The notes under the pieces were generated by a model that saw nothing but the letters and a program-made list of their open reading frames with translations, was not told the origin of the DNA and made no database searches. Shown here piece by piece: positions 1 through 64,000 of a DNA stretch of 64,000 nucleotides. The number at the start of each line of letters is the position of its first letter. The first letter of the stretch is position 1. The DNA is from Alphaproteobacteria bacterium (GTDB lineage: Bacteria > Pseudomonadota > Alphaproteobacteria > M2410): NCBI GenBank assembly GCA_006226305.1, contig SBHG01000127.1, positions 1,367-65,366 on the forward strand, read 5' to 3'. Position numbers and translations under genes: made by a program.

Positions 1-166
1 TTCCCTCATAGTGTGGGCGTCGCCAATGTCGCAAGCTTTGTCAATCAAATGACAAACCCGCCGAATTGGGTTACAAGCGCAGAAGGTGGTCACGGATTTC
101 GAGAAATCGCCGACCACTTGCTTTGCCACCGCTGATCCTGCCACTCATAAAAGAGTTTCTTTCCTC

Positions 167-727
167 ATGCCGATCAACCTGCCCAACCTCCTCAGCATCA
201 CCCGGATCGCCTTTGGTCCTTTGTGCATCTGGCTGCTGACCCAAGAAGCCTGGATGGCCGCACTGCTGGTTATGATTGTGGGTGAAGTTACGGATTTTCT
301 CGACGGCTTTATCGCGCGGCGCTACAGCCAGGTGACCGCCCTTGGCAAGATCATCGATCCCATGGCAGACAGTCTTTACCGGCAGATTGTCTTTATCGGG
401 TTCCACGCGGTCGGCCTATTGCCGACCTGGATGCTGGTGATCCTGTTTTCGCGGGACATCATCGTTTCCTACCTGCGCGTGGTCTCCGAACAGCACGGCA
501 TTACGCTGAGCGCGCGGCAGAGCGGCAAGATTAAAGCCCTCGCGCAAGGGTTCGCTCAAATGGGGGTCGTGATTTTGTTCCTGCTTGAGGGCTGGAAAGT
601 CGTGGCAAACGCTGAGCAATTTGTGGTTTGGCTTTTCCTTGTCGCCACCGCGGTTACGCTGTGGTCGCTTGTCGACTACTCGATGGCGGTCTTTCAACAG
701 CGCTCAGCAATCCAAAACAAATCCTGA
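167..727 (+). CDS. CDP-alcohol phosphatidyltransferase family protein (PgsA-like)
   Basis: ORF 86..727. DFLDGFIARR...G..IDPMAD fits the D-x2-D-G-x2-A-R...G-x3-D-x3-D signature. Several hydrophobic helices. ATG at 167 (MPINLPNLLS) is the likely start. Confidence 0.8.
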   Translation: MPINLPNLLSITRIAFGPLCIWLLTQEAWMAALLVMIVGEVTDFLDGFIARRYSQVTALGKIIDPMADSLYRQIVFIGFHAVGLLPTWMLVILFSRDIIVSYLRVVSEQHGITLSARQSGKIKALAQGFAQMGVVILFLLEGWKVVANAEQFVVWLFLVATAVTLWSLVDYSMAVFQQRSAIQNKS

Positions 728-736
728 TCCTGGAGT

Positions 737-1147
737 TTAGTGAAGCACCTGGGTTTTGCCGGGATTGAGGCAAAGCTCAAGCAGCTCCTGGGCGCGGGCA
801 CGTCTGTCCTCGACGGTTTCGCCATCGACGAAATGCATTTCACCGATGAGCATGTCCCCCAGGTTAAATTGAGCGTCGAGCACCAATACGTCGCGGTCAT
901 AATAATCGGCCAGCAGACCGGCTGCCTTGGTCGCCGCATAAAGATTGCCGCCTGCGGTTTCTTCCACCACCATGACCACAAGCCCCTGAACAAACGTTTC
1001 GAGATCCGTTGGAAAGTCTTCCTTTGTCCAGGTCTGAACGCCGGAGCTGCCAACATCAAACGACAGCTCAACGGCCTTTTCCGGAAAAACAACATAGAAA
1101 GACCCGCATTTTCCGGACCCCACGGCATGATGAGTACGCACAGTCAT
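737..1147 (-). CDS. hypothetical acidic protein
   Basis: ORF 737..1168 (-). Normal D/E/V/L/G-rich composition. AAGGTG lies 9 nt before the ATG at 1147. The mirror ORF 740..1171 (+) is about 9% His, as expected for an antisense read of GTG/ATG codons. The strand choice is not fully certain. Confidence 0.45.
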   Translation of the reverse strand: MTVRTHHAVGSGKCGSFYVVFPEKAVELSFDVGSSGVQTWTKEDFPTDLETFVQGLVVMVVEETAGGNLYAATKAAGLLADYYDRDVLVLDAQFNLGDMLIGEMHFVDGETVEDRRARAQELLELCLNPGKTQVLH

Positions 1148-1227
1148 CCCGCAACACCTTACACACATTAATACCCTGTTAAGAATTTAGCAGGCGCGCG
1201 CAGGACGACAAACCACCAAGTGGTTTT

Positions 1228-1235
1228 ATGGTTAA
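1228..1235 (-). promoter_or_regulatory. TTAACCAT octamer (CtrA half-site / SciP-type motif)
   Basis: Plus strand reads atggttaa. Intergenic, about 60-80 nt upstream of the minus-strand hypothetical gene. Confidence 0.35.
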
Positions 1236-1298
1236 GTGGTAAAGATCAAGGATAGCCTTGATTTTCGCATTACAAGCGGTGGCAATTGGGTGACACCC

Positions 1299-2066
1299 TT
1301 ACGGGTTTTTCCACCATTCCTTTTCAGACCAATCTGGACTTAGAGTTTTTCCTTTGGCCTTGCCGCCCCATTCCTTGATGGCTTTGCGATATTTTTTGTC
1401 GGACGAAAAGTTTTCGTGCGGCTCAAAGTCTTCAATCTTGGCGTCAACAATTTTGCCACCTGACTTGGGCAAAACTTTCTTGAAGGACCCGTCGGGGGCA
1501 ATGAGCGGGATCGGCCGGTTCCACCGAGAGAAGACACGGCGCATGGCGGCAGACTGATCCTTCATAGCATCTTCGTCAGCTTCATCCCGTTTGAAGACAT
1601 ATTTATAGGAGGCCAGAAACTCGTCGATATAGGTCTGCTCGACAATTTGCAGATTGGAAATGACCCAGCAGCGATCTTCAAAGATCCAATAGTAGGCAAG
1701 GCCTACCAGATCGCCTTCCTTAGTAAAGTAAGGAAAGAAAGGAAAGGCTCGGCAAGCCATAGTGCGGTTGTGTCGTTCGCAGTGAGCGGCACCTTTGCAC
1801 TCAATGGCGCAGGTGGTATCGGCCAGCTCTTCGACAATCTTGCGAGAGGCGGCGTCCACCGGTTTGTATTTGCGCCATAGGTCTGTACGTTTTTTGAGCA
1901 GCTTCCATTCGCTTTTCTCAACCACCGGAATGGCATTGTCCGCCGTGCAGCATACCGGTTCGCCGCCGTTGAGCGGCGCGCAGATGCGGCCACAATCATA
2001 TTTTTCTGAAATCGCCGACTCAAAGTTTTTGAAAACATGGTCGAAGTGTTTGGGCTTCATACTCAT
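1299..2066 (-). CDS. Cys-rich protein, YkgJ/UPF0153-like putative Zn/Fe-chelating domain
   Basis: ORF 1299..2138. Cys clusters CGRICAPLNGGEPVCC and CAIECKGAAHCERHNRTMACRAFPFFP. The start is moved to ATG 2066 (MSMKPKH) because an intrinsic terminator occupies 2089..2126. Confidence 0.55.
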   Translation of the reverse strand: MSMKPKHFDHVFKNFESAISEKYDCGRICAPLNGGEPVCCTADNAIPVVEKSEWKLLKKRTDLWRKYKPVDAASRKIVEELADTTCAIECKGAAHCERHNRTMACRAFPFFPYFTKEGDLVGLAYYWIFEDRCWVISNLQIVEQTYIDEFLASYKYVFKRDEADEDAMKDQSAAMRRVFSRWNRPIPLIAPDGSFKKVLPKSGGKIVDAKIEDFEPHENFSSDKKYRKAIKEWGGKAKGKTLSPDWSEKEWWKNP

Positions 2067-2088
2067 TGGGGAAATATCACTCGCGCGC

Positions 2089-2126
2089 AAAAAAGGGGCC
2101 TCGTGCTGGCAATAACACGAGGCCCC
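2089..2126 (-). terminator. rho-independent terminator of the S8 autotransporter gene
   Basis: Perfect 11-bp stem ggggcctcgtg / cacgaggcccc (2095-2105 / 2116-2126) with a 10-nt loop. The plus-strand A6 at 2089-2094 is a U-tract on the minus strand. Confidence 0.7.
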
Positions 2127-2153
2127 TTGAGAAGGCAAATTTGATTTCGCGCC

Positions 2154-4523
2154 CTAAAAGGTCCGCTTCATGTGGAGGAAGAGACTGGTCACAGGATCTG
2201 CTTCAGCCACATGGCCTGGCTCGATCTGATGCAGCAGATTGGTCTGCAGATCCCAGTCGCCGGTCAGGCGCGTGGTGTAGGCCATTTCCACATCAATTTC
2301 TCGGCCAGAGGGGCTGAGGTTAAGCACCTCGGAGGCAAAATCCGCTTCAAGGCGCTTATAGCTCCACGAAACGGGGGTTTCGAGCACGACCTCGCCCGTT
2401 TCCACATATAAGGGCTGAGCAATGGCAAAAGACAGGCGATCGCCCCGCTGCATGAGACCGGTCTTGCTGAGCGACAGCTCGCCGCTTGATGTCACCAGAT
2501 CGGAGGCACCGGCAAACATCGAGGTCTGACCACCTTCAACCTGGGTCAGACCGCCGCGAAGACCAATATTGAGCGCCAGCCCCTGTCCAAGCTGCCAGCT
2601 GCTGGCCAAACCGAGATAAACGGTTTGCGCTTCCTGGCCGAAGTCGAGCGCGCCGGAACTGCGGGTACCGAGGATCATGTTTTCCTCGCGCACATAGCCG
2701 GCCTCAATCTGCCAGCTTGATGCATTTGCGCTGCGCGACACTTGCGCGACGACAGCTGACTTGCGGGCTGGCGCCAGATTTGTCGGCAGAACCTGAGAGG
2801 TTTCGCTGGCAATATCGACTGTGCCGACCCCCAGGGCCAGACGTATTTTCTTACCGAGATCTTGCGAGAGCGCTACCCGGCGCGCTTCACCTCGTCCCGT
2901 CAGATAGGCGTTGTGGCCTGTAGCGTGAGAGATCGTCGCGTCGCTATGGGCGGTCGTGAAGGCCTCATCCGTAAAGCCCAGATTTTCGGTCAGGCTGTCG
3001 GCAAAAGTTGAGTAAAGGGACGTAGCCGTCCCCAGATCCGACTTCCAGCTCATGCGCATGGACTTATATCCCAGCTGCCCTCCATCTTCGGTTAAGGGCT
3101 GGCCGTTCTCATCGTAATAACGTCCGGTGTCCTCTTTGGTCACGGCGACCTTCATGGTCTGACCTTGGCCCAGCGGCAATTCAGCTGAATTGAAATTACG
3201 CTTGGCCTCCATAAGGCCGAGCAGGTCAGGGGCCGCATTAAAGGAAAACGTACGGTGGGTGAGATCGGTTCTGTAGCCGCGCAGATAGGCGTCAGAAAAA
3301 ATCGTATGGGTCAGAAGGTCTGATCGATCAAAGGCATCGCCAAAGGCGGCTCCCGACACCAGACCTGTTTGATTGACCGGTACGAGGGTTACCCCTTGGG
3401 TGGTTTGCACGGAGATGGATGTCACCCCCTGGGCGGAGAAAGCCGCTCCGACATCGAGAAAGCCCTGGCCATAGGTTGAGTCAATCCCGGGAGCGCCCAG
3501 ATCCACCGCTGTGGTGAAAAGAAGATTGACCACCTGGGCGGCTGACAGATGGGGAAAAGCGTCAATCAGAAGCGCCGCCGCTCCGGCAATGTGCGGCGCC
3601 GCGAAGGAGGTGCCGGAAACAAGGTAGAGCACATAGGCGTTACTGGCCTCATCCCACAAAGAAACAATGACGTCTTCGCCAGGGGCGGTCAGAAAGGCCT
3701 CCTGGTAGACCGCCACAGATCCGGCAGGGTTGGAGAAGGATGACAAGACCAACAGATTGTTCACCGAACCGGCAATGATCACCTGCCCCGGACCGGCGGC
3801 ATCGATCGCGTCCAGAGCGGACTGCTCCGGCATAATGGCGCCATTTTCACCCTCATTGCCCGCGGAGACCACGATAATGACCCCTGCGGCCACCGCATTG
3901 GCGATGGCATCCATCAGCACTTGCAGACTTGGATCGGGTCCGCCAAGGGAGATGTTGATGACATCAGCACCATTGGCCACCGCATAGTTGATGGCGGCTG
4001 CGATGTCTGTATCGTAAAAAGAACACCCGTCCACGGAGGCGCAGGTTCCCGGATCATCCGTACGCAGGGCCATGATCTGGGCGTCAAAAGCAACGCCATG
4101 GGTGTAGGAGTTGTTTTTGGCGCCGGCGATGATTTGCGAGACCATGGTGCCATGGCCATCAATATCGTCCAGATCATTGCGGAAGGTGAACATGTCCTTG
4201 CTGGCGGCATCAAGTTGGCCGATCAGATCTGGGTGCTGCAGGTCAGCGCCGGAATCGATCACCGCAACAGTTACCCCGGTGCCCGTATAGCCCGCATTGT
4301 AAGCGTGGATGGCGTCAATGGCATCCAGGCCCCAGTTACGGCGGTACTCGGCGGTATTATAGTTCGTGGTGGTGCCGCCGCCGCCAGAAGAGCCGCCGCC
4401 GCCCGTAGAGCCACCGCTGCCGGATGGGGTTCCACCACCACCGCCGCCGCCACAGGCGGTCAAAGCCAGCGCCAAAGTGAGCACGCTTGTGCTGCGAATT
4501 AGATTTTTCTTGATATTTTTCAA
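2154..4523 (-). CDS. subtilisin-like (S8) serine protease autotransporter lipoprotein (NalP/SphB1-type architecture)
   Basis: Catalytic triad contexts VAVIDSGAD, DGHGTMVSQ and SGTSFAAPHIAG. Lipobox LALTAC is followed by a poly-Gly/Ser linker. C-terminal beta-domain ends in ...KRTF. The probable start is TTG 4523 (MKNIKKNLIR...) with GGGGA 8 nt upstream; the ORF track starts at 4562. Confidence 0.85.
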   Translation of the reverse strand: MKNIKKNLIRSTSVLTLALALTACGGGGGGGTPSGSGGSTGGGGSSGGGGTTTNYNTAEYRRNWGLDAIDAIHAYNAGYTGTGVTVAVIDSGADLQHPDLIGQLDAASKDMFTFRNDLDDIDGHGTMVSQIIAGAKNNSYTHGVAFDAQIMALRTDDPGTCASVDGCSFYDTDIAAAINYAVANGADVINISLGGPDPSLQVLMDAIANAVAAGVIIVVSAGNEGENGAIMPEQSALDAIDAAGPGQVIIAGSVNNLLVLSSFSNPAGSVAVYQEAFLTAPGEDVIVSLWDEASNAYVLYLVSGTSFAAPHIAGAAALLIDAFPHLSAAQVVNLLFTTAVDLGAPGIDSTYGQGFLDVGAAFSAQGVTSISVQTTQGVTLVPVNQTGLVSGAAFGDAFDRSDLLTHTIFSDAYLRGYRTDLTHRTFSFNAAPDLLGLMEAKRNFNSAELPLGQGQTMKVAVTKEDTGRYYDENGQPLTEDGGQLGYKSMRMSWKSDLGTATSLYSTFADSLTENLGFTDEAFTTAHSDATISHATGHNAYLTGRGEARRVALSQDLGKKIRLALGVGTVDIASETSQVLPTNLAPARKSAVVAQVSRSANASSWQIEAGYVREENMILGTRSSGALDFGQEAQTVYLGLASSWQLGQGLALNIGLRGGLTQVEGGQTSMFAGASDLVTSSGELSLSKTGLMQRGDRLSFAIAQPLYVETGEVVLETPVSWSYKRLEADFASEVLNLSPSGREIDVEMAYTTRLTGDWDLQTNLLHQIEPGHVAEADPVTSLFLHMKRTF

Positions 4524-4649
4524 TGTCTTAGTCCCCAAATCGTCACATCGGGGCCCCCTCAAGCGCCCTCGGCAGTCTTTTACTGAAAGAGGACACTCCC
4601 TGTCCTGATCAGCCTATCTAGACATAAAATCCTTTTCAATTTCTTGAGC

Positions 4650-4657
4650 ATGGTTAA
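4650..4657 (-). promoter_or_regulatory. TTAACCAT octamer (CtrA half-site / SciP-type motif)
   Basis: Plus strand reads atggttaa. About 127 nt upstream of the S8 autotransporter start, in the same orientation. Confidence 0.35.
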
Positions 4658-4895
4658 TCAAAATTGCCCGACGTTGTGCCCGGGGCACCACAGGCAGGAA
4701 AAGGGCAGCCTGTGACAACACAAGAGAACGAATGGGGCTCAATCTGGTCCCTGGCCACAGACCCGGTTTTCAAAATGACTTTCCCGCGCCGATTTCTTAC
4801 TTTTGCCCGCATTGCCCCTTATATTGGGGCCGCGTTTGGCCGATTCGTTTGCGAAAATCGGCCCAAGTCGTTGGTAACAAGGGGAGTTGTCGTCC

Positions 4896-5714
4896 ATGAG
4901 ATCTGGCGTTGTCATTTGCGGCCTTGCCGCCAAATTCGCCCTTTCGAGTGTGGTTATGGCAAATGACTGGCCGGAGGATCCAGCGGAAAAAGGAGCCGCC
5001 ATCGCCCAGGCCACCAAGAATATGGATCTGGGCTTTCAGGACAGTCAGGCCACCATGCATATGGTGCTGACCAATGCCCGAGGCGATGAGAGCACACGAG
5101 AACTTCGCATGATGACCCTTGAGCGCAGGGGCGAGGATGAAGGCAATTGGTCCTTGATCGTTTTTGACCACCCCCGGGACATCGAAGGCACGGCGCTGCT
5201 CACTCATGCGCGGATCCTGGAAGCGGACGATCAATGGATGTATCTGCCCAAACTCGGGCGCGTGAAACGCATTTCTTCCGCAAATAAGGCAGGCCCCTTT
5301 ATGGGCAGTGAATTTGCCTTTGAAGATTTTACCGCGCAGGAGCCCGGTAAATTTGCCCACACCTGGTTGCGGGACGAGCCCTGCCCCGCGCCTCTTGAGA
5401 CCGTCACCTGTCATGTGACAGAGCGGCGACCGCTTTACGAACGCTCCGGCTATACCCGGCAGGTGGTATGGAGTGATGCGGTGGATCTGCAGCCGCGCCA
5501 GATTGACTATTACGACCGCAAGGACGCCTTGCTCAAAACCCTGTCGCTGACCGCCTATACGCAATACCTTGATCAATACTGGCGCGCGAAGGACCTTTTT
5601 ATGGTCAATCATGTGACCGGTAAAAAAACGCGGCTGGCCTGGGAGGATTACACTTTCCAGACAGGCCTGGGCGAAAAGGATTTTGACAAATCCTCTCTGG
5701 AACACGCGCGTTAG
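4896..5714 (+). CDS. outer-membrane lipoprotein-sorting (LolA-like) family protein
   Basis: Signal peptide. Segment WMYLPKLGRVKRISSANKAGPFMGSEFAFEDF is typical of the LolA-like family. GGGGAG lies 10 nt before ATG 4896. Confidence 0.75.
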   Translation: MRSGVVICGLAAKFALSSVVMANDWPEDPAEKGAAIAQATKNMDLGFQDSQATMHMVLTNARGDESTRELRMMTLERRGEDEGNWSLIVFDHPRDIEGTALLTHARILEADDQWMYLPKLGRVKRISSANKAGPFMGSEFAFEDFTAQEPGKFAHTWLRDEPCPAPLETVTCHVTERRPLYERSGYTRQVVWSDAVDLQPRQIDYYDRKDALLKTLSLTAYTQYLDQYWRAKDLFMVNHVTGKKTRLAWEDYTFQTGLGEKDFDKSSLEHAR

Positions 5715-5727
5715 AGGAGACCTCTTG

Positions 5728-6936
5728 ATGACCGGTCATCGCGCCGTCCTGCTGATTGGATCCCTGCTTGCCGGAACCTGTGTCGGCGCGCCCGCTCTGG
5801 CAGCGGAAACAGAAATTTCCGGTTCGGTTGAATTTGAGTTTCGCGGGTTCTTTGAAACACCTTCCGACGCGCAGCAGCCGGAGACCAATCTTTCGGTTGC
5901 GTTTCAGACCACGCTTGAAATCAGCTCGGCGGATCGGCGTCAGAATTTCGTGGTGACCCCCTATTACCGGTGGGACCAACATGACCCGAACCGTTCGCAC
6001 ATTGACTTGCGCGAGGCGCGCTACTTCGGCGCCTTTGACGGACTTAATTTGCGGGTCGGCGTCGACAAGGTGTTTTGGGGCGTTACAGAAGCGGTGCATC
6101 TGGTTGACATTATCAACCAAACGGACCTGGTGGAAAATATCGACGGCGAGGAAAAGCTCGGGCAACCGATGGTCAGTCTCGGGCTGCCGACAGATGTGGG
6201 CACTTTCGAGATTTTCTGGTTACCTTATTTTCGTGAGCGCACTTTTGAAGATTTTGAAGGCCGCCCGCGATTTAACTGGCCGGTTGATCCTGATCAGGCT
6301 TTTTACGAGGACCCAGACAAGGAACGCCATCAGGATATCGCTGTGCGATGGAGCCATTACATTGGCGAATTTGACATTGGCCTGGCGCATTTTGAGGGGA
6401 CGGGCCGCGAACCACTTCTTATTCCCGGACTTGATGCCAAGGCGCGACCGGTGCTGATCCCGTTTTATGTGCAGATATCACAAACCTCCATCGACTTGCA
6501 GGCGACGTTCGGGTCTTGGCTCTACAAATTTGAAGGCCTGAGCCGGGAAGAATATGGCCAAAGCTACGTCCAGGCGACCGGCGGAATTGAATATAGCTTC
6601 TATGGTCTCTTCGGCACCGCTCAGGATCTCGGTATTGTCGCGGAATATGTCTGGGACGAGAGAGACGAGCTCGCCCCAACGCCCTATAACAATGACGGCT
6701 TTTTAGGACTGCGCTGGGCGCTCAATGACGAGCAAAGCACCTCGGTTCTGGCGGGCGTCCTGGCTGATTTCAACACGGACGCCTGGCTTCTTCGTGTGGA
6801 GGCAGAGCGACGTCTTGGCGAGATGGCCTCGATTTCGCTGGAGGCTCAGTTTAGCGGCAATGTTCCACCAGAGGACATTCTTTACTCCTTCGAAGATGAC
6901 GATTTTATTCAGCTTCGCCTAACACGCTACTATTGA
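5728..6936 (+). CDS. outer-membrane beta-barrel (porin-like) protein
   Basis: ATG 5728 is preceded by GAGGAGA. Signal peptide ...GAPALAAE. Alternating beta-strand pattern with a C-terminal aromatic end ...LTRYY. Adjacent to the LolA-like gene. Confidence 0.6.
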   Translation: MTGHRAVLLIGSLLAGTCVGAPALAAETEISGSVEFEFRGFFETPSDAQQPETNLSVAFQTTLEISSADRRQNFVVTPYYRWDQHDPNRSHIDLREARYFGAFDGLNLRVGVDKVFWGVTEAVHLVDIINQTDLVENIDGEEKLGQPMVSLGLPTDVGTFEIFWLPYFRERTFEDFEGRPRFNWPVDPDQAFYEDPDKERHQDIAVRWSHYIGEFDIGLAHFEGTGREPLLIPGLDAKARPVLIPFYVQISQTSIDLQATFGSWLYKFEGLSREEYGQSYVQATGGIEYSFYGLFGTAQDLGIVAEYVWDERDELAPTPYNNDGFLGLRWALNDEQSTSVLAGVLADFNTDAWLLRVEAERRLGEMASISLEAQFSGNVPPEDILYSFEDDDFIQLRLTRYY

Positions 6937-7276
6937 GCCCCATTTACGGACACCCAATCGGCGACCTAACCCAATAGCGTTTAAGTCTCCCTCTACTTAT
7001 TGTCCGTACAAGGATTGTTTTTTTCATCTTGAATGTGCGGACACTGTGTCAAGGATCACACTTCTCACCCACACCTCTGCTTGACAGTTGATTTTAACCG
7101 CTTTCGCGCCGCGCGCTCCTGTAGCCATGGTCACACCCATTTCCTGCTTCCCTAAGAGGGAATTGTGTTATCCCTGAGCCGTCCCCAAATTTCGGCTCAA
7201 GGCAAACACGCCACCTCTCCGGCAGTTTGCATCCAAGAGCCGGCACAATGGTGTGCCGCTAAAAAATTTAGGGAAC

Positions 7277-7573
7277 ATGAAAATGCGTCTTGTATCTGTT
7301 TTACTTATCTCTGGCCTTGTTGCGACCTCTGCCTTTACTCCGGCCATAGCCTCTGACCGTACCGATGCGGTTAATGCCTGCAAAACTTCTATTGAGGAAA
7401 AGATCGAGGGTGAAGATCTGAAAATCACACTCGGCCGTGTCAAAGCGGTTCGCGATGATGCCCGCTACAAATTTCGAGTGAAATATACCAATGGCGAAGG
7501 GGAGCGCGCGGCGGTCAATGCCGAATGTCTGGCCAGCCGCGATGGTGAAGTTATCAGTCTGGAGATTCTCTAA
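7277..7573 (+). CDS. small secreted PepSY-like protein
   Basis: MKMRLVSVLLISGLVATSAFTPAIA signal peptide. The mature part (...ARYKFRVKYTNGEGERAAVNAECLASRDGEVISLEI) resembles the PepSY fold pattern. This is a by-eye call only. Confidence 0.45.
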   Translation: MKMRLVSVLLISGLVATSAFTPAIASDRTDAVNACKTSIEEKIEGEDLKITLGRVKAVRDDARYKFRVKYTNGEGERAAVNAECLASRDGEVISLEIL

Positions 7574-7609
7574 GCTTGCAGGCTGATCTGAAATTAGAAG
7601 GGGCACTCT

Positions 7610-8413
7610 TTGTCCGTACTTGAACCCTCTCTTATTCAACCCAGCGCAGCTCCCTTTGGCGGGGAGCTGCGTTATTGGCGCCGGTTGCGCGGTCTTTCGC
7701 AAATGGAGCTCGCCAACAAAGCGGCCACGACCCCGCGCCATGTTTCCTTTATGGAGACCGGTCGCTCGCGTCCCAGCGGGCAGATGGTGTTGCGACTGGT
7801 TGAAGCGCTGGATGTGCCGCCGGCAGATCGCAATGACATGCTGGTGGCGGCCGGATTTGAACCGATTTATGAATCCCCCGGCATGGAAGACCATGACCGG
7901 GCGGCCTATGAACGGGTCTTCCGACAAATGCTCCAGGCCCATGAGCCCTATCCAGCCCTTCTGCTCAATCGCTGGTATGACGTCATTGTCAAAAATGATG
8001 CCGCTCAGCGGTTTTTGGCAGGGGGCGCTTCGAATGAACCCACCAATATCATCGACGTTATTTTTGCCCGGGATACTTTTCGGGGCATGGTGCGTAACTG
8101 GACTCATTGCGCCTGGACCATTTTGCATGAGCTTCGACGGGAGGTGATCGCCGTTCCGCGGGACAAGCGCCTGCACCGGTTGTTGCTGGTGGCCGAAAGC
8201 GCCATGGCGGATATCCAGCCGCCGGTTTGGGGCCGCGAAGACGAAATGGAACATCATGCGATTTATCTGGTCGAGGGGGAGGCTGTGCACACGGTGGTGA
8301 CCATGACCAAAGCCTATAATTTCGACCCGAGCTGCCCAGATCAGCTTCGGGTCATGAGCATGTTCCCCAGGGACGATGCGGCAGAGCGTTTTTTCCGTAA
8401 ACTGGCGGAGTAA
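7610..8413 (+). CDS. XRE-family HTH regulator with MmyB-like ligand-binding domain
   Basis: LRGLSQMELANKAATTPRHVSFMETGRSRPSGQMVLRL is the HTH typical of MmyB-like regulators, followed by about 190 aa C-terminal domain. TTG start with GGGG 7 nt upstream. Confidence 0.8.
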   Translation: MSVLEPSLIQPSAAPFGGELRYWRRLRGLSQMELANKAATTPRHVSFMETGRSRPSGQMVLRLVEALDVPPADRNDMLVAAGFEPIYESPGMEDHDRAAYERVFRQMLQAHEPYPALLLNRWYDVIVKNDAAQRFLAGGASNEPTNIIDVIFARDTFRGMVRNWTHCAWTILHELRREVIAVPRDKRLHRLLLVAESAMADIQPPVWGREDEMEHHAIYLVEGEAVHTVVTMTKAYNFDPSCPDQLRVMSMFPRDDAAERFFRKLAE

Positions 8414-8425
8414 CCCTCGATCGAC

Positions 8426-11251
8426 TCAATTTTGAATCTGTTCGACTACCTTGACTAATTGCTTTTCGAGCAATTGGGCAAATATCTTGCTACCTTCATC
8501 TCGAAAATGCGAAGAGTCAGCAAAATGAACATTGTCCGCTGGCATTTCGCGCGTGGCATCGTAGTAATGACACTTCATGCTCCCAACAACATCAGCTCTG
8601 ACCCTGCGGTAAATTTTCTGGGCCTGAAGAAAGCCGCGAAGTGAAACATGAGGCAGGTAGAGGCAGTAGCTCGTAAGGCTGCGAACCTGCTGCCAAAATG
8701 ACAATTCTTCGCGTAGCCTATTACATTCCAGCAATATGACGTAACGACCATTGCCTTGACAGCTTGCAATCAAGCTCTTCAAGCGATCTTCATAACCATC
8801 GGCGATATCATCCCTAATTTCCAATTTTCGCCAAGGAAAGATGCTCATGATCTGGCGGAATATGACGACAATGTTTTTTTCCATCAACATGAGGGCATGA
8901 GATTTTCGGGCTAACCAACTCGGCTGATAGGCCAGCCCGCGAAAGAACCCCTTCTCGCGCGCGAGATAGGTTAAGTCACGCATCATGTCCCCGGCCCGAA
9001 TGATCACGATGTCCGGGTTCAACGGCGCGACAAATTCTTCAAATAGCCTTTGTATCCGCCTAGTTGTGTAACCTGGATACCCTGCATTCACATAATCAAA
9101 TTGCCGCTCCGGAAATCGCCTTTTAAGGCCTTCAACGAGCAAATTTGACCAAGTATGTTCATTAGATGACACCGATGGATCAATAACAGATGAGCTGCCA
9201 ATGAAGGCTATGCGCAAACACCCTGGCGGTTTTATTTCCCCAATGTCCGGCCCTCGAAATCCTAAGTTATTAAATTGTATTTTCCCCGAGGACGCATAAG
9301 GACGGCCGATGCGCAGACCAGACTTCTTGTCTAACCTGTATAGATCAGATCTATTAGATTCTTCCAGATTTGCCGGTCCATCAACAAAGTTGATGTCGCC
9401 AACGCCATCTGGGCCATTGCTTATATTCTCTTCGCGACAGTCTCTTTCCGCCAAATAGTCGCTCATTTTGCGAACGGTATTGCATGTACTCAGCATCTCC
9501 TGGGCATCAATATGAGCTGTAATGGTCTCTTCAATTTGCATGAGCAGCTGAGTTGCGGACAAGGAATCACCGCCAACCTCAAAGAAGTCATCATCAATGC
9601 CAATCCCCTTCACGCCAATCCAGCTTTGCCAAACATCGATGAGCCATTCATCCAATTTATTGCGCGAGCCAATGTGCGCGCCCAAACCTTCTCGAGATAC
9701 CTCTGCCGGCATTGTGAGAGCCTGGCGGTGAACCTTGCCGCTGGCTGTTTGAGGAATGTGCTGCATGAGGATAAAATGTGAGGGCACCATATAGGCCGCC
9801 AGTTTTTGCCCGACGAAGTCTCTGAGCTCGCGAATCGAAAATGTGCCCCCAGCGACCATGCGAACATATGCGGCAAGCTGATCTGATCCGCTCTCGGTCT
9901 GGTGAACCTTGACCACACATTCAGCGACTTTTGGGTTCTGAAGAATCCGTTGTTCCACCTCGGACAGATCAACGCGATAGCCTCTGAGTTTCACTTGATG
10001 ATCCGCGCGGCCGACGATGACCATATTTCCATCTTCCTCAACACGCGCCAAATCGCCGGTGGCAAATGTTCGGCTCCCATCTTCATTCACTGTAAAACGA
10101 TTGGCGATCTCCTCGGGAGCGTTCAGATAGCCAAGTGCAATATATTTGCTGGTTACAAAGACTTCACCAACCTCACCTTGTTCAACCAATGTGCCATCTT
10201 CTCTGCGTAACTCAACTAATTTGTCGGGGGCAGGTTTTCCAAGCGGCACGCGGTCACTTTTGGTCCTCTTGCCTGGACCGTACCAAGTATTGGTAATCAT
10301 ATTGGACTCTGACATCGTCAGACCACCGCGAATGCCGCAGGTCTTAGGCAAATAGTTATAGAATCTCTCAACATCCGTCCAATAGAGCGGCTCGCCTCCA
10401 CAGGTTGCAAATCTCAGTGTCGAAAGATCCTCGTCACCCCTTAAGGTGTCTATAAATCGGCGGAACATTGTCAGGACCGAGGACAGGCCAATAATTTTGT
10501 GCTCCCCAATGTATTCCCCCAAGCCTTCGAAGCCTACTTCGCGAACGGGAATATAATGTGTCGTGGCGCCAGAAAGGAGCCCGAGAAAAATATTTCTCTG
10601 CGCGCCAAAAACAGCAGGCGTGAACATCGAGATAAAATTATCACCAACTTTAAGCTGGAGCTCGCGTGCAGTCACCATCGTGTTATGCAAGGTACCCAAG
10701 TGGCCGTGCAGCACCCCTTTGGGCGCTCCTGTCGAGCCCGAGGTCATAATGACAAAGGCTTCCGCCTCATCAGAAATTTGGACCTTGGGATCGTCAATAT
10801 CGGCTTCAATATCGCAGAGCTCGGCCAAGAATATAGGCAGCGATGCCTCGTTCAACTGGTTGGCCAGGTCAAGGTAACGGTTGTCTGTCACAAGCGCGCA
10901 CACACCGGTACGGGCAATATATTCGCTAAGTCTCTCGACGGGCTGGGCCGGATCCAGAGGCACATAGCACTTGCCTGCTTTGAGGACCGCCATAGCGGCG
11001 ACATGAAAGCGCGCACCATTGTTCAAAACCAGACCAACCCGCCCTGTCGGCTGATCTCTTCCAGCCAAAAATTCATATGCAAGGCGGTTCGCCTGATTGT
11101 TAAATTCCCTGAATGTGAGATTTGCTTCCTGATTAACCAAAGCCAAAACAGTCGGTATTGCTTTGACAACAGCCTCAAATCGCTCTGGCAGGGATTGTCC
11201 CAAATCCCAATCTGGAACGCCTGAAAGCGCTGTCTTGGTGCCGCCACTCAT
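8426..11251 (-). CDS. stand-alone NRPS-like adenylation domain - carrier domain - SGNH/GDSL hydrolase/acyltransferase fusion
   Basis: A-domain cores TSGSTGAPKG, FATGDLAR, GRADHQVKLRGYRVDLSEVE and AAYMVP...SGKVHRQAL. Carrier motif FFEVGGDSLSATQL. SGNH blocks IAFIGSSSV, NAGYPGY and DSSHF. ATG 11251 has GAGG 9 nt upstream; the ORF track starts at TTG 11257. Confidence 0.85.
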   Translation of the reverse strand: MSGGTKTALSGVPDWDLGQSLPERFEAVVKAIPTVLALVNQEANLTFREFNNQANRLAYEFLAGRDQPTGRVGLVLNNGARFHVAAMAVLKAGKCYVPLDPAQPVERLSEYIARTGVCALVTDNRYLDLANQLNEASLPIFLAELCDIEADIDDPKVQISDEAEAFVIMTSGSTGAPKGVLHGHLGTLHNTMVTARELQLKVGDNFISMFTPAVFGAQRNIFLGLLSGATTHYIPVREVGFEGLGEYIGEHKIIGLSSVLTMFRRFIDTLRGDEDLSTLRFATCGGEPLYWTDVERFYNYLPKTCGIRGGLTMSESNMITNTWYGPGKRTKSDRVPLGKPAPDKLVELRREDGTLVEQGEVGEVFVTSKYIALGYLNAPEEIANRFTVNEDGSRTFATGDLARVEEDGNMVIVGRADHQVKLRGYRVDLSEVEQRILQNPKVAECVVKVHQTESGSDQLAAYVRMVAGGTFSIRELRDFVGQKLAAYMVPSHFILMQHIPQTASGKVHRQALTMPAEVSREGLGAHIGSRNKLDEWLIDVWQSWIGVKGIGIDDDFFEVGGDSLSATQLLMQIEETITAHIDAQEMLSTCNTVRKMSDYLAERDCREENISNGPDGVGDINFVDGPANLEESNRSDLYRLDKKSGLRIGRPYASSGKIQFNNLGFRGPDIGEIKPPGCLRIAFIGSSSVIDPSVSSNEHTWSNLLVEGLKRRFPERQFDYVNAGYPGYTTRRIQRLFEEFVAPLNPDIVIIRAGDMMRDLTYLAREKGFFRGLAYQPSWLARKSHALMLMEKNIVVIFRQIMSIFPWRKLEIRDDIADGYEDRLKSLIASCQGNGRYVILLECNRLREELSFWQQVRSLTSYCLYLPHVSLRGFLQAQKIYRRVRADVVGSMKCHYYDATREMPADNVHFADSSHFRDEGSKIFAQLLEKQLVKVVEQIQN

Positions 11252-11307
11252 CTCCAATTACCTCAGACATTAACGATCGGGTCAAAATTGGTCTCGATCA
11301 TCTTCTA

Positions 11308-11323
11308 TGCAAGCACAATACCA
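11308..11323 (-). promoter_or_regulatory. sigma-54-type -24/-12 promoter candidate
   Basis: Minus strand reads TGGTATtgtgcTTGCA, with exact GG-N10-GC spacing and a perfect TTGCA. About 55 nt upstream of the A-T-SGNH start. Confidence 0.45.
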
Positions 11324-11539
11324 GACCTGGGGCTCCAATCTGTCAGAATTTGGTCTGGGCGGTAGATCCGCGCGGTTTTACGCGCGATCAGATTCCATAA
11401 TACTCTATCCAAGAGGTCACCGATCTATCAAAATCCGGATCATTTCCTGACGAACTAATCATTTGAGAAAGATTTGATGCTAGGGTAGCAACATACTGGT
11501 TAACTCGTTGATGATCCTACTGATGGTCATGACCGCCCC

Positions 11540-12622
11540 ATGCAAACAAAAACTATTTCCGAAACTCAGTCTGCCAGCGCGCTAACACCTTTGCCACCTT
11601 TGGCAGAGCTTAGCGAGCGCTGGCAGAAACTGTCTTTGCAATCAGCAGACAATTTCTTTGCGACATGGGCCTGGGTGTCTGCCTGGCTTGATCCTTCAGA
11701 TAGCAACTATCGACTTTTCTCCATAAAAAGCGATGCAGGTGATGACCTGGCACTCGCCATCCTGTCGAAGGATCCTGATGATGGCTCGCTTTGGCTTAAT
11801 GCGCCTGCCAGTTCTGCACACCGTGTGATCTTTTGCGAATACGGCGGCCTTTTACACAGCCCCAAATTGACGAATTTTCCTCTTCACATCTTGACAGACC
11901 ATCTGTCGCAACAAACATTGCATATCAGCGGCTCACGCCTGCCGTTCGACCAACTTGAGCGGGTGTCCGATCGGCGTGCCCTCGGTCGCCAGAAACGCTC
12001 GTCTTTCTTCGCAAACCTTCAAATCATCCGACAGGCTGAGGGGGGGTATGACGCCCTCTTGAGCCGCAATACCCGCCAACAACTTGCTCGGGCGCAACGG
12101 ATTGAGGAGACCTTTGGCGAAATCTCGTTTCAGGTCTCCAAGACTGGCGTCGAGGCCAATACTGCGCTGAAAATGCTGATTTCTCTTCAGCGCTCATCAT
12201 TTGCTGTTCGGGGAAAGGAAAGCGCCTTCGACTCTTCCTTCCTTGGCCAGTTTGCGTCTGCGCTTATCAATTCACAAGCCAATGATGGCCACGTTGAGCT
12301 CTTTTCCCTCTACAATAGCGACGAATGTCTTGGTATCCTCTTTAACCTTGTTCAAGGATCAACAGTTGCTAACTACCAGAGCGGCTTTGCACTCAGGCAG
12401 GACCCGAAATCAAAAATTGGTTATCTGGTGCACAAAGCAGCGATCCAACACTACACACAGATGGGATTTGAGAAATATTCTTTTCTTGCCGGGGATGCAC
12501 AGTACAAACAAAGCATGTCGACGGATACTGAGATGCTTCATTGGGCTCGCCTTGAGCGCCCCTCTGCACTCAATTGGACGGAAAATACCGTGCGCCGTTT
12601 AGCTGGACGCCTCGTCACATGA
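11540..12622 (+). CDS. CelD/BcsL-type FemAB-like GNAT-fold protein
   Basis: About 360 aa. C-terminal YSFLAGDAQYKQSMSTD resembles the CelD-like acetyltransferase-fold family. Its stop overlaps the next gene (ATGA). Confidence 0.65.
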   Translation: MQTKTISETQSASALTPLPPLAELSERWQKLSLQSADNFFATWAWVSAWLDPSDSNYRLFSIKSDAGDDLALAILSKDPDDGSLWLNAPASSAHRVIFCEYGGLLHSPKLTNFPLHILTDHLSQQTLHISGSRLPFDQLERVSDRRALGRQKRSSFFANLQIIRQAEGGYDALLSRNTRQQLARAQRIEETFGEISFQVSKTGVEANTALKMLISLQRSSFAVRGKESAFDSSFLGQFASALINSQANDGHVELFSLYNSDECLGILFNLVQGSTVANYQSGFALRQDPKSKIGYLVHKAAIQHYTQMGFEKYSFLAGDAQYKQSMSTDTEMLHWARLERPSALNWTENTVRRLAGRLVT

Positions 12623-13722
12623 AGATCCTCTATCATCACAGAGTGGCGGCCAGGGATGGCATGGATGTTCACATAACAGAACTGGTCCGCGCCTTTCGTG
12701 ACCTAGGACATGACATGCTCATGGTGGGCCCTGACCGCGGAAGCGATACGGATTTTGGACGAAGCGGCGCAGCTGTCTCCCGTGTCCGCCAATTTTTACC
12801 TAGAGTAATTAGTGAAGCATTAGAAATTGTTTATGACCGCCTTGCCTTTCGGCGTCTGGAGCGCGCTTATTTGCAGTTTCAGCCGGATATTCTCTATGAG
12901 AGGCACAATCTCTTTTTGACCGCCGGCAAACGCCTGCATGAAAAATATGGTATACCCTATTTGCTGGAAGTGAATTCACCCTTGGCAGCAGAGCGAGAGG
13001 CTCATGGCGGACTCGCCCTCAAGCGATTTGCCACGGCACAGGAAGCGGCCGTTTGGCGCTCGGCGACGCACCTATTCCCGGTAAGTGGTGTTCTCTCCAA
13101 AATCCTACAGGCTGCAGATGTCGACCCCAACCGGATTACTGTCGTTCACAATGCTGTCAATCCGCAGATGTTTCACGAAGGTGTCGATGGCAGCGCCGTG
13201 CGTGCGCAATACGGGCTTGTTGAAACTGATGTTGTGCTCGGGTTCACCGGATTTATCCGACCCTGGCATGGACTTGACCGGGTCATTGATGCTCTGGCGA
13301 CCTCGATTGTGCCGACAAACACAAAACTGTTCATCGTTGGAGACGGCCCTCACCGCTCCGCTCTTGAACAGCAGGCTCTTGCCCTCGGCGTTCAGGATCG
13401 GGTTACCTTCGCCGGGTTAGTTTCACGGCGGGATATGCCAAGCTTTATCGCCGCCTTCGATATTGCCCTGCAGCCAGCAGTGACACCTTATGCGTCACCT
13501 TTGAAACTCTTTGAATATATGGCTCTGGGTAAGGCTATCATTGCGCCGGACCAGGAGAACATTCGGGAAATTTTGGACGATGCAGAGGGCGTTTTTTATT
13601 CAAAAGATTCTTCTGACCTTGCTCTCCTGATCTCCCAGGCAAGCCATTGTGAATATAAAGGTCCTGTCCGGCGCTGGTCAGAGAACGTACATCAAATACT
13701 TCAAAGCCTTGTAGCGCAATGA
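12619..13722 (+). CDS. glycosyltransferase family 4
   Basis: MKILYHHR... N-terminus. GT4-type C-terminal half (FIVGDGP, VTPYASPLKLFEYMALGKAIIAP). ATGA overlaps at both ends. Confidence 0.85.
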   Translation: MKILYHHRVAARDGMDVHITELVRAFRDLGHDMLMVGPDRGSDTDFGRSGAAVSRVRQFLPRVISEALEIVYDRLAFRRLERAYLQFQPDILYERHNLFLTAGKRLHEKYGIPYLLEVNSPLAAEREAHGGLALKRFATAQEAAVWRSATHLFPVSGVLSKILQAADVDPNRITVVHNAVNPQMFHEGVDGSAVRAQYGLVETDVVLGFTGFIRPWHGLDRVIDALATSIVPTNTKLFIVGDGPHRSALEQQALALGVQDRVTFAGLVSRRDMPSFIAAFDIALQPAVTPYASPLKLFEYMALGKAIIAPDQENIREILDDAEGVFYSKDSSDLALLISQASHCEYKGPVRRWSENVHQILQSLVAQ

Positions 13723-14993
13723 ACCTGCGTAAGAAGATACTCAATACCGTTCGACGATGGGATGACCACCTTCATGAGGCCTGGGGGCCTTGCCGGATTT
13801 TGTTTGTGATCTCCAATGAAATCGGACTTGCCAGCCAATTGCCAGTTGCTCGGATCCTGGCAAAAAGCCCACAATTCTCGGTCCGCTTTGCTTTTGACAG
13901 CGAAGAATCGAAATTGAAAGGAATTGGCTCAGGTGAGCAGGACTTCATAGAAAAAAGAAAGGTCAATCGAAGGCTCGCCACTTTTAGAAAGTGGCATTAT
14001 GTCTTTCATACCGATGTCAATCGTTTTTATTGTCGGCGCAATGCCGTCCACGCCCTTCTTCCCCATGGGTCTGCTTTTGGCAACACACCCAAAAGTGAAG
14101 ATCGCTCCCTGATGAAACGAGATTACCGCACTTACGCGGTCGCCCAGCCGCAGATAAACCTCAATTTGGCGGTTTCGAGAGCTTCGATTGACTTTTCATT
14201 TCAGATCGCGGCAGAGATAATGTCTCAACGTAACAAGCTGCATTTTGCGGCGGGCTCTCCCAAAACCGATCAGATCTTTCAAAGACGAAATGCGCCTGAT
14301 TCAGATCGGAGGGTCCAGTTCCTGGCAGAGATGGGACTTTCGCCAGACGACCACATCATATTGATTACATCGCATTGGACCGAAAATTCCCTGCTGCGAA
14401 CCCTCGGTCTTGACTTTGTAAGGTCAATTGCCACAGCCTTTCCCAATTACAAGATCATTCTGTTTGGGCATAGTATCCTATGGGATAAAACCAGACGGGA
14501 CCTTGGATCGAAGATACTTGAGATGCGTCGCCAATCCAGATCACTTTTGGATGAATTTTCGAACATTCGAGTATATCGTAACCATTTGAATGCTTCACAA
14601 GTAATAGATATAGCCGAATTAGTAATCGTGGATTATAGCTCAATTATCGTCGAGTCATGCGCATGGGACAAACCTCTAATTAGATTGGTCACACCACAAA
14701 TTCAGTTTGAAAATCAAATTTTGGCGCAGATTTTTGACGATGCAATGATCAACTTCGATACGGTCGAGTCCTGTATTGAAGCTATAAATTCCTATTTGTT
14801 CAATGGGGATAATAAGAAGCAGGCGCGCAAAGTCCTAGTAGATTACTTTCTTGCAAATCAGGGTACTTCAGCAATTTCAATAGCTAACATTGTAATGAAT
14901 GCAGGAAAGGTGTCGGGGATGAATTCACCAGGTTGGAAACGCCTTACAGAAATGTCAATAAGGTACCATCCGAATGCTGGGAGTAATATTTGA
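13719..14993 (+). CDS. putative TagB/TagF-like CDP-glycerol (polyol-phosphate) transferase
   Basis: By-eye matches to TagF family blocks: GSPKTD (cf. GYPRND), IILITSHWTE (cf. ILYAPTWR) and VIVDYSSIIVESCAWDKPLI (cf. LITDYSSV..KP). AT-rich gene. Confidence 0.45.
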   Translation: MNLRKKILNTVRRWDDHLHEAWGPCRILFVISNEIGLASQLPVARILAKSPQFSVRFAFDSEESKLKGIGSGEQDFIEKRKVNRRLATFRKWHYVFHTDVNRFYCRRNAVHALLPHGSAFGNTPKSEDRSLMKRDYRTYAVAQPQINLNLAVSRASIDFSFQIAAEIMSQRNKLHFAAGSPKTDQIFQRRNAPDSDRRVQFLAEMGLSPDDHIILITSHWTENSLLRTLGLDFVRSIATAFPNYKIILFGHSILWDKTRRDLGSKILEMRRQSRSLLDEFSNIRVYRNHLNASQVIDIAELVIVDYSSIIVESCAWDKPLIRLVTPQIQFENQILAQIFDDAMINFDTVESCIEAINSYLFNGDNKKQARKVLVDYFLANQGTSAISIANIVMNAGKVSGMNSPGWKRLTEMSIRYHPNAGSNI

Positions 14994-15003
14994 CCGATTT
15001 AGG

Positions 15004-16026
15004 TCATGCCTTTGACCCACCAATTTCCTCTGCCGATTTCCTCACCAAGGGGAATAATGATGGCGACAAACAAGCAATCCAATATTTCAATGTCGTGCGA
15101 AGCGGAACTGGTTCGGTTAATTGCCGATAGAGATCTCGAACCTGCAATTGCAACCTTTCATCAAAGGCGCGATTGATCGCCTGTATCAGTCTCAGGTTTC
15201 TTGTATGGCGAGCCACTCTTAGTTGATCCGAATCAAGGTTCATGTTGGCTTGAACAAAGTCGATAATTTCGATCTCGCCCAGCAAGAGCAATCTTTGGTC
15301 TGCCGAGTCATTTCCGGCATGTTTTCTGATCCCGACCAACGGCTTTGCGAGCGCGGCGACCATGCCCGCATTCAGACACCTTAGGGTAAACTCCCAGTCT
15401 TCTGCCTTGACCCCGTTCAAGGCTTCATTGAAACCACCGATGTCCTCAACAAATACCCTGGATAAGACAGACGCGGATGGGAAGATGGGCTGAAATTGAA
15501 AATTCGCACTCATGAGGTCTCCGCCCAAAACCCACACGTCACCGTCTTTGAATTGGACTATTCGTTCCCAATACTCCTTTGGCGCTTTTGAGAATTTTGT
15601 CGTTTCATCCCAGACACCCTCGATCACATGTCTAAAATTTGTAAAGAGCAGGTCAACTTCCGGGTGACCTACCAGTGCCTTAGCGACTTCCTCAAGATAT
15701 GTTTCACTCCAAAGATCATCACTGTCACACAGGGCAATCCAGTCCCCACGAGCCGCACCAATTCCGGCATTTCTGGCGTGCTGCACACCTTTGTTTTCCG
15801 TACGAAGAATCTTCAGAAATGGGTGATCCTTGGCATAGGCCAGGGCAATTTCATGAGTGTTGTCCGTTGATCCATCGTCAACAACAATGACCTCCCTTGG
15901 GAGGGCTGTCTGATGGAGGATCGATTCCAGCGTTTCACCAAGAAGGTTCCCCCTGTTGTAGGCTGGAATGACGACAGAAACAGAAATCCTCTGGTCATTT
16001 TTCTCTGTCCGGTCCGCTTCGGTCAT
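15004..16026 (-). CDS. glycosyltransferase family 2
   Basis: VSVVIPAYNRGNLLGETLESILHQT...VIVVDDGSTDNT. ATG 16026 shares one base with the upstream stop (TAATG), with GGAGG upstream. Confidence 0.85.
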   Translation of the reverse strand: MTEADRTEKNDQRISVSVVIPAYNRGNLLGETLESILHQTALPREVIVVDDGSTDNTHEIALAYAKDHPFLKILRTENKGVQHARNAGIGAARGDWIALCDSDDLWSETYLEEVAKALVGHPEVDLLFTNFRHVIEGVWDETTKFSKAPKEYWERIVQFKDGDVWVLGGDLMSANFQFQPIFPSASVLSRVFVEDIGGFNEALNGVKAEDWEFTLRCLNAGMVAALAKPLVGIRKHAGNDSADQRLLLLGEIEIIDFVQANMNLDSDQLRVARHTRNLRLIQAINRAFDERLQLQVRDLYRQLTEPVPLRTTLKYWIACLSPSLFPLVRKSAEEIGGSKA

Positions 16027-18245
16027 TACAGTTCCTGCCTCCACAGCCGTGCCGCCAATTCTTCAGCGGTGAGAAATTCTCCACCCAGTTCATTTGAAAA
16101 GAATGCAATATACTGCTCTAGCCAAGACAAAAACTCACTTCGATCCTCCTCTGAACGAACATATGGGCTTCCGCCGATCAGCAAGGATGAGCTGTGATAA
16201 TTTAAGGAAAAAGTTCGAGTGCCACGGGAATACAATAACCTGGTGATCTCTTTGGCTTCTTCTATTGTCGCCCCTTCTGGTGAGATCCGGATGCGATTGA
16301 GACCATTTATCCTCGACAAGACAGCTGGGATCCTCATTTTTCTCACTAGCGGACTATCCAGCAAATTGAAACTGGGCGCGATATACCGCGCCATAAAACC
16401 CGAATAGCCCACGGTATAGGGTAAGGAAATCAAATGGCCTCCGATCGCAAGAGGCTTTTCATCGAAGTCACGAAAATCCGGCCCAGACAAGGGAACAAAA
16501 CTTGTATGCGGCATAATACTCGTATCAATCTGAAATCCTGCATTCGAAATGATACTTGCTGTCTCTCGGGATATACCATATCGCCCGGCCCTGAACACTT
16601 TCGGACTGATGCCGAACTCTTTCTCAAATCGGTGTTTTAGCTCATGGACTTTGGCCCTCTGCAAGTCCCCTGAAAGGTTGCTCAAAAAACTGTTAAAATC
16701 ATTTACCTCTTCTTCAAAGGGCGGCGTAACCCATGGATGCATCTGACATCCAAGATCGCAAAGGCCACTCTGTTGCAGTTGCTTTAGGTAAGCGACAGCC
16801 CTTTCATTCTCCAGGACTGGAAAATCTACCAGATATGTCGGGCGAACCCCGTTTTTCTCGAAAATATTCTGGGCATATTGTTGGCTTAGAATATTCTCAA
16901 CGCTTACTTGATCGCGTCTTATCTGTCGCCAGTCAAATTCCTCTTCGGCATCAACATTCACTGTTAAAACCGGCCGCTCTAAGGTGTCGGCGATGGGTCG
17001 GCACCTATCATGAAAAGTCTGATTTTGTAATTTTGAGGGGAGCGCGTGACAGTAGTCGAGGAATTCGGCTCCTTTACTTTTCCAGGACGCGGCATCTGCG
17101 ACCTTCAAACCGTTTTTGCTTAGCCTGCCCCGAAGGTCTGAACCAGAAAGAATTCGGTCAATAGCGCCCTCAATGTCATCAACAGAGCTTCCATCGACCT
17201 GAAGTCCATTAACTTCATGGTGAACCGCGTCAACAACTCCCCCTTCTTTTCCTGAAATCGCTGGCACGCCTACTGCATTTGCCTCCAGATATACCAGCCC
17301 AAATCCCTCATTTTCACCATCCTCCATACGCCTGTTTGGCATGCAAAAGACATCGCCCGCTGCGTAAATTTCCGGGATCTGTGTATGTGGGACATTGCCA
17401 AGAAAAGTGACACAATCATTAATGTTCAAGTCATTGGCGAGCTTCTCCAGTTCCTGCTTCTGGGGACCATCACCAGCTATCACGTAGTGCAGATTTGGAA
17501 ATTTTTCCCTTAACCGCGCGACTGCCTTGAGCGTGTAATCCACACCTTTTCTAGGGACGAGCCGGGTCACCGTCACAATGACGAGATGGTCCTCAAGACA
17601 TAGCTCCTGCCTTCGCTTCAGGCCATCAACTGATTTATTAAAGTGCTCGGTATCAACTCCATTGATAAGAAGAAAAACCTTCTCGGGTGCTACATCGAGG
17701 AGTGAGACTAATGCGTCCTTGTTGAAGCGACTTACAGCAACGACAGAATGAGCCCTTTCAATCGCTCTTTGGCGTTTGACCTTTACTCTCATTGGATCAT
17801 CGCCCGGCGTAGAGATCTCGTCACCATGTGTATAGATAATCGCTTTATATCCCAGCACATTAGCGAGGACCGTCAGCCAACCCCCAGCGTCAATTTCGCC
17901 GATACATATTGTCTGGCAATTATGTTTGCGGCACATCAGGATGACAACGCAAGCAACCAGTATCATTCTGGGTATATCTATGAGGGGAATGCGCAACCAT
18001 TTAGGCCACTTGGGGCGGAGCGGTGGACGCAACAGTCGCAATCGTTTAACTGGATAGGAGGCTTGCGCATCTTGCTCTCGCCAACCGGCAAGCTCCTGGT
18101 CTGTTCGATAGTCTTCGTGTGCACACAAAACCGCAATCTGACTGTCACCAAATTTTGCCAATTTTTCATAAACAATGCACGATCCCCCAATCATCGGGGA
18201 AAAATTGCTCGTCACGAGGAGAATATTGCCGGTTTTCTGGATCAT
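16026..18245 (-). CDS. fusion of a GT4 glycosyltransferase with a WalW-like polysaccharide deacetylase domain
   Basis: The N-terminal half is GT4 (NEGFGLVYLEANAVGVPAI). The C-terminal roughly 320 aa (LTVNVDAEEEFDW...RPTYLVDFPV...CQMHPW) resembles the WalW/NodB-related deacetylase family. ATG 18245 is preferred over TTG 18284. Confidence 0.7.
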   Translation of the reverse strand: MIQKTGNILLVTSNFSPMIGGSCIVYEKLAKFGDSQIAVLCAHEDYRTDQELAGWREQDAQASYPVKRLRLLRPPLRPKWPKWLRIPLIDIPRMILVACVVILMCRKHNCQTICIGEIDAGGWLTVLANVLGYKAIIYTHGDEISTPGDDPMRVKVKRQRAIERAHSVVAVSRFNKDALVSLLDVAPEKVFLLINGVDTEHFNKSVDGLKRRQELCLEDHLVIVTVTRLVPRKGVDYTLKAVARLREKFPNLHYVIAGDGPQKQELEKLANDLNINDCVTFLGNVPHTQIPEIYAAGDVFCMPNRRMEDGENEGFGLVYLEANAVGVPAISGKEGGVVDAVHHEVNGLQVDGSSVDDIEGAIDRILSGSDLRGRLSKNGLKVADAASWKSKGAEFLDYCHALPSKLQNQTFHDRCRPIADTLERPVLTVNVDAEEEFDWRQIRRDQVSVENILSQQYAQNIFEKNGVRPTYLVDFPVLENERAVAYLKQLQQSGLCDLGCQMHPWVTPPFEEEVNDFNSFLSNLSGDLQRAKVHELKHRFEKEFGISPKVFRAGRYGISRETASIISNAGFQIDTSIMPHTSFVPLSGPDFRDFDEKPLAIGGHLISLPYTVGYSGFMARYIAPSFNLLDSPLVRKMRIPAVLSRINGLNRIRISPEGATIEEAKEITRLLYSRGTRTFSLNYHSSSLLIGGSPYVRSEEDRSEFLSWLEQYIAFFSNELGGEFLTAEELAARLWRQEL

Positions 18246-18406
18246 GGATTGAACCCCGAAAGGGAGCCCGTTAATCGGCGACAAAATGCCGAAATTTAGA
18301 TGAAATTAACCAAAAGAATGCACATGATTGCAGGCTAATGTTTCAATGGCTTCATTTCTATTAACATCAGGCAAAATAGAGTTCCATTGGAGATTTTGTC
18401 CTCGAC

Positions 18407-18422
18407 CGGAATTGGACTTGCC
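18407..18422 (+). promoter_or_regulatory. sigma-54-type -24/-12 promoter candidate
   Basis: cGGAATtggacTTGCc with exact GG-N10-GC spacing. About 60 nt upstream of the Wzx start. Confidence 0.4.
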
Positions 18423-18480
18423 AAGAATTTGCTACCTTATCGGGCTAGCATGTTACACAGCTTCGTGAGAAAGAGTTGTC

Positions 18481-19995
18481 GTGTCTGAAACACAAGGGTC
18501 CTTATCAGCGCGTGTTTCCAAGAGCGCCGCCTGGCTGATCGCTACGCGATTGCTCTCCAGGTTGCTTGGGCTGGCAAGTACCGTTGTTGTTGCGCGCATT
18601 CTCGTTCCGGAGGATTTTGGCCTTTTTGCTCTTGCCATGTCTGTTGTTGCGATGATCGAAGGCATGAGCGCAACAGGGTTCGGCCAGGCGCTCATTCGGC
18701 AGCCGGAAGTGACGGCCCAAGATTTTGACACGGTCTGGACACTTAATCTCATTCGGGCTTTGATCTTATGTCTGATCCTGTTGATATGTGCCCTTGTATT
18801 GCCAAATCTCCTGGACAAGCCTGATCTCGCCCCCCTCTTATTTGCTTTTGCCTTGCTACCAGTCATTCGCGGTTTTTCTAATCCACGGATGATCGAGTTT
18901 GAACGCAATCTGAATTTTTCCCGGGTTTTTATTCTCCAAATGGCAGCCCGAATTGTTTCTGTGTCGGTCACGATTGTTGTCGTGGTGGTGCTACGGTCCA
19001 TTTGGGCCTTGGTTGCAGGTGTGTTGTCTGCCGCTGTTGTTAATGTTCTGCTTAGCCATTTTCTTCAGTTTCATCGGCTCCATTTTTCCTTTGCCAGCAC
19101 TCGAAAGATTTTTTCATTTACCGCGTGGCTCAATGGCATGAATGTAATCAACTCCATCTCCCACAATATGGATCGATTTATCGTCAATGGCTTCCTGGGA
19201 ACTGTCTCAACAGGCCTTTTCTACATGGGACAGAATGTTGCCACTCTGGTCACCCGGGAACTATTTTCCCCGCTGGAGAGGGCACTATTTCCCGGCCTCG
19301 TGCGGTTTTCATCAGACCCGGGCAAGCTTCGTGAGAATGTCCTGACGAGTATTGAGATCTTCACCGCCATCGGCCTACCGGTTGGATTTGGCTTTGCCTG
19401 GGTTGCCAGAGATTTTGTCCTGCTTATTTTTGGAGAGAAATGGGAGAGTATTGTTCCGATGATCCAAATCCTGGCACCTGTTCTTGGAATTCAGACGCTG
19501 ACCAGTGTCGCCTATAGTGCGCTCTTGGCCATTGGCGCCTCATCGACGCTGTTTTATCGTTCCATATGGATCTTTGGAGCCCGGTTGATATGCCTCATCG
19601 CAGGCGCTGCCTATTTTGGCTTCCTGGGCATTGTTATCGGCCACACGTTCTCCTATTTTCTCGAATTCTTGCTCAATTACGCGGCACTCATTTCAAAGAT
19701 AAAGATGCCCTGGTATTTGCCGATTTGGAGAGTGAGGAGGAGCCTGATTGCTGTCGTCACAATGGTATTGCTACTTATGGGGATCGACTCAGCTTTCTCG
19801 TCGCACTTCATTTTTCTTTTCAGCCCAATTGTTTCTGACCTAGTCCGGGATATAGTTTTTGGCGCAATGATTTACTTGTTATGCCATTTTTCCCTGTGGA
19901 AGGTTGAAAGATGCCCAATCGGCGCAGAGAAAACGGTTATAGATGTCATTGGAAAGTCCTCCCTTATTAGTGTTTTGCCAAAGAAAAACTCTTGA
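18481..19995 (+). CDS. wzx: Wzx-type polysaccharide flippase (MOP superfamily)
   Basis: 504 aa with about 12-14 hydrophobic helices. The N-terminus AAWLIATRLLSRLLGLASTVVVARILVPEDFGL is typical of polysaccharide biosynthesis (Wzx) proteins. GTG start. Confidence 0.8.
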   Translation: MSETQGSLSARVSKSAAWLIATRLLSRLLGLASTVVVARILVPEDFGLFALAMSVVAMIEGMSATGFGQALIRQPEVTAQDFDTVWTLNLIRALILCLILLICALVLPNLLDKPDLAPLLFAFALLPVIRGFSNPRMIEFERNLNFSRVFILQMAARIVSVSVTIVVVVVLRSIWALVAGVLSAAVVNVLLSHFLQFHRLHFSFASTRKIFSFTAWLNGMNVINSISHNMDRFIVNGFLGTVSTGLFYMGQNVATLVTRELFSPLERALFPGLVRFSSDPGKLRENVLTSIEIFTAIGLPVGFGFAWVARDFVLLIFGEKWESIVPMIQILAPVLGIQTLTSVAYSALLAIGASSTLFYRSIWIFGARLICLIAGAAYFGFLGIVIGHTFSYFLEFLLNYAALISKIKMPWYLPIWRVRRSLIAVVTMVLLLMGIDSAFSSHFIFLFSPIVSDLVRDIVFGAMIYLLCHFSLWKVERCPIGAEKTVIDVIGKSSLISVLPKKNS

Positions 19996-20060
19996 TGGCG
20001 CTCAACATCTCTGTCTATCGAGACCAATTTCCTGAAGATTCAAAGTATGGATGATTTTAA

Positions 20061-20963
20061 GTGAATTCCGAGACCTCCCAAAACTCCGCTGTATACGTCT
20101 TCGCGCACAACGAGGCTGCCGGCATAAGGAAATCAATCGAATCAATCCTAAGTCAGGATAGGACCAACCGTATTGATATTCATGTGATCAATAACGGCTC
20201 GACAGACAATACTTCTGATATTGTCCTGGATTTAGCTCAACACTATCCAAATATCTTCCTGCACAATTTGGCTATAGGTGATAAGTGCAATGCGTGGAAT
20301 TTTGCGGTTCATTCACTATCAGAGAGATATTCAAGTCACATATTTATGGATGGGGATGTTCAAATTTCTCCCAACGGTTTAGAGCGCCTGTTAAACTCAA
20401 TAGCTGAGAACCCTTCCCTAAATGCATTTTCCGCTATTCCTTATTCGGGTCGCACGCGCGCAAAGCAAATTGCTGAAATGATCCGCCATCCTGGAGTTGC
20501 GGGAAATCTATATGGCTTGAGTGATCAATTCGTAATCGGTTTGCGGACAAGGCATGTAAGTTTGCCGATTGGCCTTGTAGGCGACGACTCGCTTGTTGGA
20601 GCGCTCGCCGCCACAGACCTTGGCCGCATAAGTGACTGGCAAACTGATCGCATAAAGGTCTTGCAGGAAGTGGGATTCCAGTTTGATTCAATCTCCATAT
20701 TTTCGATTCGCGACCTTTCGCACCAATTCAAACGGATGTTTCGGTATAGTCGCAGGCACCTGGAAAACAGAATTTTGAACCTGTTTCTGGCAAAGAATAT
20801 TCCTGATCAACTCCCCAAGAATGTCAATATACTTCACAAGCTCTATGCTGACCAAATTCATGTTACATGGCGAGGTATGAATACGATATTTGATTTGATT
20901 GAATTGGCGAAGATCCGAAAGGGCCTTCCACTGGATAGGGATGAGATGCAGAAAATCAACTAG
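20061..20963 (+). CDS. glycosyltransferase family 2-like
   Basis: VYVFAHNEAAGIRKSIESILSQ...VINNGSTDNT and FMDGDV (DxD). Strongly AT-rich. Confidence 0.65.
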   Translation: MNSETSQNSAVYVFAHNEAAGIRKSIESILSQDRTNRIDIHVINNGSTDNTSDIVLDLAQHYPNIFLHNLAIGDKCNAWNFAVHSLSERYSSHIFMDGDVQISPNGLERLLNSIAENPSLNAFSAIPYSGRTRAKQIAEMIRHPGVAGNLYGLSDQFVIGLRTRHVSLPIGLVGDDSLVGALAATDLGRISDWQTDRIKVLQEVGFQFDSISIFSIRDLSHQFKRMFRYSRRHLENRILNLFLAKNIPDQLPKNVNILHKLYADQIHVTWRGMNTIFDLIELAKIRKGLPLDRDEMQKIN

Positions 20964-20987
20964 ATCTAACGAACAGAATAACTTCCA

Positions 20988-21947
20988 CTATGGCTGAAGC
21001 AACTTAAACCGTTTTAATCCAGAAAAACACGCCCGAAGTAGATATAAGAAGTATCGCTTTGATAATAAGTAACTTAGAATTTCTTGACCCAAGGGGCGCT
21101 GATGTTTTTCAGTCAACATCGGATAACCCAAATGAGCGTTTAGTGTTCCGAGCAACCGTTCTATATTTCCAATATCCTTTACTGTCAAAGTAGATTTCCA
21201 GTTTGCTACCCCGCTTGGGTCGATCTCAGACAAAACCTTCGATTTCCATTCAATTTCATATGGTTGAATAATTCCGGGAACATCAACCAAACTTAATTGA
21301 TTTTCTTCAAATCTGATTTCCAGAAAATCGTGAATCTTTTCAAGAGTAACTCTAGGGTTAGCTACCAACTCTTCGTAAGTAACTGTTTGGATCCATTCTG
21401 TATATTTTTCCAAGAACATGTTTCCAAATCTTATGCTAACAATCCACTGCCAACACAACCACTTCCAATTATTCGAAGCAAAACTTGCTTTCAGTAATGA
21501 ACTTACACACGCCCTTCCGTCTCTAATGATCCAAATGATTTTGGCGTCTGGAAAATCCCTTATTATCTCATCAATATGACGAATATGTAGTGGAGATTTC
21601 TCCAAAATAACTTCTTTGCCCCTTGTTTTTGCATATTCGTATAGCAGCGCAGAAATGATATCTCTCTCAGTCGCCCGGGGTGAGCTGATCCCCAGTTCCT
21701 GAAGTGTCGCACCACCCAGATCAAGATCTTCCAGGCGCGTGCCCTCTATGACCATTGACAATTTCGAAGATTTTCGCACACCGGCAAGTCGCAAGCCATA
21801 TCTTGAAGAGTTATAAAAATTGGTTTCAGGTGCCGCCTGTATTTTGGAGTTTTTCCCTAGAAGGGAAGTTAGAAGTGTTGTTCCAGATCTTGGGTGACCA
21901 ACAATGAATATTGCGTTCGGCCTCTTTTGTGTTTTTCTATTTCTCAC
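20988..21947 (-). CDS. sulfotransferase family protein
   Basis: IFIVGHPRSGTTLL is a PAPS 5'-phosphosulfate-binding loop, followed by IWIIRDGRACVSS (3'-PB region). GTG start. About 35% GC in spot counts. Confidence 0.8.
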   Translation of the reverse strand: MRNRKTQKRPNAIFIVGHPRSGTTLLTSLLGKNSKIQAAPETNFYNSSRYGLRLAGVRKSSKLSMVIEGTRLEDLDLGGATLQELGISSPRATERDIISALLYEYAKTRGKEVILEKSPLHIRHIDEIIRDFPDAKIIWIIRDGRACVSSLLKASFASNNWKWLCWQWIVSIRFGNMFLEKYTEWIQTVTYEELVANPRVTLEKIHDFLEIRFEENQLSLVDVPGIIQPYEIEWKSKVLSEIDPSGVANWKSTLTVKDIGNIERLLGTLNAHLGYPMLTEKHQRPLGQEILSYLLSKRYFLYLLRACFSGLKRFKLLQP

Positions 21948-22245
21948 AACGGAAAATTCTCGCTTCTTTGTTGTTAGAGGGTATCATTTTTGATCTAAAT
22001 ACAAAAAAACTCACTTGAGTAAAACAAGGCCAATTTTGTTAATTGTTGTCGATATATATTTCTAGATATTCTCACTGCTTGATCACTGATAATATGATGA
22101 TGACATATTTGACCCCGTATGCTGCGTCTCTTCTGTAGAATCTTGTTGTCTCCGTTCTAAACCCATTGGATCGAATGCGATCCAACGGAGCAAACGAAAT
22201 CAAACGATCATGATAATTTGTTAGTCTCCTATCGCGAGGTATGTT

Positions 22246-23553
22246 TTGAGAGCATTAGTTACCCTTCTGGTATTTGTTGGCGTTCTCCTCCTGACCTTTA
22301 CGGGGCCGTATGTCGGCGCGTTGGGCTGGGCATGGCTGTCTCTTATGGCTCCCCATCAAAATACCTGGGGAACAATGGCTACATTGCCCCTAAATTTGAT
22401 TCTAACCGTTGTCACATTTTTCGTCTGGTTACTTTCACCTGAGCCGAAGAAGGTTCCCGGCAGCATCCTCACGATACTGCTGTCCATTTTTCTATTTTTC
22501 TTGGTGGCTTCTCAACTGTTTTCCATCGCTCCGGAGTTATCTACCGAACCTTTTAGTCGTTTTGTGAAAGTCCTCATATTTATTGTCTTTTGCCAGGCGA
22601 TTATAACCTCTCGCCTTAGAGTCCAGGCAATGATCTGGGTCATCGTCATTTCTGTCGGGTATTACTCTGTCAAGGGAGGCCTTTTCACCCTGGCAACCGG
22701 TGGCGGGTATCATGTTATGGGGGCGGTCGGCACGATGATGCGAGACAACAACCAAATGGGCCTCGCCGCGGTAACGATCCTCCCTCTAATCTACTTTCTC
22801 TATCAAACGTCCACAGAGAAATTTATACGCTATGGACTTGCCGGAGCCGGCGCTCTCACTTTCGTTTGCGTGTTAGGGACCCAATCGCGCGGAGCCTTTG
22901 TGGCACTCGTGGTTATGGCCGCTATGTTATGGTGGAAAAGCAAACAACGGCTCACTCTTGCGGTTGTTGCTCTTCTACTGGCCGTACCGGCCATTGCCTT
23001 TATGCCCCAAGATTGGAAAGATCGAATGGGAACCATCTCAGAGGCTTCCGAAGACTCGTCTTTTCAGGGGCGTCTTGATGCCTGGTATATCAACTACCAA
23101 ATCGCAAAGGCGCGGCCTCTGACAGGTGGGGGATTACGCGTAGCCTACGAACAATCCATCGCGAATAAGTACACGAGAGATCTTCGCAAAGCACGCGCAG
23201 CACATTCTATCTATTTTGAAATTCTTGGCGGCATGGGCTTTCTCGCGCTGGGCGTTTACCTGGCCATTTTCGGAAATGCCTGGTTTACGGCCCAACGAAT
23301 CCGAAAACAGGCTCAATCACCTAAATCCTGGCAGTATCAATTTGCCACTGCAGCACAGGTGAGTTTGGCTTGCTTTATGGTTGGTGGCGCCGCACTTTCT
23401 ATGGAGATGTGGGAGGGCTATTTGCTTGTCATAGTAATGATAGATGTAACAAGACGATTGCAGGCGCAACCACCTGGGAATTCGGTCCGCGGAGCCTTAC
23501 CTCACTCATCCTCTTTTGTCGCAAATAAGCCCGTCCGACCCTCTCGGTCGTGA
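22246..23553 (+). CDS. O-antigen ligase/Wzy-like polymerase (exosortase-locus O-glycosylation-ligase type)
   Basis: About 10-12 TM helices. VLGTQSRGAFVAL and periplasmic loop FQGRLDAW...ARPLTGGG are typical of the Wzy_C/O-antigen ligase domain. TTG start with GAGG 6 nt upstream. Confidence 0.8.
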   Translation: MRALVTLLVFVGVLLLTFTGPYVGALGWAWLSLMAPHQNTWGTMATLPLNLILTVVTFFVWLLSPEPKKVPGSILTILLSIFLFFLVASQLFSIAPELSTEPFSRFVKVLIFIVFCQAIITSRLRVQAMIWVIVISVGYYSVKGGLFTLATGGGYHVMGAVGTMMRDNNQMGLAAVTILPLIYFLYQTSTEKFIRYGLAGAGALTFVCVLGTQSRGAFVALVVMAAMLWWKSKQRLTLAVVALLLAVPAIAFMPQDWKDRMGTISEASEDSSFQGRLDAWYINYQIAKARPLTGGGLRVAYEQSIANKYTRDLRKARAAHSIYFEILGGMGFLALGVYLAIFGNAWFTAQRIRKQAQSPKSWQYQFATAAQVSLACFMVGGAALSMEMWEGYLLVIVMIDVTRRLQAQPPGNSVRGALPHSSSFVANKPVRPSRS

Positions 23554-23647
23554 CGTCTTTCATTTTGGATATACCAGTAGATTACCGACCCAATCCCAAT
23601 GAGCGAGAATAAGAATAACAAGCCACTCATATCAATTTTGCCCTTTA

Positions 23648-26600
23648 TCAGATAAGGTTGAAATCAGACAAGTCAAAATCCGATACACTTGAATTCGAAA
23701 TTACAATTGATCCGCTCTCACCAAAATCCAGAATAACATCTGAACCCTGCTGGTTCAGGCTAGTGATCATGGTGCTAACATCGCCAAACACCGATCCAAC
23801 CAGATCCGAGGAAACTGAAATCATATCGACACCGTCTTCAAAATCTTCAATGACGTCATTTCCAATATTTGATCCATAAAAGATAAATTCATCGGCACCG
23901 GCACCACCACTTAATAGATCGTCGCCGGCACCACCTACAAGTCGATCGTTGCCGTCTTCACCAAGAAGATGGTCATTGCCGTCATTGCCAAAAATGACAT
24001 CGTCGCCAGCCCCCCCATAGAGCGTATCGGCGCCACCTTGACCGTATAGAATATCCGATCCACCTTGACCTGAGATGGTGTCAGAACCTTCAGATCCACT
24101 GATAACATCAGCCTCTTCGGTTCCCCCGACCGTGGTGGATCCAAAAATAAAATGATCGCGCTCAACAACGGAACCATCTCCCAATGTAGGCACCATCAGG
24201 AAGGTCGTTATCGTATAAAAACCGCCGGTATTGGAAGGGTTCCAAAATGGATAGTCCTGGGTCTCGCTGATAATCCAGCCATAGGCATCATATGAAGTGA
24301 TATCTTGGGTAACGGAGATGAGTGCAGACAAGGAGGCCAAGGCTGAGGCAATGTAACTGGCCCCATAGCTCGGGTAATCGGGCATTAGATCCGGGCTTCC
24401 GGAATAATTTGGAAATGTTACGTCAAATACTTCCCCCCAAGTGCTATACCGCTCGCCTGTCGCCCCATCGTAGAGGTGAAAACGATATGAAGTTGCCAAC
24501 ATGGGATCGAAGTCCGGAGAAAGGAATCGGCCAGCTTGAAATCCAAGGGTCCACTCCAAGAGTTCTCCTGATTGCTCGTAACCGCGATCATATGCCGCTT
24601 GCAAAGCAAGAATGACATAATCTTGTTCCCATGGACTTACATTGCCAGGCTCGCGGTCAATAAAACTGTCGAAATAGCCTTCCAATTCACCCGCCGAATC
24701 CAGGGCGCCATCAATGACGTATTTTTGTACCAGATAGTCGAGATTGTTATTGAGAACCGTTTCGAAATATTCCTTCATCGGATCGTCATCCGGAATAGCG
24801 AAGGCAATTTCGCTTAACGTGCGGATCATCCAGGCGGTGCCGCGCACCTGTTGGATGCCTCTGTCAACAACAATCAAATTGTCCCCACGATAATCATCCC
24901 AGGCGCTAGCAATTATATAAGCCGCAGCATCTTCCAGCTCCTCCAAATAGAACTGGTCGCCCGTTAAAAGATAGGGGACATAGGAAAGAGAGGGATGATG
25001 GGCGGTATCGACCGCCCACCCGCCTGTACTCGACTGAAAGAATTCGCTGGGCAGGGCTTCAGAACCCGTATCGCGCCCATCAATCCAGAGGCCGGGATGA
25101 AGATCAATTCGGATGGCCTCGCCGGTCGCCTCATCCACCACGTGCCAGGGTACGCTGCCAGAGGCATCTGCATTGGCCATCATCACATCCCAGGCATGCT
25201 CATCCTGGGTCAGCAAATATTGAACCGTCCAATTGGGCAAGATGCCAATGTCCTGCCGGCCACCTGTTCCCGGCATATATTTGGCGACTGTCGCGCTGCC
25301 AAGCGGTCCGGTATTTGAGGCGAGCATCGCATCATAGTTTGATTGCAAGGCCGATGCGCTCACTCCGAGTGACGTGTCATAGGTCGGAATGGCGCCTGTC
25401 TGCATCAGATAATTAACATCAAATTGTGCGAAGAGATCCTGATCATTGCCAGACCAGACTTCTGTGTGCCAGCGGGAGGCTCGGTAGTGATCCAACCCTG
25501 TCACCTGAAACATAACCTCACCGCCCTGGGTGATGGTCGCATCGTAGGTGATATCGCGCAGGCCTTCCTCATAGGCGCCATCATTTTCAAAGATAACATC
25601 CGTCCGGATATCACCATCTGCGAAAACGCGAATATTGAATTCAATATCGAGATGTGGCGCGACTTCGATCTGAACCGTAAATTCAGAAGCAAGCGGTCCG
25701 GACAACCAGGTCTCAACATCGATCCCGGCGGCCAACAATGCTTCGGCTGCGCTAACGGTATAGGTCGATGTCGTGCCATCATCGTTGTAGACAGTGACAT
25801 CCACAGAGAGATCATAACCGCTATCCAAAATATCCTGTACGGTGAGGGGCGTTCCCGTTGCCCCGTCCCCCTTCGCCAACATCATGTCGACGGCACCACC
25901 CGCATCTATTGCCGGGGTCGGAATGGTCAGGACTGCATGCTTGACCGAGCCATCCTCATAAGTGGCTTTCACATCCATTTGCACGGCATATTCAACACCG
26001 TCAATAATTGCGATGAGCTCTGTGCCAGCAGGCAGATCCCCTTGTACGAAAACCTGACCTAAAGTCATATAGTCTGAAGCGGTTGCTTCGTTCGTGTTGT
26101 TTTCCAGCCTTAGTCCAACAATCTCATTGCTGGATTGGGGTTGCAGGACATCTGGTCCATAAATGAGGTCACCTGAAGATGCCGTGCTCACTGTTGTGGT
26201 TGTGCCTCCAGACGAGGTTGAACCGGTGACAGTGGTACTGGACGAGTTTTGTGGCGGCGCCACTTCAATAGTTGTGTCAAGGAACTGAATATTCTCGATG
26301 CCATTCAAAGTATCAACTTCATTGGCATCATAAACCGAAGTAACATAAACCGTGCCACCTGATCCGTAAGATATTGAATAAAACTCTGAGGAGTCGTTGT
26401 AAAAGGCCGTATCTGTGCCCTCACCTCCATAAAGAAGATCGGAGCCTGCACCGCCAAACAAAATATCGTCGCCACCTTCGCCATAGATTTTGTTGGCCTC
26501 ATCCGTTCCGATGATGAGATTGTCAGAGCTATTGCCGATCGCCTTGCCAGTACTGCCTGGCTGCAATACCCAGTTTTCAACATTGTCCTCTAGAGCCGAC

Positions 26601-27883
26601 GCCCAACCGACTGATCGATAAACCGTATCAATGCCGCCGTTGACCTCCTCAACGGCGATACCTTCCACGTTAGGTCCGGTGAAGACATAGGCATCATTAC
26701 CATTACCGCCAACCATCGTCTTGAGGCCTTTTGTCTCGGCCTCCAAAACATCATTGCCGCTGGTACCATTTAGGGTCTGGCTTCCCCACCCGCCATATCG
26801 GTAGACACCGCCGTCACTTGGGGTCGGTGGTTCCATAAGGGCGGAGATGTAGTCTGCAAGCTCAGAAGCGCCATAGTCCTTTGCAAGCGTGATACTTGCG
26901 TTTGCAGTCGCTGTATCACCATTCGCCTGTTCAGTGGAAATAGCGGAGATCGTCAGAGCAATCGATCCAGCCGTCAGCGCGGAAGTAAGATTGATCATCA
27001 GATTACTCAAATCACTTGGCTCCAGTGTCCATGTACCATCGGATGCCTGGCTGCCTGCGCTCAAGGTTGCCCCGTCAGGAAGACCAGCAATCTGGACAAT
27101 CAGGGTCTCAGATCCATCAGTATCGCTCAAATTAGCGGAAATCGCCAGAGGGATCACCAGCTGATCATCAGTCACCGTGATACGTTCGGTTACCTCTAAA
27201 GTTGGCGTTTCCGCTATCAAATCAAGCGGTTCAGTCGAAGACACCAAGAGACCCTGCTCGAAGAGAAACTCTTCAATTGTCATGGTAGTGGTTCCAAACT
27301 GCAACAACTCGATATTGCTAAGAGTATCTGTGTCCGTTGGGTCGCTCAGGGAAGTTATCGTGACGGTTTGATCGATTATGTCGGCAACATAGTCTTGGCT
27401 TGTCCCAGAGAACACGGCGGTGTCTGTTCCACTTCCCCCGTCAAGCCGATCTTGACCAGTTCCCCCCACCAGTTTGTCATCGCCCGAGCCGCCATCGAGA
27501 TAGTCGTTATCTTCTTCACCAAGGAGATAGTCATTACCACCCCCACCATAAAGCGCATCATCTTGCTTACCGCCAATCAGGAGATCTTCACCACCGAGAC
27601 CGTACAATTCATCCGGCGCATCCAGGCCAAAGGCTACATTGTTGCCGCTGTCCCCGAACCAGTTATCAACGGCTCCTGTTCCAACCCATTCGCCTGACCG
27701 ATTGCTCCAAAGAGGGTCCAATTCATTCAAGAGCCAAAGGGAAGTGCTGCTTAGGAAGTCCGTCAGACTAACTGTCGTCGTTGCGTTTTCATCATAAACC
27801 TGGATCGACTCGTCTCCAGTTGTTAATGACAAACCTCGACGCGGACTTTCAATATTTTTCCACTCTCTCAACCGACGAACCAT
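23648..27883 (-). CDS. 1411-aa RTX (GGxGxD nonapeptide) calcium-binding secreted protein with a large non-repeat central domain
   Basis: Three RTX blocks: N-terminal GGEDLLIGGKQDDALYGGGGNDYL..., a middle block GEGGDDILFGGAGSDLLYGGEGTD, and C-terminal GQGGSDILYGQGGADTLYGGAGDDVIFGNDGNDHL.... No N-terminal signal peptide. Acidic C-terminus typical of T1SS substrates. Confidence 0.85.
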   Translation of the reverse strand: MVRRLREWKNIESPRRGLSLTTGDESIQVYDENATTTVSLTDFLSSTSLWLLNELDPLWSNRSGEWVGTGAVDNWFGDSGNNVAFGLDAPDELYGLGGEDLLIGGKQDDALYGGGGNDYLLGEEDNDYLDGGSGDDKLVGGTGQDRLDGGSGTDTAVFSGTSQDYVADIIDQTVTITSLSDPTDTDTLSNIELLQFGTTTMTIEEFLFEQGLLVSSTEPLDLIAETPTLEVTERITVTDDQLVIPLAISANLSDTDGSETLIVQIAGLPDGATLSAGSQASDGTWTLEPSDLSNLMINLTSALTAGSIALTISAISTEQANGDTATANASITLAKDYGASELADYISALMEPPTPSDGGVYRYGGWGSQTLNGTSGNDVLEAETKGLKTMVGGNGNDAYVFTGPNVEGIAVEEVNGGIDTVYRSVGWASALEDNVENWVLQPGSTGKAIGNSSDNLIIGTDEANKIYGEGGDDILFGGAGSDLLYGGEGTDTAFYNDSSEFYSISYGSGGTVYVTSVYDANEVDTLNGIENIQFLDTTIEVAPPQNSSSTTVTGSTSSGGTTTTVSTASSGDLIYGPDVLQPQSSNEIVGLRLENNTNEATASDYMTLGQVFVQGDLPAGTELIAIIDGVEYAVQMDVKATYEDGSVKHAVLTIPTPAIDAGGAVDMMLAKGDGATGTPLTVQDILDSGYDLSVDVTVYNDDGTTSTYTVSAAEALLAAGIDVETWLSGPLASEFTVQIEVAPHLDIEFNIRVFADGDIRTDVIFENDGAYEEGLRDITYDATITQGGEVMFQVTGLDHYRASRWHTEVWSGNDQDLFAQFDVNYLMQTGAIPTYDTSLGVSASALQSNYDAMLASNTGPLGSATVAKYMPGTGGRQDIGILPNWTVQYLLTQDEHAWDVMMANADASGSVPWHVVDEATGEAIRIDLHPGLWIDGRDTGSEALPSEFFQSSTGGWAVDTAHHPSLSYVPYLLTGDQFYLEELEDAAAYIIASAWDDYRGDNLIVVDRGIQQVRGTAWMIRTLSEIAFAIPDDDPMKEYFETVLNNNLDYLVQKYVIDGALDSAGELEGYFDSFIDREPGNVSPWEQDYVILALQAAYDRGYEQSGELLEWTLGFQAGRFLSPDFDPMLATSYRFHLYDGATGERYSTWGEVFDVTFPNYSGSPDLMPDYPSYGASYIASALASLSALISVTQDITSYDAYGWIISETQDYPFWNPSNTGGFYTITTFLMVPTLGDGSVVERDHFIFGSTTVGGTEEADVISGSEGSDTISGQGGSDILYGQGGADTLYGGAGDDVIFGNDGNDHLLGEDGNDRLVGGAGDDLLSGGAGADEFIFYGSNIGNDVIEDFEDGVDMISVSSDLVGSVFGDVSTMITSLNQQGSDVILDFGESGSIVISNSSVSDFDLSDFNLI

Positions 27884-28123
27884 ACCGAATTACTCTCACA
27901 TATTGATCACTCACAGAGCATTTGACGCTCCGCAGCACTTCCCAATCTGTTAATGAGAGTAAGCGCAAGAAATTAAGAAGATCAAAATGGGACAGATTCA
28001 AATTGCCAGAAATTCCCATTAAGTTTTGTTTACATTTCTGAATTGAACGTTAGCTGCATGGAGCTGTGTGTATGCAAATGGATCTGCCACTTATTTCCCG
28101 GTCATACCGAAGCAAGACTCCAC

Positions 28124-29167
28124 TTAATTTGTTCCGGTTTGATCTATCGCAGGCCCTACATGTAATCTTATTTTTCCAGAATCCCGATTGTAGAGATGGT
28201 TACCTTCCATAACCGCTGGAACCCTGGTTTTGTTTTTGAAGAATATGGTGTTCTGCTTTTCGCTCACAACACTATTTGACGTAATTCTAAGACGGCCTGG
28301 TACCCCACCCCTGTTGGCCGAATAAAAGATGACCGTATTGTTGCCCGCATTCCCATCGCGCTGAAAGTGGCACTTGCTTACTTCAAAATCACCCCCGCCT
28401 GCCACCTCAATGCTGTAGCTAGTCATTCCACCATGATCATCAAACTGGCTGGTTTGGACGAAGGTGCGACCAGCCATACTCTTAATATGATGGCCAACCT
28501 TCGTTCCAGAAAACAAGCTGTCGGTCACTGTTAAGGTTTTGATCTTTTGGACATAAATACCGTGTGAATAGCCATCGCCATATCCGTTACCCAAAAATCT
28601 GGAGTTTCGAATAATCAGATCTCCGCTTCCGTCGGCAGTTGCCAGAATTCCGTCTTCATTACGGTGGAATACGCTATTGAGAACAACCAGATGTGAGCCC
28701 TGGTGTCGAATACCTGCACCATTGCGGTCTTGTGAGCTCGCTCCCTCAAATATGAGGCCGTCGACAAGCAAAGATACGCCTCTTCGAGTTACGAATAGCC
28801 CTTTCCTCACAGACCTGTCAGACCTGAGCGTCACCTTTCCTTCGCCGCGCAGTGCGATGGATTTGTCAATTTCCAAATCGGTGACATTATAAATCCCTTG
28901 CGCAAGAGAAATCGTATCACCTGGAATGGCCTTGCGAAGCGCAACTGACAAGGCCATTCGTCCGCGCCCATTCCCAACCAATATTTCCTGTCCATTACAC
29001 TCGACGAAGTCTGCGATTTGGCAATAGGGTTCTGTTGTTCCGGGAGTTACTCTCTCCCAATTTTCCAGAGCGTTTTCCGCCTGTGCGCCCACGCAGCTGA
29101 ATGGCGCTCCAATCAACACCACACAAAAAGCGACGAGATTCCCCCTTATCAAACTCCGGGCACTCAA
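28124..29167 (-). CDS. secreted right-handed parallel beta-helix protein (polysaccharide lyase/epimerase-like)
   Basis: Signal peptide ...SCVGAQAE. Repeated beta-helix rungs: GAGIRHQGSHLVVLNSVFHRNEDGIL, LIIRNSRFLGNGYGDGYSHGIYV and GHHIKSMAG. The TTG start overlaps the upstream stop. Confidence 0.7.
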   Translation of the reverse strand: MSARSLIRGNLVAFCVVLIGAPFSCVGAQAENALENWERVTPGTTEPYCQIADFVECNGQEILVGNGRGRMALSVALRKAIPGDTISLAQGIYNVTDLEIDKSIALRGEGKVTLRSDRSVRKGLFVTRRGVSLLVDGLIFEGASSQDRNGAGIRHQGSHLVVLNSVFHRNEDGILATADGSGDLIIRNSRFLGNGYGDGYSHGIYVQKIKTLTVTDSLFSGTKVGHHIKSMAGRTFVQTSQFDDHGGMTSYSIEVAGGGDFEVSKCHFQRDGNAGNNTVIFYSANRGGVPGRLRITSNSVVSEKQNTIFFKNKTRVPAVMEGNHLYNRDSGKIRLHVGPAIDQTGTN

Positions 29168-30279
29168 GGCTCACACCACTTTCCATAAAGACTGTCGTAA
29201 CGCGAGATCATTTTTTCCAGGCTGTATTCCGCTCTTACCTTTTTCAAGTTTTCAGCGCCAAGTCCGTGTCGCAATTCATCATCGGCGAGCAAATCCAATA
29301 TGGCACGCGCCAACGCATCCGCTCGCGGTTCCACGATAAATTTCTTATTGCTCTTCGTGACCATTGTTTCGATATCTCCAACATGCGTTGCTACGACAGG
29401 AAGGCCACAAGCCATTGCTTCTAAAACCGAAATTGGCATCTGTTCCGTGTCGGAAGACAAGACGAATAGATCCAACCCCGAAAGTATTTTTTCAGGACTG
29501 GATTGCATTCCCAAAAAGTGGATACGATTGCCGAATTTGAGATCGTTGGCATAACTCTTCAATTCGCTTTCGAGAGGACCGGCACCAACAATCAACAACC
29601 GAGCGTCTGTATTTTCAGCAGTACCGTTAAAAGCATCTATCAGTCTGAAAATATTTTTTTCCCGCCGCAAAGCCGCTACTGTTCCTAGGTAATACTTCGA
29701 GGCTGGTATGCCCATATCGGCTATGGCGCCCCGAGATCTAATTGGCGTAAACCGATCGGTATCAACTCCGTTCGGCAGATAGTGCAATTGCTGTTCTGAT
29801 ATTCTCCAACTGTTTTGCGCAATTGTCTTCAAACTCTGTGATGGAACAACCACATCTGTGGATCCGTTCAGAATTAGTCGTCTCGCCAGGACTCGCCTGA
29901 GGAATTGGCGTTGACTTTCCTCAGGTCCAAATCCGTCTTCATGGTGGATATGGGGCAGCTTGAAAAGTCGCCCGATCAATGCCCATTCGATTGAACCCCA
30001 GTTGTAGGTTAGGAGTAGATCTGGGGCGATGCGACGTAGGGCATTGAAAATTTTTGAGCGGCTGTTACCTACAACCCCTACCCGATCTTCCAGCCTTTCA
30101 AAGATGACGCCGGAGGATAAAAGATTGAGCGCCTCATAGTTCCCATCCGTAGCAAAAAGGATGTGTCTGTATTTGCCAGCCAATTTGTTGGCTATCTGGG
30201 CAAATCGGCGCTGGTTTCCTCCTATCTCTAGCGAAGGAAAAACATGCAGTAATGTTTTAACGGAACCCCGCGCCTGCAT
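29164..30279 (-). CDS. glycosyltransferase family 4 (PEP-CTERM/EpsH1-locus type)
   Basis: LLHVFPSLEIGGNQRR N-terminus. C-terminal SDTEQMPISVLEAMACGLPVVATHVG is the GT4 E-x7-E region. Confidence 0.85.
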   Translation of the reverse strand: MQARGSVKTLLHVFPSLEIGGNQRRFAQIANKLAGKYRHILFATDGNYEALNLLSSGVIFERLEDRVGVVGNSRSKIFNALRRIAPDLLLTYNWGSIEWALIGRLFKLPHIHHEDGFGPEESQRQFLRRVLARRLILNGSTDVVVPSQSLKTIAQNSWRISEQQLHYLPNGVDTDRFTPIRSRGAIADMGIPASKYYLGTVAALRREKNIFRLIDAFNGTAENTDARLLIVGAGPLESELKSYANDLKFGNRIHFLGMQSSPEKILSGLDLFVLSSDTEQMPISVLEAMACGLPVVATHVGDIETMVTKSNKKFIVEPRADALARAILDLLADDELRHGLGAENLKKVRAEYSLEKMISRYDSLYGKWCEP

Positions 30280-30295
30280 TTTGGCGTTTACTCTT

Positions 30296-33121
30296 CTAGT
30301 TACCCATCAATTTGTCGCGCAGTTTGATGGCCTCTTCCTTGCCCGGGAACGGTGCAGCGGTGTCGAGGATGCCGTGAAGAATTTCAAGGGCCTTGCGCGG
30401 CTGGCCGGCATGGGCAAGAGCTGCGGCATAGTGATATTGCACCTCGCTGTCGCGCGGCAATCGCTTGGCGGCATCGGTCAAAATGTCCAGTGCCTCCTCT
30501 TGACGGCCATTGCTAAACAGGATCCAGCCATAGGTGTCAGCAAGCTCACCGGCGGTCGGCGAGAGCGTATGCGCCTGTTTCGACAGGGCAATCGCCTCGT
30601 CATGGCGGCCGACATATTCATAAAGCCAGGCCAGATTGTTCAGAACTATCGGGTCTTCCGGCGACATCTTTTGGAGCTTCTCGGTTTCAATTATGGCTTC
30701 GTTGAATTTGCCATTTTGAATCAAAAAGCTGGAGAGAATTGACTGGATGGCCTTGTCTTCGGGATTGCCCTCCATCCACTCACGTAAAACCCGTTCCGCT
30801 TCCGGCTTATTGCCGGTGCGATCAAGCGCCCGATAGAGTGGCAGAACTCCCTGCCGATCAGCGCTGTCATAGGCCTGACGATAGACCTTGATCGCCTCTT
30901 GTTCATTGCCGAGCGCCATCAGGATATTGCCAAGGCCGAGAAGCCTTTGCAGCGGATCTTTGACCTGCGCGTAAATGCCCTCGGCGAGCGTCTCAGCACT
31001 CTTGTCGCCTGATACCTGTTGTTCCAGCAAAATACGCTTCTGGCGCAGGACGTCTTCGTCCGGGAAGTAGCCAATAGCCTTGTCCAGCACATCCTTGGCG
31101 GCGGCAGGATCTTTGGCGGTCACCATGGCTTCGGCAAGGCGAATGCGCACCAGCGGATTATCTGGCAGCATCGTCTGTAGCTTGCGATAGGTGACAACCG
31201 CGCTGTTGTATTGACCCACCGCGATTTGTGCCTTGGCCTGCGCATCGAGCGCTTCGGGAACTTCCGGCAAATTCTGGTAAAACTCCTGGGCGGCAACCAA
31301 GGCTTTGTCCTTGCGGCCCTGGTTGATCAACTCCTGCACACGCTTGGCATTTGCCGCAATGGATTTGGGGTCGGCGCGCACCGCAGCCTCGAGCACGGCT
31401 AGGATCTTTTCATTGTCACCCTGCTCCCGGGCAATGGCGATGATCCCGTCGACAGCGGGTATAGAGCCCGGCTGCGCGGAGAGCACTTCCTCAAAAAGCT
31501 GTTCGGCCTCTTGAGTTTCACCTTTGCTGTAATGCATTCGCGCCAGATTGATCTTGGCAACAACAAACCCTGGGTCAATTGACAAAGATTTTTTTAGGTG
31601 CTGATTGGCAGCATCGAAATCATTTTCCAGCAAAGCGACGGTCGCATTGAAGTTTTCGGTTTCGGCTGTTTGGCCTGTGATTTTCTCAATTTCCGTCAGG
31701 GCAACTCTGGCTTGCGCGACTTCGTTTTGTTTCAAATGGGTCAAAAACAGAAGAACCGCGGCGCGGTGGGAGCTCAGATCAGAAAAAACAATCGACTCCA
31801 GACCAGCAATCGCCAGATCTACCTGCCCCTCGTTCAGGCGGGTCTGCGCGGCTCGATAGCGCAAGTCTTCGCTCTCGGGCTGACTTTGAATCGCGATGTC
31901 ATAAAGGTCCGCCGCCTTGGCGAACTCTCCGAGCTGGCTGTAGCCATTGGCCAGTAGAACAACAACCCGCAGATCCCGGGGCGCGGCTTCATGAACCCGC
32001 TCGAGAATATCCACTGCCTTTTCAGCTTCCTCGTTTTGCAAGAAAACCGTGGCTGAAACCACGAGCCCTCTTAGGGAGGTCGGCTGCATTGTCAGGTATT
32101 TGTTGATTGAGGCGCGGGCCTGTTCAAGCTGATTGGTGTTCAGATAAAGATTGGCGGCCAGGTACATGGCCGAGGCATTTTCTTCAATGCGATAGGCCTT
32201 GCTGAGCACATCAATGGCTTCTTCCGATTGTCCTTTACGCGCCAGCACCAGTGCTTTCATGTAAGAGGCATTTGGTTCACGAGCGAAACGCTCGAGAATA
32301 ATTTCCGCATCGGCTTCAACCGCATCAATGTTCTGCAGGCCAAGATTGGCATAACCGCGTCCCAGACGGGCCTTCATATCAAGCGGATTTTGCTCCAGCA
32401 CCTTGTCGTAATAAGGAACGGCCTCGGCAAATTTTTGAGTCTGCCGATAAATTTCACCCTTTTGCAGCAAGAAGCGCGCAGAGGTCGGCGCCAACGCCAA
32501 TGCCTTGTCGATGCTTTCAAGGGCTTCATCGGATTTTCCCTGTCGATCCAGCACCCAGGAGCGAACCAGCCAGACCTCTTCGCGATCGGAAGCCTCGCCT
32601 TCAATGGCGACCAATTCTTTCTCGGCCTGCTCAAGCTGGCGCGCCGCCAGTGCCGCCTGGGCCCGATAGACCCCAAGCTCAACCCGATTGCTCTGACTGG
32701 CCAGCGAAAGAGGGAGCTCTTCCAAAAGCTCCTGGTATTTGGCCTGAATCAACATGGCAGAAGCCAGGGGGATCAGGATCTTATCCATGGGCATGCCACG
32801 GGAGCGCGCCGCGCGCAGTTCTTTCTCCGCGCTTACGCCATTGAGCTGTGAATTGTAAATCCCGGCCAGGGCCATCCGCGCTTCCAGATTATTGGGGTCG
32901 GTCCGGATGGCATTCTTATATTCAATCACCGCGGCGGCGGTATCCCCGGACGCCATATGCTCCTGGGCCTGCTCGTAGTAGCGCAGCGAGCGCGCGTTCA
33001 CCTCTGAGGCCAGAGAAGGGCCGGCCAATGCCGCCACACCGACCGCCGAGGCCAAGAACAGGGCCAGCAGGTCCTTTTTGGTCGTAAATCGCAGATTTGT
33101 GCCGATTTTGCGGTTTTTCAT
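30296..33121 (-). CDS. prsT: PEP-CTERM system TPR-repeat protein PrsT
   Basis: About 940 aa, TPR repeats throughout, N-terminal signal peptide. Lies immediately downstream of prsK/prsR. ATG 33121 has GAGGA 8 nt upstream. Confidence 0.8.
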   Translation of the reverse strand: MKNRKIGTNLRFTTKKDLLALFLASAVGVAALAGPSLASEVNARSLRYYEQAQEHMASGDTAAAVIEYKNAIRTDPNNLEARMALAGIYNSQLNGVSAEKELRAARSRGMPMDKILIPLASAMLIQAKYQELLEELPLSLASQSNRVELGVYRAQAALAARQLEQAEKELVAIEGEASDREEVWLVRSWVLDRQGKSDEALESIDKALALAPTSARFLLQKGEIYRQTQKFAEAVPYYDKVLEQNPLDMKARLGRGYANLGLQNIDAVEADAEIILERFAREPNASYMKALVLARKGQSEEAIDVLSKAYRIEENASAMYLAANLYLNTNQLEQARASINKYLTMQPTSLRGLVVSATVFLQNEEAEKAVDILERVHEAAPRDLRVVVLLANGYSQLGEFAKAADLYDIAIQSQPESEDLRYRAAQTRLNEGQVDLAIAGLESIVFSDLSSHRAAVLLFLTHLKQNEVAQARVALTEIEKITGQTAETENFNATVALLENDFDAANQHLKKSLSIDPGFVVAKINLARMHYSKGETQEAEQLFEEVLSAQPGSIPAVDGIIAIAREQGDNEKILAVLEAAVRADPKSIAANAKRVQELINQGRKDKALVAAQEFYQNLPEVPEALDAQAKAQIAVGQYNSAVVTYRKLQTMLPDNPLVRIRLAEAMVTAKDPAAAKDVLDKAIGYFPDEDVLRQKRILLEQQVSGDKSAETLAEGIYAQVKDPLQRLLGLGNILMALGNEQEAIKVYRQAYDSADRQGVLPLYRALDRTGNKPEAERVLREWMEGNPEDKAIQSILSSFLIQNGKFNEAIIETEKLQKMSPEDPIVLNNLAWLYEYVGRHDEAIALSKQAHTLSPTAGELADTYGWILFSNGRQEEALDILTDAAKRLPRDSEVQYHYAAALAHAGQPRKALEILHGILDTAAPFPGKEEAIKLRDKLMGN

Positions 33122-33217
33122 TGGGTCTATCCTCATTCAACGGGCCGTCTTGGGGCCATGATACATGGTAGTTCTTGACTTAGGGTTATTTCCGCCGAAG
33201 CAATTCCAAAGTCTGCC

Positions 33218-34582
33218 TCATTTTTCGCTCTTAAAATTATGGCTTTTCATCAACTCATAGAGGGTTGGGCGACTGACCCCCAAAAGCTTGGCGGCGCTGG
33301 TTACATTACCATCGCTGACCGCTAGCGCCCGACCGATAAGATCCTTTTCCGCCTGATCTCGGACCTGCTTTAAGGTCGGGAACACCCCCTCGCCGTCCGC
33401 AACGGACAGGGACAGGTCGGCGGCGGTGACCACATTGCCCTCCGACATCACAACGGCGCGTTTCACTTTGTTTTCCAGTTCGCGCACATTGCCCGGCCAG
33501 TCATTGCCTTCAATGGCCGCCACGGCATCCTGCGAAAATTGTTTGCCCTTTTTGTGGTACCGGGCGCAAAAGCTCTGCAGATAATACTTCGCGAGCAATA
33601 GGGCATCGCCGTCGCGATCTTTAAGATCGGGAATGTGAAAGTCGATTTCATTGAGGCGATAGAAGAGGTCTTCGCGAAATCGTTGTTCGGCAATGGCGCG
33701 GGAAAGGTCCTGATTGGTTGCCGAGACAATGCGCACGTCGACGCTGATTTCCTTGCGGCCGCCGATCCGTTCAATCTTGCGCTCCTGGATGAAACGCAAC
33801 ATTTTGGCCTGAAGGCCGATGGGCATATCACCAATTTCATCCAAGAAGAGCGTGCCGCCACTGGCCATTTCCACCTTGCCAATGGACTGCTTGACGGCCC
33901 CTGTGAAGGCGCCTTTTTCATGACCGAAAAGCTCACTCTCCAGAAGATTTTCCGGGATCGCCGCGCAATTGATGGCGACAAAGGGGCCGTCGGCCCGGGC
34001 ACTTGACCGGTGCAGGGCCTGAGCCAGCACTTCCTTGCCTGATCCGGAGGAGCCGGTCAGAAGCACGCTGACATCCGAGGAGGCAACCCGCTCAATGCCC
34101 TCACAGATCCGCAACATTTCGGGACTGGCCGCGATGACCCCTTGAAAAGGTTCGGCAAAATCGGCGCGTGCCAGTCGCAGATTTTCTGACTCCAACTCAT
34201 GCAGATTAAAGGCGCGATCAATAATCAACTTCAACATGTCGATGTCGACTGGCTTGGGGCAAAAGTCATAAGCGCCCAGATTAATCGCTGTTACGGCGGT
34301 CGAGCGCTCTGAGTTGCCGGTCGCCACAATCACTTTGGTGAGGGGGTCGAGTGACAATATCTCTTCCAGGGCTTTCAAACCTTCCGTGGCGCCGGCTTCA
34401 TCGGGCGGCATACCCAGATCGAGCACCACGACTGGCGGGGCCTCCTTGCGCACGATGGTCAAAGCGCTGGGGCGGTCACCGGCAACCTCAACACTATAGG
34501 CATCCAGGGCCCATTTCATCTGGCTTTGAATGCCCGGATCGTCCTCCACCACGAGAATTTTGTTTTTCTGCTCGCTCATCAA
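33218..34582 (-). CDS. prsR: sigma-54-dependent response regulator PrsR (PEP-CTERM-box regulator family)
   Basis: Receiver domain (ILVVEDDPGI...VVVLDLGMPP). AAA+ domain with GSSGSGKEV and ESELFGHEKGAFTGA. C-terminal Fis-type HTH AAKLLGVSRPTLYELMK. ATGA overlap with prsK. Confidence 0.9.
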   Translation of the reverse strand: MMSEQKNKILVVEDDPGIQSQMKWALDAYSVEVAGDRPSALTIVRKEAPPVVVLDLGMPPDEAGATEGLKALEEILSLDPLTKVIVATGNSERSTAVTAINLGAYDFCPKPVDIDMLKLIIDRAFNLHELESENLRLARADFAEPFQGVIAASPEMLRICEGIERVASSDVSVLLTGSSGSGKEVLAQALHRSSARADGPFVAINCAAIPENLLESELFGHEKGAFTGAVKQSIGKVEMASGGTLFLDEIGDMPIGLQAKMLRFIQERKIERIGGRKEISVDVRIVSATNQDLSRAIAEQRFREDLFYRLNEIDFHIPDLKDRDGDALLLAKYYLQSFCARYHKKGKQFSQDAVAAIEGNDWPGNVRELENKVKRAVVMSEGNVVTAADLSLSVADGEGVFPTLKQVRDQAEKDLIGRALAVSDGNVTSAAKLLGVSRPTLYELMKSHNFKSEK

Positions 34583-36672
34583 CTCGCCTTTTCCGCCGGG
34601 GCTTTCATCTCGACCAGGGTCAGAGGCAGCGTGACGCGCACGGTCGTGCCCTGACCCGGTTCTGAGTGTACGTCCAGCTTACCACCCATTTCACGCACGA
34701 GCTGCCGAATCTGAAACCCGCCAATGCCATAGCCGCCCTTCTTGGTACTCTTGAAGGGCTGAAAGAAAATATTCTGGATAAACTCGCGGCTCATGCCGGG
34801 GCCATCATCGCTGATATCAAGAATTGCCTGCTGGTCACGGGTTTCTCCATGAAAGGAGACGGCGCCTTTTTCGCCGACCGCATCCCAGGCGTTTTGCAGA
34901 ATATGACCGAGGGCTGTGCGCAGTTTCTTTTCATCGACCTGGGCCAACATGGTTTCCTCGGGCAAGTCTACTTTCATATTGGCGTGTAGTTTTTGCCAAT
35001 CGTCGGCGACTTGGCGCAAAATTTCATCAAGGGCCACGGGAGACATCTGAACGCGCTCTAAGGGGGCTTCGGAAGAACGCTCCCGAACCGCTGTCAGGTC
35101 CGCCATCATGGATTTCATGCGCGCCACTGAATTGGCAACCGTGTTGATCATGTCTTTCTGAAACTCAGGGTTTTCCCCGTGAACGCGGGCGTTCTGCACC
35201 ATGATCGAAAGCTGATTGACGATATTTTTCATGTCGTGGGCGATGAAGGCAAAGCGTTCGTTGAATTCTTCCAGTTTCTGAACCTGCGACAGCGCCGCCG
35301 CCGCACGTGCCTCGGCAATATAGGAGGCAGCCTGCTGGGATACGGTTTCCAGAAGCTGTTGATCTTCATGGCCGAAATCCCGATTGGCGCGGGGCTGGCC
35401 GAGGGCGAGGATACCTTGCAGAATGCCTTCATGAATAAGGGGCACCAGAAAGGACACCGGCCTGTCATTAATCGTGGCAAAGGAGGCGGTCTGTGTATCG
35501 TCTTTAGAGACCTGACGGATCGACGGGTCCTCGACAAAGAGCCCGACGAGCGCATGGTCCATTTCAAGACTGTCGATGTCCCCCTCAAAGTTCCAGGAAA
35601 CTTCGGGATGAAACGCCTCCCCGCGCGCATCAAGGACCCATAGCAGGGCCGCCGTGCTTTCAAAGATGGAAGCTATGGCGGTGACAATGCGCTGGTTGAG
35701 AGATTGGTCCTCTTCACTGGCGGAGAGGGTACCAATAAAACGCAGCCACTCCTCACGGTAGTCGTATTTAACGCTGTAGAAATTGTCAGAGATAAATCCG
35801 CGCAGCCGGGCGCGCAGAGAACCTGACGCAAAGAGCGATACCAAAAGCACGATGGCGAGACTTAAAAAGACGGTCTGAAAAACCGACCCGGCGTCACCGC
35901 CAATTTGTGCCACATAATAGCCGGCCGCCGAAATAGCCAGAAGGTAGATGCCGGTGCCCATGACCGCGGCGGTGTGAAAAACCATGGTTCGCGAAACATG
36001 CAGGTTGATGGTCCAATATTTGGCGCGCGAGACGGAGATGGCTATGAGCGGCGCGGCAAAGGCGATGACATAGCCACGTGCATCAAACAGCCCCTCGCTC
36101 ATGCGATTGAAGATCACGGCCTCGGCATAGAAGAAAAATTCATAGGCAAAAACAAGACCAAGACCAATGCACAGATATTTCGTTGCCCAGCGCTGATCAA
36201 TGTCGGCATTGCGAAATAGGTTTTCGAGCAGAAAGAGACCAAGGATGGAGAGCGTCAGGCGTGAAAGCCCGCTGAGGAAGAAGTGGCTGTGGCCGCTAAG
36301 CCCCTCGACCAGCAAAAGATCGGCGACAGTGACGTAACCCAAAAGCGCAAGGGGGACAATCAGACCAAAGGCCACCCCCTGCTTTACCCAACTCTCCGCG
36401 CCGCGCCTACTCAGCCCCGTGATCACGATCAAAAAGACTATCCAGGCAAGCGACCGCGCTACCTCGAGCCAGATTGTCAGGGTGGGGTTGATCGTCCATG
36501 CCGCCGCGTCGTCGCCCCATATGATCAAAGCCCAAATGACCGTGGCCAGCGAGGCCATTACAAGCCAAAAGAACTGGCGGCTGCGGGTGCGGGTCATCAA
36601 GGCAAGACCGGCGAGACCGGCAAAGGCCAGCGCGCAAATCAGATAACTGCCCTGGATGATCAGGTCCGCCAT
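34579..36672 (-). CDS. prsK: PEP-CTERM system sensor histidine kinase PrsK
   Basis: About 300 aa polytopic membrane N-terminus, a GAF-like middle region, H-box FAFIAHDMKNIVNQL, and ATP-lid GYGIGGFQIRQLV. Confidence 0.85.
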   Translation of the reverse strand: MADLIIQGSYLICALAFAGLAGLALMTRTRSRQFFWLVMASLATVIWALIIWGDDAAAWTINPTLTIWLEVARSLAWIVFLIVITGLSRRGAESWVKQGVAFGLIVPLALLGYVTVADLLLVEGLSGHSHFFLSGLSRLTLSILGLFLLENLFRNADIDQRWATKYLCIGLGLVFAYEFFFYAEAVIFNRMSEGLFDARGYVIAFAAPLIAISVSRAKYWTINLHVSRTMVFHTAAVMGTGIYLLAISAAGYYVAQIGGDAGSVFQTVFLSLAIVLLVSLFASGSLRARLRGFISDNFYSVKYDYREEWLRFIGTLSASEEDQSLNQRIVTAIASIFESTAALLWVLDARGEAFHPEVSWNFEGDIDSLEMDHALVGLFVEDPSIRQVSKDDTQTASFATINDRPVSFLVPLIHEGILQGILALGQPRANRDFGHEDQQLLETVSQQAASYIAEARAAAALSQVQKLEEFNERFAFIAHDMKNIVNQLSIMVQNARVHGENPEFQKDMINTVANSVARMKSMMADLTAVRERSSEAPLERVQMSPVALDEILRQVADDWQKLHANMKVDLPEETMLAQVDEKKLRTALGHILQNAWDAVGEKGAVSFHGETRDQQAILDISDDGPGMSREFIQNIFFQPFKSTKKGGYGIGGFQIRQLVREMGGKLDVHSEPGQGTTVRVTLPLTLVEMKAPAEKAS

Positions 36673-36680
36673 GGCAGTCC

Positions 36681-38099
36681 CTACCGTGAGCCCACAAGCA
36701 TCAGAACAACACGGACTGTCTGCAAGAGGATGACCAGATCAAGAAACATGCTTTCGTTCTTTACGTAGTAAAGGTCATAAGCAAGCTTGGCCTTGGCGTC
36801 TTCCTTTGAGGCGCCGTAGGGATAGTTGACCTGCGCCCAACCAGTGATCCCCGGCTTGACATTATGGCGCGCCGCGTAAAGCGGGATTTCGCGGGTCAGC
36901 ATGTCAACAAAATAGGGACGTTCGGGGCGTGGCCCGACAAAACTCATATCGCCGCGCAGCACGTTGATAATCTGCGGCAGCTCGTCGATGCGGGTGCGGC
37001 GGATGAAGGCTCCCACCCGCGTGACCCGATCGTCGCCTTTGCCAGCCCATTGCGGCACGCCGTCTTTTTCAGCACTGGTGGTCATGGAACGGAATTTGAT
37101 CACTTTAAAGAGCCGACCATTTTCGCCCACTCGTTCCTGCAAATAGAGACAGGGCCCGTTTGAATCAATGCGAATTGCCAAGGCGGTAAAAAGCAGCAAG
37201 GGAAAGGTAAAGAACAACATGATCGCGGCCAGCGTCACATCAAAGGCGCGCTTGGAGAACTGACGCAGCCAATCGGTGGCAAAACCGTTCGACAAGGCCA
37301 TCCAGCTCGGCTTGACTTCGTCGAGATCGATTTGACCGGCCTCGCGCTCCCAGAACGTGAGATAGTCAGTTACCTCGATGCCGGCCATGCGGCATTCCAG
37401 GAGCTGCCAGATGGGGAGGCCGCGTTGCTCTTTCGAGGCGATAACAATCTCATCGGCATGGGCATCACGTGCCGCCTTGAGGAGTGGGCATTGTCCAACG
37501 GGAAAAGCTTCCGGCACTTCAGCATTTTGCGAACCGAGTACCAGGTCAAACTGATCACGGCCGATAAAACCGGCAGGGGCCAAATGACCCTTGCCTTCGG
37601 TGTTGAGGAAGGACTGCACCCGGGCGGCCATCATGCCATCGCCGAGGACCAGAATGCGGCGCTTGAAAAGCTCACTTTTGGAAAAAGCGACCAGACCAAA
37701 CCGCATGACGATAATGATTGGATAATGAATCACCAGGGTGAATGCGAAAAGGCCCAGATACCATTCAATGTTGACCGGATCGAAACGTGTGTAGACCGGA
37801 AACAGGACCAGACAGGCAAAAATGGTCAGGAGCAGGCCAATACCGGCGCGCTGAAAGAAGGAGCGTACATCGATAAAGACATCCCGGTTGTACATGCCGA
37901 CGGCCGAGAGGCAGAGGAAGGCGACGAAGGTTAAGGTAAACGGCAAGGTCAGGGTCACATGATCCGGTGCATTGTCGGCCAGAAAAGTGCGCGCACCGAC
38001 CCACTGCAGGCCAATGAACATTCCCAAAAAGAGAATTGTTTCAGCGGCTGCCAAAATTGAGACAGGCAAGGCGATGTAATATCGAAACACTTTAAGCAC
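36681..38099 (-). CDS. polyprenyl-phosphate sugar phosphotransferase (priming transferase, PEP-CTERM-locus type)
   Basis: C-terminal bacterial sugar transferase domain: DELPQIINVLRGDMSFVGPRPERP and VKPGITGWAQV. Five N-terminal TM helices. GTG start with GAGGTG upstream. Confidence 0.9.
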   Translation of the reverse strand: MLKVFRYYIALPVSILAAAETILFLGMFIGLQWVGARTFLADNAPDHVTLTLPFTLTFVAFLCLSAVGMYNRDVFIDVRSFFQRAGIGLLLTIFACLVLFPVYTRFDPVNIEWYLGLFAFTLVIHYPIIIVMRFGLVAFSKSELFKRRILVLGDGMMAARVQSFLNTEGKGHLAPAGFIGRDQFDLVLGSQNAEVPEAFPVGQCPLLKAARDAHADEIVIASKEQRGLPIWQLLECRMAGIEVTDYLTFWEREAGQIDLDEVKPSWMALSNGFATDWLRQFSKRAFDVTLAAIMLFFTFPLLLFTALAIRIDSNGPCLYLQERVGENGRLFKVIKFRSMTTSAEKDGVPQWAGKGDDRVTRVGAFIRRTRIDELPQIINVLRGDMSFVGPRPERPYFVDMLTREIPLYAARHNVKPGITGWAQVNYPYGASKEDAKAKLAYDLYYVKNESMFLDLVILLQTVRVVLMLVGSR

Positions 38100-38158
38100 A
38101 AGTCACCTCTTCAGGTGAGTCTTTCACCATTTGCAGCAGTTGGAGACACAAGTCCCGA

Positions 38159-38174
38159 TGCAAGACCCGTGCTA
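38159..38174 (-). promoter_or_regulatory. imperfect sigma-54-like element
   Basis: Minus strand reads TAGCACGggtcTTGCA. It matches GCACG and TTGCA with correct spacing, but the -24 dinucleotide is AG instead of GG. About 60 nt upstream of the priming transferase. Confidence 0.2.
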
Positions 38175-38405
38175 GATTCATAAATCCAGCTTCGGGATAT
38201 GTCGTTTTGATGAAAGTTACCCATGCCCCTGAACTTAAAGGGGGCCCACACCAATTATCCTAAACTCAGTCAAGAACGTTGCAGCATTCTTGAGATCATC
38301 ATAGCAGCATTTTGCCCCATTGGAACCACCTCGGAGCGGCAAAAACCCAGCAGTGTTGCGGATTTGACCCCTTGTTGCAGCTTGAACCCGGTTTTTTGCA
38401 TAAGT

Positions 38406-38439
38406 CGTTAACCTTTCGGCCACGGGTTTATGGTTAACG
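38406..38439. promoter_or_regulatory. 8-bp perfect inverted repeat CGTTAACC-N18-GGTTAACG in a divergent promoter region
   Basis: cgttaacc at 38406-38413 and ggttaacg at 38432-38439. The right arm contains the exact TTAACCAT complement (38430-38437). Confidence 0.3.
38430..38437 (-). promoter_or_regulatory. TTAACCAT octamer (CtrA half-site / SciP-type motif)
   Basis: Plus strand reads atggttaa followed by c, so the minus strand reads GTTAACCAT. 35 nt upstream of the GT4 ATG at 38473. Confidence 0.35.
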
Positions 38440-38472
38440 TGCGGTCAAGGCCATCTGGCGCCCAGGAGACGC

Positions 38473-39678
38473 ATGCGCATCTTAACCTTTTCCACCCTCT
38501 ATCCGAATGCCGCCCAGCCGGTGCACGGGATTTTTGTTGAAAATCGCCTTCGGCATCTCATGGCGGACTGCGGCGTGGAGGCTGTGGTGGTCGCGCCGGT
38601 TCCCTGGTTTCCTTTCAAGTCTGAGCGTTTTAAGACTTATGGCAAATTTGCCCGGGTTCCCTTTAAAGAAGAGCGCCACGGCATTACGGTTTATCACCCC
38701 CGGTATGTTCATCTGCCAAAGGTCGGGATGCATCTGGCGCCCCGATCCATTTACTTAAGATGTCGGCCTTTGATAGCCCGGCTTCTGGATAAGGATGGCC
38801 CGTTTGATCTGATTGATGCGCATTATTTCTACCCGGACGGTGTCGCGGCAGCGATGCTGGCGCGTCATTTTGATCTGCCCCTGACGATTACCGCGCGCGG
38901 AACAGATATCAATCTGATTCCGGAATACCCCGGACCGCGACGCCAGATCCTTAAGGCGGCCGATACCGCAGGTCATCTGATCACCGTTTGCGATGCCCTG
39001 CGCGACCGACTGATAGAGCTTGGGGTCGCACCGCAAAAGATTACCGCGCTGCGCAACGGTGTTGATCTTGACCATTTTCATCCGGGAGGGCGTGAGGAAA
39101 CCCGCGCCAAGCTTGGCCTGACACGTACGACCCTTCTCTCGGTTGGTCATCTCATTGAACGTAAGGGTCATCATCTGGTCATCGAATGTCTTAAGGCGTT
39201 GCCCGATTGCGATCTTCTGATTGCCGGTGACGGGGAGGAGCGCCGCGCGCTTGAGCATTTTGCCGAGCGGCTGCATCTTCAGGACCGGGTCAGGTTTCTC
39301 GGTCAGGTCCCGCATGAGGACTTGCAAAGTATTTACGCGGCGTCGGATGTGCTGATCCTGGCGTCCAGTCGCGAAGGATGGCCGAATGTGCTTTTGGAGG
39401 CCATGGCCTGCGGCACCCCTGTCGTGGCAACCGATGTCTGGGGCTCTGGCGAAGTTGTGCGCTCGCCCATCGCCGGGCGGCTTGCGGCGGCGCGCACCAG
39501 CCATTCCTTAACAGAGTCTTTACAAGACCTTCTCGCCCAATATCCAGACCGGTCGGAGGTGCGTCAATACGCGGAGGGTTTTAGTTGGGAGGCCACCTCA
39601 CGCGGACAATTTGACATCTTTAACCGACTGATCGCTCCGTCTGCAGATTCAAGACGTCATAAAAACGCGTTCACTTAA
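38473..39678 (+). CDS. glycosyltransferase family 4
   Basis: MRILTFSTLYPN... N-terminus. C-terminal SSREGWPNVLLEAMACGTPVVATDVWG. GGAG lies 4 nt before the ATG. Confidence 0.85.
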   Translation: MRILTFSTLYPNAAQPVHGIFVENRLRHLMADCGVEAVVVAPVPWFPFKSERFKTYGKFARVPFKEERHGITVYHPRYVHLPKVGMHLAPRSIYLRCRPLIARLLDKDGPFDLIDAHYFYPDGVAAAMLARHFDLPLTITARGTDINLIPEYPGPRRQILKAADTAGHLITVCDALRDRLIELGVAPQKITALRNGVDLDHFHPGGREETRAKLGLTRTTLLSVGHLIERKGHHLVIECLKALPDCDLLIAGDGEERRALEHFAERLHLQDRVRFLGQVPHEDLQSIYAASDVLILASSREGWPNVLLEAMACGTPVVATDVWGSGEVVRSPIAGRLAAARTSHSLTESLQDLLAQYPDRSEVRQYAEGFSWEATSRGQFDIFNRLIAPSADSRRHKNAFT

Positions 39679-39720
39679 AGCTTTGTTAACTGGCGCGGGG
39701 CACTATCAGGTCAGATCTTG

Positions 39721-39728
39721 TTAACCAT
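39721..39728 (+). promoter_or_regulatory. TTAACCAT octamer (CtrA half-site / SciP-type motif)
   Basis: gTTAACCATg in the gap between convergent genes. It overlaps the ATG at 39727 of a small ORF. Confidence 0.35.
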
Positions 39729-39909
39729 GCTTCTTCAAGACTTAACGCCCATGATGACATTTCCTAAAGCCCATACGGTCGACCCGCAGCGTCTGACCCA
39801 ATTGAAAAAAGGCGAACAGCTTTCGCTTGGCACCAGTGTTTTGATCTGGTGTGGGCTGTCGGTGATTTCCTGGGCGGTCTTTATTTTTGGCGCGCTGCAG
39901 CTCGTTTAA
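39727..39909 (+). CDS. possible small membrane protein (about 50-60 aa, single C-terminal TM helix)
   Basis: ORF 39718..39909. The C-terminus LSLGTSVLIWCGLSVISWAVFIFGALQLV is a plausible TM helix. Alternative starts are TTG 39718 and ATG 39748. No homology recognised. The 3' end overlaps the asnB-like stop. Confidence 0.3.
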   Translation: MLLQDLTPMMTFPKAHTVDPQRLTQLKKGEQLSLGTSVLIWCGLSVISWAVFIFGALQLV

Positions 39910-41795
39910 CTCTCTTCGAGCCCCTGCAAAAACACATCAAAAACAAAAATAAGCCAGATGGCCCGCGAATGATCGCGCAGGCCTGTGCCATGCTCACGCG
40001 CCATTTTCTCAAGGGCCGCCATATCGAAATAGCCGGTGGCCGCGAGGCGGTCGCCGTTTAAGGTTTTCTCCATTTCCTCCCTTAAAGGCCCTCGGAACCA
40101 GTCCGCCAGCGGTACGGAAAACCCTTGCTTGGGTCGATAAAGAATGTCGCCGGGAAGCTTGTCCTCCATGGCCTTTTTCAAAACCATTTTACCTTGCCCC
40201 TCGGCAATCTTGGTTTGAGCGGGCAGGCGCATGCCGAACTCAGCCATGCGGTAGTCTAGGAAAGGCGCGCGCAGCTCCAACGACACCGCCATGGAGGTGC
40301 GATCCGCCTTAACCAGAATATCACCTGGCAACCAGGTCTTCAGGTCAACATATTGCGCGCGGCGCAGGGGATCGCCCGTTGGCGCCGCGGCAAAGTGACC
40401 TCGAATATGGTCGAGCGCCTGATAGTCTTCGAGTTGTTCTTTAAAACGCTCTGAGAAGATGCGGCCTCTGTCCTCATCGCTCATGGCGCTGACGGAATTA
40501 AAATAGGCTTCTTCCTCGCTCATGGCCAATTCCGCAAAGGTGGTTTTGGCCCGCAGGAAACGCGGCGCCCAATCCGCCTTGGGATATAGTTTGGCCAGGG
40601 TCCCAAAGAGCGCCTTGCGCAGAGCCTGTGGCAGTTTTGATTTGAGCCGTTCCTGGGTGAGGTGAAACCGGTGGCGCCGGTAACCGCCAAAGACCTCATC
40701 GCCCCCATCGCCAGACAGACATACGGTGACCTCTTGCCGGGCAGCCTCACAGACCCGGTAGGTGGGAAGCGCGGAGGCGTCGCCAAATGGTTCATCAAAG
40801 ATGTCGCCGAGATGCTGGATAAGAGAGAAGTCATCCGGATCGACCTCACGCACATGGTGATCGGTATGATAGAGATCTGCTATTTTTTGCGCATAGGCGC
40901 GCTCGTCAAAGTCCTTGTGACCAAAACCGATGGAAAAGGTCTTGACCGGTTCAGTGCCAAGCTCGGACATGGTTGCGACGATGGCGCTTGAATCAACGCC
41001 GCCAGACAGAAAGGCACCGAGCGGCACGTCTGAAATCAGACGTCCCTTTACCGCATCCGATAAAAGTTCCTTCAGGGTTTGGCGGGACACCTCTGGCGCA
41101 ATGTCTGTTTCGTCGCGCGGAATATGCCAATAGTGGCACAGTTCAGGTTCCGCGCCCCGGCGCCATTTGAGCCAATGGGCGGCCGGCAGTTTTTTAACGG
41201 AGCTGAAAATACATTTAGGCTCTGGCACATATCCGAAAGCAAAAAAGTCCTCAACGGCTTGCGGATCGATCGTCCGGTCAAAGCTTGGATCTTCCCTGAG
41301 AGCCTTGAGTTCAGAGCCCACCAAAACATGCCCGTCCGGGCGCTGCGTGTAATAGAGCGGTTTTTTACCCAGCCGATCACGGGCCATGAAAAATGTATCG
41401 TCGCGACCGTCCCAAAGGACAAAGGCAAACATGCCCTGGAGGCGGGATACAGCCTCCGCACCCCAGTGCACCCAGGCCCTCAAGATCACTTCTGTATCTG
41501 AGCGGGTCTTGAAAGTGACACCCTCGGATTTCAATTCGCGCGTGATCTCCTGAAAGTTATAGATCTCGCCGTTAAAGACGATCACGACCTGACCGTCTTC
41601 CACATACATGGGCTGATGCCCGCCCTCTACGTCGATGATGGAAAGGCGGCGATGCCCAAGACCAATGCCGGGACCGATGTGCCTATCGCTGCCATCGGGA
41701 CCGCGATGGGCCAGGCGATCGGTCATGGCCTGTAGGAGCGCCTCATCGATGGGCCCGGCATTCTGGCTGTTAAAAATGGCTGTCAGTCCGCACAT
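39906..41795 (-). CDS. asparagine synthetase (glutamine-hydrolysing)-type amidotransferase, exosortase A-locus type
   Basis: MCGLTAIF provides the N-terminal Cys nucleophile. LSGGVDSS is the PP-loop. 629 aa, immediately downstream of xrtA. Confidence 0.9.
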   Translation of the reverse strand: MCGLTAIFNSQNAGPIDEALLQAMTDRLAHRGPDGSDRHIGPGIGLGHRRLSIIDVEGGHQPMYVEDGQVVIVFNGEIYNFQEITRELKSEGVTFKTRSDTEVILRAWVHWGAEAVSRLQGMFAFVLWDGRDDTFFMARDRLGKKPLYYTQRPDGHVLVGSELKALREDPSFDRTIDPQAVEDFFAFGYVPEPKCIFSSVKKLPAAHWLKWRRGAEPELCHYWHIPRDETDIAPEVSRQTLKELLSDAVKGRLISDVPLGAFLSGGVDSSAIVATMSELGTEPVKTFSIGFGHKDFDERAYAQKIADLYHTDHHVREVDPDDFSLIQHLGDIFDEPFGDASALPTYRVCEAARQEVTVCLSGDGGDEVFGGYRRHRFHLTQERLKSKLPQALRKALFGTLAKLYPKADWAPRFLRAKTTFAELAMSEEEAYFNSVSAMSDEDRGRIFSERFKEQLEDYQALDHIRGHFAAAPTGDPLRRAQYVDLKTWLPGDILVKADRTSMAVSLELRAPFLDYRMAEFGMRLPAQTKIAEGQGKMVLKKAMEDKLPGDILYRPKQGFSVPLADWFRGPLREEMEKTLNGDRLAATGYFDMAALEKMAREHGTGLRDHSRAIWLIFVFDVFLQGLEES

Positions 41796-41801
41796 AAGCG
41801 A

Positions 41802-42872
41802 TCAATGTCCCTGTAAGACGGCGGGGGAACGGGCCTTGATGCCAAGATCAGGCGTACCCAGGACGACGTCATAAAGCGGCAGGAGGGCGAGCGCGATGGC
41901 GGCCAGGACCGTGACGCCAAGGATCCGGCGCAAAGGATGCGGTGTCAGATCCGCGCTGGGTGGGCCTTCCTCGGACAGGTCGTCCCGGGGCGTATCCGGG
42001 TCGGCAAAGCGCAACCCCACCCACCCCATGAGGCCCAGAACCACCAGGAAAAAACCCCAGCCATAAAGCAAATGATCGTCAACGATGTCGATCTGCCGGT
42101 CGGTGAATTCCGCCAGAGCAATAATCGCAAAAATCCGAAACGCATTGGCAAAGACCGAAGCAACAAGGGCAATCGCCACTGCGATAAGCCGCTTGCGCAT
42201 GGAGGCATAAACGAAAGTTGCATAAAGCGGAGCAAGCGCCAGGGTCGACAGGATGAAGTTAAGACCGGAGCATCCCTCGGCGACAAGATAGTCGCCGGTG
42301 GTGACCGAGATGAGCGTGCCCTCGGCAAAGACGGGAATGCCGCTTACCCACAAAAGCCAAGCGGAGATGTCCGTGGCAAGTTTCTGCAAAACCGGAAAGA
42401 AAAGCGTGCCGGTTGGCACCATGAGCCAGAGGTAATTCATGGGCAACAGCAGGGCCCAGTAAAGCCGCCAGCCTAAAAGCGTCACGACAATCGCCTGAAA
42501 CAGGCCGACAATCAGAAAGTGCTCTCCTTCCATGATGCCCATGGCATGAACCACAAACCAGAGCGCGGAGGCCGCCAACAGCCCCGGCAGACCCGGTAAC
42601 CAGGGGCGGGGCACCAGCGGCGCGAGAACGGCGCGGCGATCCCAGATAAGATAGGCGGCAATCGGAATGATCAGAAACCCGTGATTATAGGAGGAGCGGT
42701 GCGCCCATAGGTAAACGGCATTGGCAACCGCCGGCCAATAGAGCAGAACCGTCCAGAAAAAAAGCACGGCCAGACAGGCAAGCGTTGGCGCCCAGAGCCG
42801 CAGCGCTGGAGGCCAATTTACCATAAGACTGTCCGCCCACTTGACCGGGCCGAGATCAGGATCCGTTGTCAT
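41802..42872 (-). CDS. xrtA: exosortase A (XrtA/EpsH)
   Basis: Conserved exosortase residues in context: VAEGCSGLNFI (Cys), FANAFRIFAI (Arg) and DDHLLYGWGFF (His). Polytopic membrane protein. The start is uncertain: ATG 42872, ATG 42824 or TTG 42959. Confidence 0.85.
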   Translation of the reverse strand: MTTDPDLGPVKWADSLMVNWPPALRLWAPTLACLAVLFFWTVLLYWPAVANAVYLWAHRSSYNHGFLIIPIAAYLIWDRRAVLAPLVPRPWLPGLPGLLAASALWFVVHAMGIMEGEHFLIVGLFQAIVVTLLGWRLYWALLLPMNYLWLMVPTGTLFFPVLQKLATDISAWLLWVSGIPVFAEGTLISVTTGDYLVAEGCSGLNFILSTLALAPLYATFVYASMRKRLIAVAIALVASVFANAFRIFAIIALAEFTDRQIDIVDDHLLYGWGFFLVVLGLMGWVGLRFADPDTPRDDLSEEGPPSADLTPHPLRRILGVTVLAAIALALLPLYDVVLGTPDLGIKARSPAVLQGH

Positions 42873-42912
42873 TCTTCCAATCGACACGCGCAGCTTGCCG
42901 CCTGTCCCAGAT

Positions 42913-42928
42913 CGGCACAGGCATCGCT
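42913..42928 (+). promoter_or_regulatory. weak sigma-54-type candidate facing the stp1-like GT4 gene
   Basis: cGGCACaggcaTCGCt has GG-N10-GC spacing and a good -24 box, but a degenerate -12 box (TCGC). It is intergenic only if xrtA starts at 42872. Confidence 0.2.
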
Positions 42929-42991
42929 TGCCTAACAGCAAAGGCCGCGGGTCCTCCAATTGCAGCAGCAGGTTCCGTTACCGGAAATTCT

Positions 42992-43007
42992 TGCAAGATT
43001 GATACCT
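42992..43007 (-). promoter_or_regulatory. sigma-54-type -24/-12 promoter candidate
   Basis: Minus strand reads aGGTATcaatcTTGCA with exact GG-N10-GC spacing. Upstream of xrtA. Confidence 0.4.
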
Positions 43008-43065
43008 GAAATCTAGCACCAAGATGGTTCTTTTTTTACCAACTCGCCCTATAGTTCGACCCACT

Positions 43066-44280
43066 ATGGCCGGAAAAAATTTTCTCCTCCTTTGTCAGCG
43101 TATCCCCTTCCCTCCCGACAAGGGAGATAAGATCCGTTCGTTCCGGCTTTTGGAACATCTGCAGACCAAAGGACAGGTTCATCTTGGTTGCTTTGTTGAC
43201 GATCCTGTCGACTGGGCCCATGTGGATGTCCTGGAGGAGAAAACCGCGAGCCTGAAGGCGGTCGCCTTGCATCCGCTGATCGCCCGGGCAAGATCGGTTC
43301 AGGCGCTGGCATTTGGCGCTCCCTTGAGCGCGCCGTATTTCTTTTCCCGGGCGCTGCAAAAATGGGTCGACCAGACACTGCAGGACAAACACATCGATAC
43401 CATTGTGATTTTTTCTTCTGCGATGGCGCAATACATCACTCGGCACAACCGCGGTGAGGCTCGCTTTGTCATCGATTATGTGGACGTGGATTCGGACAAA
43501 TGGCGCCAATATGCCCAAAACAAACACGGGCTCGCCCGATGGATCTATGGCCGTGAAGCTAACAGGCTTCTTGCCTTTGACCGTAATTTTGGCGCAGCAG
43601 CAGATTGTTGCAGCTTTGTCTCGAGGCAGGATGCCGACTTGTTTAAAACCTTGGCGCCGGAGCTGGCCTCCAAAACCATCGCGGTTTCAAATGGCATCGA
43701 TACGGATTTCTTTTCACCAGAAGCGACGCAGACACTGCACCGACCCGACTCTTTTCAAGGCGATGGTCCCCACCTCGTCATGACCGGGCATATGGATTAT
43801 TGGCCAAATGTGGAAGGCGCTTTGTGGTTTGCTCAAACCATCTTGCCGCAAGTGCGCGCCCAGTTTCCGGCGGCGCAGTTTCACATTGTCGGCGCCGCGC
43901 CGCGCGCTGACGTAAAGGTCCTTGGCGAGTCCGATCCGCATATTCATGTCACAGGACGCGTGCCCGACATTCGCCCCTATATGGCGGCGGCGGATCTTAT
44001 CGTCGCGCCCATCCGAATCGCGCGGGGCATCCAAAACAAGGTTTTAGAAGGCATGGCCATGGCCAAATGTGTCGTGACCACCGAGGCGGGATTTGAAGGC
44101 ATCGAAGCGGTTGAAGGCGAACACTTGCTGGTGGCGCAGGACAGTGCGGGCTTTGCCGGGCTGATCCAGGAAGCCCTTCGCTCCAAGGAAACAGAGGCGA
44201 TTGGCCAGCGGGCGCGGCAGCATCTTAAAGATCATTATGCCTGGGCGGCGCGCATGGCTGGCTTTGATCCCTATCTCTAA
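43066..44280 (+). CDS. glycosyltransferase family 4, PEP-CTERM/EpsH1 system-associated type
   Basis: The N-terminus MAGKNFLLLCQRIPFPPDKGDKIRSFRLLEHL matches the characteristic P-Y/F-P-P-x-K-G-D-K-I-R start of this family. ATG 43066 is preferred over 43024. Confidence 0.85.
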   Translation: MAGKNFLLLCQRIPFPPDKGDKIRSFRLLEHLQTKGQVHLGCFVDDPVDWAHVDVLEEKTASLKAVALHPLIARARSVQALAFGAPLSAPYFFSRALQKWVDQTLQDKHIDTIVIFSSAMAQYITRHNRGEARFVIDYVDVDSDKWRQYAQNKHGLARWIYGREANRLLAFDRNFGAAADCCSFVSRQDADLFKTLAPELASKTIAVSNGIDTDFFSPEATQTLHRPDSFQGDGPHLVMTGHMDYWPNVEGALWFAQTILPQVRAQFPAAQFHIVGAAPRADVKVLGESDPHIHVTGRVPDIRPYMAAADLIVAPIRIARGIQNKVLEGMAMAKCVVTTEAGFEGIEAVEGEHLLVAQDSAGFAGLIQEALRSKETEAIGQRARQHLKDHYAWAARMAGFDPYL

Positions 44281-45317
44281 CCGATATTGCGAACGATCTT
44301 TGGGCCCAGAAAATTGGCCACCGGCAGCGGTAGATGGCTCCAAAGCTTGACCGCCAGATGGTATTTCGGATTGGCCGGGCTCAGATTTGGCATCTCCTGA
44401 CCTTCCGCCAGAATAAATTCATGCGCGATGGGTTTGGGATCAAACCCCCAGTTCTTCTTAAAGGCATAGGGTCCGGTTCCGACTTTGGAACGTCCGAAGT
44501 CGAAATAGGTCTTTCCCTTGGTGATTGCGCGGCGCATGAGCTGCCAATACATCAGATCGTTGGAACCCAGCCCGCGGGCGGCGGGCAGGGAGCCGGTGTA
44601 ATAGGGCATCACCGTGTCGTTAAAATAAAAAGACAGGACGGCGCTCACAGGTTTGCCTTCGTGGCAAATCGTCAGGATATCGCAGTCAGCGCCAAAGATA
44701 TCAACCAGTGCCTGAAAATAGGTTTTGCCAAAGACCGGCGTGCCCAGATTGCGAACGCTCACCGCATAAAGGTGATGAAAATCATCCACCTTTTCATCCA
44801 TTCGAACCGTCAGTGCTTCATTTTTGAGCGCCTTGCGAACCACGGCGCGTTGCTTGCGCGGTATGAGTTTTAAGGCTTCGTCTTCATCCTCCGGGAGCGG
44901 CCGGCTGAAATTGGCATAAAGGTCCTCACGGGCGGGCAGGTTTTCATTACGGCGGTGAGGCGCGCGATATTCCACATAGGCCGCGCCTGTGTGGCGCATC
45001 AGTTCGCGTGCTTCGGCTTCCAAAATGTCATAGACGTCGCTGGTCAGTCCCAACGGTCCGCCGCCCATACAAAATCCGTTTGAGATCAAGGCATTGCCAA
45101 ACAGACGGCTTTGGATATGGGTGAGCGGCAAAATGCCAACAAGGCGCCCGGCCTCTCGCGCCTCGACGTAGTAGCTTTTGTGCCCAAAGGCGCGGGCGAC
45201 CACGTGGCGCCATCCGCTCAAGTGAAAAAAGCTGCCGCCCTCGGTTTCGCGAACGAAGGCGTCCCATTCAGCATCCGCTTCAGGGGAAAACTCCAGGAGC
45301 GACAGCTCAACACTCAT
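44277..45317 (-). CDS. FemAB family protein, PEP-CTERM system-associated type
   Basis: About 345 aa FemAB/GNAT-fold-like protein. ATG 45317 forms an ATGA overlap with the deacetylase stop. Conserved position in XrtA loci. Confidence 0.8.
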   Translation of the reverse strand: MSVELSLLEFSPEADAEWDAFVRETEGGSFFHLSGWRHVVARAFGHKSYYVEAREAGRLVGILPLTHIQSRLFGNALISNGFCMGGGPLGLTSDVYDILEAEARELMRHTGAAYVEYRAPHRRNENLPAREDLYANFSRPLPEDEDEALKLIPRKQRAVVRKALKNEALTVRMDEKVDDFHHLYAVSVRNLGTPVFGKTYFQALVDIFGADCDILTICHEGKPVSAVLSFYFNDTVMPYYTGSLPAARGLGSNDLMYWQLMRRAITKGKTYFDFGRSKVGTGPYAFKKNWGFDPKPIAHEFILAEGQEMPNLSPANPKYHLAVKLWSHLPLPVANFLGPKIVRNIG

Positions 45318-46234
45318 TGCGCCGCCTCGCCAAAGGCCGGCGTCGACGCGCCGACAAAACACTCATCTACCCGACCCCACTTAAAGTCCCTCAAAAGCCG
45401 TTCGATCTTTGCCTCCATACGCGACAAATTGGTGTAATGGCGTAGGCGCGATTTAAAAGGCACCCCCACCGGGCGCGGCTGGTCGGCGTCGATTTCCCAG
45501 GGATGGCAATAGAACATATAGGGCTGCGCCTCGTTCCTGTTGAGCTGGCGGATCGCGTATTTTGAAAAAGCGTAAGGGAAGATCCGGAAATAACCACCCC
45601 CACCACCCGGCCAAGTGCGCCCGAGCTTGCGTAAGGTGGTCATGGGATACTCAACAATCCCGCATCCGGGATAAGGCCGGAAGGCAAAGCGAGGCGCTTC
45701 GTCCAGCCCGTAAAGATCGTGCGCGATGGGGTAAACGGAGGAAGAGTATTTATACCCCTCTTCCGCCAGAACCTCATATGCCCAGAGCACATCTTCGCGC
45801 ATGGAAAAGGTTGCCGCCCGGTAGCCCTTGACCGGAACACCGCCAAGATCTTCCAGGATCGCCTTGGTGCGCTTTACGTCCGCGCGAAACGCCGCGGCAT
45901 CCTGCTCGAACACACGCGTGTGCTCATACCCATGAGCCGCCAGTTCATGCCCCTCGGCGGCGATGCGTTGGATGGTGCCGGGAGCACGCTCGGCAATCCA
46001 GCCGAGAGTAAAGAAGGTTGCCTTAACATCATACTGGGCAAACAGATCGAGAAGCCGCTCGGTGTTGCGCGCGACCCGGAGCTCCTCGCCCTCCCAGTTT
46101 GAGCGATCATAGGCACTGACAAGAGCCTGAACCTGGAAGTAATCCTCGACGTCAACCGACATGGCATTGCGGATCGGCGTCTTGGCCATTTCCGGCAGGG
46201 GGAGGGGCTGCGGATCAAAGGGGGGATTGATCAT
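45314..46234 (-). CDS. polysaccharide deacetylase, PEP-CTERM-locus subfamily
   Basis: NAMSVDVEDYFQVQA N-terminal motif. NodB-type residues (ELAAHGYEH). Confidence 0.9.
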   Translation of the reverse strand: MINPPFDPQPLPLPEMAKTPIRNAMSVDVEDYFQVQALVSAYDRSNWEGEELRVARNTERLLDLFAQYDVKATFFTLGWIAERAPGTIQRIAAEGHELAAHGYEHTRVFEQDAAAFRADVKRTKAILEDLGGVPVKGYRAATFSMREDVLWAYEVLAEEGYKYSSSVYPIAHDLYGLDEAPRFAFRPYPGCGIVEYPMTTLRKLGRTWPGGGGGYFRIFPYAFSKYAIRQLNRNEAQPYMFYCHPWEIDADQPRPVGVPFKSRLRHYTNLSRMEAKIERLLRDFKWGRVDECFVGASTPAFGEAAQ

Positions 46235-46261
46235 CAGATCAGGTCCTTTTGGGTCGTGCGG

Positions 46262-47473
46262 TCAACTGGCCTTGTGGCGACCACCGAGATAGTCAATCAC
46301 CAGGTGCAAGGCCCGACGCATCAGCTTGCTCTCGTCTTCCTGGCTGACCTCCGGCTCGGCCACATGGCGAATGGTGAGGTCGACAATTTGCGGTTCATCC
46401 AAATCGCTGCGCGAACTCATGGGCGTCACCTCCACGATTTCCGGTTCCCGGTGACGCTCCTCGTCCACATGGGGAACCGGGAAGTCCAGGTCATCGGCCA
46501 AATCGTTTGAAAATTGCGTAGCCGCCACCGCCATTTCCGGCGTCAGGTCCACCTCGGCCTGAAGTTCTTTGGTCAGCCGCGCGATTTCGGCGTCATGATC
46601 CTTTGAGACACGCGATAAGGGCGCCGCGGCGGAAACCGCCGCTTCTCTGTCGAGGACCTGATCCAGCTCCTCCTCCAGCTCTTCAGCCACCGCCAGAACC
46701 ATATCGCGGGTGATGTGGTGGGTTTCTTCCAGATAGGCATAGAGCAGGATACGGGTGCAAAGCGTGTTGATCTTGCGCGGCAGGCCTTCCGTTAAGAGAT
46801 GAATTTCCAACAGGGCTTCATGTTCGAAGGAGGGGTCTTGCTGCCAGCCGACGCATTGCAACCGGTGACAGATATATTCCATGGTTTCCTGAGGTGACAG
46901 GGGCCCCAAATGATAGGAAGCGATCACCCGTTGGCGCAGCTGAGCCAGCTCAGGGCGCGCCAGGGTCTTTCTGAACTGCGGCTGACCCAGCAGGAAACTC
47001 TGAAGGGCCGGCTTGCCGTTGACCAGAAGGTTGGAGAGCATGCGCAGCTCTTCCAAGGCGGTGATCGATAGGTTTTGCGCTTCGTCGACAAATAACAGGC
47101 AGCGGCGACCCTGCCGATAACTGTCCGCGATGAACCGCTCAATGGTGCGGAAGACGGTCGTCTTGTTCTGGCCCTCCTGCGGCAGGCCAAAAGCAGAGGC
47201 CACCATGCGGATCATGTTTTCCTGATCGAGATTGGTGGTCACGATATTGGCCGCGACAAATTTGCGCGAATCCAGAGTGGCCAGAAGGTGTTCTGTAATC
47301 GTGGTTTTGCCGGCCCCGACCTCGCCGGTAATCAGAATAAACCCTTCTCCCTGATCCAGACCGAACTTCAGGTGCGAAATCGCCCGCTTGTGGACCGAAC
47401 TTAAATAAAAGAACCGGTGATCGGGAGACAGGCGGAAGGGGATTCCGCTAAATCTGAAAAACTCGTCATACAT
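46262..47473 (-). CDS. ExeA-like AAA ATPase, XrtA/PEP-CTERM system-associated
   Basis: MYDEFFRFSGIPFRLSPD..., Walker A GEVGAGKTT and Walker B LLFVDEAQNL. About 130 aa acidic C-terminal tail. Confidence 0.85.
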   Translation of the reverse strand: MYDEFFRFSGIPFRLSPDHRFFYLSSVHKRAISHLKFGLDQGEGFILITGEVGAGKTTITEHLLATLDSRKFVAANIVTTNLDQENMIRMVASAFGLPQEGQNKTTVFRTIERFIADSYRQGRRCLLFVDEAQNLSITALEELRMLSNLLVNGKPALQSFLLGQPQFRKTLARPELAQLRQRVIASYHLGPLSPQETMEYICHRLQCVGWQQDPSFEHEALLEIHLLTEGLPRKINTLCTRILLYAYLEETHHITRDMVLAVAEELEEELDQVLDREAAVSAAAPLSRVSKDHDAEIARLTKELQAEVDLTPEMAVAATQFSNDLADDLDFPVPHVDEERHREPEIVEVTPMSSRSDLDEPQIVDLTIRHVAEPEVSQEDESKLMRRALHLVIDYLGGRHKAS

Positions 47474-47502
47474 ACGAAGTGATCACCGGACCTTTTCTTG
47501 CG

Positions 47503-48981
47503 TTACCAGGATGTGGTTACTGACAATACGATGGCGTTTTCCGTCACTTCCATTCCAGTGCCATATTCGTAGCTCTGGTTGACCCCTTGAAGTGAAATAT
47601 AGGCATTTTGCGTCAACGCCATCGCCGCGCCAATTGAGTAGCGCTCGATATCTGTTTCTTGTGCCGGCACATCGGCGTCTTCGTCTGACAGGCCGACACT
47701 GGCGAATGCTTTTAAGCGATCGGAGAAGAGATATTCCATGCGGCCCTGCACCTGAGTAATGGTGTTGTCATTAAGGGCAAACTCAAACTCGCGATCGAGA
47801 TAGGCAAAGCCGAGCTGATAGGAAAAGGCATCCATGTTACCCGATGCCTGAACGCGGGCGCGGCGCTGGATGTAACTGTCATTGACAATGTCAGCCACAA
47901 TATCATCCAAACCGATCAACGCGCCGGTGTCGTCGAAAATGGGCGTGCCGCTCAATTCGACGAATTGACCCGCATCCGTCACCAGGGTGTGGTTATAGCT
48001 CGCGGTCAGGGCAAAACTTTCCCTGAAGGTGTGACTGGCGGCCATGTCGTAAGTTGTGCGATTGTACCGTTGACCGGCTTCGGCCCGGAATGTGGTGCGA
48101 GCGCTTGGCCGCATATCAAATCCGACCCGCCAGAGAGTTTCCTCAATCTCATTGGTGCCATCACCGTTAGTGTCGGCCTGGTCATACCCGACACGGCCGA
48201 TGAGACGGGTCGTCCCGGAAATACCAAAGAAGGCAGAGGCGAGAACATCCAAATCCTCGCGATCATCATCCAATTGACGGGCGCGAACATTCAGGCTCCA
48301 GGTAAAGGGGTCTTGCGAATTTTCAGTGCCAATTCGAAATTGCTCCGTGACGCGGTCGATGTCATTTGGCAGAACGGTCGCCGCGCCAACGTCAGTATCG
48401 CTATAGCTGACGTTGGAAAGTTCAACGCCGGCCAAAAGTTCCATGCTGCCGCCGACAATGGTTTCAATATAGGGCCGCAAGCTCACCGTGGTGACGCGCA
48501 CTTGCTCGCCGCCATAGGTGCGATCTGTTGCGGCGCGAACCGCGTTGCGATTGCGGGCGCGCTCCAGGACCGAACCATTGAGGTCGATATAGAAAAATTC
48601 CGGCGAGACTTCAAAGGTGTTTGTGGCGCGCAGATCATGACGGGTGCCGTCATATTCGTCCGCCGTGTCATATTTGTCGTAAGAGAACTGATAATAGAGC
48701 GCCGATTGTAATCGCGGCGAAGTGGCACGCAATTGCAGACCAAGATCGATGCTCAGGATGGTATCGTCTTCCTCGCCACCATCGGTCAGATAGACATTGT
48801 CGGTTTGCGTAACCTTTAAATCCGCGGTTGGGGTCACTTCGACCTCCACCGCGCGGGCACCCGTCGTAGCCGCAAGCAGCGTCAGACCGGATGCAAGAAC
48901 CAAGCTTCCCAACGAAAGCGTGGTCAGAGATGTCCCCCTCAAAAGGGATGAATTTGAACGATTTTTAGCCCCATTAGCCAT
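47503..48981 (-). CDS. outer-membrane beta-barrel protein, PEP-CTERM-locus-associated
   Basis: Signal peptide ...ATTGARAVEV. Beta-strand-rich, ending ...VTTSW. ATG 48981 overlaps the upstream stop by 8 nt. Confidence 0.7.
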   Translation of the reverse strand: MANGAKNRSNSSLLRGTSLTTLSLGSLVLASGLTLLAATTGARAVEVEVTPTADLKVTQTDNVYLTDGGEEDDTILSIDLGLQLRATSPRLQSALYYQFSYDKYDTADEYDGTRHDLRATNTFEVSPEFFYIDLNGSVLERARNRNAVRAATDRTYGGEQVRVTTVSLRPYIETIVGGSMELLAGVELSNVSYSDTDVGAATVLPNDIDRVTEQFRIGTENSQDPFTWSLNVRARQLDDDREDLDVLASAFFGISGTTRLIGRVGYDQADTNGDGTNEIEETLWRVGFDMRPSARTTFRAEAGQRYNRTTYDMAASHTFRESFALTASYNHTLVTDAGQFVELSGTPIFDDTGALIGLDDIVADIVNDSYIQRRARVQASGNMDAFSYQLGFAYLDREFEFALNDNTITQVQGRMEYLFSDRLKAFASVGLSDEDADVPAQETDIERYSIGAAMALTQNAYISLQGVNQSYEYGTGMEVTENAIVLSVTTSW

Positions 48982-49897
48982 TTGCCTGGCTCCCCTGGTA
49001 ATAATAGGAATAGGCCCCGTAACGCTCGCGGGCCTGTTGTTCCGTGACTTTATTAAGAACAAGGCTAATATTCTCGCAGGAAGAAATCAATGACAGGGCC
49101 TGGGCAATGTCGCGCTGAGAGGTGCGATTGGCCTCCACAACCATGGCAATCTGGCCCACATGAGAGGCCAAAACACTGGCTTCACTGCTCATGAGGACCG
49201 GCGGTGTGTCAACGATGATGACCCGGTCGGAATAGCGGGTGGCCATATCGCTCATCAGGGATTTCATTTGCGGGCTCGACAGCAGCTCGGTCGCCTGGGC
49301 CACATGGTCGCCTGAGGGCAGGATGGTCAGGTTCGGCACATTGGTGCGCACCAGAACATCCGGGATTGTCAGGCTTTCATTGACCAGAAGATCCAAAAAT
49401 CCATATTCGGAGTGAAAACCGAGGCGTTGAGGCACATCCCGGCGCACGACATCGGCATCCACCAACAGCACATTCAGCCCCTTTTCGGAGGCAATACTCA
49501 TGGCCAGATTGATGGCAACAAAGGTCTTGCCCTCATTGGGCTGGGTACTGGTGACCATGATCACGTGGTCGCGCCCGTTGGACTGTGCCTTTGGTTCAAA
49601 GGCATTGAGCAGGAGCGGGCGCTTGATGGCGCGCATCTCTTCGACGATCCGGCTGCGACCGGAATTCGGCGTCACATACCCCTTCTTTTCCATGTCCGTC
49701 AGGTTCAGGTTTGCCATGTTGACGGAACGACGGCCTGTATTGAGCGGAGCGGTGACCGAAGCCTCGGCAGGGCCGAAACCTGACCCGCGAGAGGTTTCCT
49801 GCGCGCGGTTGATGAGATCCATCGGTTTGCGGGTTGAGGCAGGCTTTGCCTCCCTTTCGGCGAAACGCTCTACCAGACTTTTTTTCTTGTCACTCAT
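48974..49897 (-). CDS. BY-kinase-like chain-length determinant tyrosine kinase (EpsG type)
   Basis: Walker A-like TSTQPNEGKTFVAINLA, then LLVDADV and IIVDTPPV. C-terminal tyrosine cluster YGAYSYYYQG. Confidence 0.8.
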   Translation of the reverse strand: MSDKKKSLVERFAEREAKPASTRKPMDLINRAQETSRGSGFGPAEASVTAPLNTGRRSVNMANLNLTDMEKKGYVTPNSGRSRIVEEMRAIKRPLLLNAFEPKAQSNGRDHVIMVTSTQPNEGKTFVAINLAMSIASEKGLNVLLVDADVVRRDVPQRLGFHSEYGFLDLLVNESLTIPDVLVRTNVPNLTILPSGDHVAQATELLSSPQMKSLMSDMATRYSDRVIIVDTPPVLMSSEASVLASHVGQIAMVVEANRTSQRDIAQALSLISSCENISLVLNKVTEQQARERYGAYSYYYQGSQANG

Positions 49898-49939
49898 TTT
49901 ACTTCACCTTGAAAGGAGACAGGCTCCCTACTCCCACTG

Positions 49940-51532
49940 TTATCCGCTTAGTCCGGTAATGTTGATGGCGTCACGTAACCCATCCATATAGGGCAAGAGC
50001 AGCGCGGCAATCACAACGAGACCGACCGGCATGGCAGCCGCGATGAGAAATGTCGTGTTGGACAAAGCTGACTTGGCCTTTGAAGACAGGCTCTCGATCC
50101 GCGATATTGACCCGATCACCGGCAGACCAAATGTCTGGTTGAGCCTGGAGGCGACCGCAAAGGTGTCTTCAAGCTGGGCCCGCAGGAAGCTGGTACCGCC
50201 TCCGGCGCCGAAGGCAAACACCAGCACCATGCCCAAATAGATCAGACGCGGCGGCCCTGACGGCAGCGCCGGGATGACGGGTGGTTCAACGTTTTGATAT
50301 TGCACCGCGTCGGTCCAGGCGTTGCGCTCTGATGTCAGTTTGACGCGCTCGCGACCAGCCAGGATATTTTCGTAAGAGGCCTTGATGACATTGTAATCGC
50401 GGTTGAGCGCCTGCATTTGGGCTTCGATTTCCGGCGCCTTGGTGGCGTTCTTTTGCATCTCTTCATAGACTTCCTGAGCCGTCTTCTTCTTTTGCTCAAG
50501 AATAGATAGCTGCTGGTTGGCGTCGAGCAGTTTCAAGCTGAGCTGCTCATGAACCGGATTGGCCACCTTGGTCGCGTTGACGAAGTTTTCTTCTTCGTTG
50601 TCGCCGGACTTGCCCTCCCGTTCACGTTCATAGCGATCAATCAACCGGGTCAGGCGTTTTTGTGAGGCCACAACATCGGGATGATTTTCGGTATATTGGG
50701 CGAGCAGGTCATCAAGACGCTTGCGCTCTGCCTGGATCTGAGAATAGGTGGAGGAAACCAACTGACCATCGATGAGGATCGGGGGCGCACTTTCCATGGT
50801 ATTGTATTTCGGCGTCTTGCGCAGGTTTGCTTCGAGCTGATCCCGGACCGCGGTGGTTTCGGCGATCTGGAAATCGATCTCCTTGACAGCTTGGGCGGCT
50901 GCGCGCATGCGCTCCACGAAAGTCTTTTCGCCGGACAGGATGCCCAGATGCTCAGCGCGGAACTTGGCCATGCGCTGCTCCGCCTCCGATAATCTTGCCT
51001 CATAATCGGCGATCTGTGTTTTCAGGAAGGACTCCGAACTCTGAATGCTGGTGCGGTTCTGACCGAGATTGCTTTCGGTAAAAACCGTGAGAAGGGCTTG
51101 CACCACGTCGCGCGCGCGCTTGGGGTCGGTATCAACAAATGAAACCTCCAGCACATTAAATTTTGTCAACCGGACCTTGATGCGGCTCTTCAAGCTTTCC
51201 AGCATCTCCTGCTCTTCGGCTTCATTGGTGATCTCAAGATCAAGATCGACGGAACGAGCGACCTGCTGCAGGTTGGGCATGGACAACAGGGTTTCAGTTT
51301 TGGTTTGCAATTGCCGCTGAACATTGGCCTCAACGGTAACCCCTTTGGTCGCCTGGTCCAATGTCGTGTTCGGATCAACCTGAATAACCGCCTTGGATTC
51401 ATACTGGTCCGGCATCAACACAACAAAAGTCGTGCCGATGACCGCAAAGACCCAGACCACCGGAATGCCAATCCAGCGCCAACGCCAGGTCTTTTTCAGC
51501 TGCGCCAAAATTTCAAGATAGGCTTCGTTCAT
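49940..51532 (-). CDS. polysaccharide chain-length determinant (Wzz/PCP, PEP-CTERM-locus type)
   Basis: N- and C-terminal TM helices flank about 400 aa of coiled-coil-rich periplasmic domain. Confidence 0.85.
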   Translation of the reverse strand: MNEAYLEILAQLKKTWRWRWIGIPVVWVFAVIGTTFVVLMPDQYESKAVIQVDPNTTLDQATKGVTVEANVQRQLQTKTETLLSMPNLQQVARSVDLDLEITNEAEEQEMLESLKSRIKVRLTKFNVLEVSFVDTDPKRARDVVQALLTVFTESNLGQNRTSIQSSESFLKTQIADYEARLSEAEQRMAKFRAEHLGILSGEKTFVERMRAAAQAVKEIDFQIAETTAVRDQLEANLRKTPKYNTMESAPPILIDGQLVSSTYSQIQAERKRLDDLLAQYTENHPDVVASQKRLTRLIDRYEREREGKSGDNEEENFVNATKVANPVHEQLSLKLLDANQQLSILEQKKKTAQEVYEEMQKNATKAPEIEAQMQALNRDYNVIKASYENILAGRERVKLTSERNAWTDAVQYQNVEPPVIPALPSGPPRLIYLGMVLVFAFGAGGGTSFLRAQLEDTFAVASRLNQTFGLPVIGSISRIESLSSKAKSALSNTTFLIAAAMPVGLVVIAALLLPYMDGLRDAINITGLSG

Positions 51533-51568
51533 GACCCTTTACCCTTAAGACCTTGAGATCACTGCTCC

Positions 51569-52198
51569 TTAGAACCGTGACTCAGGAATAATCAGAACAT
51601 CACCTGGGTGAAGATCCACATTGGCGCCCACATCGCCGGAGCGCAAAAGATCCGCCAGACGGACGCGGTAGACTTGTTCTTCCTCACCCATCTTGCGAAT
51701 GATGACGGCGCGGTTGCCGTCCGCATAGTCGGTAAGGCCGCCCACTTCGATCATAGCGTCCAGCACTGTCATTCCCTTGCGGTAAGGAAGGGCTTGAGGC
51801 CGGGTTGCCTGGCCAACGATCCGGATCTGCTGGCTGAAAGAACCCGTAAAGCCGGTTACGATAATGGTGACCTGCGGATCCTGAATATAGGTCTTCAAGG
51901 TCTCTTCCATTTCTGTCGCCAGCTGTGTCGGCGATTTACCCGCGGCCAGAATGTCCTCAATCAGCGGAATGGAGATACGTCCATCCGGGCGCACCGGTAC
52001 GGTGGTCGACAGATCCTGGTTTCGCCAGACAAAAACCTGCAAGGTATCGCCCGGGCCAATCTTGTAATCATCATTGGATTGCTCGATCGGCTGATGGGTT
52101 GGCGCGTCCGGATATTTCGACGCACATGCCGAAACAAAAATTGCGGCCAACAGGCTGAGCGCTAAAGCGCCCTTTTTGATCATCCCCTCGCGTATCAT
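51569..52198 (-). CDS. Wza-like polysaccharide export lipoprotein (PEP-CTERM-locus type)
   Basis: Lipobox IFVSAC. YKIGPGDTLQVFVW is the poly-export motif. AAGGAG lies upstream of GTG 52201 / ATG 52198; the ORF track starts at TTG 52243. Confidence 0.85.
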   Translation of the reverse strand: MIREGMIKKGALALSLLAAIFVSACASKYPDAPTHQPIEQSNDDYKIGPGDTLQVFVWRNQDLSTTVPVRPDGRISIPLIEDILAAGKSPTQLATEMEETLKTYIQDPQVTIIVTGFTGSFSQQIRIVGQATRPQALPYRKGMTVLDAMIEVGGLTDYADGNRAVIIRKMGEEEQVYRVRLADLLRSGDVGANVDLHPGDVLIIPESRF

Positions 52199-52387
52199 CA
52201 CGATGTTCACTCCTTTGCGATTAAAGATCGACCCTGATTTCAAGGTGCGATCCCTCTTATGTGTCCTGTCCTCTTTTTAAAGGTACTCGGGTACCCGACA
52301 CCAAAAGGCGCCGCCAGGGCACCGATGTCTTCCTTTCGGACAGATATTTGTCTTCTGCTGTTTCTAACCAATTGCTCGCCTACTATA

Positions 52388-52403
52388 TGCAATTTCGATT
52401 CCG
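52388..52403 (-). promoter_or_regulatory. sigma-54-type -24/-12 promoter candidate
   Basis: Minus strand reads cGGAATcgaaaTTGCA with exact GG-N10-GC spacing. About 190 nt upstream of the export-gene start, at the head of the seven-gene export/assembly operon. Confidence 0.45.
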
Positions 52404-52477
52404 AAATCATGTGTCACGTCACATTTTCTTTCAGGTCGGGGTGGAGGGCGGCGAATTGGGCCCTTTCCGGACCGCAG

Positions 52478-52485
52478 TTAACCAT
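52478..52485 (+). promoter_or_regulatory. TTAACCAT octamer (CtrA half-site / SciP-type motif)
   Basis: gTTAACCATa. About 80 nt upstream (relative to the minus strand) of the sigma-54-type element at 52388-52403. Confidence 0.35.
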
Positions 52486-52581
52486 AGCGCCAACAAAGAC
52501 GATGCCCCTCTTGAAGGCATCAGCCGCCTTCGGCCTGACCCAGATTGGTGCAGCCGTGACGCGCGCGATGGCTGACTGGTC

Positions 52582-54219
52582 TCACCCCTCCCGGAAGGCA
52601 TGCAAGAGGGTTTTCTTGACCGGCCCCAGGAGGTACCCCAGCAGGGTTTGCTCGCCGGTCACAATCATGACCTCGGCGGGCATGCCAGACGACAGGGTAA
52701 CCTCCTCGCCTAATGCTTCCAGGGTCTCACGGTCGATGGCGACCGTCGCGCGGAAATAGGCCTGACCGGTGGCTTGATCAATGAGCCGGTCCGCTGAAAC
52801 ATTGGTCACGGTTCCTTTGATACGCGGCATATTGCGCTGGCTATAGGCGGGCAGGTGAACCTGTGCTTCCAGGCCCTGATGCACCACATCAATGTCCATG
52901 GGGGATACCCGAGCCTCGATGACCAGATCCTCGTTCTCCGGGACGATGTCCATCAGCGGCTGGCCTGGGCCAATGATGCCGCCAGCGGTGTGCACCTTAA
53001 GGTCCACCACGTGACCGGAAACCGGTGCGGTGATCTGAATGCGGTTCAGGATATCTTCGCTGGCCGCCATGCGCTCTCCGGCTTGGGCCAGATCGGTTTG
53101 TACATTGGAGAGCTCTTCGGCCACCTTGTTTTGCAAACCGGTGTCAGCGGCGATGAGCTGCAATTCGGTCTCTCCGATAGCCTGGAGAGTGCGGGACACG
53201 GCGGCGCGATTAGCGCCAAGGCCGGATCTGATTTCCGCCTCGCCGCGCTGCAGGGCCAGAAGCCGCGGCGTACGCTCAAGGCCCTTGTTGACCAGAGACT
53301 GAACCCCTGCGATTTCCTTGCCGATGAGTTCAAGTTGCCGGGCCTGACCTTCAATCTGCGCTTCCAGACCTTTGACCTCTTCATTGAGCTGATCGATCTT
53401 GCTTGAAAGAACGGCCTTGCTATCTGCATGCGCGCGGCGCTGGGTTGCCAGAAGTTGTCGCTGGGTGTCGAGAACTTCATAAACCTTGGGGTCGCGGGCG
53501 CGCTCCAGCAACCAGCCCGGGAAAGTGATATGCTCGGCCCCGGTCTGCAAGGCCAGAAGGCGGGCCTGCTGGGCGGCACGCGTGTAATATTGTGTGGCAA
53601 TCAGCTCGTAAGACGCGCGGGCCATGGTGTCTTCCAGAAGGATCAAGGGATCGCCAACTTTAACCTCGGAGCCTTCTTCGATGAGGATGCGGTCGATGAT
53701 ACCGCCTTCAAGGTGCTGGATGGTTTTGCGCGAACCGAGCGGCGAAATGACCCCCGGCGCGATGGCGGCGGAGGAAAGCGGCGCGAAAGAAGACCATAGA
53801 ATTAGAAACCCCAGGAAGGCGGCCAGAGCAACAAAGCCGCGCCGCTCTTCTTTTGCGATCAGGGCGCGAAGGTCGAGCGGTTTGGGCGGGACCGGATGAT
53901 TTGCGCGCTTGTCATGCAGCGCCATATCACGCCCGGTTTCAACAGCTGCGGGCAGGTTTTGCGAGGCCAGGGCGCTGGTCTCACCATCTTCAAAGCGTGC
54001 CAAGGCCCCTTTCAACCAGTTCTGCACCGCGCGCGCGCCTTTTGGCAGTCTCGACTTTTTTGTGAAGTCGTCCGCATCCTCTGGCGCGTTGCCACGCAGT
54101 TCACGGTCAAAGGCGTGGACATTGGAGGTCGCTTGGTCCTCAGCCGGTTTTTCAAGATCGTCGGTATTTTTTCCTGATGTTTTTGAAAGTCGCGCCAGGG
54201 CGGCTCGGATGTCACTCAT
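52582..54219 (-). CDS. HlyD-family type I secretion membrane-fusion protein (PrsE/LapC-like)
   Basis: One TM helix after about 120 aa of cytoplasmic N-terminus. Long coiled coils and a C-terminal HlyD barrel region. ATGA overlap with the ABC gene. Confidence 0.9.
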   Translation of the reverse strand: MSDIRAALARLSKTSGKNTDDLEKPAEDQATSNVHAFDRELRGNAPEDADDFTKKSRLPKGARAVQNWLKGALARFEDGETSALASQNLPAAVETGRDMALHDKRANHPVPPKPLDLRALIAKEERRGFVALAAFLGFLILWSSFAPLSSAAIAPGVISPLGSRKTIQHLEGGIIDRILIEEGSEVKVGDPLILLEDTMARASYELIATQYYTRAAQQARLLALQTGAEHITFPGWLLERARDPKVYEVLDTQRQLLATQRRAHADSKAVLSSKIDQLNEEVKGLEAQIEGQARQLELIGKEIAGVQSLVNKGLERTPRLLALQRGEAEIRSGLGANRAAVSRTLQAIGETELQLIAADTGLQNKVAEELSNVQTDLAQAGERMAASEDILNRIQITAPVSGHVVDLKVHTAGGIIGPGQPLMDIVPENEDLVIEARVSPMDIDVVHQGLEAQVHLPAYSQRNMPRIKGTVTNVSADRLIDQATGQAYFRATVAIDRETLEALGEEVTLSSGMPAEVMIVTGEQTLLGYLLGPVKKTLLHAFREG

Positions 54220-55928
54220 TGACCGCGTCCTCCCTGCACCACGCGCTTGGCGCTCATCTTCTGAATGACTTCCTCACAAGGACCGAACATCTGAACCTCG
54301 CCGTTTTGCAAGAGCAAAAGTTTGTCAACATGAGAAATCACGGAGGAGCGGTGCGCGACCATGACAATGGCGGTGCCCTTGGCGCGCAGTTGATCAAGCG
54401 CGCGCATAAGCGCGGCTTCGCCCTCCTGATCGAGATTAGAGTTTGGCTCATCCAGTATGAGCAGGCAGGGATCGCCATAGAGCGCGCGGGCCAGGCCAAT
54501 GCGCTGAAGCTGACCACCCGACAAAACATGCGCACCCTGTTTGACCTTTGTGTCATAGCCTTCGGGCAGCCGCAGGATCATGTCATGCACGCCGGCAAGT
54601 TTTGCCGCCTTGAGAACCTCGACACTGTCGGGATTGCCCATGCGGGCAATGTTGTCGGCGATGGTGCCGTCAAACAGATCAATAGCCTGGGGGAGATATC
54701 CCACGTGGGTGCCGAAATCAGACCGATCCCAGAGATGCACATCGGCGCCATCAAGACGCACATGACCGACCGTTGGCGGATAGATGCCGGCCAGCATGCG
54801 GCACAGCGTACTTTTGCCCGCCGCCGAGGGACCAATAATGGCAAGGGCCTCTCCTGGCTTTAAGGCGAAGGATATGTTGCGCAGAATAGGCTTGGCGACG
54901 CCCTTGGGCGCAAAGGAAAGCCCCTCCACCGAGACCTGCCCCTTCGGCTTGGCAAGGGCCATGCGTTCGGGCTCGGCCGGACAGGCCGCCAGGAGCTTGT
55001 TAAGCCGATCAAAGGCCGTTCGGGCGCTGACCCAGGCCTTCCAGGCACCAATAGATTGTTCAACCGGTGCCAGACCGCGGCCCAGCAAAATGGAGGCCGC
55101 AATCATGCCGCCCGAGGTGAGCTGCCCGCGTAGCACCAGCCAGGCGCCTGCTCCCATGATCCCGATCTGCAGAGCAAGTCGGAAGAATTTCGTCAGTCCA
55201 CTGATTTCTGCCGCACGGTCTCCGGCGTAGTTTTGGGCGGACAACACCTTGTTGTTTGCCTCAGCCCAGCGGCTCAAAAGATTGGGGCCAAGTCCCATGG
55301 CCTCGACCACCTCGGACTGGGCGATGGTTTTTTCTGCCTGATTGAACGCACTGACCTGGGCTTCGCTCGCCTGGCGCAAGGCGGTGCGGGTTGCCAGCTC
55401 GTTAAGCCAGGCAAGACCGAAAAGAATAGCCGCGCCCAGGGTTGCAATGACCCCGAGCAGAGGATGCAGGATGAAAATCAGCCCCAGGAAGAGCGGCACC
55501 CAGGGGGCGTCCAGCAAGGGAAAGATGGCCGGGCTGGCTCCGAAAGAGCGGATCTGAGCAAGATCGCGCAGAGGCTGCGCGCCCACCGGCGCCCCTTGCA
55601 ACGAAATCTTCATGGCGCCCGTCAGTACCGGCAGGGCCAGGGTCTGGTCGAGCCAGACACCAATGCGGGTCAGAAGGCGCTGGCGATAGGTATCCATCTG
55701 TCCGAGCACAAGAAGGGCAACCATGGCAATCGCGGTGAGCACCAAAAGCGTTTCGGTGCGACCAGAGGTCAGGACACGGTCAAAAACCTGCATCATGTAT
55801 ATCGGGGAGACCAGCATCAACAGGTTGAAGAAAAGCGAAAAGACCGCCACCGGCACAAATCCGCGGCGCGCCTCGCGCAAGGCCTTGGTCAGAAGGGTCA
55901 AAGACCCCGGGTGGACGGAACTGGACAT
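54216..55928 (-). CDS. type I secretion ABC permease/ATPase (PrtD/PrsD type, no C39 peptidase domain)
   Basis: The N-terminus runs straight into six TM helices. Walker A GPSAAGKST, signature LSGGQLQRIGLARAL and Walker B LLILDEPNSNLD. Confidence 0.9.
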   Translation of the reverse strand: MSSSVHPGSLTLLTKALREARRGFVPVAVFSLFFNLLMLVSPIYMMQVFDRVLTSGRTETLLVLTAIAMVALLVLGQMDTYRQRLLTRIGVWLDQTLALPVLTGAMKISLQGAPVGAQPLRDLAQIRSFGASPAIFPLLDAPWVPLFLGLIFILHPLLGVIATLGAAILFGLAWLNELATRTALRQASEAQVSAFNQAEKTIAQSEVVEAMGLGPNLLSRWAEANNKVLSAQNYAGDRAAEISGLTKFFRLALQIGIMGAGAWLVLRGQLTSGGMIAASILLGRGLAPVEQSIGAWKAWVSARTAFDRLNKLLAACPAEPERMALAKPKGQVSVEGLSFAPKGVAKPILRNISFALKPGEALAIIGPSAAGKSTLCRMLAGIYPPTVGHVRLDGADVHLWDRSDFGTHVGYLPQAIDLFDGTIADNIARMGNPDSVEVLKAAKLAGVHDMILRLPEGYDTKVKQGAHVLSGGQLQRIGLARALYGDPCLLILDEPNSNLDQEGEAALMRALDQLRAKGTAIVMVAHRSSVISHVDKLLLLQNGEVQMFGPCEEVIQKMSAKRVVQGGRGQ

Positions 55929-56170
55929 ATGCCTGGCAGAGGCCCCGAAAAAACAGTTGAAACAGGGCCGGACGAGCCCTCAAAAGCTCCCCGAATCCCT
56001 CACTTTTTAAGTCTTAACGATATTTCGTTTATAGGCTGTTAAGGATGCGGCCCTCGGTTTTCCATAAAACGCCTTAATGAGGGCACAGGCTGCTTGACGG
56101 GGGGCGCCAAGGCCCTATGCTCGCGAAAAAACGGCCCGTGCCGCCAAAAATAAAGAAAGACGCCCGCCCC

Positions 56171-57172
56171 ATGACCGTTCAGCCCTCTGCTTCTGATCTG
56201 ACCGCCTCCTCTGAGAAAAACCTAGCCGCCCCGCGTTGGCGCCGGGAAGAGGTGGTGCGCCTTTTTGAGCTGCCGTTTAATGATCTTTTGTTCCAGGCAC
56301 AGACGGTGCATCGGGAAAACTTTGACCCCAATGAAGTCCAGGTCTCCACGCTCCTTTCAATCAAGACCGGCGGCTGCGCCGAAAATTGCGGCTATTGCAA
56401 CCAAAGCGCCCATTTTGACACCGGCCTTGATGCCTCAAAAATGATGGAGGTTGAGCGGGTTTTGGCAGAAGCGCGGCAGGCCAAGGAAGCCGGTGCAACC
56501 CGCTATTGCATGGGCGGCGCCTGGCGGTCCCCCAAGGACCGCGACATGCCCATGCTGGCGGCCATGGTGACGGGCGTGCGCGAGATGGGTATGGAAACCT
56601 GCATGACCCTGGGCATGCTGTCGGATTCTCAAGTCGCCACTTTGAAAGAGGCTGGCCTTGATTATTACAATCACAATGTGGACACGTCTGAGGCCTATTA
56701 CGACAAGGTGGTAACCACGCGGACCTATCAGGACCGGCTCGACACCATTGAACGGGTGCGCGAGGCGGGCATTCACGTTTGCTCGGGCGGCATCATTGGC
56801 CTTGGCGAAGATGAAGGGGATCGCGCCGATATGTTGATGACATTGGCCAATCTGCCAGTACCGCCGGAAAGTGTGCCGATCAATATGCTGATCCGCGTCA
56901 AGGGCACGCCACTTGGCGAGGGAGACAATGTGGATTCTATTGAATTCATCAAGACCATAGCGGTGGCGCGGATCCTGATGCCAACCTCCATGGTGCGGCT
57001 GTCGGCGGGACGGCAAGCAATGAGCGATGAAATGCAGGCGCTTTGTTTTATGGCGGGCGCAAATTCCATCTTCCTCGGCGATAAATTGCTGACCACGGAC
57101 AATGCCAGCGTGTCACATGACGAGGCCCTGTTTGCCAAGCTGGGCCTGCGTCCCATGCCGCTTGCGCGATGA
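56171..57172 (+). CDS. bioB: biotin synthase
   Basis: Radical-[33 protein letters not shown] aligns with E. coli BioB. Start is either ATG 56171 or 56117. Confidence 0.9.
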
Positions 57173-57206
57173 GCGTCTGCTCTTTGCACAGCTGAAGTTT
57201 AATCCT

Positions 57207-57845
57207 ATGCCTAAAGCTATTTTGTGGGACTTTGGCGGCGTCCTAACCTCGTCGCCCTTTGAAGCTTTTAACCGGTTTGAAAAAGAAAACGGGATCCCGC
57301 TTGATTTTATTCGCGGCGTCAACGCGACTAATCCGGATGCCAATGCCTGGGCGCAATTTGAGTCCAATCAGATCAGCCTCAGTGAATTCGACACGCTCTT
57401 TCTTGAGGAATCCGCAGCTCTGGGACATGCCATTGCCGGAGCGCGGGTGATCGAACTTTTGTCGGGCGATATCCGTCCTGAAATGGTGGCGGCGCTCGAA
57501 AGCTGCGCGGCGCAATTTAAGGTGGGCTGCATCACCAATAATGTGGCGGCGGGCAAAGGGGCCGGCATGGCGCGCTCAAGCGACAAGGCTTCCGCAGTGG
57601 CTCAGATCATGGCGCGCTTCGATGTGGTGATCGAAAGCTCGAAAGTGGGCATTCGAAAGCCCGACCCGAAGATCTATCAGATGGCCTGCGCGGCCCTGGA
57701 CGTTGCCCCGGAAGACGCCGTCTATCTCGATGATCTGGGGATCAATCTTAAGCCCGCGCGGGCGCTCGGCATGACCACCATCAAGGTGGGAGACCCGGCG
57801 ATCGCTCTTGAAGAGCTGGCGGCAGCGACCGGGCTGATTTTTTAG
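57207..57845 (+). CDS. HAD-superfamily hydrolase (epoxide-hydrolase-N-terminal-like phosphatase subfamily)
   Basis: ILWDFGGVL is HAD motif I (DxG variant context). C-terminal VYLDDLGINLKPA is motif IV. Confidence 0.8.
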   Translation: MPKAILWDFGGVLTSSPFEAFNRFEKENGIPLDFIRGVNATNPDANAWAQFESNQISLSEFDTLFLEESAALGHAIAGARVIELLSGDIRPEMVAALESCAAQFKVGCITNNVAAGKGAGMARSSDKASAVAQIMARFDVVIESSKVGIRKPDPKIYQMACAALDVAPEDAVYLDDLGINLKPARALGMTTIKVGDPAIALEELAAATGLIF

Positions 57846-57880
57846 CAGTTTTGAGCGGTTTTCATCCTCATCTAAGTTTC

Positions 57881-57919
57881 AAGTAAGCTTCAAGGGGTCA
57901 GACCCCTTGAAACTTACCT
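57881..57919. repeat. long imperfect hairpin (14 of 15 bp) without a U-tract
   Basis: gtaagcttcaagggg (57883-57897) pairs with ccccttgaaacttac (57903-57917), with one C:A mismatch and a 5-nt loop. Confidence 0.5.
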
Positions 57920-57920
57920 C

Positions 57921-57964
57921 GAAATCTCCTGAAATCTTGGGCGCTTGAAATCTGCTCAGAAATC
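57921..57964 (+). repeat. four direct GAAATC(T/A) heptamers spaced 10, 16 and 11 nt
   Basis: GAAATCT at 57921, 57931 and 57947, and GAAATCA at 57958. About 135-180 nt upstream of the diiron gene. Confidence 0.4.
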
Positions 57965-58098
57965 ACACCTCGTGGGGTATTCGTGACGCTGGCGTCATTT
58001 TTTCCTTGCCCGACATCGCGCCCCTCCCTAGATAGGAAAGGCAGGATTTTTCAATTTATTAACGACCCCAGCCCCGGGCTTTCGTCGAGGAGGATGAC

Positions 58099-59211
58099 AT
58101 GGCCAATCAAATTACCAAGGATGCTGCCTATAATACCGTGGCGCCAAACGACTTTAAGGCACTCATTGAAGTTGAGCGCTATGGCGACCGCTCCAGCGCC
58201 TTTGATAAAATTATCTCCGCGACCCACGATCATTTCTGGGACCCGCTCGACAAGAAATACATCGACTTCGACGACGACTTTGACCTCGATAAGCAGATGA
58301 TTCTGCCCGAAGACATGGTGCCCTCCCTGCAGCTCGACTATGTCCAGGAAAACCTCAAGGAAGAAGACAAAGTCCGCTTTGCCAACGAAATCGTGCGCTG
58401 GCAGGTGTCTTCCATTTTGCACGGCGAGCAGGGCGCGCTCTCCCTTTCAGCAAGCCTTTGCCACATTCTGCGCGACCCGGGCGCGCAGGAATATGCCGCT
58501 AATCAGGCGCGAGAAGAAGCGCGCCATGTGACAGCTTTCAATAAATATGTACAGGCGCGCTGGGGCACGCCGACCCCGGTCGGACAAACGCTTGGCGATC
58601 TCCTGCAGGAGATGGTGGGCGCCGAGGAAGTGTACAAAAAAATCGTCGGCATGCAGATGCTGGTCGAAGGGCTTGCCATGGGCGCCTTTGCAACCTTCTA
58701 CACCAAATCGAAGGATCCGCTTTTGAAAAAGCTCTGCCAGCTGGTGATGACCGATGAAGCCTTTCACCATAAGTTCGGCAAGATCTGGGCGGACCGCACC
58801 ATCCCCAAACTTGATGAGAGCGAACAACATCTCATCGAGGACTGGGCAGCCCATTGCTTCCAGACGCTGCTCTTTAATCTGGTCAATCCGGAGCAGATGC
58901 AGCTGGTCTATCAAAAATACGGCCTGGATTGGCAGAAGGTCGCGGAAGGTTTCCTGGAAATGTTTACCGACGAAACCCGCCGTGAACGCATGAAGGAAAG
59001 CACCGATATCTTCCGTGTCCTGATTAAGACACTCTTGAAGGCGGGCATTATCACCGATCGCACGAAAGGCTTTTATGCGGCCTATGTGGATATGGACGAG
59101 CTTAAGAACGAAGGCGACGAGATGGTCGGTGATGCCATTGCCGAAGAAGGCATCGAGTATCTGAAGACCGTGAACTTCCGCGAAGGCGGCTCGGTACTGG
59201 CAGCGGAATAA
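58099..59211 (+). CDS. ferritin-like diiron-carboxylate protein (AurF-like oxygenase fold)
   Basis: Two E...ExxH pairs: HGEQG...EEARH and LVEGL...TDEAFHH. GGAGG lies 6 nt before the ATG. Confidence 0.7.
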   Translation: MANQITKDAAYNTVAPNDFKALIEVERYGDRSSAFDKIISATHDHFWDPLDKKYIDFDDDFDLDKQMILPEDMVPSLQLDYVQENLKEEDKVRFANEIVRWQVSSILHGEQGALSLSASLCHILRDPGAQEYAANQAREEARHVTAFNKYVQARWGTPTPVGQTLGDLLQEMVGAEEVYKKIVGMQMLVEGLAMGAFATFYTKSKDPLLKKLCQLVMTDEAFHHKFGKIWADRTIPKLDESEQHLIEDWAAHCFQTLLFNLVNPEQMQLVYQKYGLDWQKVAEGFLEMFTDETRRERMKESTDIFRVLIKTLLKAGIITDRTKGFYAAYVDMDELKNEGDEMVGDAIAEEGIEYLKTVNFREGGSVLAAE

Positions 59212-59243
59212 CACCGCTTCCCGACAGTCTGAGATATTGAAAA

Positions 59244-59278
59244 GGCGGCACCTTGGAAAACAAGGTACCGCCTTTTTT
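59244..59278 (+). terminator. rho-independent terminator
   Basis: ggcggcaccttg / caaggtaccgcc stem (11 of 12 bp), GAAAA loop, then T6. Confidence 0.8.
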
Positions 59279-59592
59279 GCAGCGCGGGAGCAGAGATAGC
59301 GCGAGAGAGCTCACCGCACCGCGAAGAGTTGGACCCTTCCTTGGCGCTTCTTTGACGTCGCGCCACCCGAAACATCTGGCGCGAACAAAACGCGGGGAAG
59401 GATCCAAAGCGCGAGGCTCTTCGTGCCCAATCATTGAGCCTCGCTCCCCGAGAACCGCAAGACACCCCAAAACCCCGTGCGCAGCTCTCAAGGCCATGGC
59501 TATGCAGGAACCGGGCCAGCAGGTTTTTGCCAGAAATCCGCGATTGCGCCTGGTGTTAACGGCTCTTTATCGAACAGGGACTTCACGGTAGT

Positions 59593-60093
59593 GTGCCATT
59601 GATGAACAAACCGGCCGCAAGCGACGATCTGCCCGCGGATCTAACCAGTGGGCTCGACCTGCCTGTCAATGAACGGGCGGCGAATGTGGCGCGCGGGGTG
59701 CTGAGGCTGTTTCTGCAGATGGATATCCGCTGTGTTCTGGAACTTCCGATCAATAATGGGCGGCGTATTGATGTGGCCGGACTGGACCGGAAGGGACGCA
59801 TTATTTTTGTCGAAATCAAATCGAGCCTGAATGATTTTCGTACCGATAGCAAATGGCCAGAGTATCTGGATCATTGCGATGAATTTTTTTTCGCGGTGGA
59901 CACGGATTTTCCGCGCGAGGTGCTGCCGGAGGACTGGGGGCTTATCCTGGCGGACCGTTTCGGGGCGCAGGTGGTGCGCCCCTCGCCCAGCCAGAAAGTA
60001 CATGCCTCTCGTCGCAAAACGGTGACCCTGGATATCGCGCGCGCGGCAGCGGGTCGGCTGCAAACACTTCTGGAAGAGGATCTGTCGCCCTAA
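59593..60093 (+). CDS. mmcB: MmcB-family DNA repair protein (PD-(D/E)xK-like)
   Basis: RRIDVAGLDRKGRIIFVEIKSS...WPEYLDHCDEFFFAV resembles the Caulobacter MmcB family. Start is GTG 59593 or ATG 59602. Confidence 0.7.
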   Translation: MPLMNKPAASDDLPADLTSGLDLPVNERAANVARGVLRLFLQMDIRCVLELPINNGRRIDVAGLDRKGRIIFVEIKSSLNDFRTDSKWPEYLDHCDEFFFAVDTDFPREVLPEDWGLILADRFGAQVVRPSPSQKVHASRRKTVTLDIARAAAGRLQTLLEEDLSP

Positions 60094-60674
60094 CGTGGGG
60101 ACCGCTTGGCAAGGATGCGCTGCAATGTGCGCCGGTGCATGTTGAGCCGACGGGCGGTTTCAGAAACATTGCGGTCGCACAGCTCATAGACCCTCAAGAT
60201 ATGCTCCCAGCGAACCCGATCCGCGGACATGGGGTTTTCCGGCGGCTCGGGATTTTCGTCTGAACTTGACAAGAGCGCTTTTTCAACATCATCCGGGTCG
60301 GCGGGCTTGGCCAGATAATCAACAGCGCCGCGTTTAACAGCCGCCACGGCGGTGGCAATATTGCCGTAACCGGTGAGCATGACGACACGGGCGTCCGGGC
60401 GCTTGTCATGGATCAGCTCGACCACGTCCAGGCCGTTACCGTCTTCAAGGCGCATGTCAATCACACCGAAGGCCGGCGCGGCGCGGCGCACTTCTTCTGT
60501 GGCCTCAGCCACGGATTCCACGGCAATGACGTCAAATCCACGCTTTTCCATAGCCCGGGCCAACCGCTGCCGAAATGGGGCATCGTCATCCAAAATCATA
60601 AGGCTACGGTCTTCAGGCAGCTGATCGCTCTGGCTGCTTGCGGGCGCATCTGAGGTCATTGGGTCATCCTGCAT
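60090..60674 (-). CDS. regA: redox response regulator RegA/ActR/PrrA
   Basis: Receiver domain. The nearly invariant C-terminal HTH NVSETARRLNMHRRTLQRILAKRSPR is diagnostic for this family. Confidence 0.9.
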   Translation of the reverse strand: MQDDPMTSDAPASSQSDQLPEDRSLMILDDDAPFRQRLARAMEKRGFDVIAVESVAEATEEVRRAAPAFGVIDMRLEDGNGLDVVELIHDKRPDARVVMLTGYGNIATAVAAVKRGAVDYLAKPADPDDVEKALLSSSDENPEPPENPMSADRVRWEHILRVYELCDRNVSETARRLNMHRRTLQRILAKRSPR

Positions 60675-60768
60675 TTTCTTTTGATGTCATTGTAAACCGG
60701 GAGTGGCCCGTTTAAAAGGTCCGACCGACCGGAAACGACACTCTTTTGTTCCATTTATGCTCCTGCTT

Positions 60769-62127
60769 TCAGGCTTCAAGGTCGGCGCGCGCCCAGGTAA
60801 CCGTCACAACCGCGCCCTCGCCCGGCTTGGAGCTGTTGGCAAAGCGTATGGTGCCGCCTGTGTGCTCAATCAGGGTCTTGGCAATAAAGACCCCCAATCC
60901 CAGGCCCTCGTGATCATGGCCCCGAGCGGATTTGGTTTCGCGCAAACGCGTCGTCAGAAACGGCTCGCCGAGCGATTCCAGGATTCTGGAGGGAAATCCC
61001 GGACCGTCATCGGCGATACGCAGCGAAATCGTATTCTCGTTCCAGTCCGCTGTGACCGAGACCCGGCTTTTGGCGAAATCCGCCGCATTATCGATAAAAT
61101 TTCCAAGTCCATAGAGGATTTCCGGCTGGCGGGCGATATTAGGCTCTTCACCGTCTTCGGCGCGCTCAAAAGGCGCAAGATTGACGTCAAAATGCACACC
61201 GGTGTGTGGCATTTGATCCACCACTTCGTGGATCAGGGCGCTGACGTCCAGCCGATCATAAACCGCATCCCCCTGACTGGGATTGGCGGAGAGGCGGCTT
61301 AAGATATCTCGGCAGCGGTGGACCTGCGACATCAGCATGTCGAGATCTTCTTTCAGCTCTGGCCGGTCTCCCAGTTCCTCTTGGAATTCCTTGGCGATCA
61401 GGGCAATTGTCCCGAGCGGGGTGCCCAGCTCGTGGGCAGCGGCGGCCGCCAGACCGCCCACGGCGGAAAGACGCTGCTCGCGGGCCAGAACATATTGAGA
61501 CGCGGCAAGGGCGGTCGACATGGCGCGAGCCTCGCGGGCGATGCCCGAAGCGTAGGCGGTCGAAAAACTTAGCCCCAAAATGATCGCGACCCAGAGGCCC
61601 ACCTGATAAAGGCGCGGCATCTCAAACTCTTGACCTTCGATCCAGGGCAAGGGCTGCGCGAAAAGCGCGATGATACTCACACAGGCAAAGCCGAGCAGCA
61701 TGAGGATGATCGTACTGCGCATGGAAAGGCTCGAGGCCGAAACCGCAACCGGCGCGATGAACAAAATGAAAAAGGGATTGTGCAGGCCGCCGGTAAAATA
61801 GAGCAGTGCGGTCAGTTGCAACATATCGATCCCCAAGAAAAGGGCGGCCTCGCGGTCTGAAAAGCGCTTTGTTGGCGGAAATCCTGAATGCAGCCAGATA
61901 TTCATCACGGCCAACCCGCCAATGGTTGCCAGACAGGCAAACAGCGGCAGGTTAAACCCAAACCAGAAATGCACAATGAGCACCGCAAGGGTCTGACCGA
62001 CAACAGCGAGCCAGCGCGGCATGACAAGGCTGGTGCGGCTGATGCCTATGCGCGGCTTGAACATGTCCTTGCCATCGGGACGCAGGGTTGTCCCCAGCGA
62101 GGGGCGAGGCTGTGGTAATTTGCTCAT
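60769..62127 (-). CDS. regB: redox sensor histidine kinase RegB/ActS/PrrB
   Basis: Six TM helices and H-box AAAAHELGTPLGTIALI. Adjacent to regA. ATG 62127; the ORF track starts at TTG 62136. Confidence 0.85.
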   Translation of the reverse strand: MSKLPQPRPSLGTTLRPDGKDMFKPRIGISRTSLVMPRWLAVVGQTLAVLIVHFWFGFNLPLFACLATIGGLAVMNIWLHSGFPPTKRFSDREAALFLGIDMLQLTALLYFTGGLHNPFFILFIAPVAVSASSLSMRSTIILMLLGFACVSIIALFAQPLPWIEGQEFEMPRLYQVGLWVAIILGLSFSTAYASGIAREARAMSTALAASQYVLAREQRLSAVGGLAAAAAHELGTPLGTIALIAKEFQEELGDRPELKEDLDMLMSQVHRCRDILSRLSANPSQGDAVYDRLDVSALIHEVVDQMPHTGVHFDVNLAPFERAEDGEEPNIARQPEILYGLGNFIDNAADFAKSRVSVTADWNENTISLRIADDGPGFPSRILESLGEPFLTTRLRETKSARGHDHEGLGLGVFIAKTLIEHTGGTIRFANSSKPGEGAVVTVTWARADLEA

Positions 62128-62258
62128 GGGACCCAATTTCCGTTCGGCGCACAGAGATAACGTTCATCCTTTCTCGCAGGACTGGACAATTTAGACAAGA
62201 GGGGCTAGCCAAGATGGATGGCCTCTTCTTATCCCTCCCTTTTGCCGATGACTGTGCG

Positions 62259-63071
62259 ATGATCCCATTAAGCGATCCTGTCCTGCACGTTGACGGACTG
62301 ACCAAGTCCTTTGGACCCGTGGCTGCGGTGGGCGGCATCAGCTTTGACGCGCGGCGCGGGGAGACGGTTGGCCTGCTTGGGGGTAACGGGGCGGGCAAGA
62401 CCACCACCCTATCCATGCTGCTCGGACTGGTGCGGCCGACTTCCGGCACGATCCGCATCCTGGGCGCCCAGATGCCGCGTGAGCGCCATCTCGCCTTGCC
62501 GCATATGAATTTCGAAAGCCCTTATGTGGATCTGCCCAAGCGGCTCACAGTGCGTCAGAACCTTGAAGTTTATGGCCGCCTTTATGGGGTTCGCCAGGTC
62601 CGCAAACGCGCAGAAGAAATTGCTGAAGAGCTGGAGCTTAGCGACCTTCTCAACAGACCGGCGGGTATGCTTTCAGCCGGACAAAAGACGCGGGTCGGTC
62701 TTGCCAAGGCCCTGATCAACCGGCCCCAATTGTTGCTTCTGGACGAGCCCACCGCTTCGTTGGATCCCGATACAGCTGATTGGGTGCGCCATTATTTTGA
62801 AGACTATCGCAAACAACACAACGCGACGATCCTTTTGGCGTCACACAATATGAGCGAGGTTGAGCGCTTGTGCGACAATGTTTTGATGATGCGTCAGGGG
62901 CTTATCGTTGATCGCGGCGCGCCCGGCGCGCTGATTGAAAAATATGGGCGTGCGTCGATGGAAGAAGTTTTTCTGGATGTGGCGCGCGGCACGGGCCGGT
63001 GGGGAGAACTGCAGGAAGAGCGAGGACCCGAGGTGCAGGAGCAGATTGCCGGAGAGGGATTGCCCCTATGA
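62259..63071 (+). CDS. ABC transporter ATP-binding protein (ABC-2/DrrA type)
   Basis: Walker A GGNGAGKTT, signature LSAGQKTRVGLAKAL and Walker B LLLLDEPTASLD. Start is ATG 62259 or 62214. Confidence 0.85.
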   Translation: MIPLSDPVLHVDGLTKSFGPVAAVGGISFDARRGETVGLLGGNGAGKTTTLSMLLGLVRPTSGTIRILGAQMPRERHLALPHMNFESPYVDLPKRLTVRQNLEVYGRLYGVRQVRKRAEEIAEELELSDLLNRPAGMLSAGQKTRVGLAKALINRPQLLLLDEPTASLDPDTADWVRHYFEDYRKQHNATILLASHNMSEVERLCDNVLMMRQGLIVDRGAPGALIEKYGRASMEEVFLDVARGTGRWGELQEERGPEVQEQIAGEGLPL

Positions 63072-63910
63072 GCGTTGGCACTGATGATATCGTGAAGTCG
63101 CCACTGCCGCTTGGCGGCAACGCGCTGACCCGCATCTGGGCGATGGTGCTGCGCTACTGGTATCTGACCCGCAGCTCAGGACCCCGCATTCTGGAGCTTG
63201 CCTATTGGCCAACGGTGCAAATGTCGATCTGGGGTTTTATTCAGACCTTTCTGGCGCAGCAGTCGAGTTATTTCGCGCAGGCGCTTGGCGTGTTGCTTGG
63301 GGCCGTCATGTTGTGGGATGTCCTTTTGCGCGGTCAGCTCGGCCTGTCGATTACCTTCTTTGAAGAAGTGTGGTCGCGCAATCTCGGGCATTTGATGGTG
63401 TCTCCACTCAGACCCATTGAACTTATCGCCGCGCTGATGACGACGAGCCTGATTAAAACGCTGATTGGTCTGGTGCCGACAAGTTTCCTCGCCATGTGGT
63501 TCTTCGGATTTAATATCTATGGGATTGGACTGGCGCTGGTTGCTTTCTTCTTCAACCTCATCCTTTTCGGCTGGGGCGTGGGGCTCATCGTTTCCGGCCT
63601 GGTGCTGCGATATGGGCAGGGCGCGGAAAGCCTCGCCTGGGCGCTCACTTTTGCCCTGGCGCCGCTCTGCGGGGTCTATTATCCGGTCTCGGTTCTGCCG
63701 GAGTTTTTGCAGGTGTTCTCCTATGTTCTGCCTCCGGCCTATATCTTTGAAGGCATGCGCAACATCGTGGTTGAACATCGTCTGGACATGTCACTCTTGA
63801 TCAAGGCCAGTCTTCTCAATGTCACATTGATCAGTGGGGCGGCCGCCCTTTTTTATCGCTTCCTGCGCTCAGCTGAAGTGCGCGGCACGCTTTTGCAGAT
63901 TGGCGAATAG
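63068..63910 (+). CDS. ABC-2 family transporter permease
   Basis: Six hydrophobic helices. ATGA overlap with the ATPase gene. Confidence 0.8.
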   Translation: MSVGTDDIVKSPLPLGGNALTRIWAMVLRYWYLTRSSGPRILELAYWPTVQMSIWGFIQTFLAQQSSYFAQALGVLLGAVMLWDVLLRGQLGLSITFFEEVWSRNLGHLMVSPLRPIELIAALMTTSLIKTLIGLVPTSFLAMWFFGFNIYGIGLALVAFFFNLILFGWGVGLIVSGLVLRYGQGAESLAWALTFALAPLCGVYYPVSVLPEFLQVFSYVLPPAYIFEGMRNIVVEHRLDMSLLIKASLLNVTLISGAAALFYRFLRSAEVRGTLLQIGE

Positions 63911-63946
63911 GACTTTAACGCCTGCCCAATCAGGGTTAGTCTTTTT
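63911..63946 (+). terminator. probable rho-independent terminator
   Basis: gac-t(t)taac-(g)cctg / cagg-gtta-gtc gives 11 bp with two bulges and loop cccaat, followed by T5. Confidence 0.4.
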
Positions 63947-64000
63947 CAGATCTGTTGTTTGACCTCCTTCCTTGAGGATTACTCATGGCGCCGCCTAAGA

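What the first reader, a model, noticed from the sequence alone, without database searches (positions are those of the whole stretch)
1228..52485. Five exact TTAACCAT octamers, every one in a non-coding gap
TTAACCAT is the octamer described in Caulobacter as the CtrA half-site and SciP-associated motif, (G/A)TTAACCAT. Reading both strands by eye, I found exact copies at five positions and none inside a confident coding region:
- 1228-1235 (-)
- 4650-4657 (-)
- 38430-38437 (-)
- 39721-39728 (+)
- 52478-52485 (+)

Four of the five carry the preferred G or A on the 5' side.

A rough expectation for this AT-rich 8-mer on both strands of 64 kb at about 57% GC is about one copy (0.215^6 x 0.285^2 x 128,000). 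Non-coding DNA is only a few percent of the window.

The copies sit upstream of the S8 autotransporter, in the divergent priming-transferase/GT4 promoter region, about 80 nt upstream of the sigma-54-type element of the export operon, upstream of a hypothetical gene, and in a convergent gap.

Seven-of-eight variants are also found in or next to non-coding gaps: TTAACGAT at 11270 and 56014, TTAACCAA at 18306, TTAACCTT at 38408 and 38482 (the latter just inside the 38473 GT4 coding start), and TTAACCAG (minus) at 11498.

This suggests cell-cycle or developmental (CtrA-type) input into EPS and surface-protein genes.
Basis: partly seen in the sequence, partly recalled or inferred. Interest (0 to 1): 0.6.

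Follow-up and report, generated by a model that had tools for sequence, protein, structure and literature searches.

The report
Conserved CtrA-type boxes in EPS locus
Five exact copies of the DNA word TTAACCAT, the known binding word of the alphaproteobacterial master regulator CtrA, all lie between genes in a surface-polysaccharide region of an uncultured alphaproteobacterium. Three of them are kept in related bacteria, so they are most likely real regulator binding sites of a familiar kind rather than chance.

Summary
TTAACCAT occurs exactly five times, at the stated coordinates, and never inside a gene. It ties for the commonest 8-mer in the window's 4.5 kb of intergenic DNA (5 seen, 0.13-0.33 expected, P about 1e-6 to 2e-5). 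It is the only 8-mer with five or more copies that are all intergenic.

New evidence:
- The window's only two full TTAA-N7-TTAA boxes lie 46-53 nt from two of the octamers.
- In three related uncultured lineages (55-85% protein identity), the octamer-plus-full-box pairs at 1228/1168 and 39721/39675 survive in otherwise diverged spacers.
- The 38430 site keeps its TTAA core in all relatives.
- The 52478 site is replaced by a full box in one relative.
- The 4650 site is absent from the one relative available.

Homologue names and GANTC depletion place the organism in the Alphaproteobacteria, near the Rhodospirillales.

The best-supported targets are two small lineage-specific genes, a 136-aa orphan and a newly delimited 52-aa membrane protein, plus the GT4/priming-transferase control region. 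The S8 protease and the EPS export operon are less well supported.

Verdict: predicted CtrA-type regulon members, a new member of a known kind.

The parts
1228..1235 (-). TTAACCAT octamer inside a 23-nt invariant block (1221-1243, TTTACCACTTAACCATAAAACCA). It lies 81 nt upstream of the ATG of the 136-aa gene and has the same orientation as that gene.
   Evidence: One search gives the exact match. Searches show the block identical in L172 (S8 83% identical) and L173 (S8 55% identical), while the rest of the spacer has diverged.
1168..1182 (.). Full CtrA-type box TTAATACCCTGTTAA (TTAA-N7-TTAA), which begins 53 nt after the start of the 1228 octamer and ends 20 nt before the ATG at 1147.
   Evidence: one of only two such boxes in the window; conserved as TTAACAGGGTATTAA in L172 and L173; about 0.09 expected in all intergenic DNA.
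737..1147 (-). 136-aa orphan protein gene (MTVRTHH...QVLH), the likely direct target of the 1228/1168 boxes.
   Evidence: The start was fixed by alignment with the relatives' called genes. It is 96% and 74% identical in relatives, more conserved than its neighbours. Only 2 clear homologue clusters exist in 1.84 billion representatives. There is no Pfam or NCBIfam hit.
4650..4657 (-). TTAACCAT octamer in the 402-nt divergent region between the S8 protease gene (2154-4484, -) and the LolA-like gene (4887-5714, +). It lies 166 nt upstream of the S8 start and has the same orientation as S8.
   Evidence: The S8 start comes from the 776-aa record P0241. The site is not conserved: relative C (L173) has no TTAA box upstream of its S8 gene. 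In the 83%-identical relative L172 the contig ends inside the S8 gene.
38406..38439 (.). Inverted repeat CGTTAACC-N18-GGTTAACG. Its right arm is the 38430-38437 (-) TTAACCAT octamer. It ends 34 nt upstream of the GT4 ATG (38473), and the octamer lies 331 nt upstream of the priming-transferase start (38099).
   Evidence: One search shows the right arm as ATGATTAAC in relative A, GTGGTTAAT in B and ATGGTTAAT (exact octamer) in C. The 18-nt spacing to the left arm is constant in A and B, and the left arm is lost in C. The RNA hairpin reading is weak (z -1.6 to +0.15).
39675..39690 (+). Full CtrA-type box TTAAAGCTTTGTTAAC (TTAA-N7-TTAAC), 76 nt upstream of the small ORF's ATG. In the window it overlaps the GT4 stop codon.
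   Evidence: Searches show it exact in relatives A and B and as TTAAACCTTTGTTAAC in C. In the relatives it lies 4-24 nt beyond the GT4 stop, so its conservation is not a coding constraint.
39721..39728 (+). TTAACCAT octamer that starts 46 nt after the start of the full box and 30 nt upstream of the small ORF's ATG. It has the same orientation as the ORF.
   Evidence: Searches show TTGTTAACCAT exact in relatives A and B, at 46-47 nt from the full box. It is absent in C.
39751..39909 (+). Conserved 52-aa single-helix membrane protein gene (MMTFPKAHT...SWAVFIFGALQLV), the likely direct target of the 39675/39721 boxes.
   Evidence: tblastn finds it only in relatives A, B and C (79%, 91% over the part present, 69%) among the 166 loci then held (L001-L166). 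Relative B has TTAACCATA, so the ATG inside TTAACCATG (39727) is not the conserved start.
52478..52485 (+). TTAACCAT octamer just after a terminator-like hairpin that follows the HlyD-family gene. It lies 75-97 nt upstream of the sigma-54-type promoter of the EPS export operon and is oriented against that operon.
   Evidence: terminator 52522-52500; the octamer is not conserved. Relative B has a full box, TTAACACTTCATTAAC, at the equivalent place, relative A has only TTGTTAAG, and relative C has nothing.
52388..52403 (-). Sigma-54-type element CGGAATCGAAATTGCA (GG-N10-GC) of the Poly_export/Wzz operon. Listed as context, not as a CtrA box.
   Evidence: the GG-N10-GC element and the TTGCAT core are conserved in relatives A, B and C.

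Best explanation
The octamers are cis-regulatory binding sites for a CtrA-family response regulator. A SciP-like partner may read the extended (G/A)TTAACCAT(A/G) form. The host is an uncultured alphaproteobacterium near the Rhodospirillales.

Phosphorylated CtrA would bind the TTAA-containing boxes, either full TTAA-N7-TTAA(C) or the ungapped TTAACCAT. Depending on where a box sits relative to the core promoter, binding would activate or repress transcription.

Two promoters carry one full and one ungapped box 46-53 nt apart, and these are the firmest targets: the 136-aa orphan gene (737-1147) and the 52-aa membrane protein gene inside the XrtA/PEP-CTERM locus (39751-39909). A third conserved site overlaps the GT4 promoter region in the GT4/priming-transferase divergent spacer. 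The sites before the S8 protease and the EPS export operon are younger, lineage-specific additions or weaker sites.

Shown: the enrichment, the positions, the conservation and the class of the host. Inferred: the identity of the binding protein, the sign of regulation and the transcription start sites.
For: 1. Five intergenic copies are seen against 0.13-0.33 expected. TTAACCAT ties for the commonest intergenic 8-mer.
2. The word equals the published CtrA half site (PMC3692519; PMC6180460; PMC11527210). With its flanking purines it equals the SciP ChIP motif (PMC4083442).
3. The only two TTAA-N7-TTAA boxes in 64 kb lie 46 and 53 nt from octamers, where about 0.09 are expected in all intergenic DNA.
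4. Phylogenetic footprints: the 23-nt block with the 1228 octamer and the 1168 full box are invariant in lineages whose S8 proteins are 83% and 55% identical. The 39675 full box is kept in all three relatives, with one changed spacer base in relative C. The 39721 octamer is kept in two of the three relatives. The 38430 TTAA core is kept in all three relatives.
5. At 52478 a relative has a full box where the window has the octamer. This is the behaviour expected if both forms serve one protein.
6. The host is alphaproteobacterial. Named homologues are Magnetospira, Telmatospirillum, Caenispirillum, Oceanibacterium, Emcibacter and 'Alphaproteobacteria MAG'.
7. GANTC observed/expected is 0.51 in the window and 0.65 in relatives, against 1.0 in 1.36 Mb of mostly beta/gamma loci. 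GANTC is also 1.7-fold enriched in intergenic DNA. This is the signature described for CcrM-bearing Alphaproteobacteria (PMC3973325).
8. The motif is not a property of XrtA loci in general: 15 copies are seen against about 25 expected in 2.2 Mb of homologous loci from other taxa.
9. AT-rich spacers in the low-GC glycosyltransferase island (18-28 kb, GC 0.33-0.41) carry no copy, so AT-richness alone does not explain the pattern.
Against: Some Rhodospirillales and Pelagibacter lack ctrA (PMC2877005).

There are no binding, expression or TSS data, and no RNA runs hold the locus.

The S8 site (4650) is not conserved, and the 52478 octamer is replaced or lost in the relatives. The 38430 site is part of an inverted repeat with 26-nt TTAA spacing, which is not the canonical direct-repeat geometry.

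Genome-wide enrichment is untested. The extra 8 kb beyond the window in L172 and the right-hand 11 kb of the window have no copy.
Confidence: 0.66

Rival explanations
1. The boxes are operators of a different transcription factor that happens to prefer GTTAAC/TTAACCAT-like words. Candidates are a regulator dedicated to this envelope/EPS region, such as the regulator-like gene at 7301-8290 (an earlier unchecked note, calls it an MmyB-like XRE regulator; no Pfam family hit here), or a regulator encoded elsewhere in the genome.
For: All five copies lie within one 51-kb envelope/polysaccharide region, and none lies in the right-hand 11 kb or in 8 kb beyond the left edge of the window in a relative. 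GTTAAC is palindromic and occurs 7 times in intergenic DNA and 0 times in coding DNA. The 38406-38439 element is an inverted repeat, which is typical of dimeric HTH operators. CtrA presence is unverified.
Against: It would be a coincidence for both published forms of the CtrA site, the ungapped octamer with purine flanks and TTAA-N7-TTAA(C), to be the conserved elements. It would be a further coincidence for them to substitute for each other at 52478. The inverted-repeat left arm is lost in relative C while the octamer is kept. Only 3 of the 5 octamers carry the full GTTAAC.
Confidence: 0.2
2. The repeated word reflects an RNA-level or core-promoter element rather than a regulator site. It could be a -35-like hexamer (TTAACC against TTGACA) or the -35 element of an ECF sigma factor. 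At 38406-38439 it could be a 5'-UTR hairpin.
For: TTAACC differs from TTGACC by one base, and ECF -35 elements contain AAC. The 38406-38439 repeat can form an 8-bp stem, and relative B keeps the pairing through G-U pairs.
Against: No shared -10 or CGT element lies 16-18 nt downstream of the five copies. This is by inspection of the flanks, and the consensus scans find no sigma-70-type promoter at any box. The distance from the octamer to the start codon varies from 25 to 30 nt among relatives. The hairpin is not more stable than shuffles (z -1.6, -0.9, +0.15, -0.5), and pairing is broken in relative A and absent in C. There are no Rfam hits in the window.
Confidence: 0.07
3. The pattern is chance plus composition: an AT-rich word that simply accumulates in AT-richer spacers, and that the reader picked out because it is famous.
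For: Whole-window shuffles reach 5 copies in 1 of 100 trials. TTAA-containing words are generally depleted in coding DNA and enriched in spacers. Two of the five sites lack conservation.
Against: The intergenic-trained Markov expectation is 0.13-0.33 against 5 seen. TTAACCAT ties for top rank among all 8-mers without any prior. The most AT-rich spacers have none. The octamer survives exactly in 5 of 12 site-by-lineage comparisons, inside spacers that are otherwise about half diverged.
Confidence: 0.04

Closest known systems
CtrA binding sites of Caulobacter crescentus and other Alphaproteobacteria (full TTAA-N7-TTAAC; ungapped TTAACCAT)
   Same: The sequence is identical to both published forms. 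The sites lie in promoter spacers. Full and ungapped boxes occur together in one promoter. The host is in the class where the CtrA phosphorelay is 'conserved in most' members (PMC8116508 abstract).
   Different: No binding or expression data exist here, and ctrA has not been verified in this genome. The targets are not the classical ones (flagella, chemotaxis, ccrM, division): they are two lineage-specific small genes and an XrtA/PEP-CTERM polysaccharide locus. One site is arranged as an inverted repeat with 26-nt spacing.
SciP consensus 5'-(G/A)TTAACCAT(A/G)-3' from Caulobacter ChIP-seq (PMC4083442)
   Same: 4 of 5 copies have a purine at -1 and 5 of 5 have a purine at +1. The motif lies close to full CtrA boxes, as that paper describes.
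   Different: Whether this lineage has sciP is unknown. The purine flanks are weak statistically (P about 0.03 and 0.19).
CtrA-pathway control of adhesion and polysaccharide, e.g. the PdhS2/DivK/CtrA pathway and unipolar polysaccharide in Agrobacterium tumefaciens (PMC7003649)
   Same: CtrA boxes upstream of genes tied to the switch between motility and attachment or biofilm, and a polysaccharide as the output.
   Different: There the link runs largely through c-di-GMP enzymes, and the polysaccharide is UPP. Here the boxes sit inside an XrtA/PEP-CTERM exosortase locus that also has its own PrsK/PrsR sigma-54 control.

Membership tests
CtrA regulon cis-element (CtrA box) | Sequence matches TTAA-N7-TTAA(C) or TTAACCAT | tested here: met
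   Five exact octamers and two exact full boxes at 1168 and 39675.
CtrA regulon cis-element (CtrA box) | Located in promoter or intergenic DNA and over-represented there | tested here: met
   5 of 5 octamers and 2 of 2 full boxes are intergenic or at gene edges. Five octamers are seen against 0.13-0.33 expected. This was tested in the window only, because genome-wide counts were not possible.
CtrA regulon cis-element (CtrA box) | Conserved at orthologous promoters in related genomes | tested here: met
   Sites 1228/1168 and 39675/39721 are conserved. Site 38430 keeps its core. Site 52478 is replaced by a full box in one relative. Site 4650 is not conserved. So the feature is met for three of the five octamers.
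CtrA regulon cis-element (CtrA box) | Host is an alphaproteobacterium | tested here: met
   The named nearest homologues are all Alphaproteobacteria. GANTC depletion is typical of CcrM-bearing Alphaproteobacteria.
CtrA regulon cis-element (CtrA box) | Host genome encodes CtrA with the CckA-ChpT phosphorelay | not testable with these tools
The window itself has no ctrA. Some Rhodospirillales lack it.
CtrA regulon cis-element (CtrA box) | CtrA~P binds the site, and expression depends on CtrA | not testable with these tools
   This needs EMSA, footprinting, ChIP or reporters. No RNA runs hold the locus.
SciP-associated motif | Extended consensus (G/A)TTAACCAT(A/G) | tested here: met
   The -1 base is a purine in 4 of 5 copies and the +1 base in 5 of 5. 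The motif definition is from PMC4083442.
SciP-associated motif | sciP gene present | not testable with these tools
Intrinsic control element of XrtA/PEP-CTERM loci (e.g. a PrsR upstream activating site) | Recurs in homologous XrtA loci of other taxa | tested here: not met
   15 copies are seen against about 25 expected in about 2.2 Mb of homologous loci. The four further copies are the window's own sequence in L001 and L002.
Sigma-70 or ECF core promoter element | A partner -10 element at fixed spacing downstream | tested here: not met
   There is no common -10 or CGT element 16-18 nt downstream (flanks). The scans find no consensus promoter at any box.

The most novel reading that the evidence does not exclude
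In this uncultured alphaproteobacterial lineage a CtrA-type developmental regulator has been wired directly into an XrtA/PEP-CTERM exosortase polysaccharide locus, alongside the locus's own PrsK/PrsR sigma-54 control. The wiring would run partly through a previously unannotated, lineage-specific 52-aa membrane protein between the GT4 and asnB-like genes, and through a highly conserved 136-aa orphan next to an S8 autotransporter. These two small proteins would then be new cell-cycle- or development-gated modulators of exosortase-dependent surface assembly.
Probability: 0.25. Interest if true: 0.5.

Novelty: new member of a known kind. Interest (0 to 1): 0.3.

Why it matters
If confirmed, the sites extend the CtrA regulon to an exosortase (XrtA/PEP-CTERM) exopolysaccharide system. 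That system's regulation is otherwise attributed to PrsK/PrsR and sigma-54. The lineage is known only from sediment metagenomes.

The work also pinpoints two small conserved genes of unknown function as the most probable direct targets, which gives concrete handles for study. It is a useful regulon prediction and annotation improvement, not a new mechanism.

Tried and rejected
2. I tried to walk beyond the window by exact-protein look-up of edge genes. This failed three times because my guessed start codons did not match the records.
3. The genome-contig scan with the asnB-like protein and the metagenome scan with GT4 gave no close relative (best 57% and 60%). The loci were still useful as negative controls.
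4. Laying contigs of other runs to look for population variation gave depth that was too low and fragmentary.
5. No RNA-seq runs hold the locus.
6. The Rfam scan of the window gave no hit.
7. The RNA-hairpin reading of the 38406-38439 repeat fails: it is no more stable than shuffles and is not preserved.
8. The sigma-70/ECF promoter-element reading fails: there is no partner element.
9. The IHF-site reading (WATCAANNNNTTR) was rejected by inspection, because no match overlaps the octamers.
10. The structure prediction for the 136-aa orphan had a mean pLDDT of 46.5, too poor to search with. Its two weak matches to large proteins (P0363, P0364) carry no Pfam domain at the matched stretch, and their only Pfam hits have no significant stretch.
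Full report
OBSERVATION

An exact search finds TTAACCAT five times in the window: 1228(-), 4650(-), 38430(-), 39721(+) and 52478(+). There are no other copies. Dinucleotide-preserving shuffles of the whole window give 1.23 copies on average, and 1 shuffle in 100 reaches five. The window has 53.4% G+C, not about 57%.

I built a gene map from long ORFs checked with Pfam and NCBIfam. Several starts were refined from database protein records and relatives' gene calls. About 4.5 kb (7.0%) is intergenic, and all five copies lie there.

Markov models of order 0-3 trained on the intergenic DNA itself expect 0.13-0.33 copies, giving P(>=5) between 3e-7 and 2e-5. About one copy is expected in coding DNA. 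The absence of coding copies is therefore unremarkable (P about 0.3). The signal is the intergenic excess.

With no prior motif in mind, a count of all 8-mers puts TTAACCAT joint first in intergenic DNA. It is the only word with at least five copies that are all intergenic. The most AT-rich spacers, in the low-GC glycosyltransferase island at 18-28 kb (GC 0.33-0.41), have no copy, so composition alone does not explain the pattern.

The 5' neighbour is a purine in 4 of 5 copies and the 3' neighbour in 5 of 5.

ADDITIONAL ANATOMY

The window contains only two TTAA-N7-TTAA boxes. One is at 1168-1182 and one is at 39675-39690 (TTAAAGCTTTGTTAAC, the full published consensus with the trailing C). 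They lie 53 and 46 nt from the octamers at 1228 and 39721. Shuffled intergenic DNA gives about 0.09 such boxes.

GTTAAC occurs seven times in intergenic DNA and never in coding DNA. TTAAC is about eight times denser in spacers.

The octamer at 38430 is the right arm of an inverted repeat, CGTTAACC-N18-GGTTAACG (38406-38439).

The octamer at 52478 follows a terminator-like hairpin after the HlyD-family gene. It lies 75-97 nt upstream of a sigma-54-type element at 52388-52403.

No sigma-70-type consensus promoter coincides with any box. No shared -10 or ECF-type partner element follows the octamers (flanks).

LOCUS AND HOST

The region is an XrtA/PEP-CTERM exopolysaccharide locus. It holds exosortase A, PrsK, PrsR, PrsT, the associated ATPase and outer-membrane protein, Wzz, Poly_export, a priming sugar transferase, several glycosyltransferases and an asnB-like amidotransferase. 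On the left it is flanked by an S8 protease gene. On the right it is flanked by a type I secretion pair, bioB, mmcB and a RegB/RegA-like pair.

The sequence comes from a metagenome-assembled genome. The only runs that hold it fully are three small freshwater-sediment metagenomes. No close relative exists among GTDB species representatives (asnB-like protein best 57%, an 'Alphaproteobacteria bacterium' MAG) or in JGI metagenomes (GT4 best 60%).

Every named near homologue is alphaproteobacterial:
- Magnetospira, Telmatospirillum and Alphaproteobacteria MAGs for GT4
- Caenispirillum, Oceanibacterium and Rhizomicrobium for the export protein
- Emcibacter, Luteithermobacter, Sphingomonadales and an 83%-identical 'Alphaproteobacteria bacterium' MAG for the S8 protease

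GANTC, the CcrM target, is depleted. Observed/expected by a maximal-order Markov model is 0.51 in the window, 0.65 in the relatives' loci and 1.0 in 1.36 Mb of mostly beta/gammaproteobacterial loci. GANTC is also 1.7-fold over-represented in spacers. This is the pattern reported for CcrM-bearing Alphaproteobacteria (PMC3973325).

COMPARATIVE TEST

Three related uncultured lineages were recovered through protein searches and exact-protein contig look-ups:
- A: L163, L167 and the NCBI MAG contig L172, at 82-85% protein identity
- B: L164, L168 and L169, at 67-78%
- C: L165, L166, L170, L171 and L173, at 55-75%

Gene order is the same in all. The five sites behave as follows.

1. Site 1228. The 23-nt block TTTACCACTTAACCATAAAACCA and the full box TTAACAGGGTATTAA 53 nt further on are invariant in the window, A and C. 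These are the two longest invariant runs in a spacer that has otherwise diverged from C. The gene they precede starts at the ATG at 1147. It encodes a 136-aa protein that is 96% and 74% identical in A and C, which is better conserved than its neighbours. It has only two clear homologue clusters among 1.84 billion representatives and no family assignment.

2. Site 39721. The full box is exact in A and B and differs by one spacer base in C. In all three relatives it lies beyond the GT4 stop codon, so coding constraint does not explain its conservation. TTGTTAACCAT is exact in A and B at 46-47 nt from the full box, and is missing in C. Directly downstream, all four lineages encode a 52-aa protein (MMTFP...LSLGTSVLIWCGLSV.SWAVFI.GALQLV). 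tblastn finds it in none of the other 150-odd XrtA loci. The 'convergent gap' is therefore the promoter of a small membrane-protein gene, 39751-39909. Relative B reads TTAACCATA, so the ATG inside TTAACCATG is not the start.

3. Site 38430. The octamer is exact in C, is TTAATCAT in A and is TTAACCAC in B. The TTAA core and position are kept in all. The left arm of the inverted repeat is kept in A and B and lost in C. An RNA hairpin reading is not supported.

4. Site 52478. The octamer is not conserved. B has a full box, TTAACACTTCATTAAC, at the equivalent place. A has only TTGTTAAG and C has nothing. The sigma-54-type promoter downstream is conserved in all.

5. Site 4650. C has no TTAA box upstream of its S8 gene, and in L172 (lineage A) the contig ends inside the S8 gene.

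Overall the exact octamer survives in 5 of 12 site-by-lineage comparisons.

As a control, about 2.2 Mb of homologous XrtA loci from other taxa hold 15 copies against about 25 expected. The word is therefore not a feature of the system itself. One other alphaproteobacterial MAG locus (L003) has a single copy in its XrtA/GT divergent spacer.

INTERPRETATION

TTAACCAT is the published ungapped CtrA site, and TTAA-N7-TTAAC is the full site (PMC3692519, PMC6180460, PMC11527210). (G/A)TTAACCAT(A/G) is the motif recovered from SciP ChIP-seq, and it often overlaps CtrA boxes (PMC4083442).

Four lines of evidence point to a CtrA-family regulator:
- the exact match to both published forms
- their pairing in two promoters
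- their conservation, and their substitution for one another, in relatives
- the alphaproteobacterial host

I rate this explanation at about 0.66.

It remains an inference. ctrA is missing from a few alphaproteobacteria, including some Rhodospirillales (PMC2877005). No RNA data exist for the locus, so the sign of regulation and the start sites are unknown.

The main rival is another regulator with a GTTAAC-like operator (about 0.2). A core-promoter or RNA element (about 0.07) and chance (about 0.04) are disfavoured.

The motif, its positions and its non-random placement are right, and the CtrA-type reading is the best one.

The proposed outputs need adjusting. The firm targets are two small lineage-specific genes and the GT4/priming-transferase control region. 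The S8 protease and export-operon sites are not conserved and may be recent or weak.

NOVELTY AND INTEREST

CtrA boxes upstream of envelope, adhesion and polysaccharide genes are familiar, for example in the Agrobacterium PdhS2/CtrA work (PMC7003649). This is a new member of a known kind. Interest is modest at 0.3.

The most novel reading not excluded is dual CtrA plus PrsK/PrsR-sigma-54 control of an exosortase locus through new small proteins. I give it a probability of about 0.25 and an interest of 0.5 if true.

Noticed in passing
window 39751-39909 (+): Unannotated, conserved 52-aa single-helix membrane protein gene between the GT4 and asnB-like genes of the XrtA locus. It is found only in this lineage and its three relatives, and its last 4 nt overlap the asnB-like stop.
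   Followed up: yes
window 737-1147 (-): 136-aa orphan protein next to the S8 protease gene. It is 96% and 74% identical in relatives, far more conserved than its neighbours, yet has only two clear homologue clusters in 1.84 billion representatives and no family. The AlphaFold model was poor (pLDDT 46.5).
   Followed up: partly
window 38272-38291: Palindrome AAGAACGTTGCAGCATTCTT in the GT4/priming-transferase spacer, conserved almost exactly in all three relatives. It is a candidate upstream activating site for PrsR or another regulator.
   Followed up: partly
window 52362-52403 (-): Conserved sigma-54-type promoter (CGGAATCGAAATTGCA, GG-N10-GC) followed by a conserved block GCAATTGGTTAGAA, upstream of the Poly_export/Wzz operon. 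Both are kept in relatives A, B and C.
   Followed up: partly
window 56022-56043: Block ATTTCGTTTATAGGCTGTTAAG (reverse complement CTTAACAGCCTATAAACGAAAT) in the bioB/ABC-exporter divergent spacer is conserved in all relatives. It may be a biotin-regulator operator.
   Followed up: no
whole window: GANTC is strongly depleted: 84 copies are seen against 165 (Markov) or 248 (mononucleotide) expected. It is also 1.7-fold enriched in spacers. Relatives share the depletion, and beta/gamma control loci do not. This fits a CcrM-type methyltransferase in this lineage.
   Followed up: partly
window about 11300-30000: A lower-GC stretch (0.445-0.51 in 4-kb bins, against 0.55-0.59 elsewhere) holds the variable glycosyltransferase, sulfotransferase, Wzy and flippase genes and a 1411-aa ORF. 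It looks like a swapped-in polysaccharide-specificity island inside the conserved XrtA framework.
   Followed up: no
window about 1236: The 41.8-kb Logan contig of run SRR8389942 that carries this locus begins, by coordinate arithmetic, at about window position 1236, next to the conserved box block. The 83%-identical relative L172 (an NCBI MAG) shares a near-identical 60-nt stretch there. If a similar strain lives in the same sample, as the 82-85% relative contigs L163 and L167 from that run suggest, an assembly-graph break at shared sequence is the likely cause.
   Followed up: no

What the first reader, a model, noticed from the sequence alone, without database searches (positions are those of the whole stretch)
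11308..52403. Recurrent GG-N10-GC sigma-54-type elements in front of several EPS transcription units
Four intergenic sites have exact -24/-12 spacing and share a GG(A/T)AT-N5-TTGC pattern:
- TGGTATtgtgcTTGCA (11308-11323, minus), before the A-T-SGNH gene
- cGGAATtggacTTGCc (18407-18422, plus), before wzx
- aGGTATcaatcTTGCA (42992-43007, minus), before xrtA
- cGGAATcgaaaTTGCA (52388-52403, minus), before the seven-gene export/assembly operon

Two weaker sites exist: TAGCACGggtcTTGCA (38159-38174, minus) and cGGCACaggcaTCGCt (42913-42928, plus).

The locus encodes PrsR, an NtrC-type activator carrying the GAFTGA sigma-54 contact motif. A PrsK/PrsR-sigma-54 regulon that covers both the conserved core and the AT-rich variable arm is therefore plausible. 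It would mean the acquired arm has been wired into the core regulator.
Basis: partly seen in the sequence, partly recalled or inferred. Interest (0 to 1): 0.6.

Follow-up and report, generated by a model that had tools for sequence, protein, structure and literature searches.

The report
Sigma-54-like promoters lacking PrsR boxes
Four short promoter-like motifs in a slime (exopolysaccharide) gene cluster are really there, and two or three probably are sigma-54 promoters, but they lack the binding box of the local regulator PrsR, which in this genome sits only in front of the secreted PEP-CTERM protein genes.

Summary
All six quoted motifs are at the stated coordinates, in front of the named genes. 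The locus is a complete XrtA/PEP-CTERM exopolysaccharide (EPS) cluster with PrsK, PrsR (GAFTGA present) and PrsT, and the genome has rpoN.

GG-N10-GC alone is not enriched. A generic sigma-54 matrix lifts only site 1 (14.6 bits) above the coding background; sites 2-4 score 8.2-11.8 bits and do not stand out.

Two other lines of evidence help:
- GGWAT-N5-TTGC clusters in this locus's intergenic DNA.
- In all five genera of this small alphaproteobacterial order, the gap before the export operon has a GG-N10-GC site as its best (in G002/G006, second-best) sense-strand hit. Four genera have GG-N8-TTGCA; G003 has TGGCAC-N5-TAGCT. Combined p is about 2e-4 without this genome.

The xrtA site recurs almost unchanged in one of three other genera. 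Sites 1 and 2 have no comparators.

The PrsR link fails its key test. The order's PrsR box (TGTCAGGATTCTTTACA, then 50-82 nt, then TGGCAY-N5-TTGCT) precedes 17 of 30 PEP-CTERM genes in relatives and occurs at three places in this genome. It is absent from the EPS locus in all six genomes.

Verdict: probably a PrsR-box-less sigma-54 tier with an unknown activator, of moderate interest.

The parts
11308..11323 (-). s1: TGGTATTGTGCTTGCA, the best sigma-54 candidate. It lies about 45-50 nt before the A-T-SGNH gene start.
   Evidence: Sequence. It scores 14.6 bits and is one of only 8 intergenic sites at 14 bits or more in the genome, where about 2 are expected from the coding density. No orthologue exists in relatives, so conservation could not be tested.
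18407..18422 (+). s2: CGGAATTGGACTTGCC, a weak candidate. It lies 58 nt before the wzx GTG.
   Evidence: Sequence. At 8.2 bits it sits at background density. It is not conserved before wzx homologues in G002 or G004. It shares CGGAAT with s4 and CTTGC(N)AAGAATTT with s3 (read from the sequence).
42992..43007 (-). s3: AGGTATCAATCTTGCA, in the stp1<>xrtA divergent gap, pointing at xrtA.
   Evidence: Sequence; 11.8 bits. G002 and G006 have AGGTATTGATCTTGCA at the same place (p 0.009 and 0.005). G004 and G005 have no site.
52388..52403 (-). s4: CGGAATCGAAATTGCA. It lies between the hlyD terminator and the export operon, 144 nt before the TTG start of the longest frame.
   Evidence: Sequence; 10.6 bits. 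It is the best sense-strand hit in its gap (p 0.021). Every other genus has a sense-strand GG-N10-GC site in the same gap.
38159..38174 (-). w1: TAGCACGGGTCTTGCA, 59 nt before epsB2-prsK-prsR. It lacks the first G of the GG pair.
   Evidence: G004 has TCGCACGAATATTGCA, but 291 nt upstream. G002 and G006 have TGGCATCGAAATTGAA, which lacks GC. The result is inconclusive.
42913..42928 (+). w2: CGGCACAGGCATCGCT, inside the longest xrtA frame, pointing at stp1. Probably chance.
   Evidence: It scores 9.8 bits. The same strand in relatives scores only 1.2-5.6.
20790..20803 (-). Fifth GGWAT-N5-TTGC match, antisense inside a GT2 gene. Taken as a chance match.
44277..52243 (-). Seven-gene XrtA-system export/assembly operon: export protein, chain-length determinant, Tyr kinase, outer-membrane protein, ATPase, deacetylase, FemAB-like protein.
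   Evidence: TIGR03027, 03007, 03018, 03016, 03015, 03006 and 03019, all above cut-off.
39906..42959 (-). xrtA (41802-42959) followed by the XrtA-system amidotransferase (39906-41795).
   Evidence: TIGR03109 and TIGR03108.
30296..38099 (-). epsB2 (36681-38099), prsK (34579-36672), prsR (33218-34582) and prsT (30296-33136).
   Evidence: TIGR03013, TIGR02916, TIGR02915 (658 bits) and TIGR02917. GAFTGA is present in PrsR.
8426..11257 (-). Gene for the adenylation - carrier - SGNH fusion protein, downstream of s1.
   Evidence: Adenylation-domain hits. No orthologue in 40 relatives.
18481..19995 (+). wzx-type MOP flippase, downstream of s2.
   Evidence: NF007773, E 4.8e-52.
52500..52522 (-). Intrinsic terminator after hlyD, so the export operon needs its own promoter.
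   Evidence: 9-bp stem followed by TCTTTGTT.
52307..52323 (-). Terminator-like hairpin followed by TTTTGG, inside the predicted export leader.
   Evidence: Not conserved as a structure in relatives. No Rfam match.

Best explanation
The locus holds a small set of sigma-54 (-24/-12) promoters of a degenerate 'GGNNT/C-N5-TTGCA' type. They drive EPS machinery genes: most likely the seven-gene export/assembly operon (s4) and the A-T-SGNH gene (s1), probably the xrtA-amidotransferase unit (s3), and possibly wzx (s2).

Inferred mechanism: sigma-54 holoenzyme sits on GG/GC as a closed complex, and an AAA+ activator with a GAFTGA loop opens it. Transcription would then start about 12 nt after the GC.

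These promoters form a separate tier from the canonical PrsR regulon. PrsR's 17-nt box is confined to PEP-CTERM cargo genes elsewhere in the genome, and none accompanies the EPS sites. PrsR is therefore probably not the direct activator.

The activator is unresolved. The genome offers three GAFTGA proteins: NtrC, a LuxO-like regulator and PrsR. I lean to NtrC or the LuxO-like protein but could not show either.

Shown: the sequences, their conservation, and the absence of PrsR boxes. Inferred: sigma-54 binding, the start sites and the activator.
For: - rpoN is present. Three bEBPs carry GAFTGA, and NtrX lacks it.
- The matrix behaves correctly as a control. Its top intergenic hits include glnB/glnK and the two PEP-CTERM genes.
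- s1 scores 14.6 bits. At 14 bits or more, intergenic density is about 4 times coding density.
- Export operon: a terminator closes the upstream T1SS operon. In the hlyD-export gap of each genus, the top (second in G002/G006) sense-strand hit is a GG-N10-GC site. These are G000 CGGAATCGAAATTGCA, G004 GGGCCTGCATTTTGCA, G002 CGGCCTGGGCCTTGCA (G002 also has AGGCACAAAACCTGCA, its top hit), G005 CGGTCTAGGTTTTGCA and G003 TGGCACGGGATTAGCT.
- The flanks of those sites are not alignable, and antisense scores are lower in every genome. Per-region p values are 0.021, 0.041, 0.017, 0.151 and 0.002. Fisher's combined p is 1.6e-4 without G000.
- xrtA: a 14/16-identical 16-mer occurs in G002 and G006.
- GGWAT-N5-TTGC clusters in this locus.
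- The simple sigma-70 consensus scan found nothing on the right strand before the export operon or xrtA.
- galU, an EPS-precursor gene, has a sigma-54 site conserved in three genera. That fits a box-less sigma-54/EPS tier.
- A canonical 16-17.5-bit site precedes the export gene in another alphaproteobacterial genus (G031/G210).
- No PrsR box occurs in the EPS loci, while boxes are clear at PEP-CTERM genes.
Against: - s2, s3 and s4 score no better than the coding background on a generic matrix.
- Their -24 halves (GGAAT, GGTAT with A or C at -26) depart from the TGGCAY used by every PEP-CTERM promoter of the order.
- No shared enhancer was found upstream, and sigma-54 promoters need one.
- The xrtA site is missing in G004 and G005. 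In G004 the homologous stretch has indels that break the spacing.
- A near-identical 16-mer (AGGTATCAATATTGCA) sits before an unrelated Lrp-type gene.
- Only 5 of 25 other alphaproteobacterial export genes have a significant site.
- In Aquincola, EPS genes were reported not to depend on RpoN1 (PMC9850573).
- The matrix was written from memory of published consensus frequencies, and the gene calls are crude longest-ORF calls.
Confidence: 0.5

Rival explanations
1. One reading: PrsK/PrsR directly activates all these EPS promoters, including the acquired arm, as one PrsR-sigma-54 regulon.
For: - prsK, prsR and prsT are in the locus, and PrsR has GAFTGA.
- PrsR is one of only three usable activators in the genome.
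- In G031/G210, a TGT-N11-ACA dyad with the outline of a PrsR box lies about 100 nt before a canonical sigma-54 site at the export gene.
Against: - The order's PrsR box is nearly invariant (TGTCAGGATTCTTTACA) and has phased 50/62/73/82-nt spacers.
- No match reaching the self-score range exists anywhere in the EPS loci of six genomes.
- A loose GTCA-N7-TKAC core with up to one mismatch hits 2 of 13 upstream regions, against a background of 0.53 per region. One of those hits is only 13 nt from the -24 element.
- There is no TGT-N11-ACA within 260 nt upstream of any site.
- In Aquincola, RpoN1 controls pepA but apparently not the EPS genes.
Confidence: 0.18
2. Most or all of the sites are chance GG-N10-GC matches in AT-rich intergenic DNA, and the EPS units are transcribed from ordinary sigma-70-type or ECF-type promoters. 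What is conserved in relatives would then be something else, for example a transcription-factor site containing TTGAT or TTGCA.
For: - Generic scores of s2-s4 are at background.
- GG-N8-TTGC is expected a few times in 4.8 kb of intergenic DNA (my estimate).
- The pattern was defined post hoc.
- A look-alike 16-mer lies before an Lrp gene.
- G004 keeps 'AAGGATTGATC' before xrtA but not the spacing.
- A 9/12 sigma-70-like match lies upstream of s1, at 11431-11402.
- No enhancer was found.
Against: - A GG-N10-GC site recurs before the export operon on the sense strand in five genera, with diverged flanks (p about 2e-4).
- The pattern clusters in this locus.
- s1 is in the score range where about three quarters of intergenic hits exceed the chance expectation.
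- The -35/-10 readings I tried by eye on the conserved TTGCA gave no consistent -10 element.
Confidence: 0.25

Closest known systems
PEP-CTERM box: motif 1 plus sigma-54 motif 2 upstream of PEP-CTERM genes, with PrsK/PrsR/PrsT (Haft, Paulsen, Ward, Selengut 2006, PMC1569441)
   Same: The genetic system is the same (XrtA locus, PrsK/PrsR/PrsT, rpoN), and so is the GG-N10-GC promoter type. This genome has textbook copies at C76, C108 and C53: a 17-nt box ending in TTTACA, followed 51-106 nt later by the sigma-54 site.
   Different: The four EPS sites have no motif 1. Their -24 half is GGWAT rather than TGGCAY. They precede polysaccharide-machinery operons, not single PEP-CTERM genes. [quoted passage not shown]
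RpoN1-dependent pepA of Aquincola tertiaricarbonis (PMC9850573) and the Zoogloea floc model
   Same: Sigma-54 and PrsK/PrsR act on an XrtA-type EPS/floc system. The pepA start site was mapped behind TGGCAC/CTGCTT.
   Different: In that work the EPS biosynthesis genes were reported not to be RpoN1-regulated, and EPS is still made in the mutant. Here, and across this alphaproteobacterial order, the export operon itself carries a sigma-54-like site.
Sigma-54 control of exopolysaccharide genes in general (Francke et al. 2011, PMC3162934). That paper's reference list includes a study of NtrC-regulated EPS in Vibrio vulnificus.
   Same: Sigma-54 promoters lie before genes for EPS precursors and transport, activated by NtrC-family proteins.
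   Different: Those systems are not exosortase loci, and their activators and enhancers are known. Here the enhancer and the activator are unidentified.
Weak-consensus sigma-54 promoters such as Klebsiella nifH (TGGTAT-N5-CTGCA; from my own knowledge)
   Same: s1 has the same TGGTAT -24 half and a similar matrix score (14.6 against 14.4).
   Different: nifH has a defined NifA upstream activator site and an IHF site. Nothing comparable was found here.

Membership tests
sigma-54 (-24/-12) promoter | GG and GC dinucleotides separated by exactly 10 nt, on the sense strand upstream of a gene | tested here: met
   Met by all four main sites. w1 has AG instead of GG.
sigma-54 (-24/-12) promoter | Match to the extended consensus TGGCAC-N5-TTGCW good enough to stand out from the genomic background | tested here: inconclusive
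   s1 (14.6 bits) stands out. s3 (11.8), s4 (10.6) and s2 (8.2) lie where intergenic and coding densities are equal.
sigma-54 (-24/-12) promoter | rpoN and at least one GAFTGA-bearing activator in the genome | tested here: met
   rpoN is on C153. NtrC, a LuxO-like protein and PrsR all carry GAFTGA.
sigma-54 (-24/-12) promoter | An upstream activator (enhancer) site, usually 70-200 nt upstream | tested here: not met
   No shared motif rose above the shuffled controls, and there is no PrsR box. Separate, unrecognised sites at each promoter cannot be excluded.
sigma-54 (-24/-12) promoter | Conservation of the element at orthologous promoters while the flanks diverge | tested here: met
   - s4: met in five of five genera (Fisher p 1.6e-4 without G000).
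- s3: met in one of three other genera.
- s1: no orthologues.
- s2: not conserved.
sigma-54 (-24/-12) promoter | Transcription start about 12 nt after the GC, and dependence on rpoN | not testable with these tools
PEP-CTERM box / PrsR regulon (Haft 2006) | A 17-nt motif 1 ending in TTTACA upstream of the sigma-54 site | tested here: not met
   Absent upstream of s1-s4, w1 and w2. Present at C76, C108 and C53 in the same genome, and before 17 of 30 PEP-CTERM genes in relatives.
PEP-CTERM box / PrsR regulon (Haft 2006) | A spacer of about 32-92 nt (mean 63) between motif 1 and motif 2 | tested here: not met
   There is no motif 1 to measure from. The true boxes in this order show spacers of 50, 62, 73 and 82 nt.
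PEP-CTERM box / PrsR regulon (Haft 2006) | PrsK, PrsR and PrsT encoded in the genome | tested here: met
   TIGR02916, TIGR02915 and TIGR02917, all above cut-off.
PEP-CTERM box / PrsR regulon (Haft 2006) | The downstream gene encodes a PEP-CTERM protein (the usual case) | tested here: not met
   The downstream genes are the export operon, xrtA, wzx and an adenylation fusion protein. The PEP-CTERM genes lie on other contigs.

The most novel reading that the evidence does not exclude
This alphaproteobacterial order runs its exosortase system on two separate sigma-54 tiers. The known tier is PrsR-box promoters for the PEP-CTERM cargo proteins. The second, undescribed tier is box-less, with degenerate -24 elements and a strong TTGCA -12 element, and it drives the polysaccharide export/assembly operon, xrtA and galU. 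In this genome that second tier would also include newly acquired genes of the variable arm, whose promoters resemble those of the core (s2 resembles s3 and s4). A different activator, NtrC or the LuxO-like protein, would then link slime production to nitrogen status or cell density, independently of PrsK.
Probability: 0.3. Interest if true: 0.55.

Novelty: new variant of a known kind. Interest (0 to 1): 0.35.

Why it matters
The accepted picture, both computational (Haft 2006) and experimental (Zoogloea, Aquincola), is that sigma-54 and PrsR control the PEP-CTERM cargo proteins, while the polysaccharide genes are expressed independently.

If the export operon and the exosortase gene carry their own sigma-54 promoters without PrsR boxes, matrix polysaccharide and matrix protein would be gated by two different signals through the same sigma factor. 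That would change how floc and biofilm formation in such bacteria should be dissected.

It would also give a concrete example of horizontally acquired glycan-modification genes gaining host-type promoters. The claim rests on sequence alone and concerns an uncultured lineage, so its weight is moderate.

Tried and rejected
- **PrsR box at the EPS sites.** I tried an exact or up-to-2-mismatch pattern, a family matrix and a loose dyad core. None matched.
- **Shared enhancer by seed-and-extend search.** I used 9, 5 and 11 upstream regions. All results fell within the null range or were marginal, with the best p about 0.04-0.05 for CCATTTTGGAGC-like words.
- **LuxO-type dyad CGCA-N3/4-TGCG as the enhancer.** It is present before the export operon in G002 and G006 and before an orphan promoter on C25. 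It is absent from this window, and with 160 copies genome-wide it is too common to be useful.
- **A sigma-54 hit near the LuxO-like gene.** The hit on C75 overlaps the start codon of an opposite-strand gene, so I treat it as chance.
- **Known RNA elements in the leaders.** Rfam returned nothing at gathering thresholds.
- **Conserved leader structure or attenuator.** Folds differ between genera.
- **Sigma-70 alternative.** The scan found nothing on the right strand before the export operon or xrtA, and one background-level match before s1.
- **Generality across Alphaproteobacteria.** Only 5 of 25 export genes have a significant site, so the feature is lineage-specific. PrsR-anchored loci from other classes gave nothing consistent before epsB2.
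- **Orthologues for s1.** None were found.
- **The ORF overlapping s4.** It has no homologues and is treated as spurious.


Full report
**What the locus is**

The window is C207:1367-65366 of a 2.69-Mb, 221-contig, 88%-complete genome. NCBIfam models identify a complete XrtA/PEP-CTERM exopolysaccharide locus:
- a seven-gene export/assembly operon at 44277-52243 (-): TIGR03027, 03007, 03018, 03016, 03015, 03006, 03019
- stp1 at 43024-44280 (+)
- xrtA at 41802-42959 (-)
- the XrtA-system amidotransferase at 39906-41795 (-)
- a GT4 glycosyltransferase at 38473-39678 (+)
- epsB2, prsK, prsR and prsT at 30296-38099 (-)
- a lower-GC arm, about 40-50% GC between roughly 14 and 30 kb, with glycosyltransferases, a flippase, an O-antigen-ligase-like protein and an RTX protein

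rpoN is present. Four proteins carry a full sigma-54 activator domain. NtrC, a LuxO-like regulator and PrsR have GAFTGA; NtrX does not.

The genome belongs to a small alphaproteobacterial order of seven species-level genomes in one family. The nearest named record is an unclassified Alphaproteobacteria MAG.

**Checking the observation**

The 104-codon ORF that overlaps s4 on the opposite strand has no homologue in the relatives, so I treat it as spurious and count s4 as intergenic.

The bare pattern GG-N10-GC carries no information: 782 matches against 770 expected.

I wrote an approximate sigma-54 matrix from memory of the published consensus TGGCACG-N4-TTGCW. It gives 14-16 bits to three textbook promoters. 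Its top intergenic hits in this genome include glnB/glnK and the PEP-CTERM genes, so it behaves sensibly.

With crude longest-ORF gene calls, intergenic hits exceed coding density only from about 13-14 bits upward: 0.018 against 0.0047 per kb per strand at 14 bits or more. Between 10 and 12 bits the two densities are the same.
- s1 scores 14.6 and is one of eight intergenic sites at 14 bits or more in the genome.
- s3 (11.8), s4 (10.6) and s2 (8.2) are not distinguishable from background by score.

**Two things rescue part of the finding**

First, the shared pattern GGWAT-N5-TTGC is over-represented. There are five matches in the window against 1.33 expected, a count reached by one shuffle in 100. 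Genome-wide there are 48 matches; nine are intergenic, and four of those nine lie in this window. The window holds about 2% of the intergenic DNA, giving a Poisson p of about 5e-5. That number is inflated, because the pattern was defined from the sites themselves.

Second, and independent of that bias, is conservation. The core locus (bioB, prtD, hlyD, export operon, stp1, xrtA, amidotransferase, GT4, epsB2, prsK, prsR, prsT, stp2, RTX) is syntenic in all the relatives that have it: G002-G006, covering four further genera.

In the hlyD-export gap of every genus, the top (second in G002/G006) sense-strand hit is a GG-N10-GC element:

| Genome | Site |
|---|---|
| G000 | CGGAATCGAAATTGCA |
| G004 | GGGCCTGCATTTTGCA |
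| G002 | CGGCCTGGGCCTTGCA (plus AGGCACAAAACCTGCA closer to the gene) |
| G006 | CGGCCCGGGCCTTGCA (plus the same proximal site as G002) |
| G005 | CGGTCTAGGTTTTGCA |
| G003 | TGGCACGGGATTAGCT |

- The flanks do not align between genera, and antisense scores are lower in every genome.
- Against first-order Markov simulations of each region, the best-hit p values are 0.021, 0.041, 0.017, 0.151 and 0.002.
- Fisher's combination gives 3e-5 with G000 and 1.6e-4 without it.
- By my own base count on the printed sequences, the element lies about 155-185 nt before the likely start codon in G000, G004 and G005 alike.
- In G000 it lies just downstream of a strong intrinsic terminator that ends the T1SS operon (52522-52500), so a promoter is needed there. 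The simple sigma-70 scan finds none on that strand.

For xrtA, G002 and G006 carry AGGTATTGATCTTGCA where G000 has AGGTATCAATCTTGCA (p 0.009 and 0.005). G004 and G005 have no site. In G004 the recognisably related stretch has indels that destroy the 10-nt spacing. Combined p without G000 is only 0.03.

The gene behind s1 has no orthologue in 40 relatives. The wzx homologues of G002 and G004 have no such site. s1 and s2 therefore cannot be tested by conservation.

s2 does share CGGAAT with s4, and it shares the stretch CTTGC(N)AAGAATTT with s3 (read).

My estimates that each site is a working sigma-54 promoter are:

| Site | Probability |
|---|---|
| s1 | about 0.65 |
| s4 | about 0.65 |
| s3 | about 0.5 |
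| s2 | about 0.3 |
| w1 | about 0.2 |
| w2 | about 0.05 |

**Testing the PrsR link**

Haft et al. (PMC1569441) defined the PrsR target as a 17-nt motif 1 ending in TTTACA, then a spacer averaging 63 nt, then the sigma-54 site.

This genome has two clear PEP-CTERM protein genes, on C76 and C108. Both carry exactly that arrangement:
- TGTCAGGAAATTTTACA, 62 nt, TGGCATGGGATGTGCT
- TGTCAATTTTCTTTACA, 51 nt, TGGCACAGAATTTGTA

The exact pattern TGTCA-N6-TTTACA occurs nowhere else in the genome.

In the relatives, 17 of 30 PEP-CTERM genes have the box, nearly invariant as TGTCAGGATTCTTTACA. The spacers are 50, 62, 73 or 82 nt, and the sigma-54 sites are always TGGC-type.

A matrix built from these boxes gives them 24.6-31.8 bits. 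It finds a third copy in this genome, on C53 (27.5 bits). It finds nothing in that range in the EPS loci of any of the six genomes. The best hit in the window is 18.4 bits, inside a GT2 coding region.

Three further checks also came back negative:
- No TGT-N11-ACA lies within 260 nt upstream of any of the six sites.
- A deliberately loose core (GTCA-N7-TKAC, up to one mismatch, either orientation, 300 nt) hits 2 of 13 EPS upstream regions against a background of 0.53 per region. One of the two hits is only 13 nt from the -24 element.
- General motif searches for any shared enhancer stayed within or at the edge of the shuffled range.

The sequence evidence therefore places the PrsR regulon at the cargo genes and not at the EPS operons. 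This agrees with the experimental report that Aquincola RpoN1 controls pepA while EPS gene transcription and EPS synthesis persist in the rpoN1 mutant (PMC9850573).

**Best reading**

There is a second, box-less class of sigma-54 promoter with a degenerate -24 half and a well-kept TTGCA -12 half. It drives polysaccharide machinery in this order.

Support from outside the locus:
- galU has TGGCTTGTCTCTTGCA 35 nt upstream in G000, TGGCTTGTCGCTTGCA in G004, and CGGCACGGGACTTGCG in G002 and G006. G003 and G005 have nothing.
- Another alphaproteobacterial genus (G031/G210) has a canonical 16-17.5-bit site 242 nt before its export gene, with a conserved TGTCCTGAAATGGGACA dyad about 100 nt further upstream.

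The feature is lineage-specific. Only 5 of 25 other alphaproteobacterial export genes show a significant site.

The activator is unknown. A LuxO-type dyad (GCGCAAATTGCGC) sits about 100 nt upstream of the distal site in G002 and G006. It resembles the two dyads before the strongest sigma-54 promoter of G000, on C25. Nothing like it is in this window, and the loose pattern is too frequent to carry weight.

**Comparison with what is known, and novelty**

Sigma-54 control of surface polysaccharides is a known theme (PMC3162934). The PrsR/sigma-54 control of PEP-CTERM genes is also well described. What would be new is that the exosortase-linked export operon, and probably xrtA, are themselves sigma-54-dependent without a PrsR box.

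I found no description of this in the papers searched. It departs from the Aquincola result. I rate it as a new variant of a known kind, resting on sequence only.

**Limits**
- The sigma-54 matrix is approximate.
- Gene calls are longest-ORF calls.
- The order has only five genera to compare.
- The same-genus genome G001 lacks the export gene, xrtA and the A-T-SGNH gene in its assembly.

Noticed in passing
genome contig C25:6528-6703 (outside the window): The best sigma-54 site in the genome (TGGCACGGCATTTGCT, 18.4 bits) has two LuxO-type dyads 119 and 160 nt upstream: TTCGCAAATTGCGAA and GTCGCAAAATGCGAA. No ORF of 80 aa or more follows for 1.4 kb. Together with the LuxO-like activator on C75:2232-3908, this looks like a Qrr-type small-RNA quorum-sensing module in an alphaproteobacterium.
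   Followed up: partly
genome contig C53:8919-9060 (outside the window): A third PrsR box (TGTCGGAATTCTTTACA, 27.5 bits) lies 106 nt before TGGCCCGGAACTTGCT. No convincing ORF follows, and the next gene is convergent. It may be an orphan PrsR-dependent promoter for a small RNA or a small protein.
   Followed up: partly
genome contig C150:12720-12735 (-), before galU (11764-12684): galU (UDP-glucose pyrophosphorylase) has a 14.7-bit sigma-54 site. An almost identical site precedes galU in G004, and a related one precedes it in G002 and G006. G003 and G005 have none.
   Followed up: partly
window 52307-52323 (-) and 52500-52522 (-): A strong terminator follows hlyD. A second, terminator-like hairpin with a U-run lies inside the predicted long leader of the export operon and could be an attenuator. 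It has no Rfam match, and no conserved fold was seen in relatives.
   Followed up: partly
window 41802-42959 (-): XrtA is 385 aa here (longest frame). The orthologous open frames are 514-590 aa in relatives, apart from a contig-truncated 259-aa frame in G003, so the usual C-terminal extension or EpsI-like part is missing in this genome.
   Followed up: no
window 52582-55928 (-) and 23648-27883 (-); loci of G002-G006: A type I secretion pair (prtD-hlyD) lies directly upstream of the export operon in all five relatives (in G002 and G006 the fetched stretch begins inside hlyD). A large RTX protein downstream of prsT-stp2 is conserved in G002, G004 and G006. The T1SS/RTX module therefore appears to be a fixed part of the XrtA locus in this order.
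   Followed up: partly
window 18416-18435 (+) and 42978-42997 (-): s2 and s3 share the stretch CTTGC(N)AAGAATTT running from the -12 element into the predicted melting region. An 8-mer is identical at a one-base offset. This hints at a common origin or a common extra contact.
   Followed up: no
genome contig C166:6116-6131 (-): AGGTATCAATATTGCA, 15/16 identical to s3, lies 53 nt before an Lrp/AsnC-type regulator gene that is divergent from a saccharopine-dehydrogenase-like gene. It is either a further member of the same promoter class or a warning about chance matches.
   Followed up: partly
L010 (G031) about 1085-1215 and L159 (G210): In another alphaproteobacterial family, the export gene has a canonical sigma-54 site 242 nt upstream. 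A conserved 17-nt dyad lies about 100 nt before that site: TGTCCTGAAATGGGACA in G031 and TGTCCTAGAATGGCACA in G210. It has the TGT-N11-ACA outline of a PrsR box but different half-sites.
   Followed up: partly
window 11362-11389 (+): A GC-rich imperfect palindrome (GATCCGCGCGGTTTTACGCGCGATC) is centred about 55 nt upstream of the s1 -24 element, in an otherwise AT-rich divergent gap. It is a possible activator site for s1. ATCGCGCG also occurs about 155 nt upstream of s4.
   Followed up: partly
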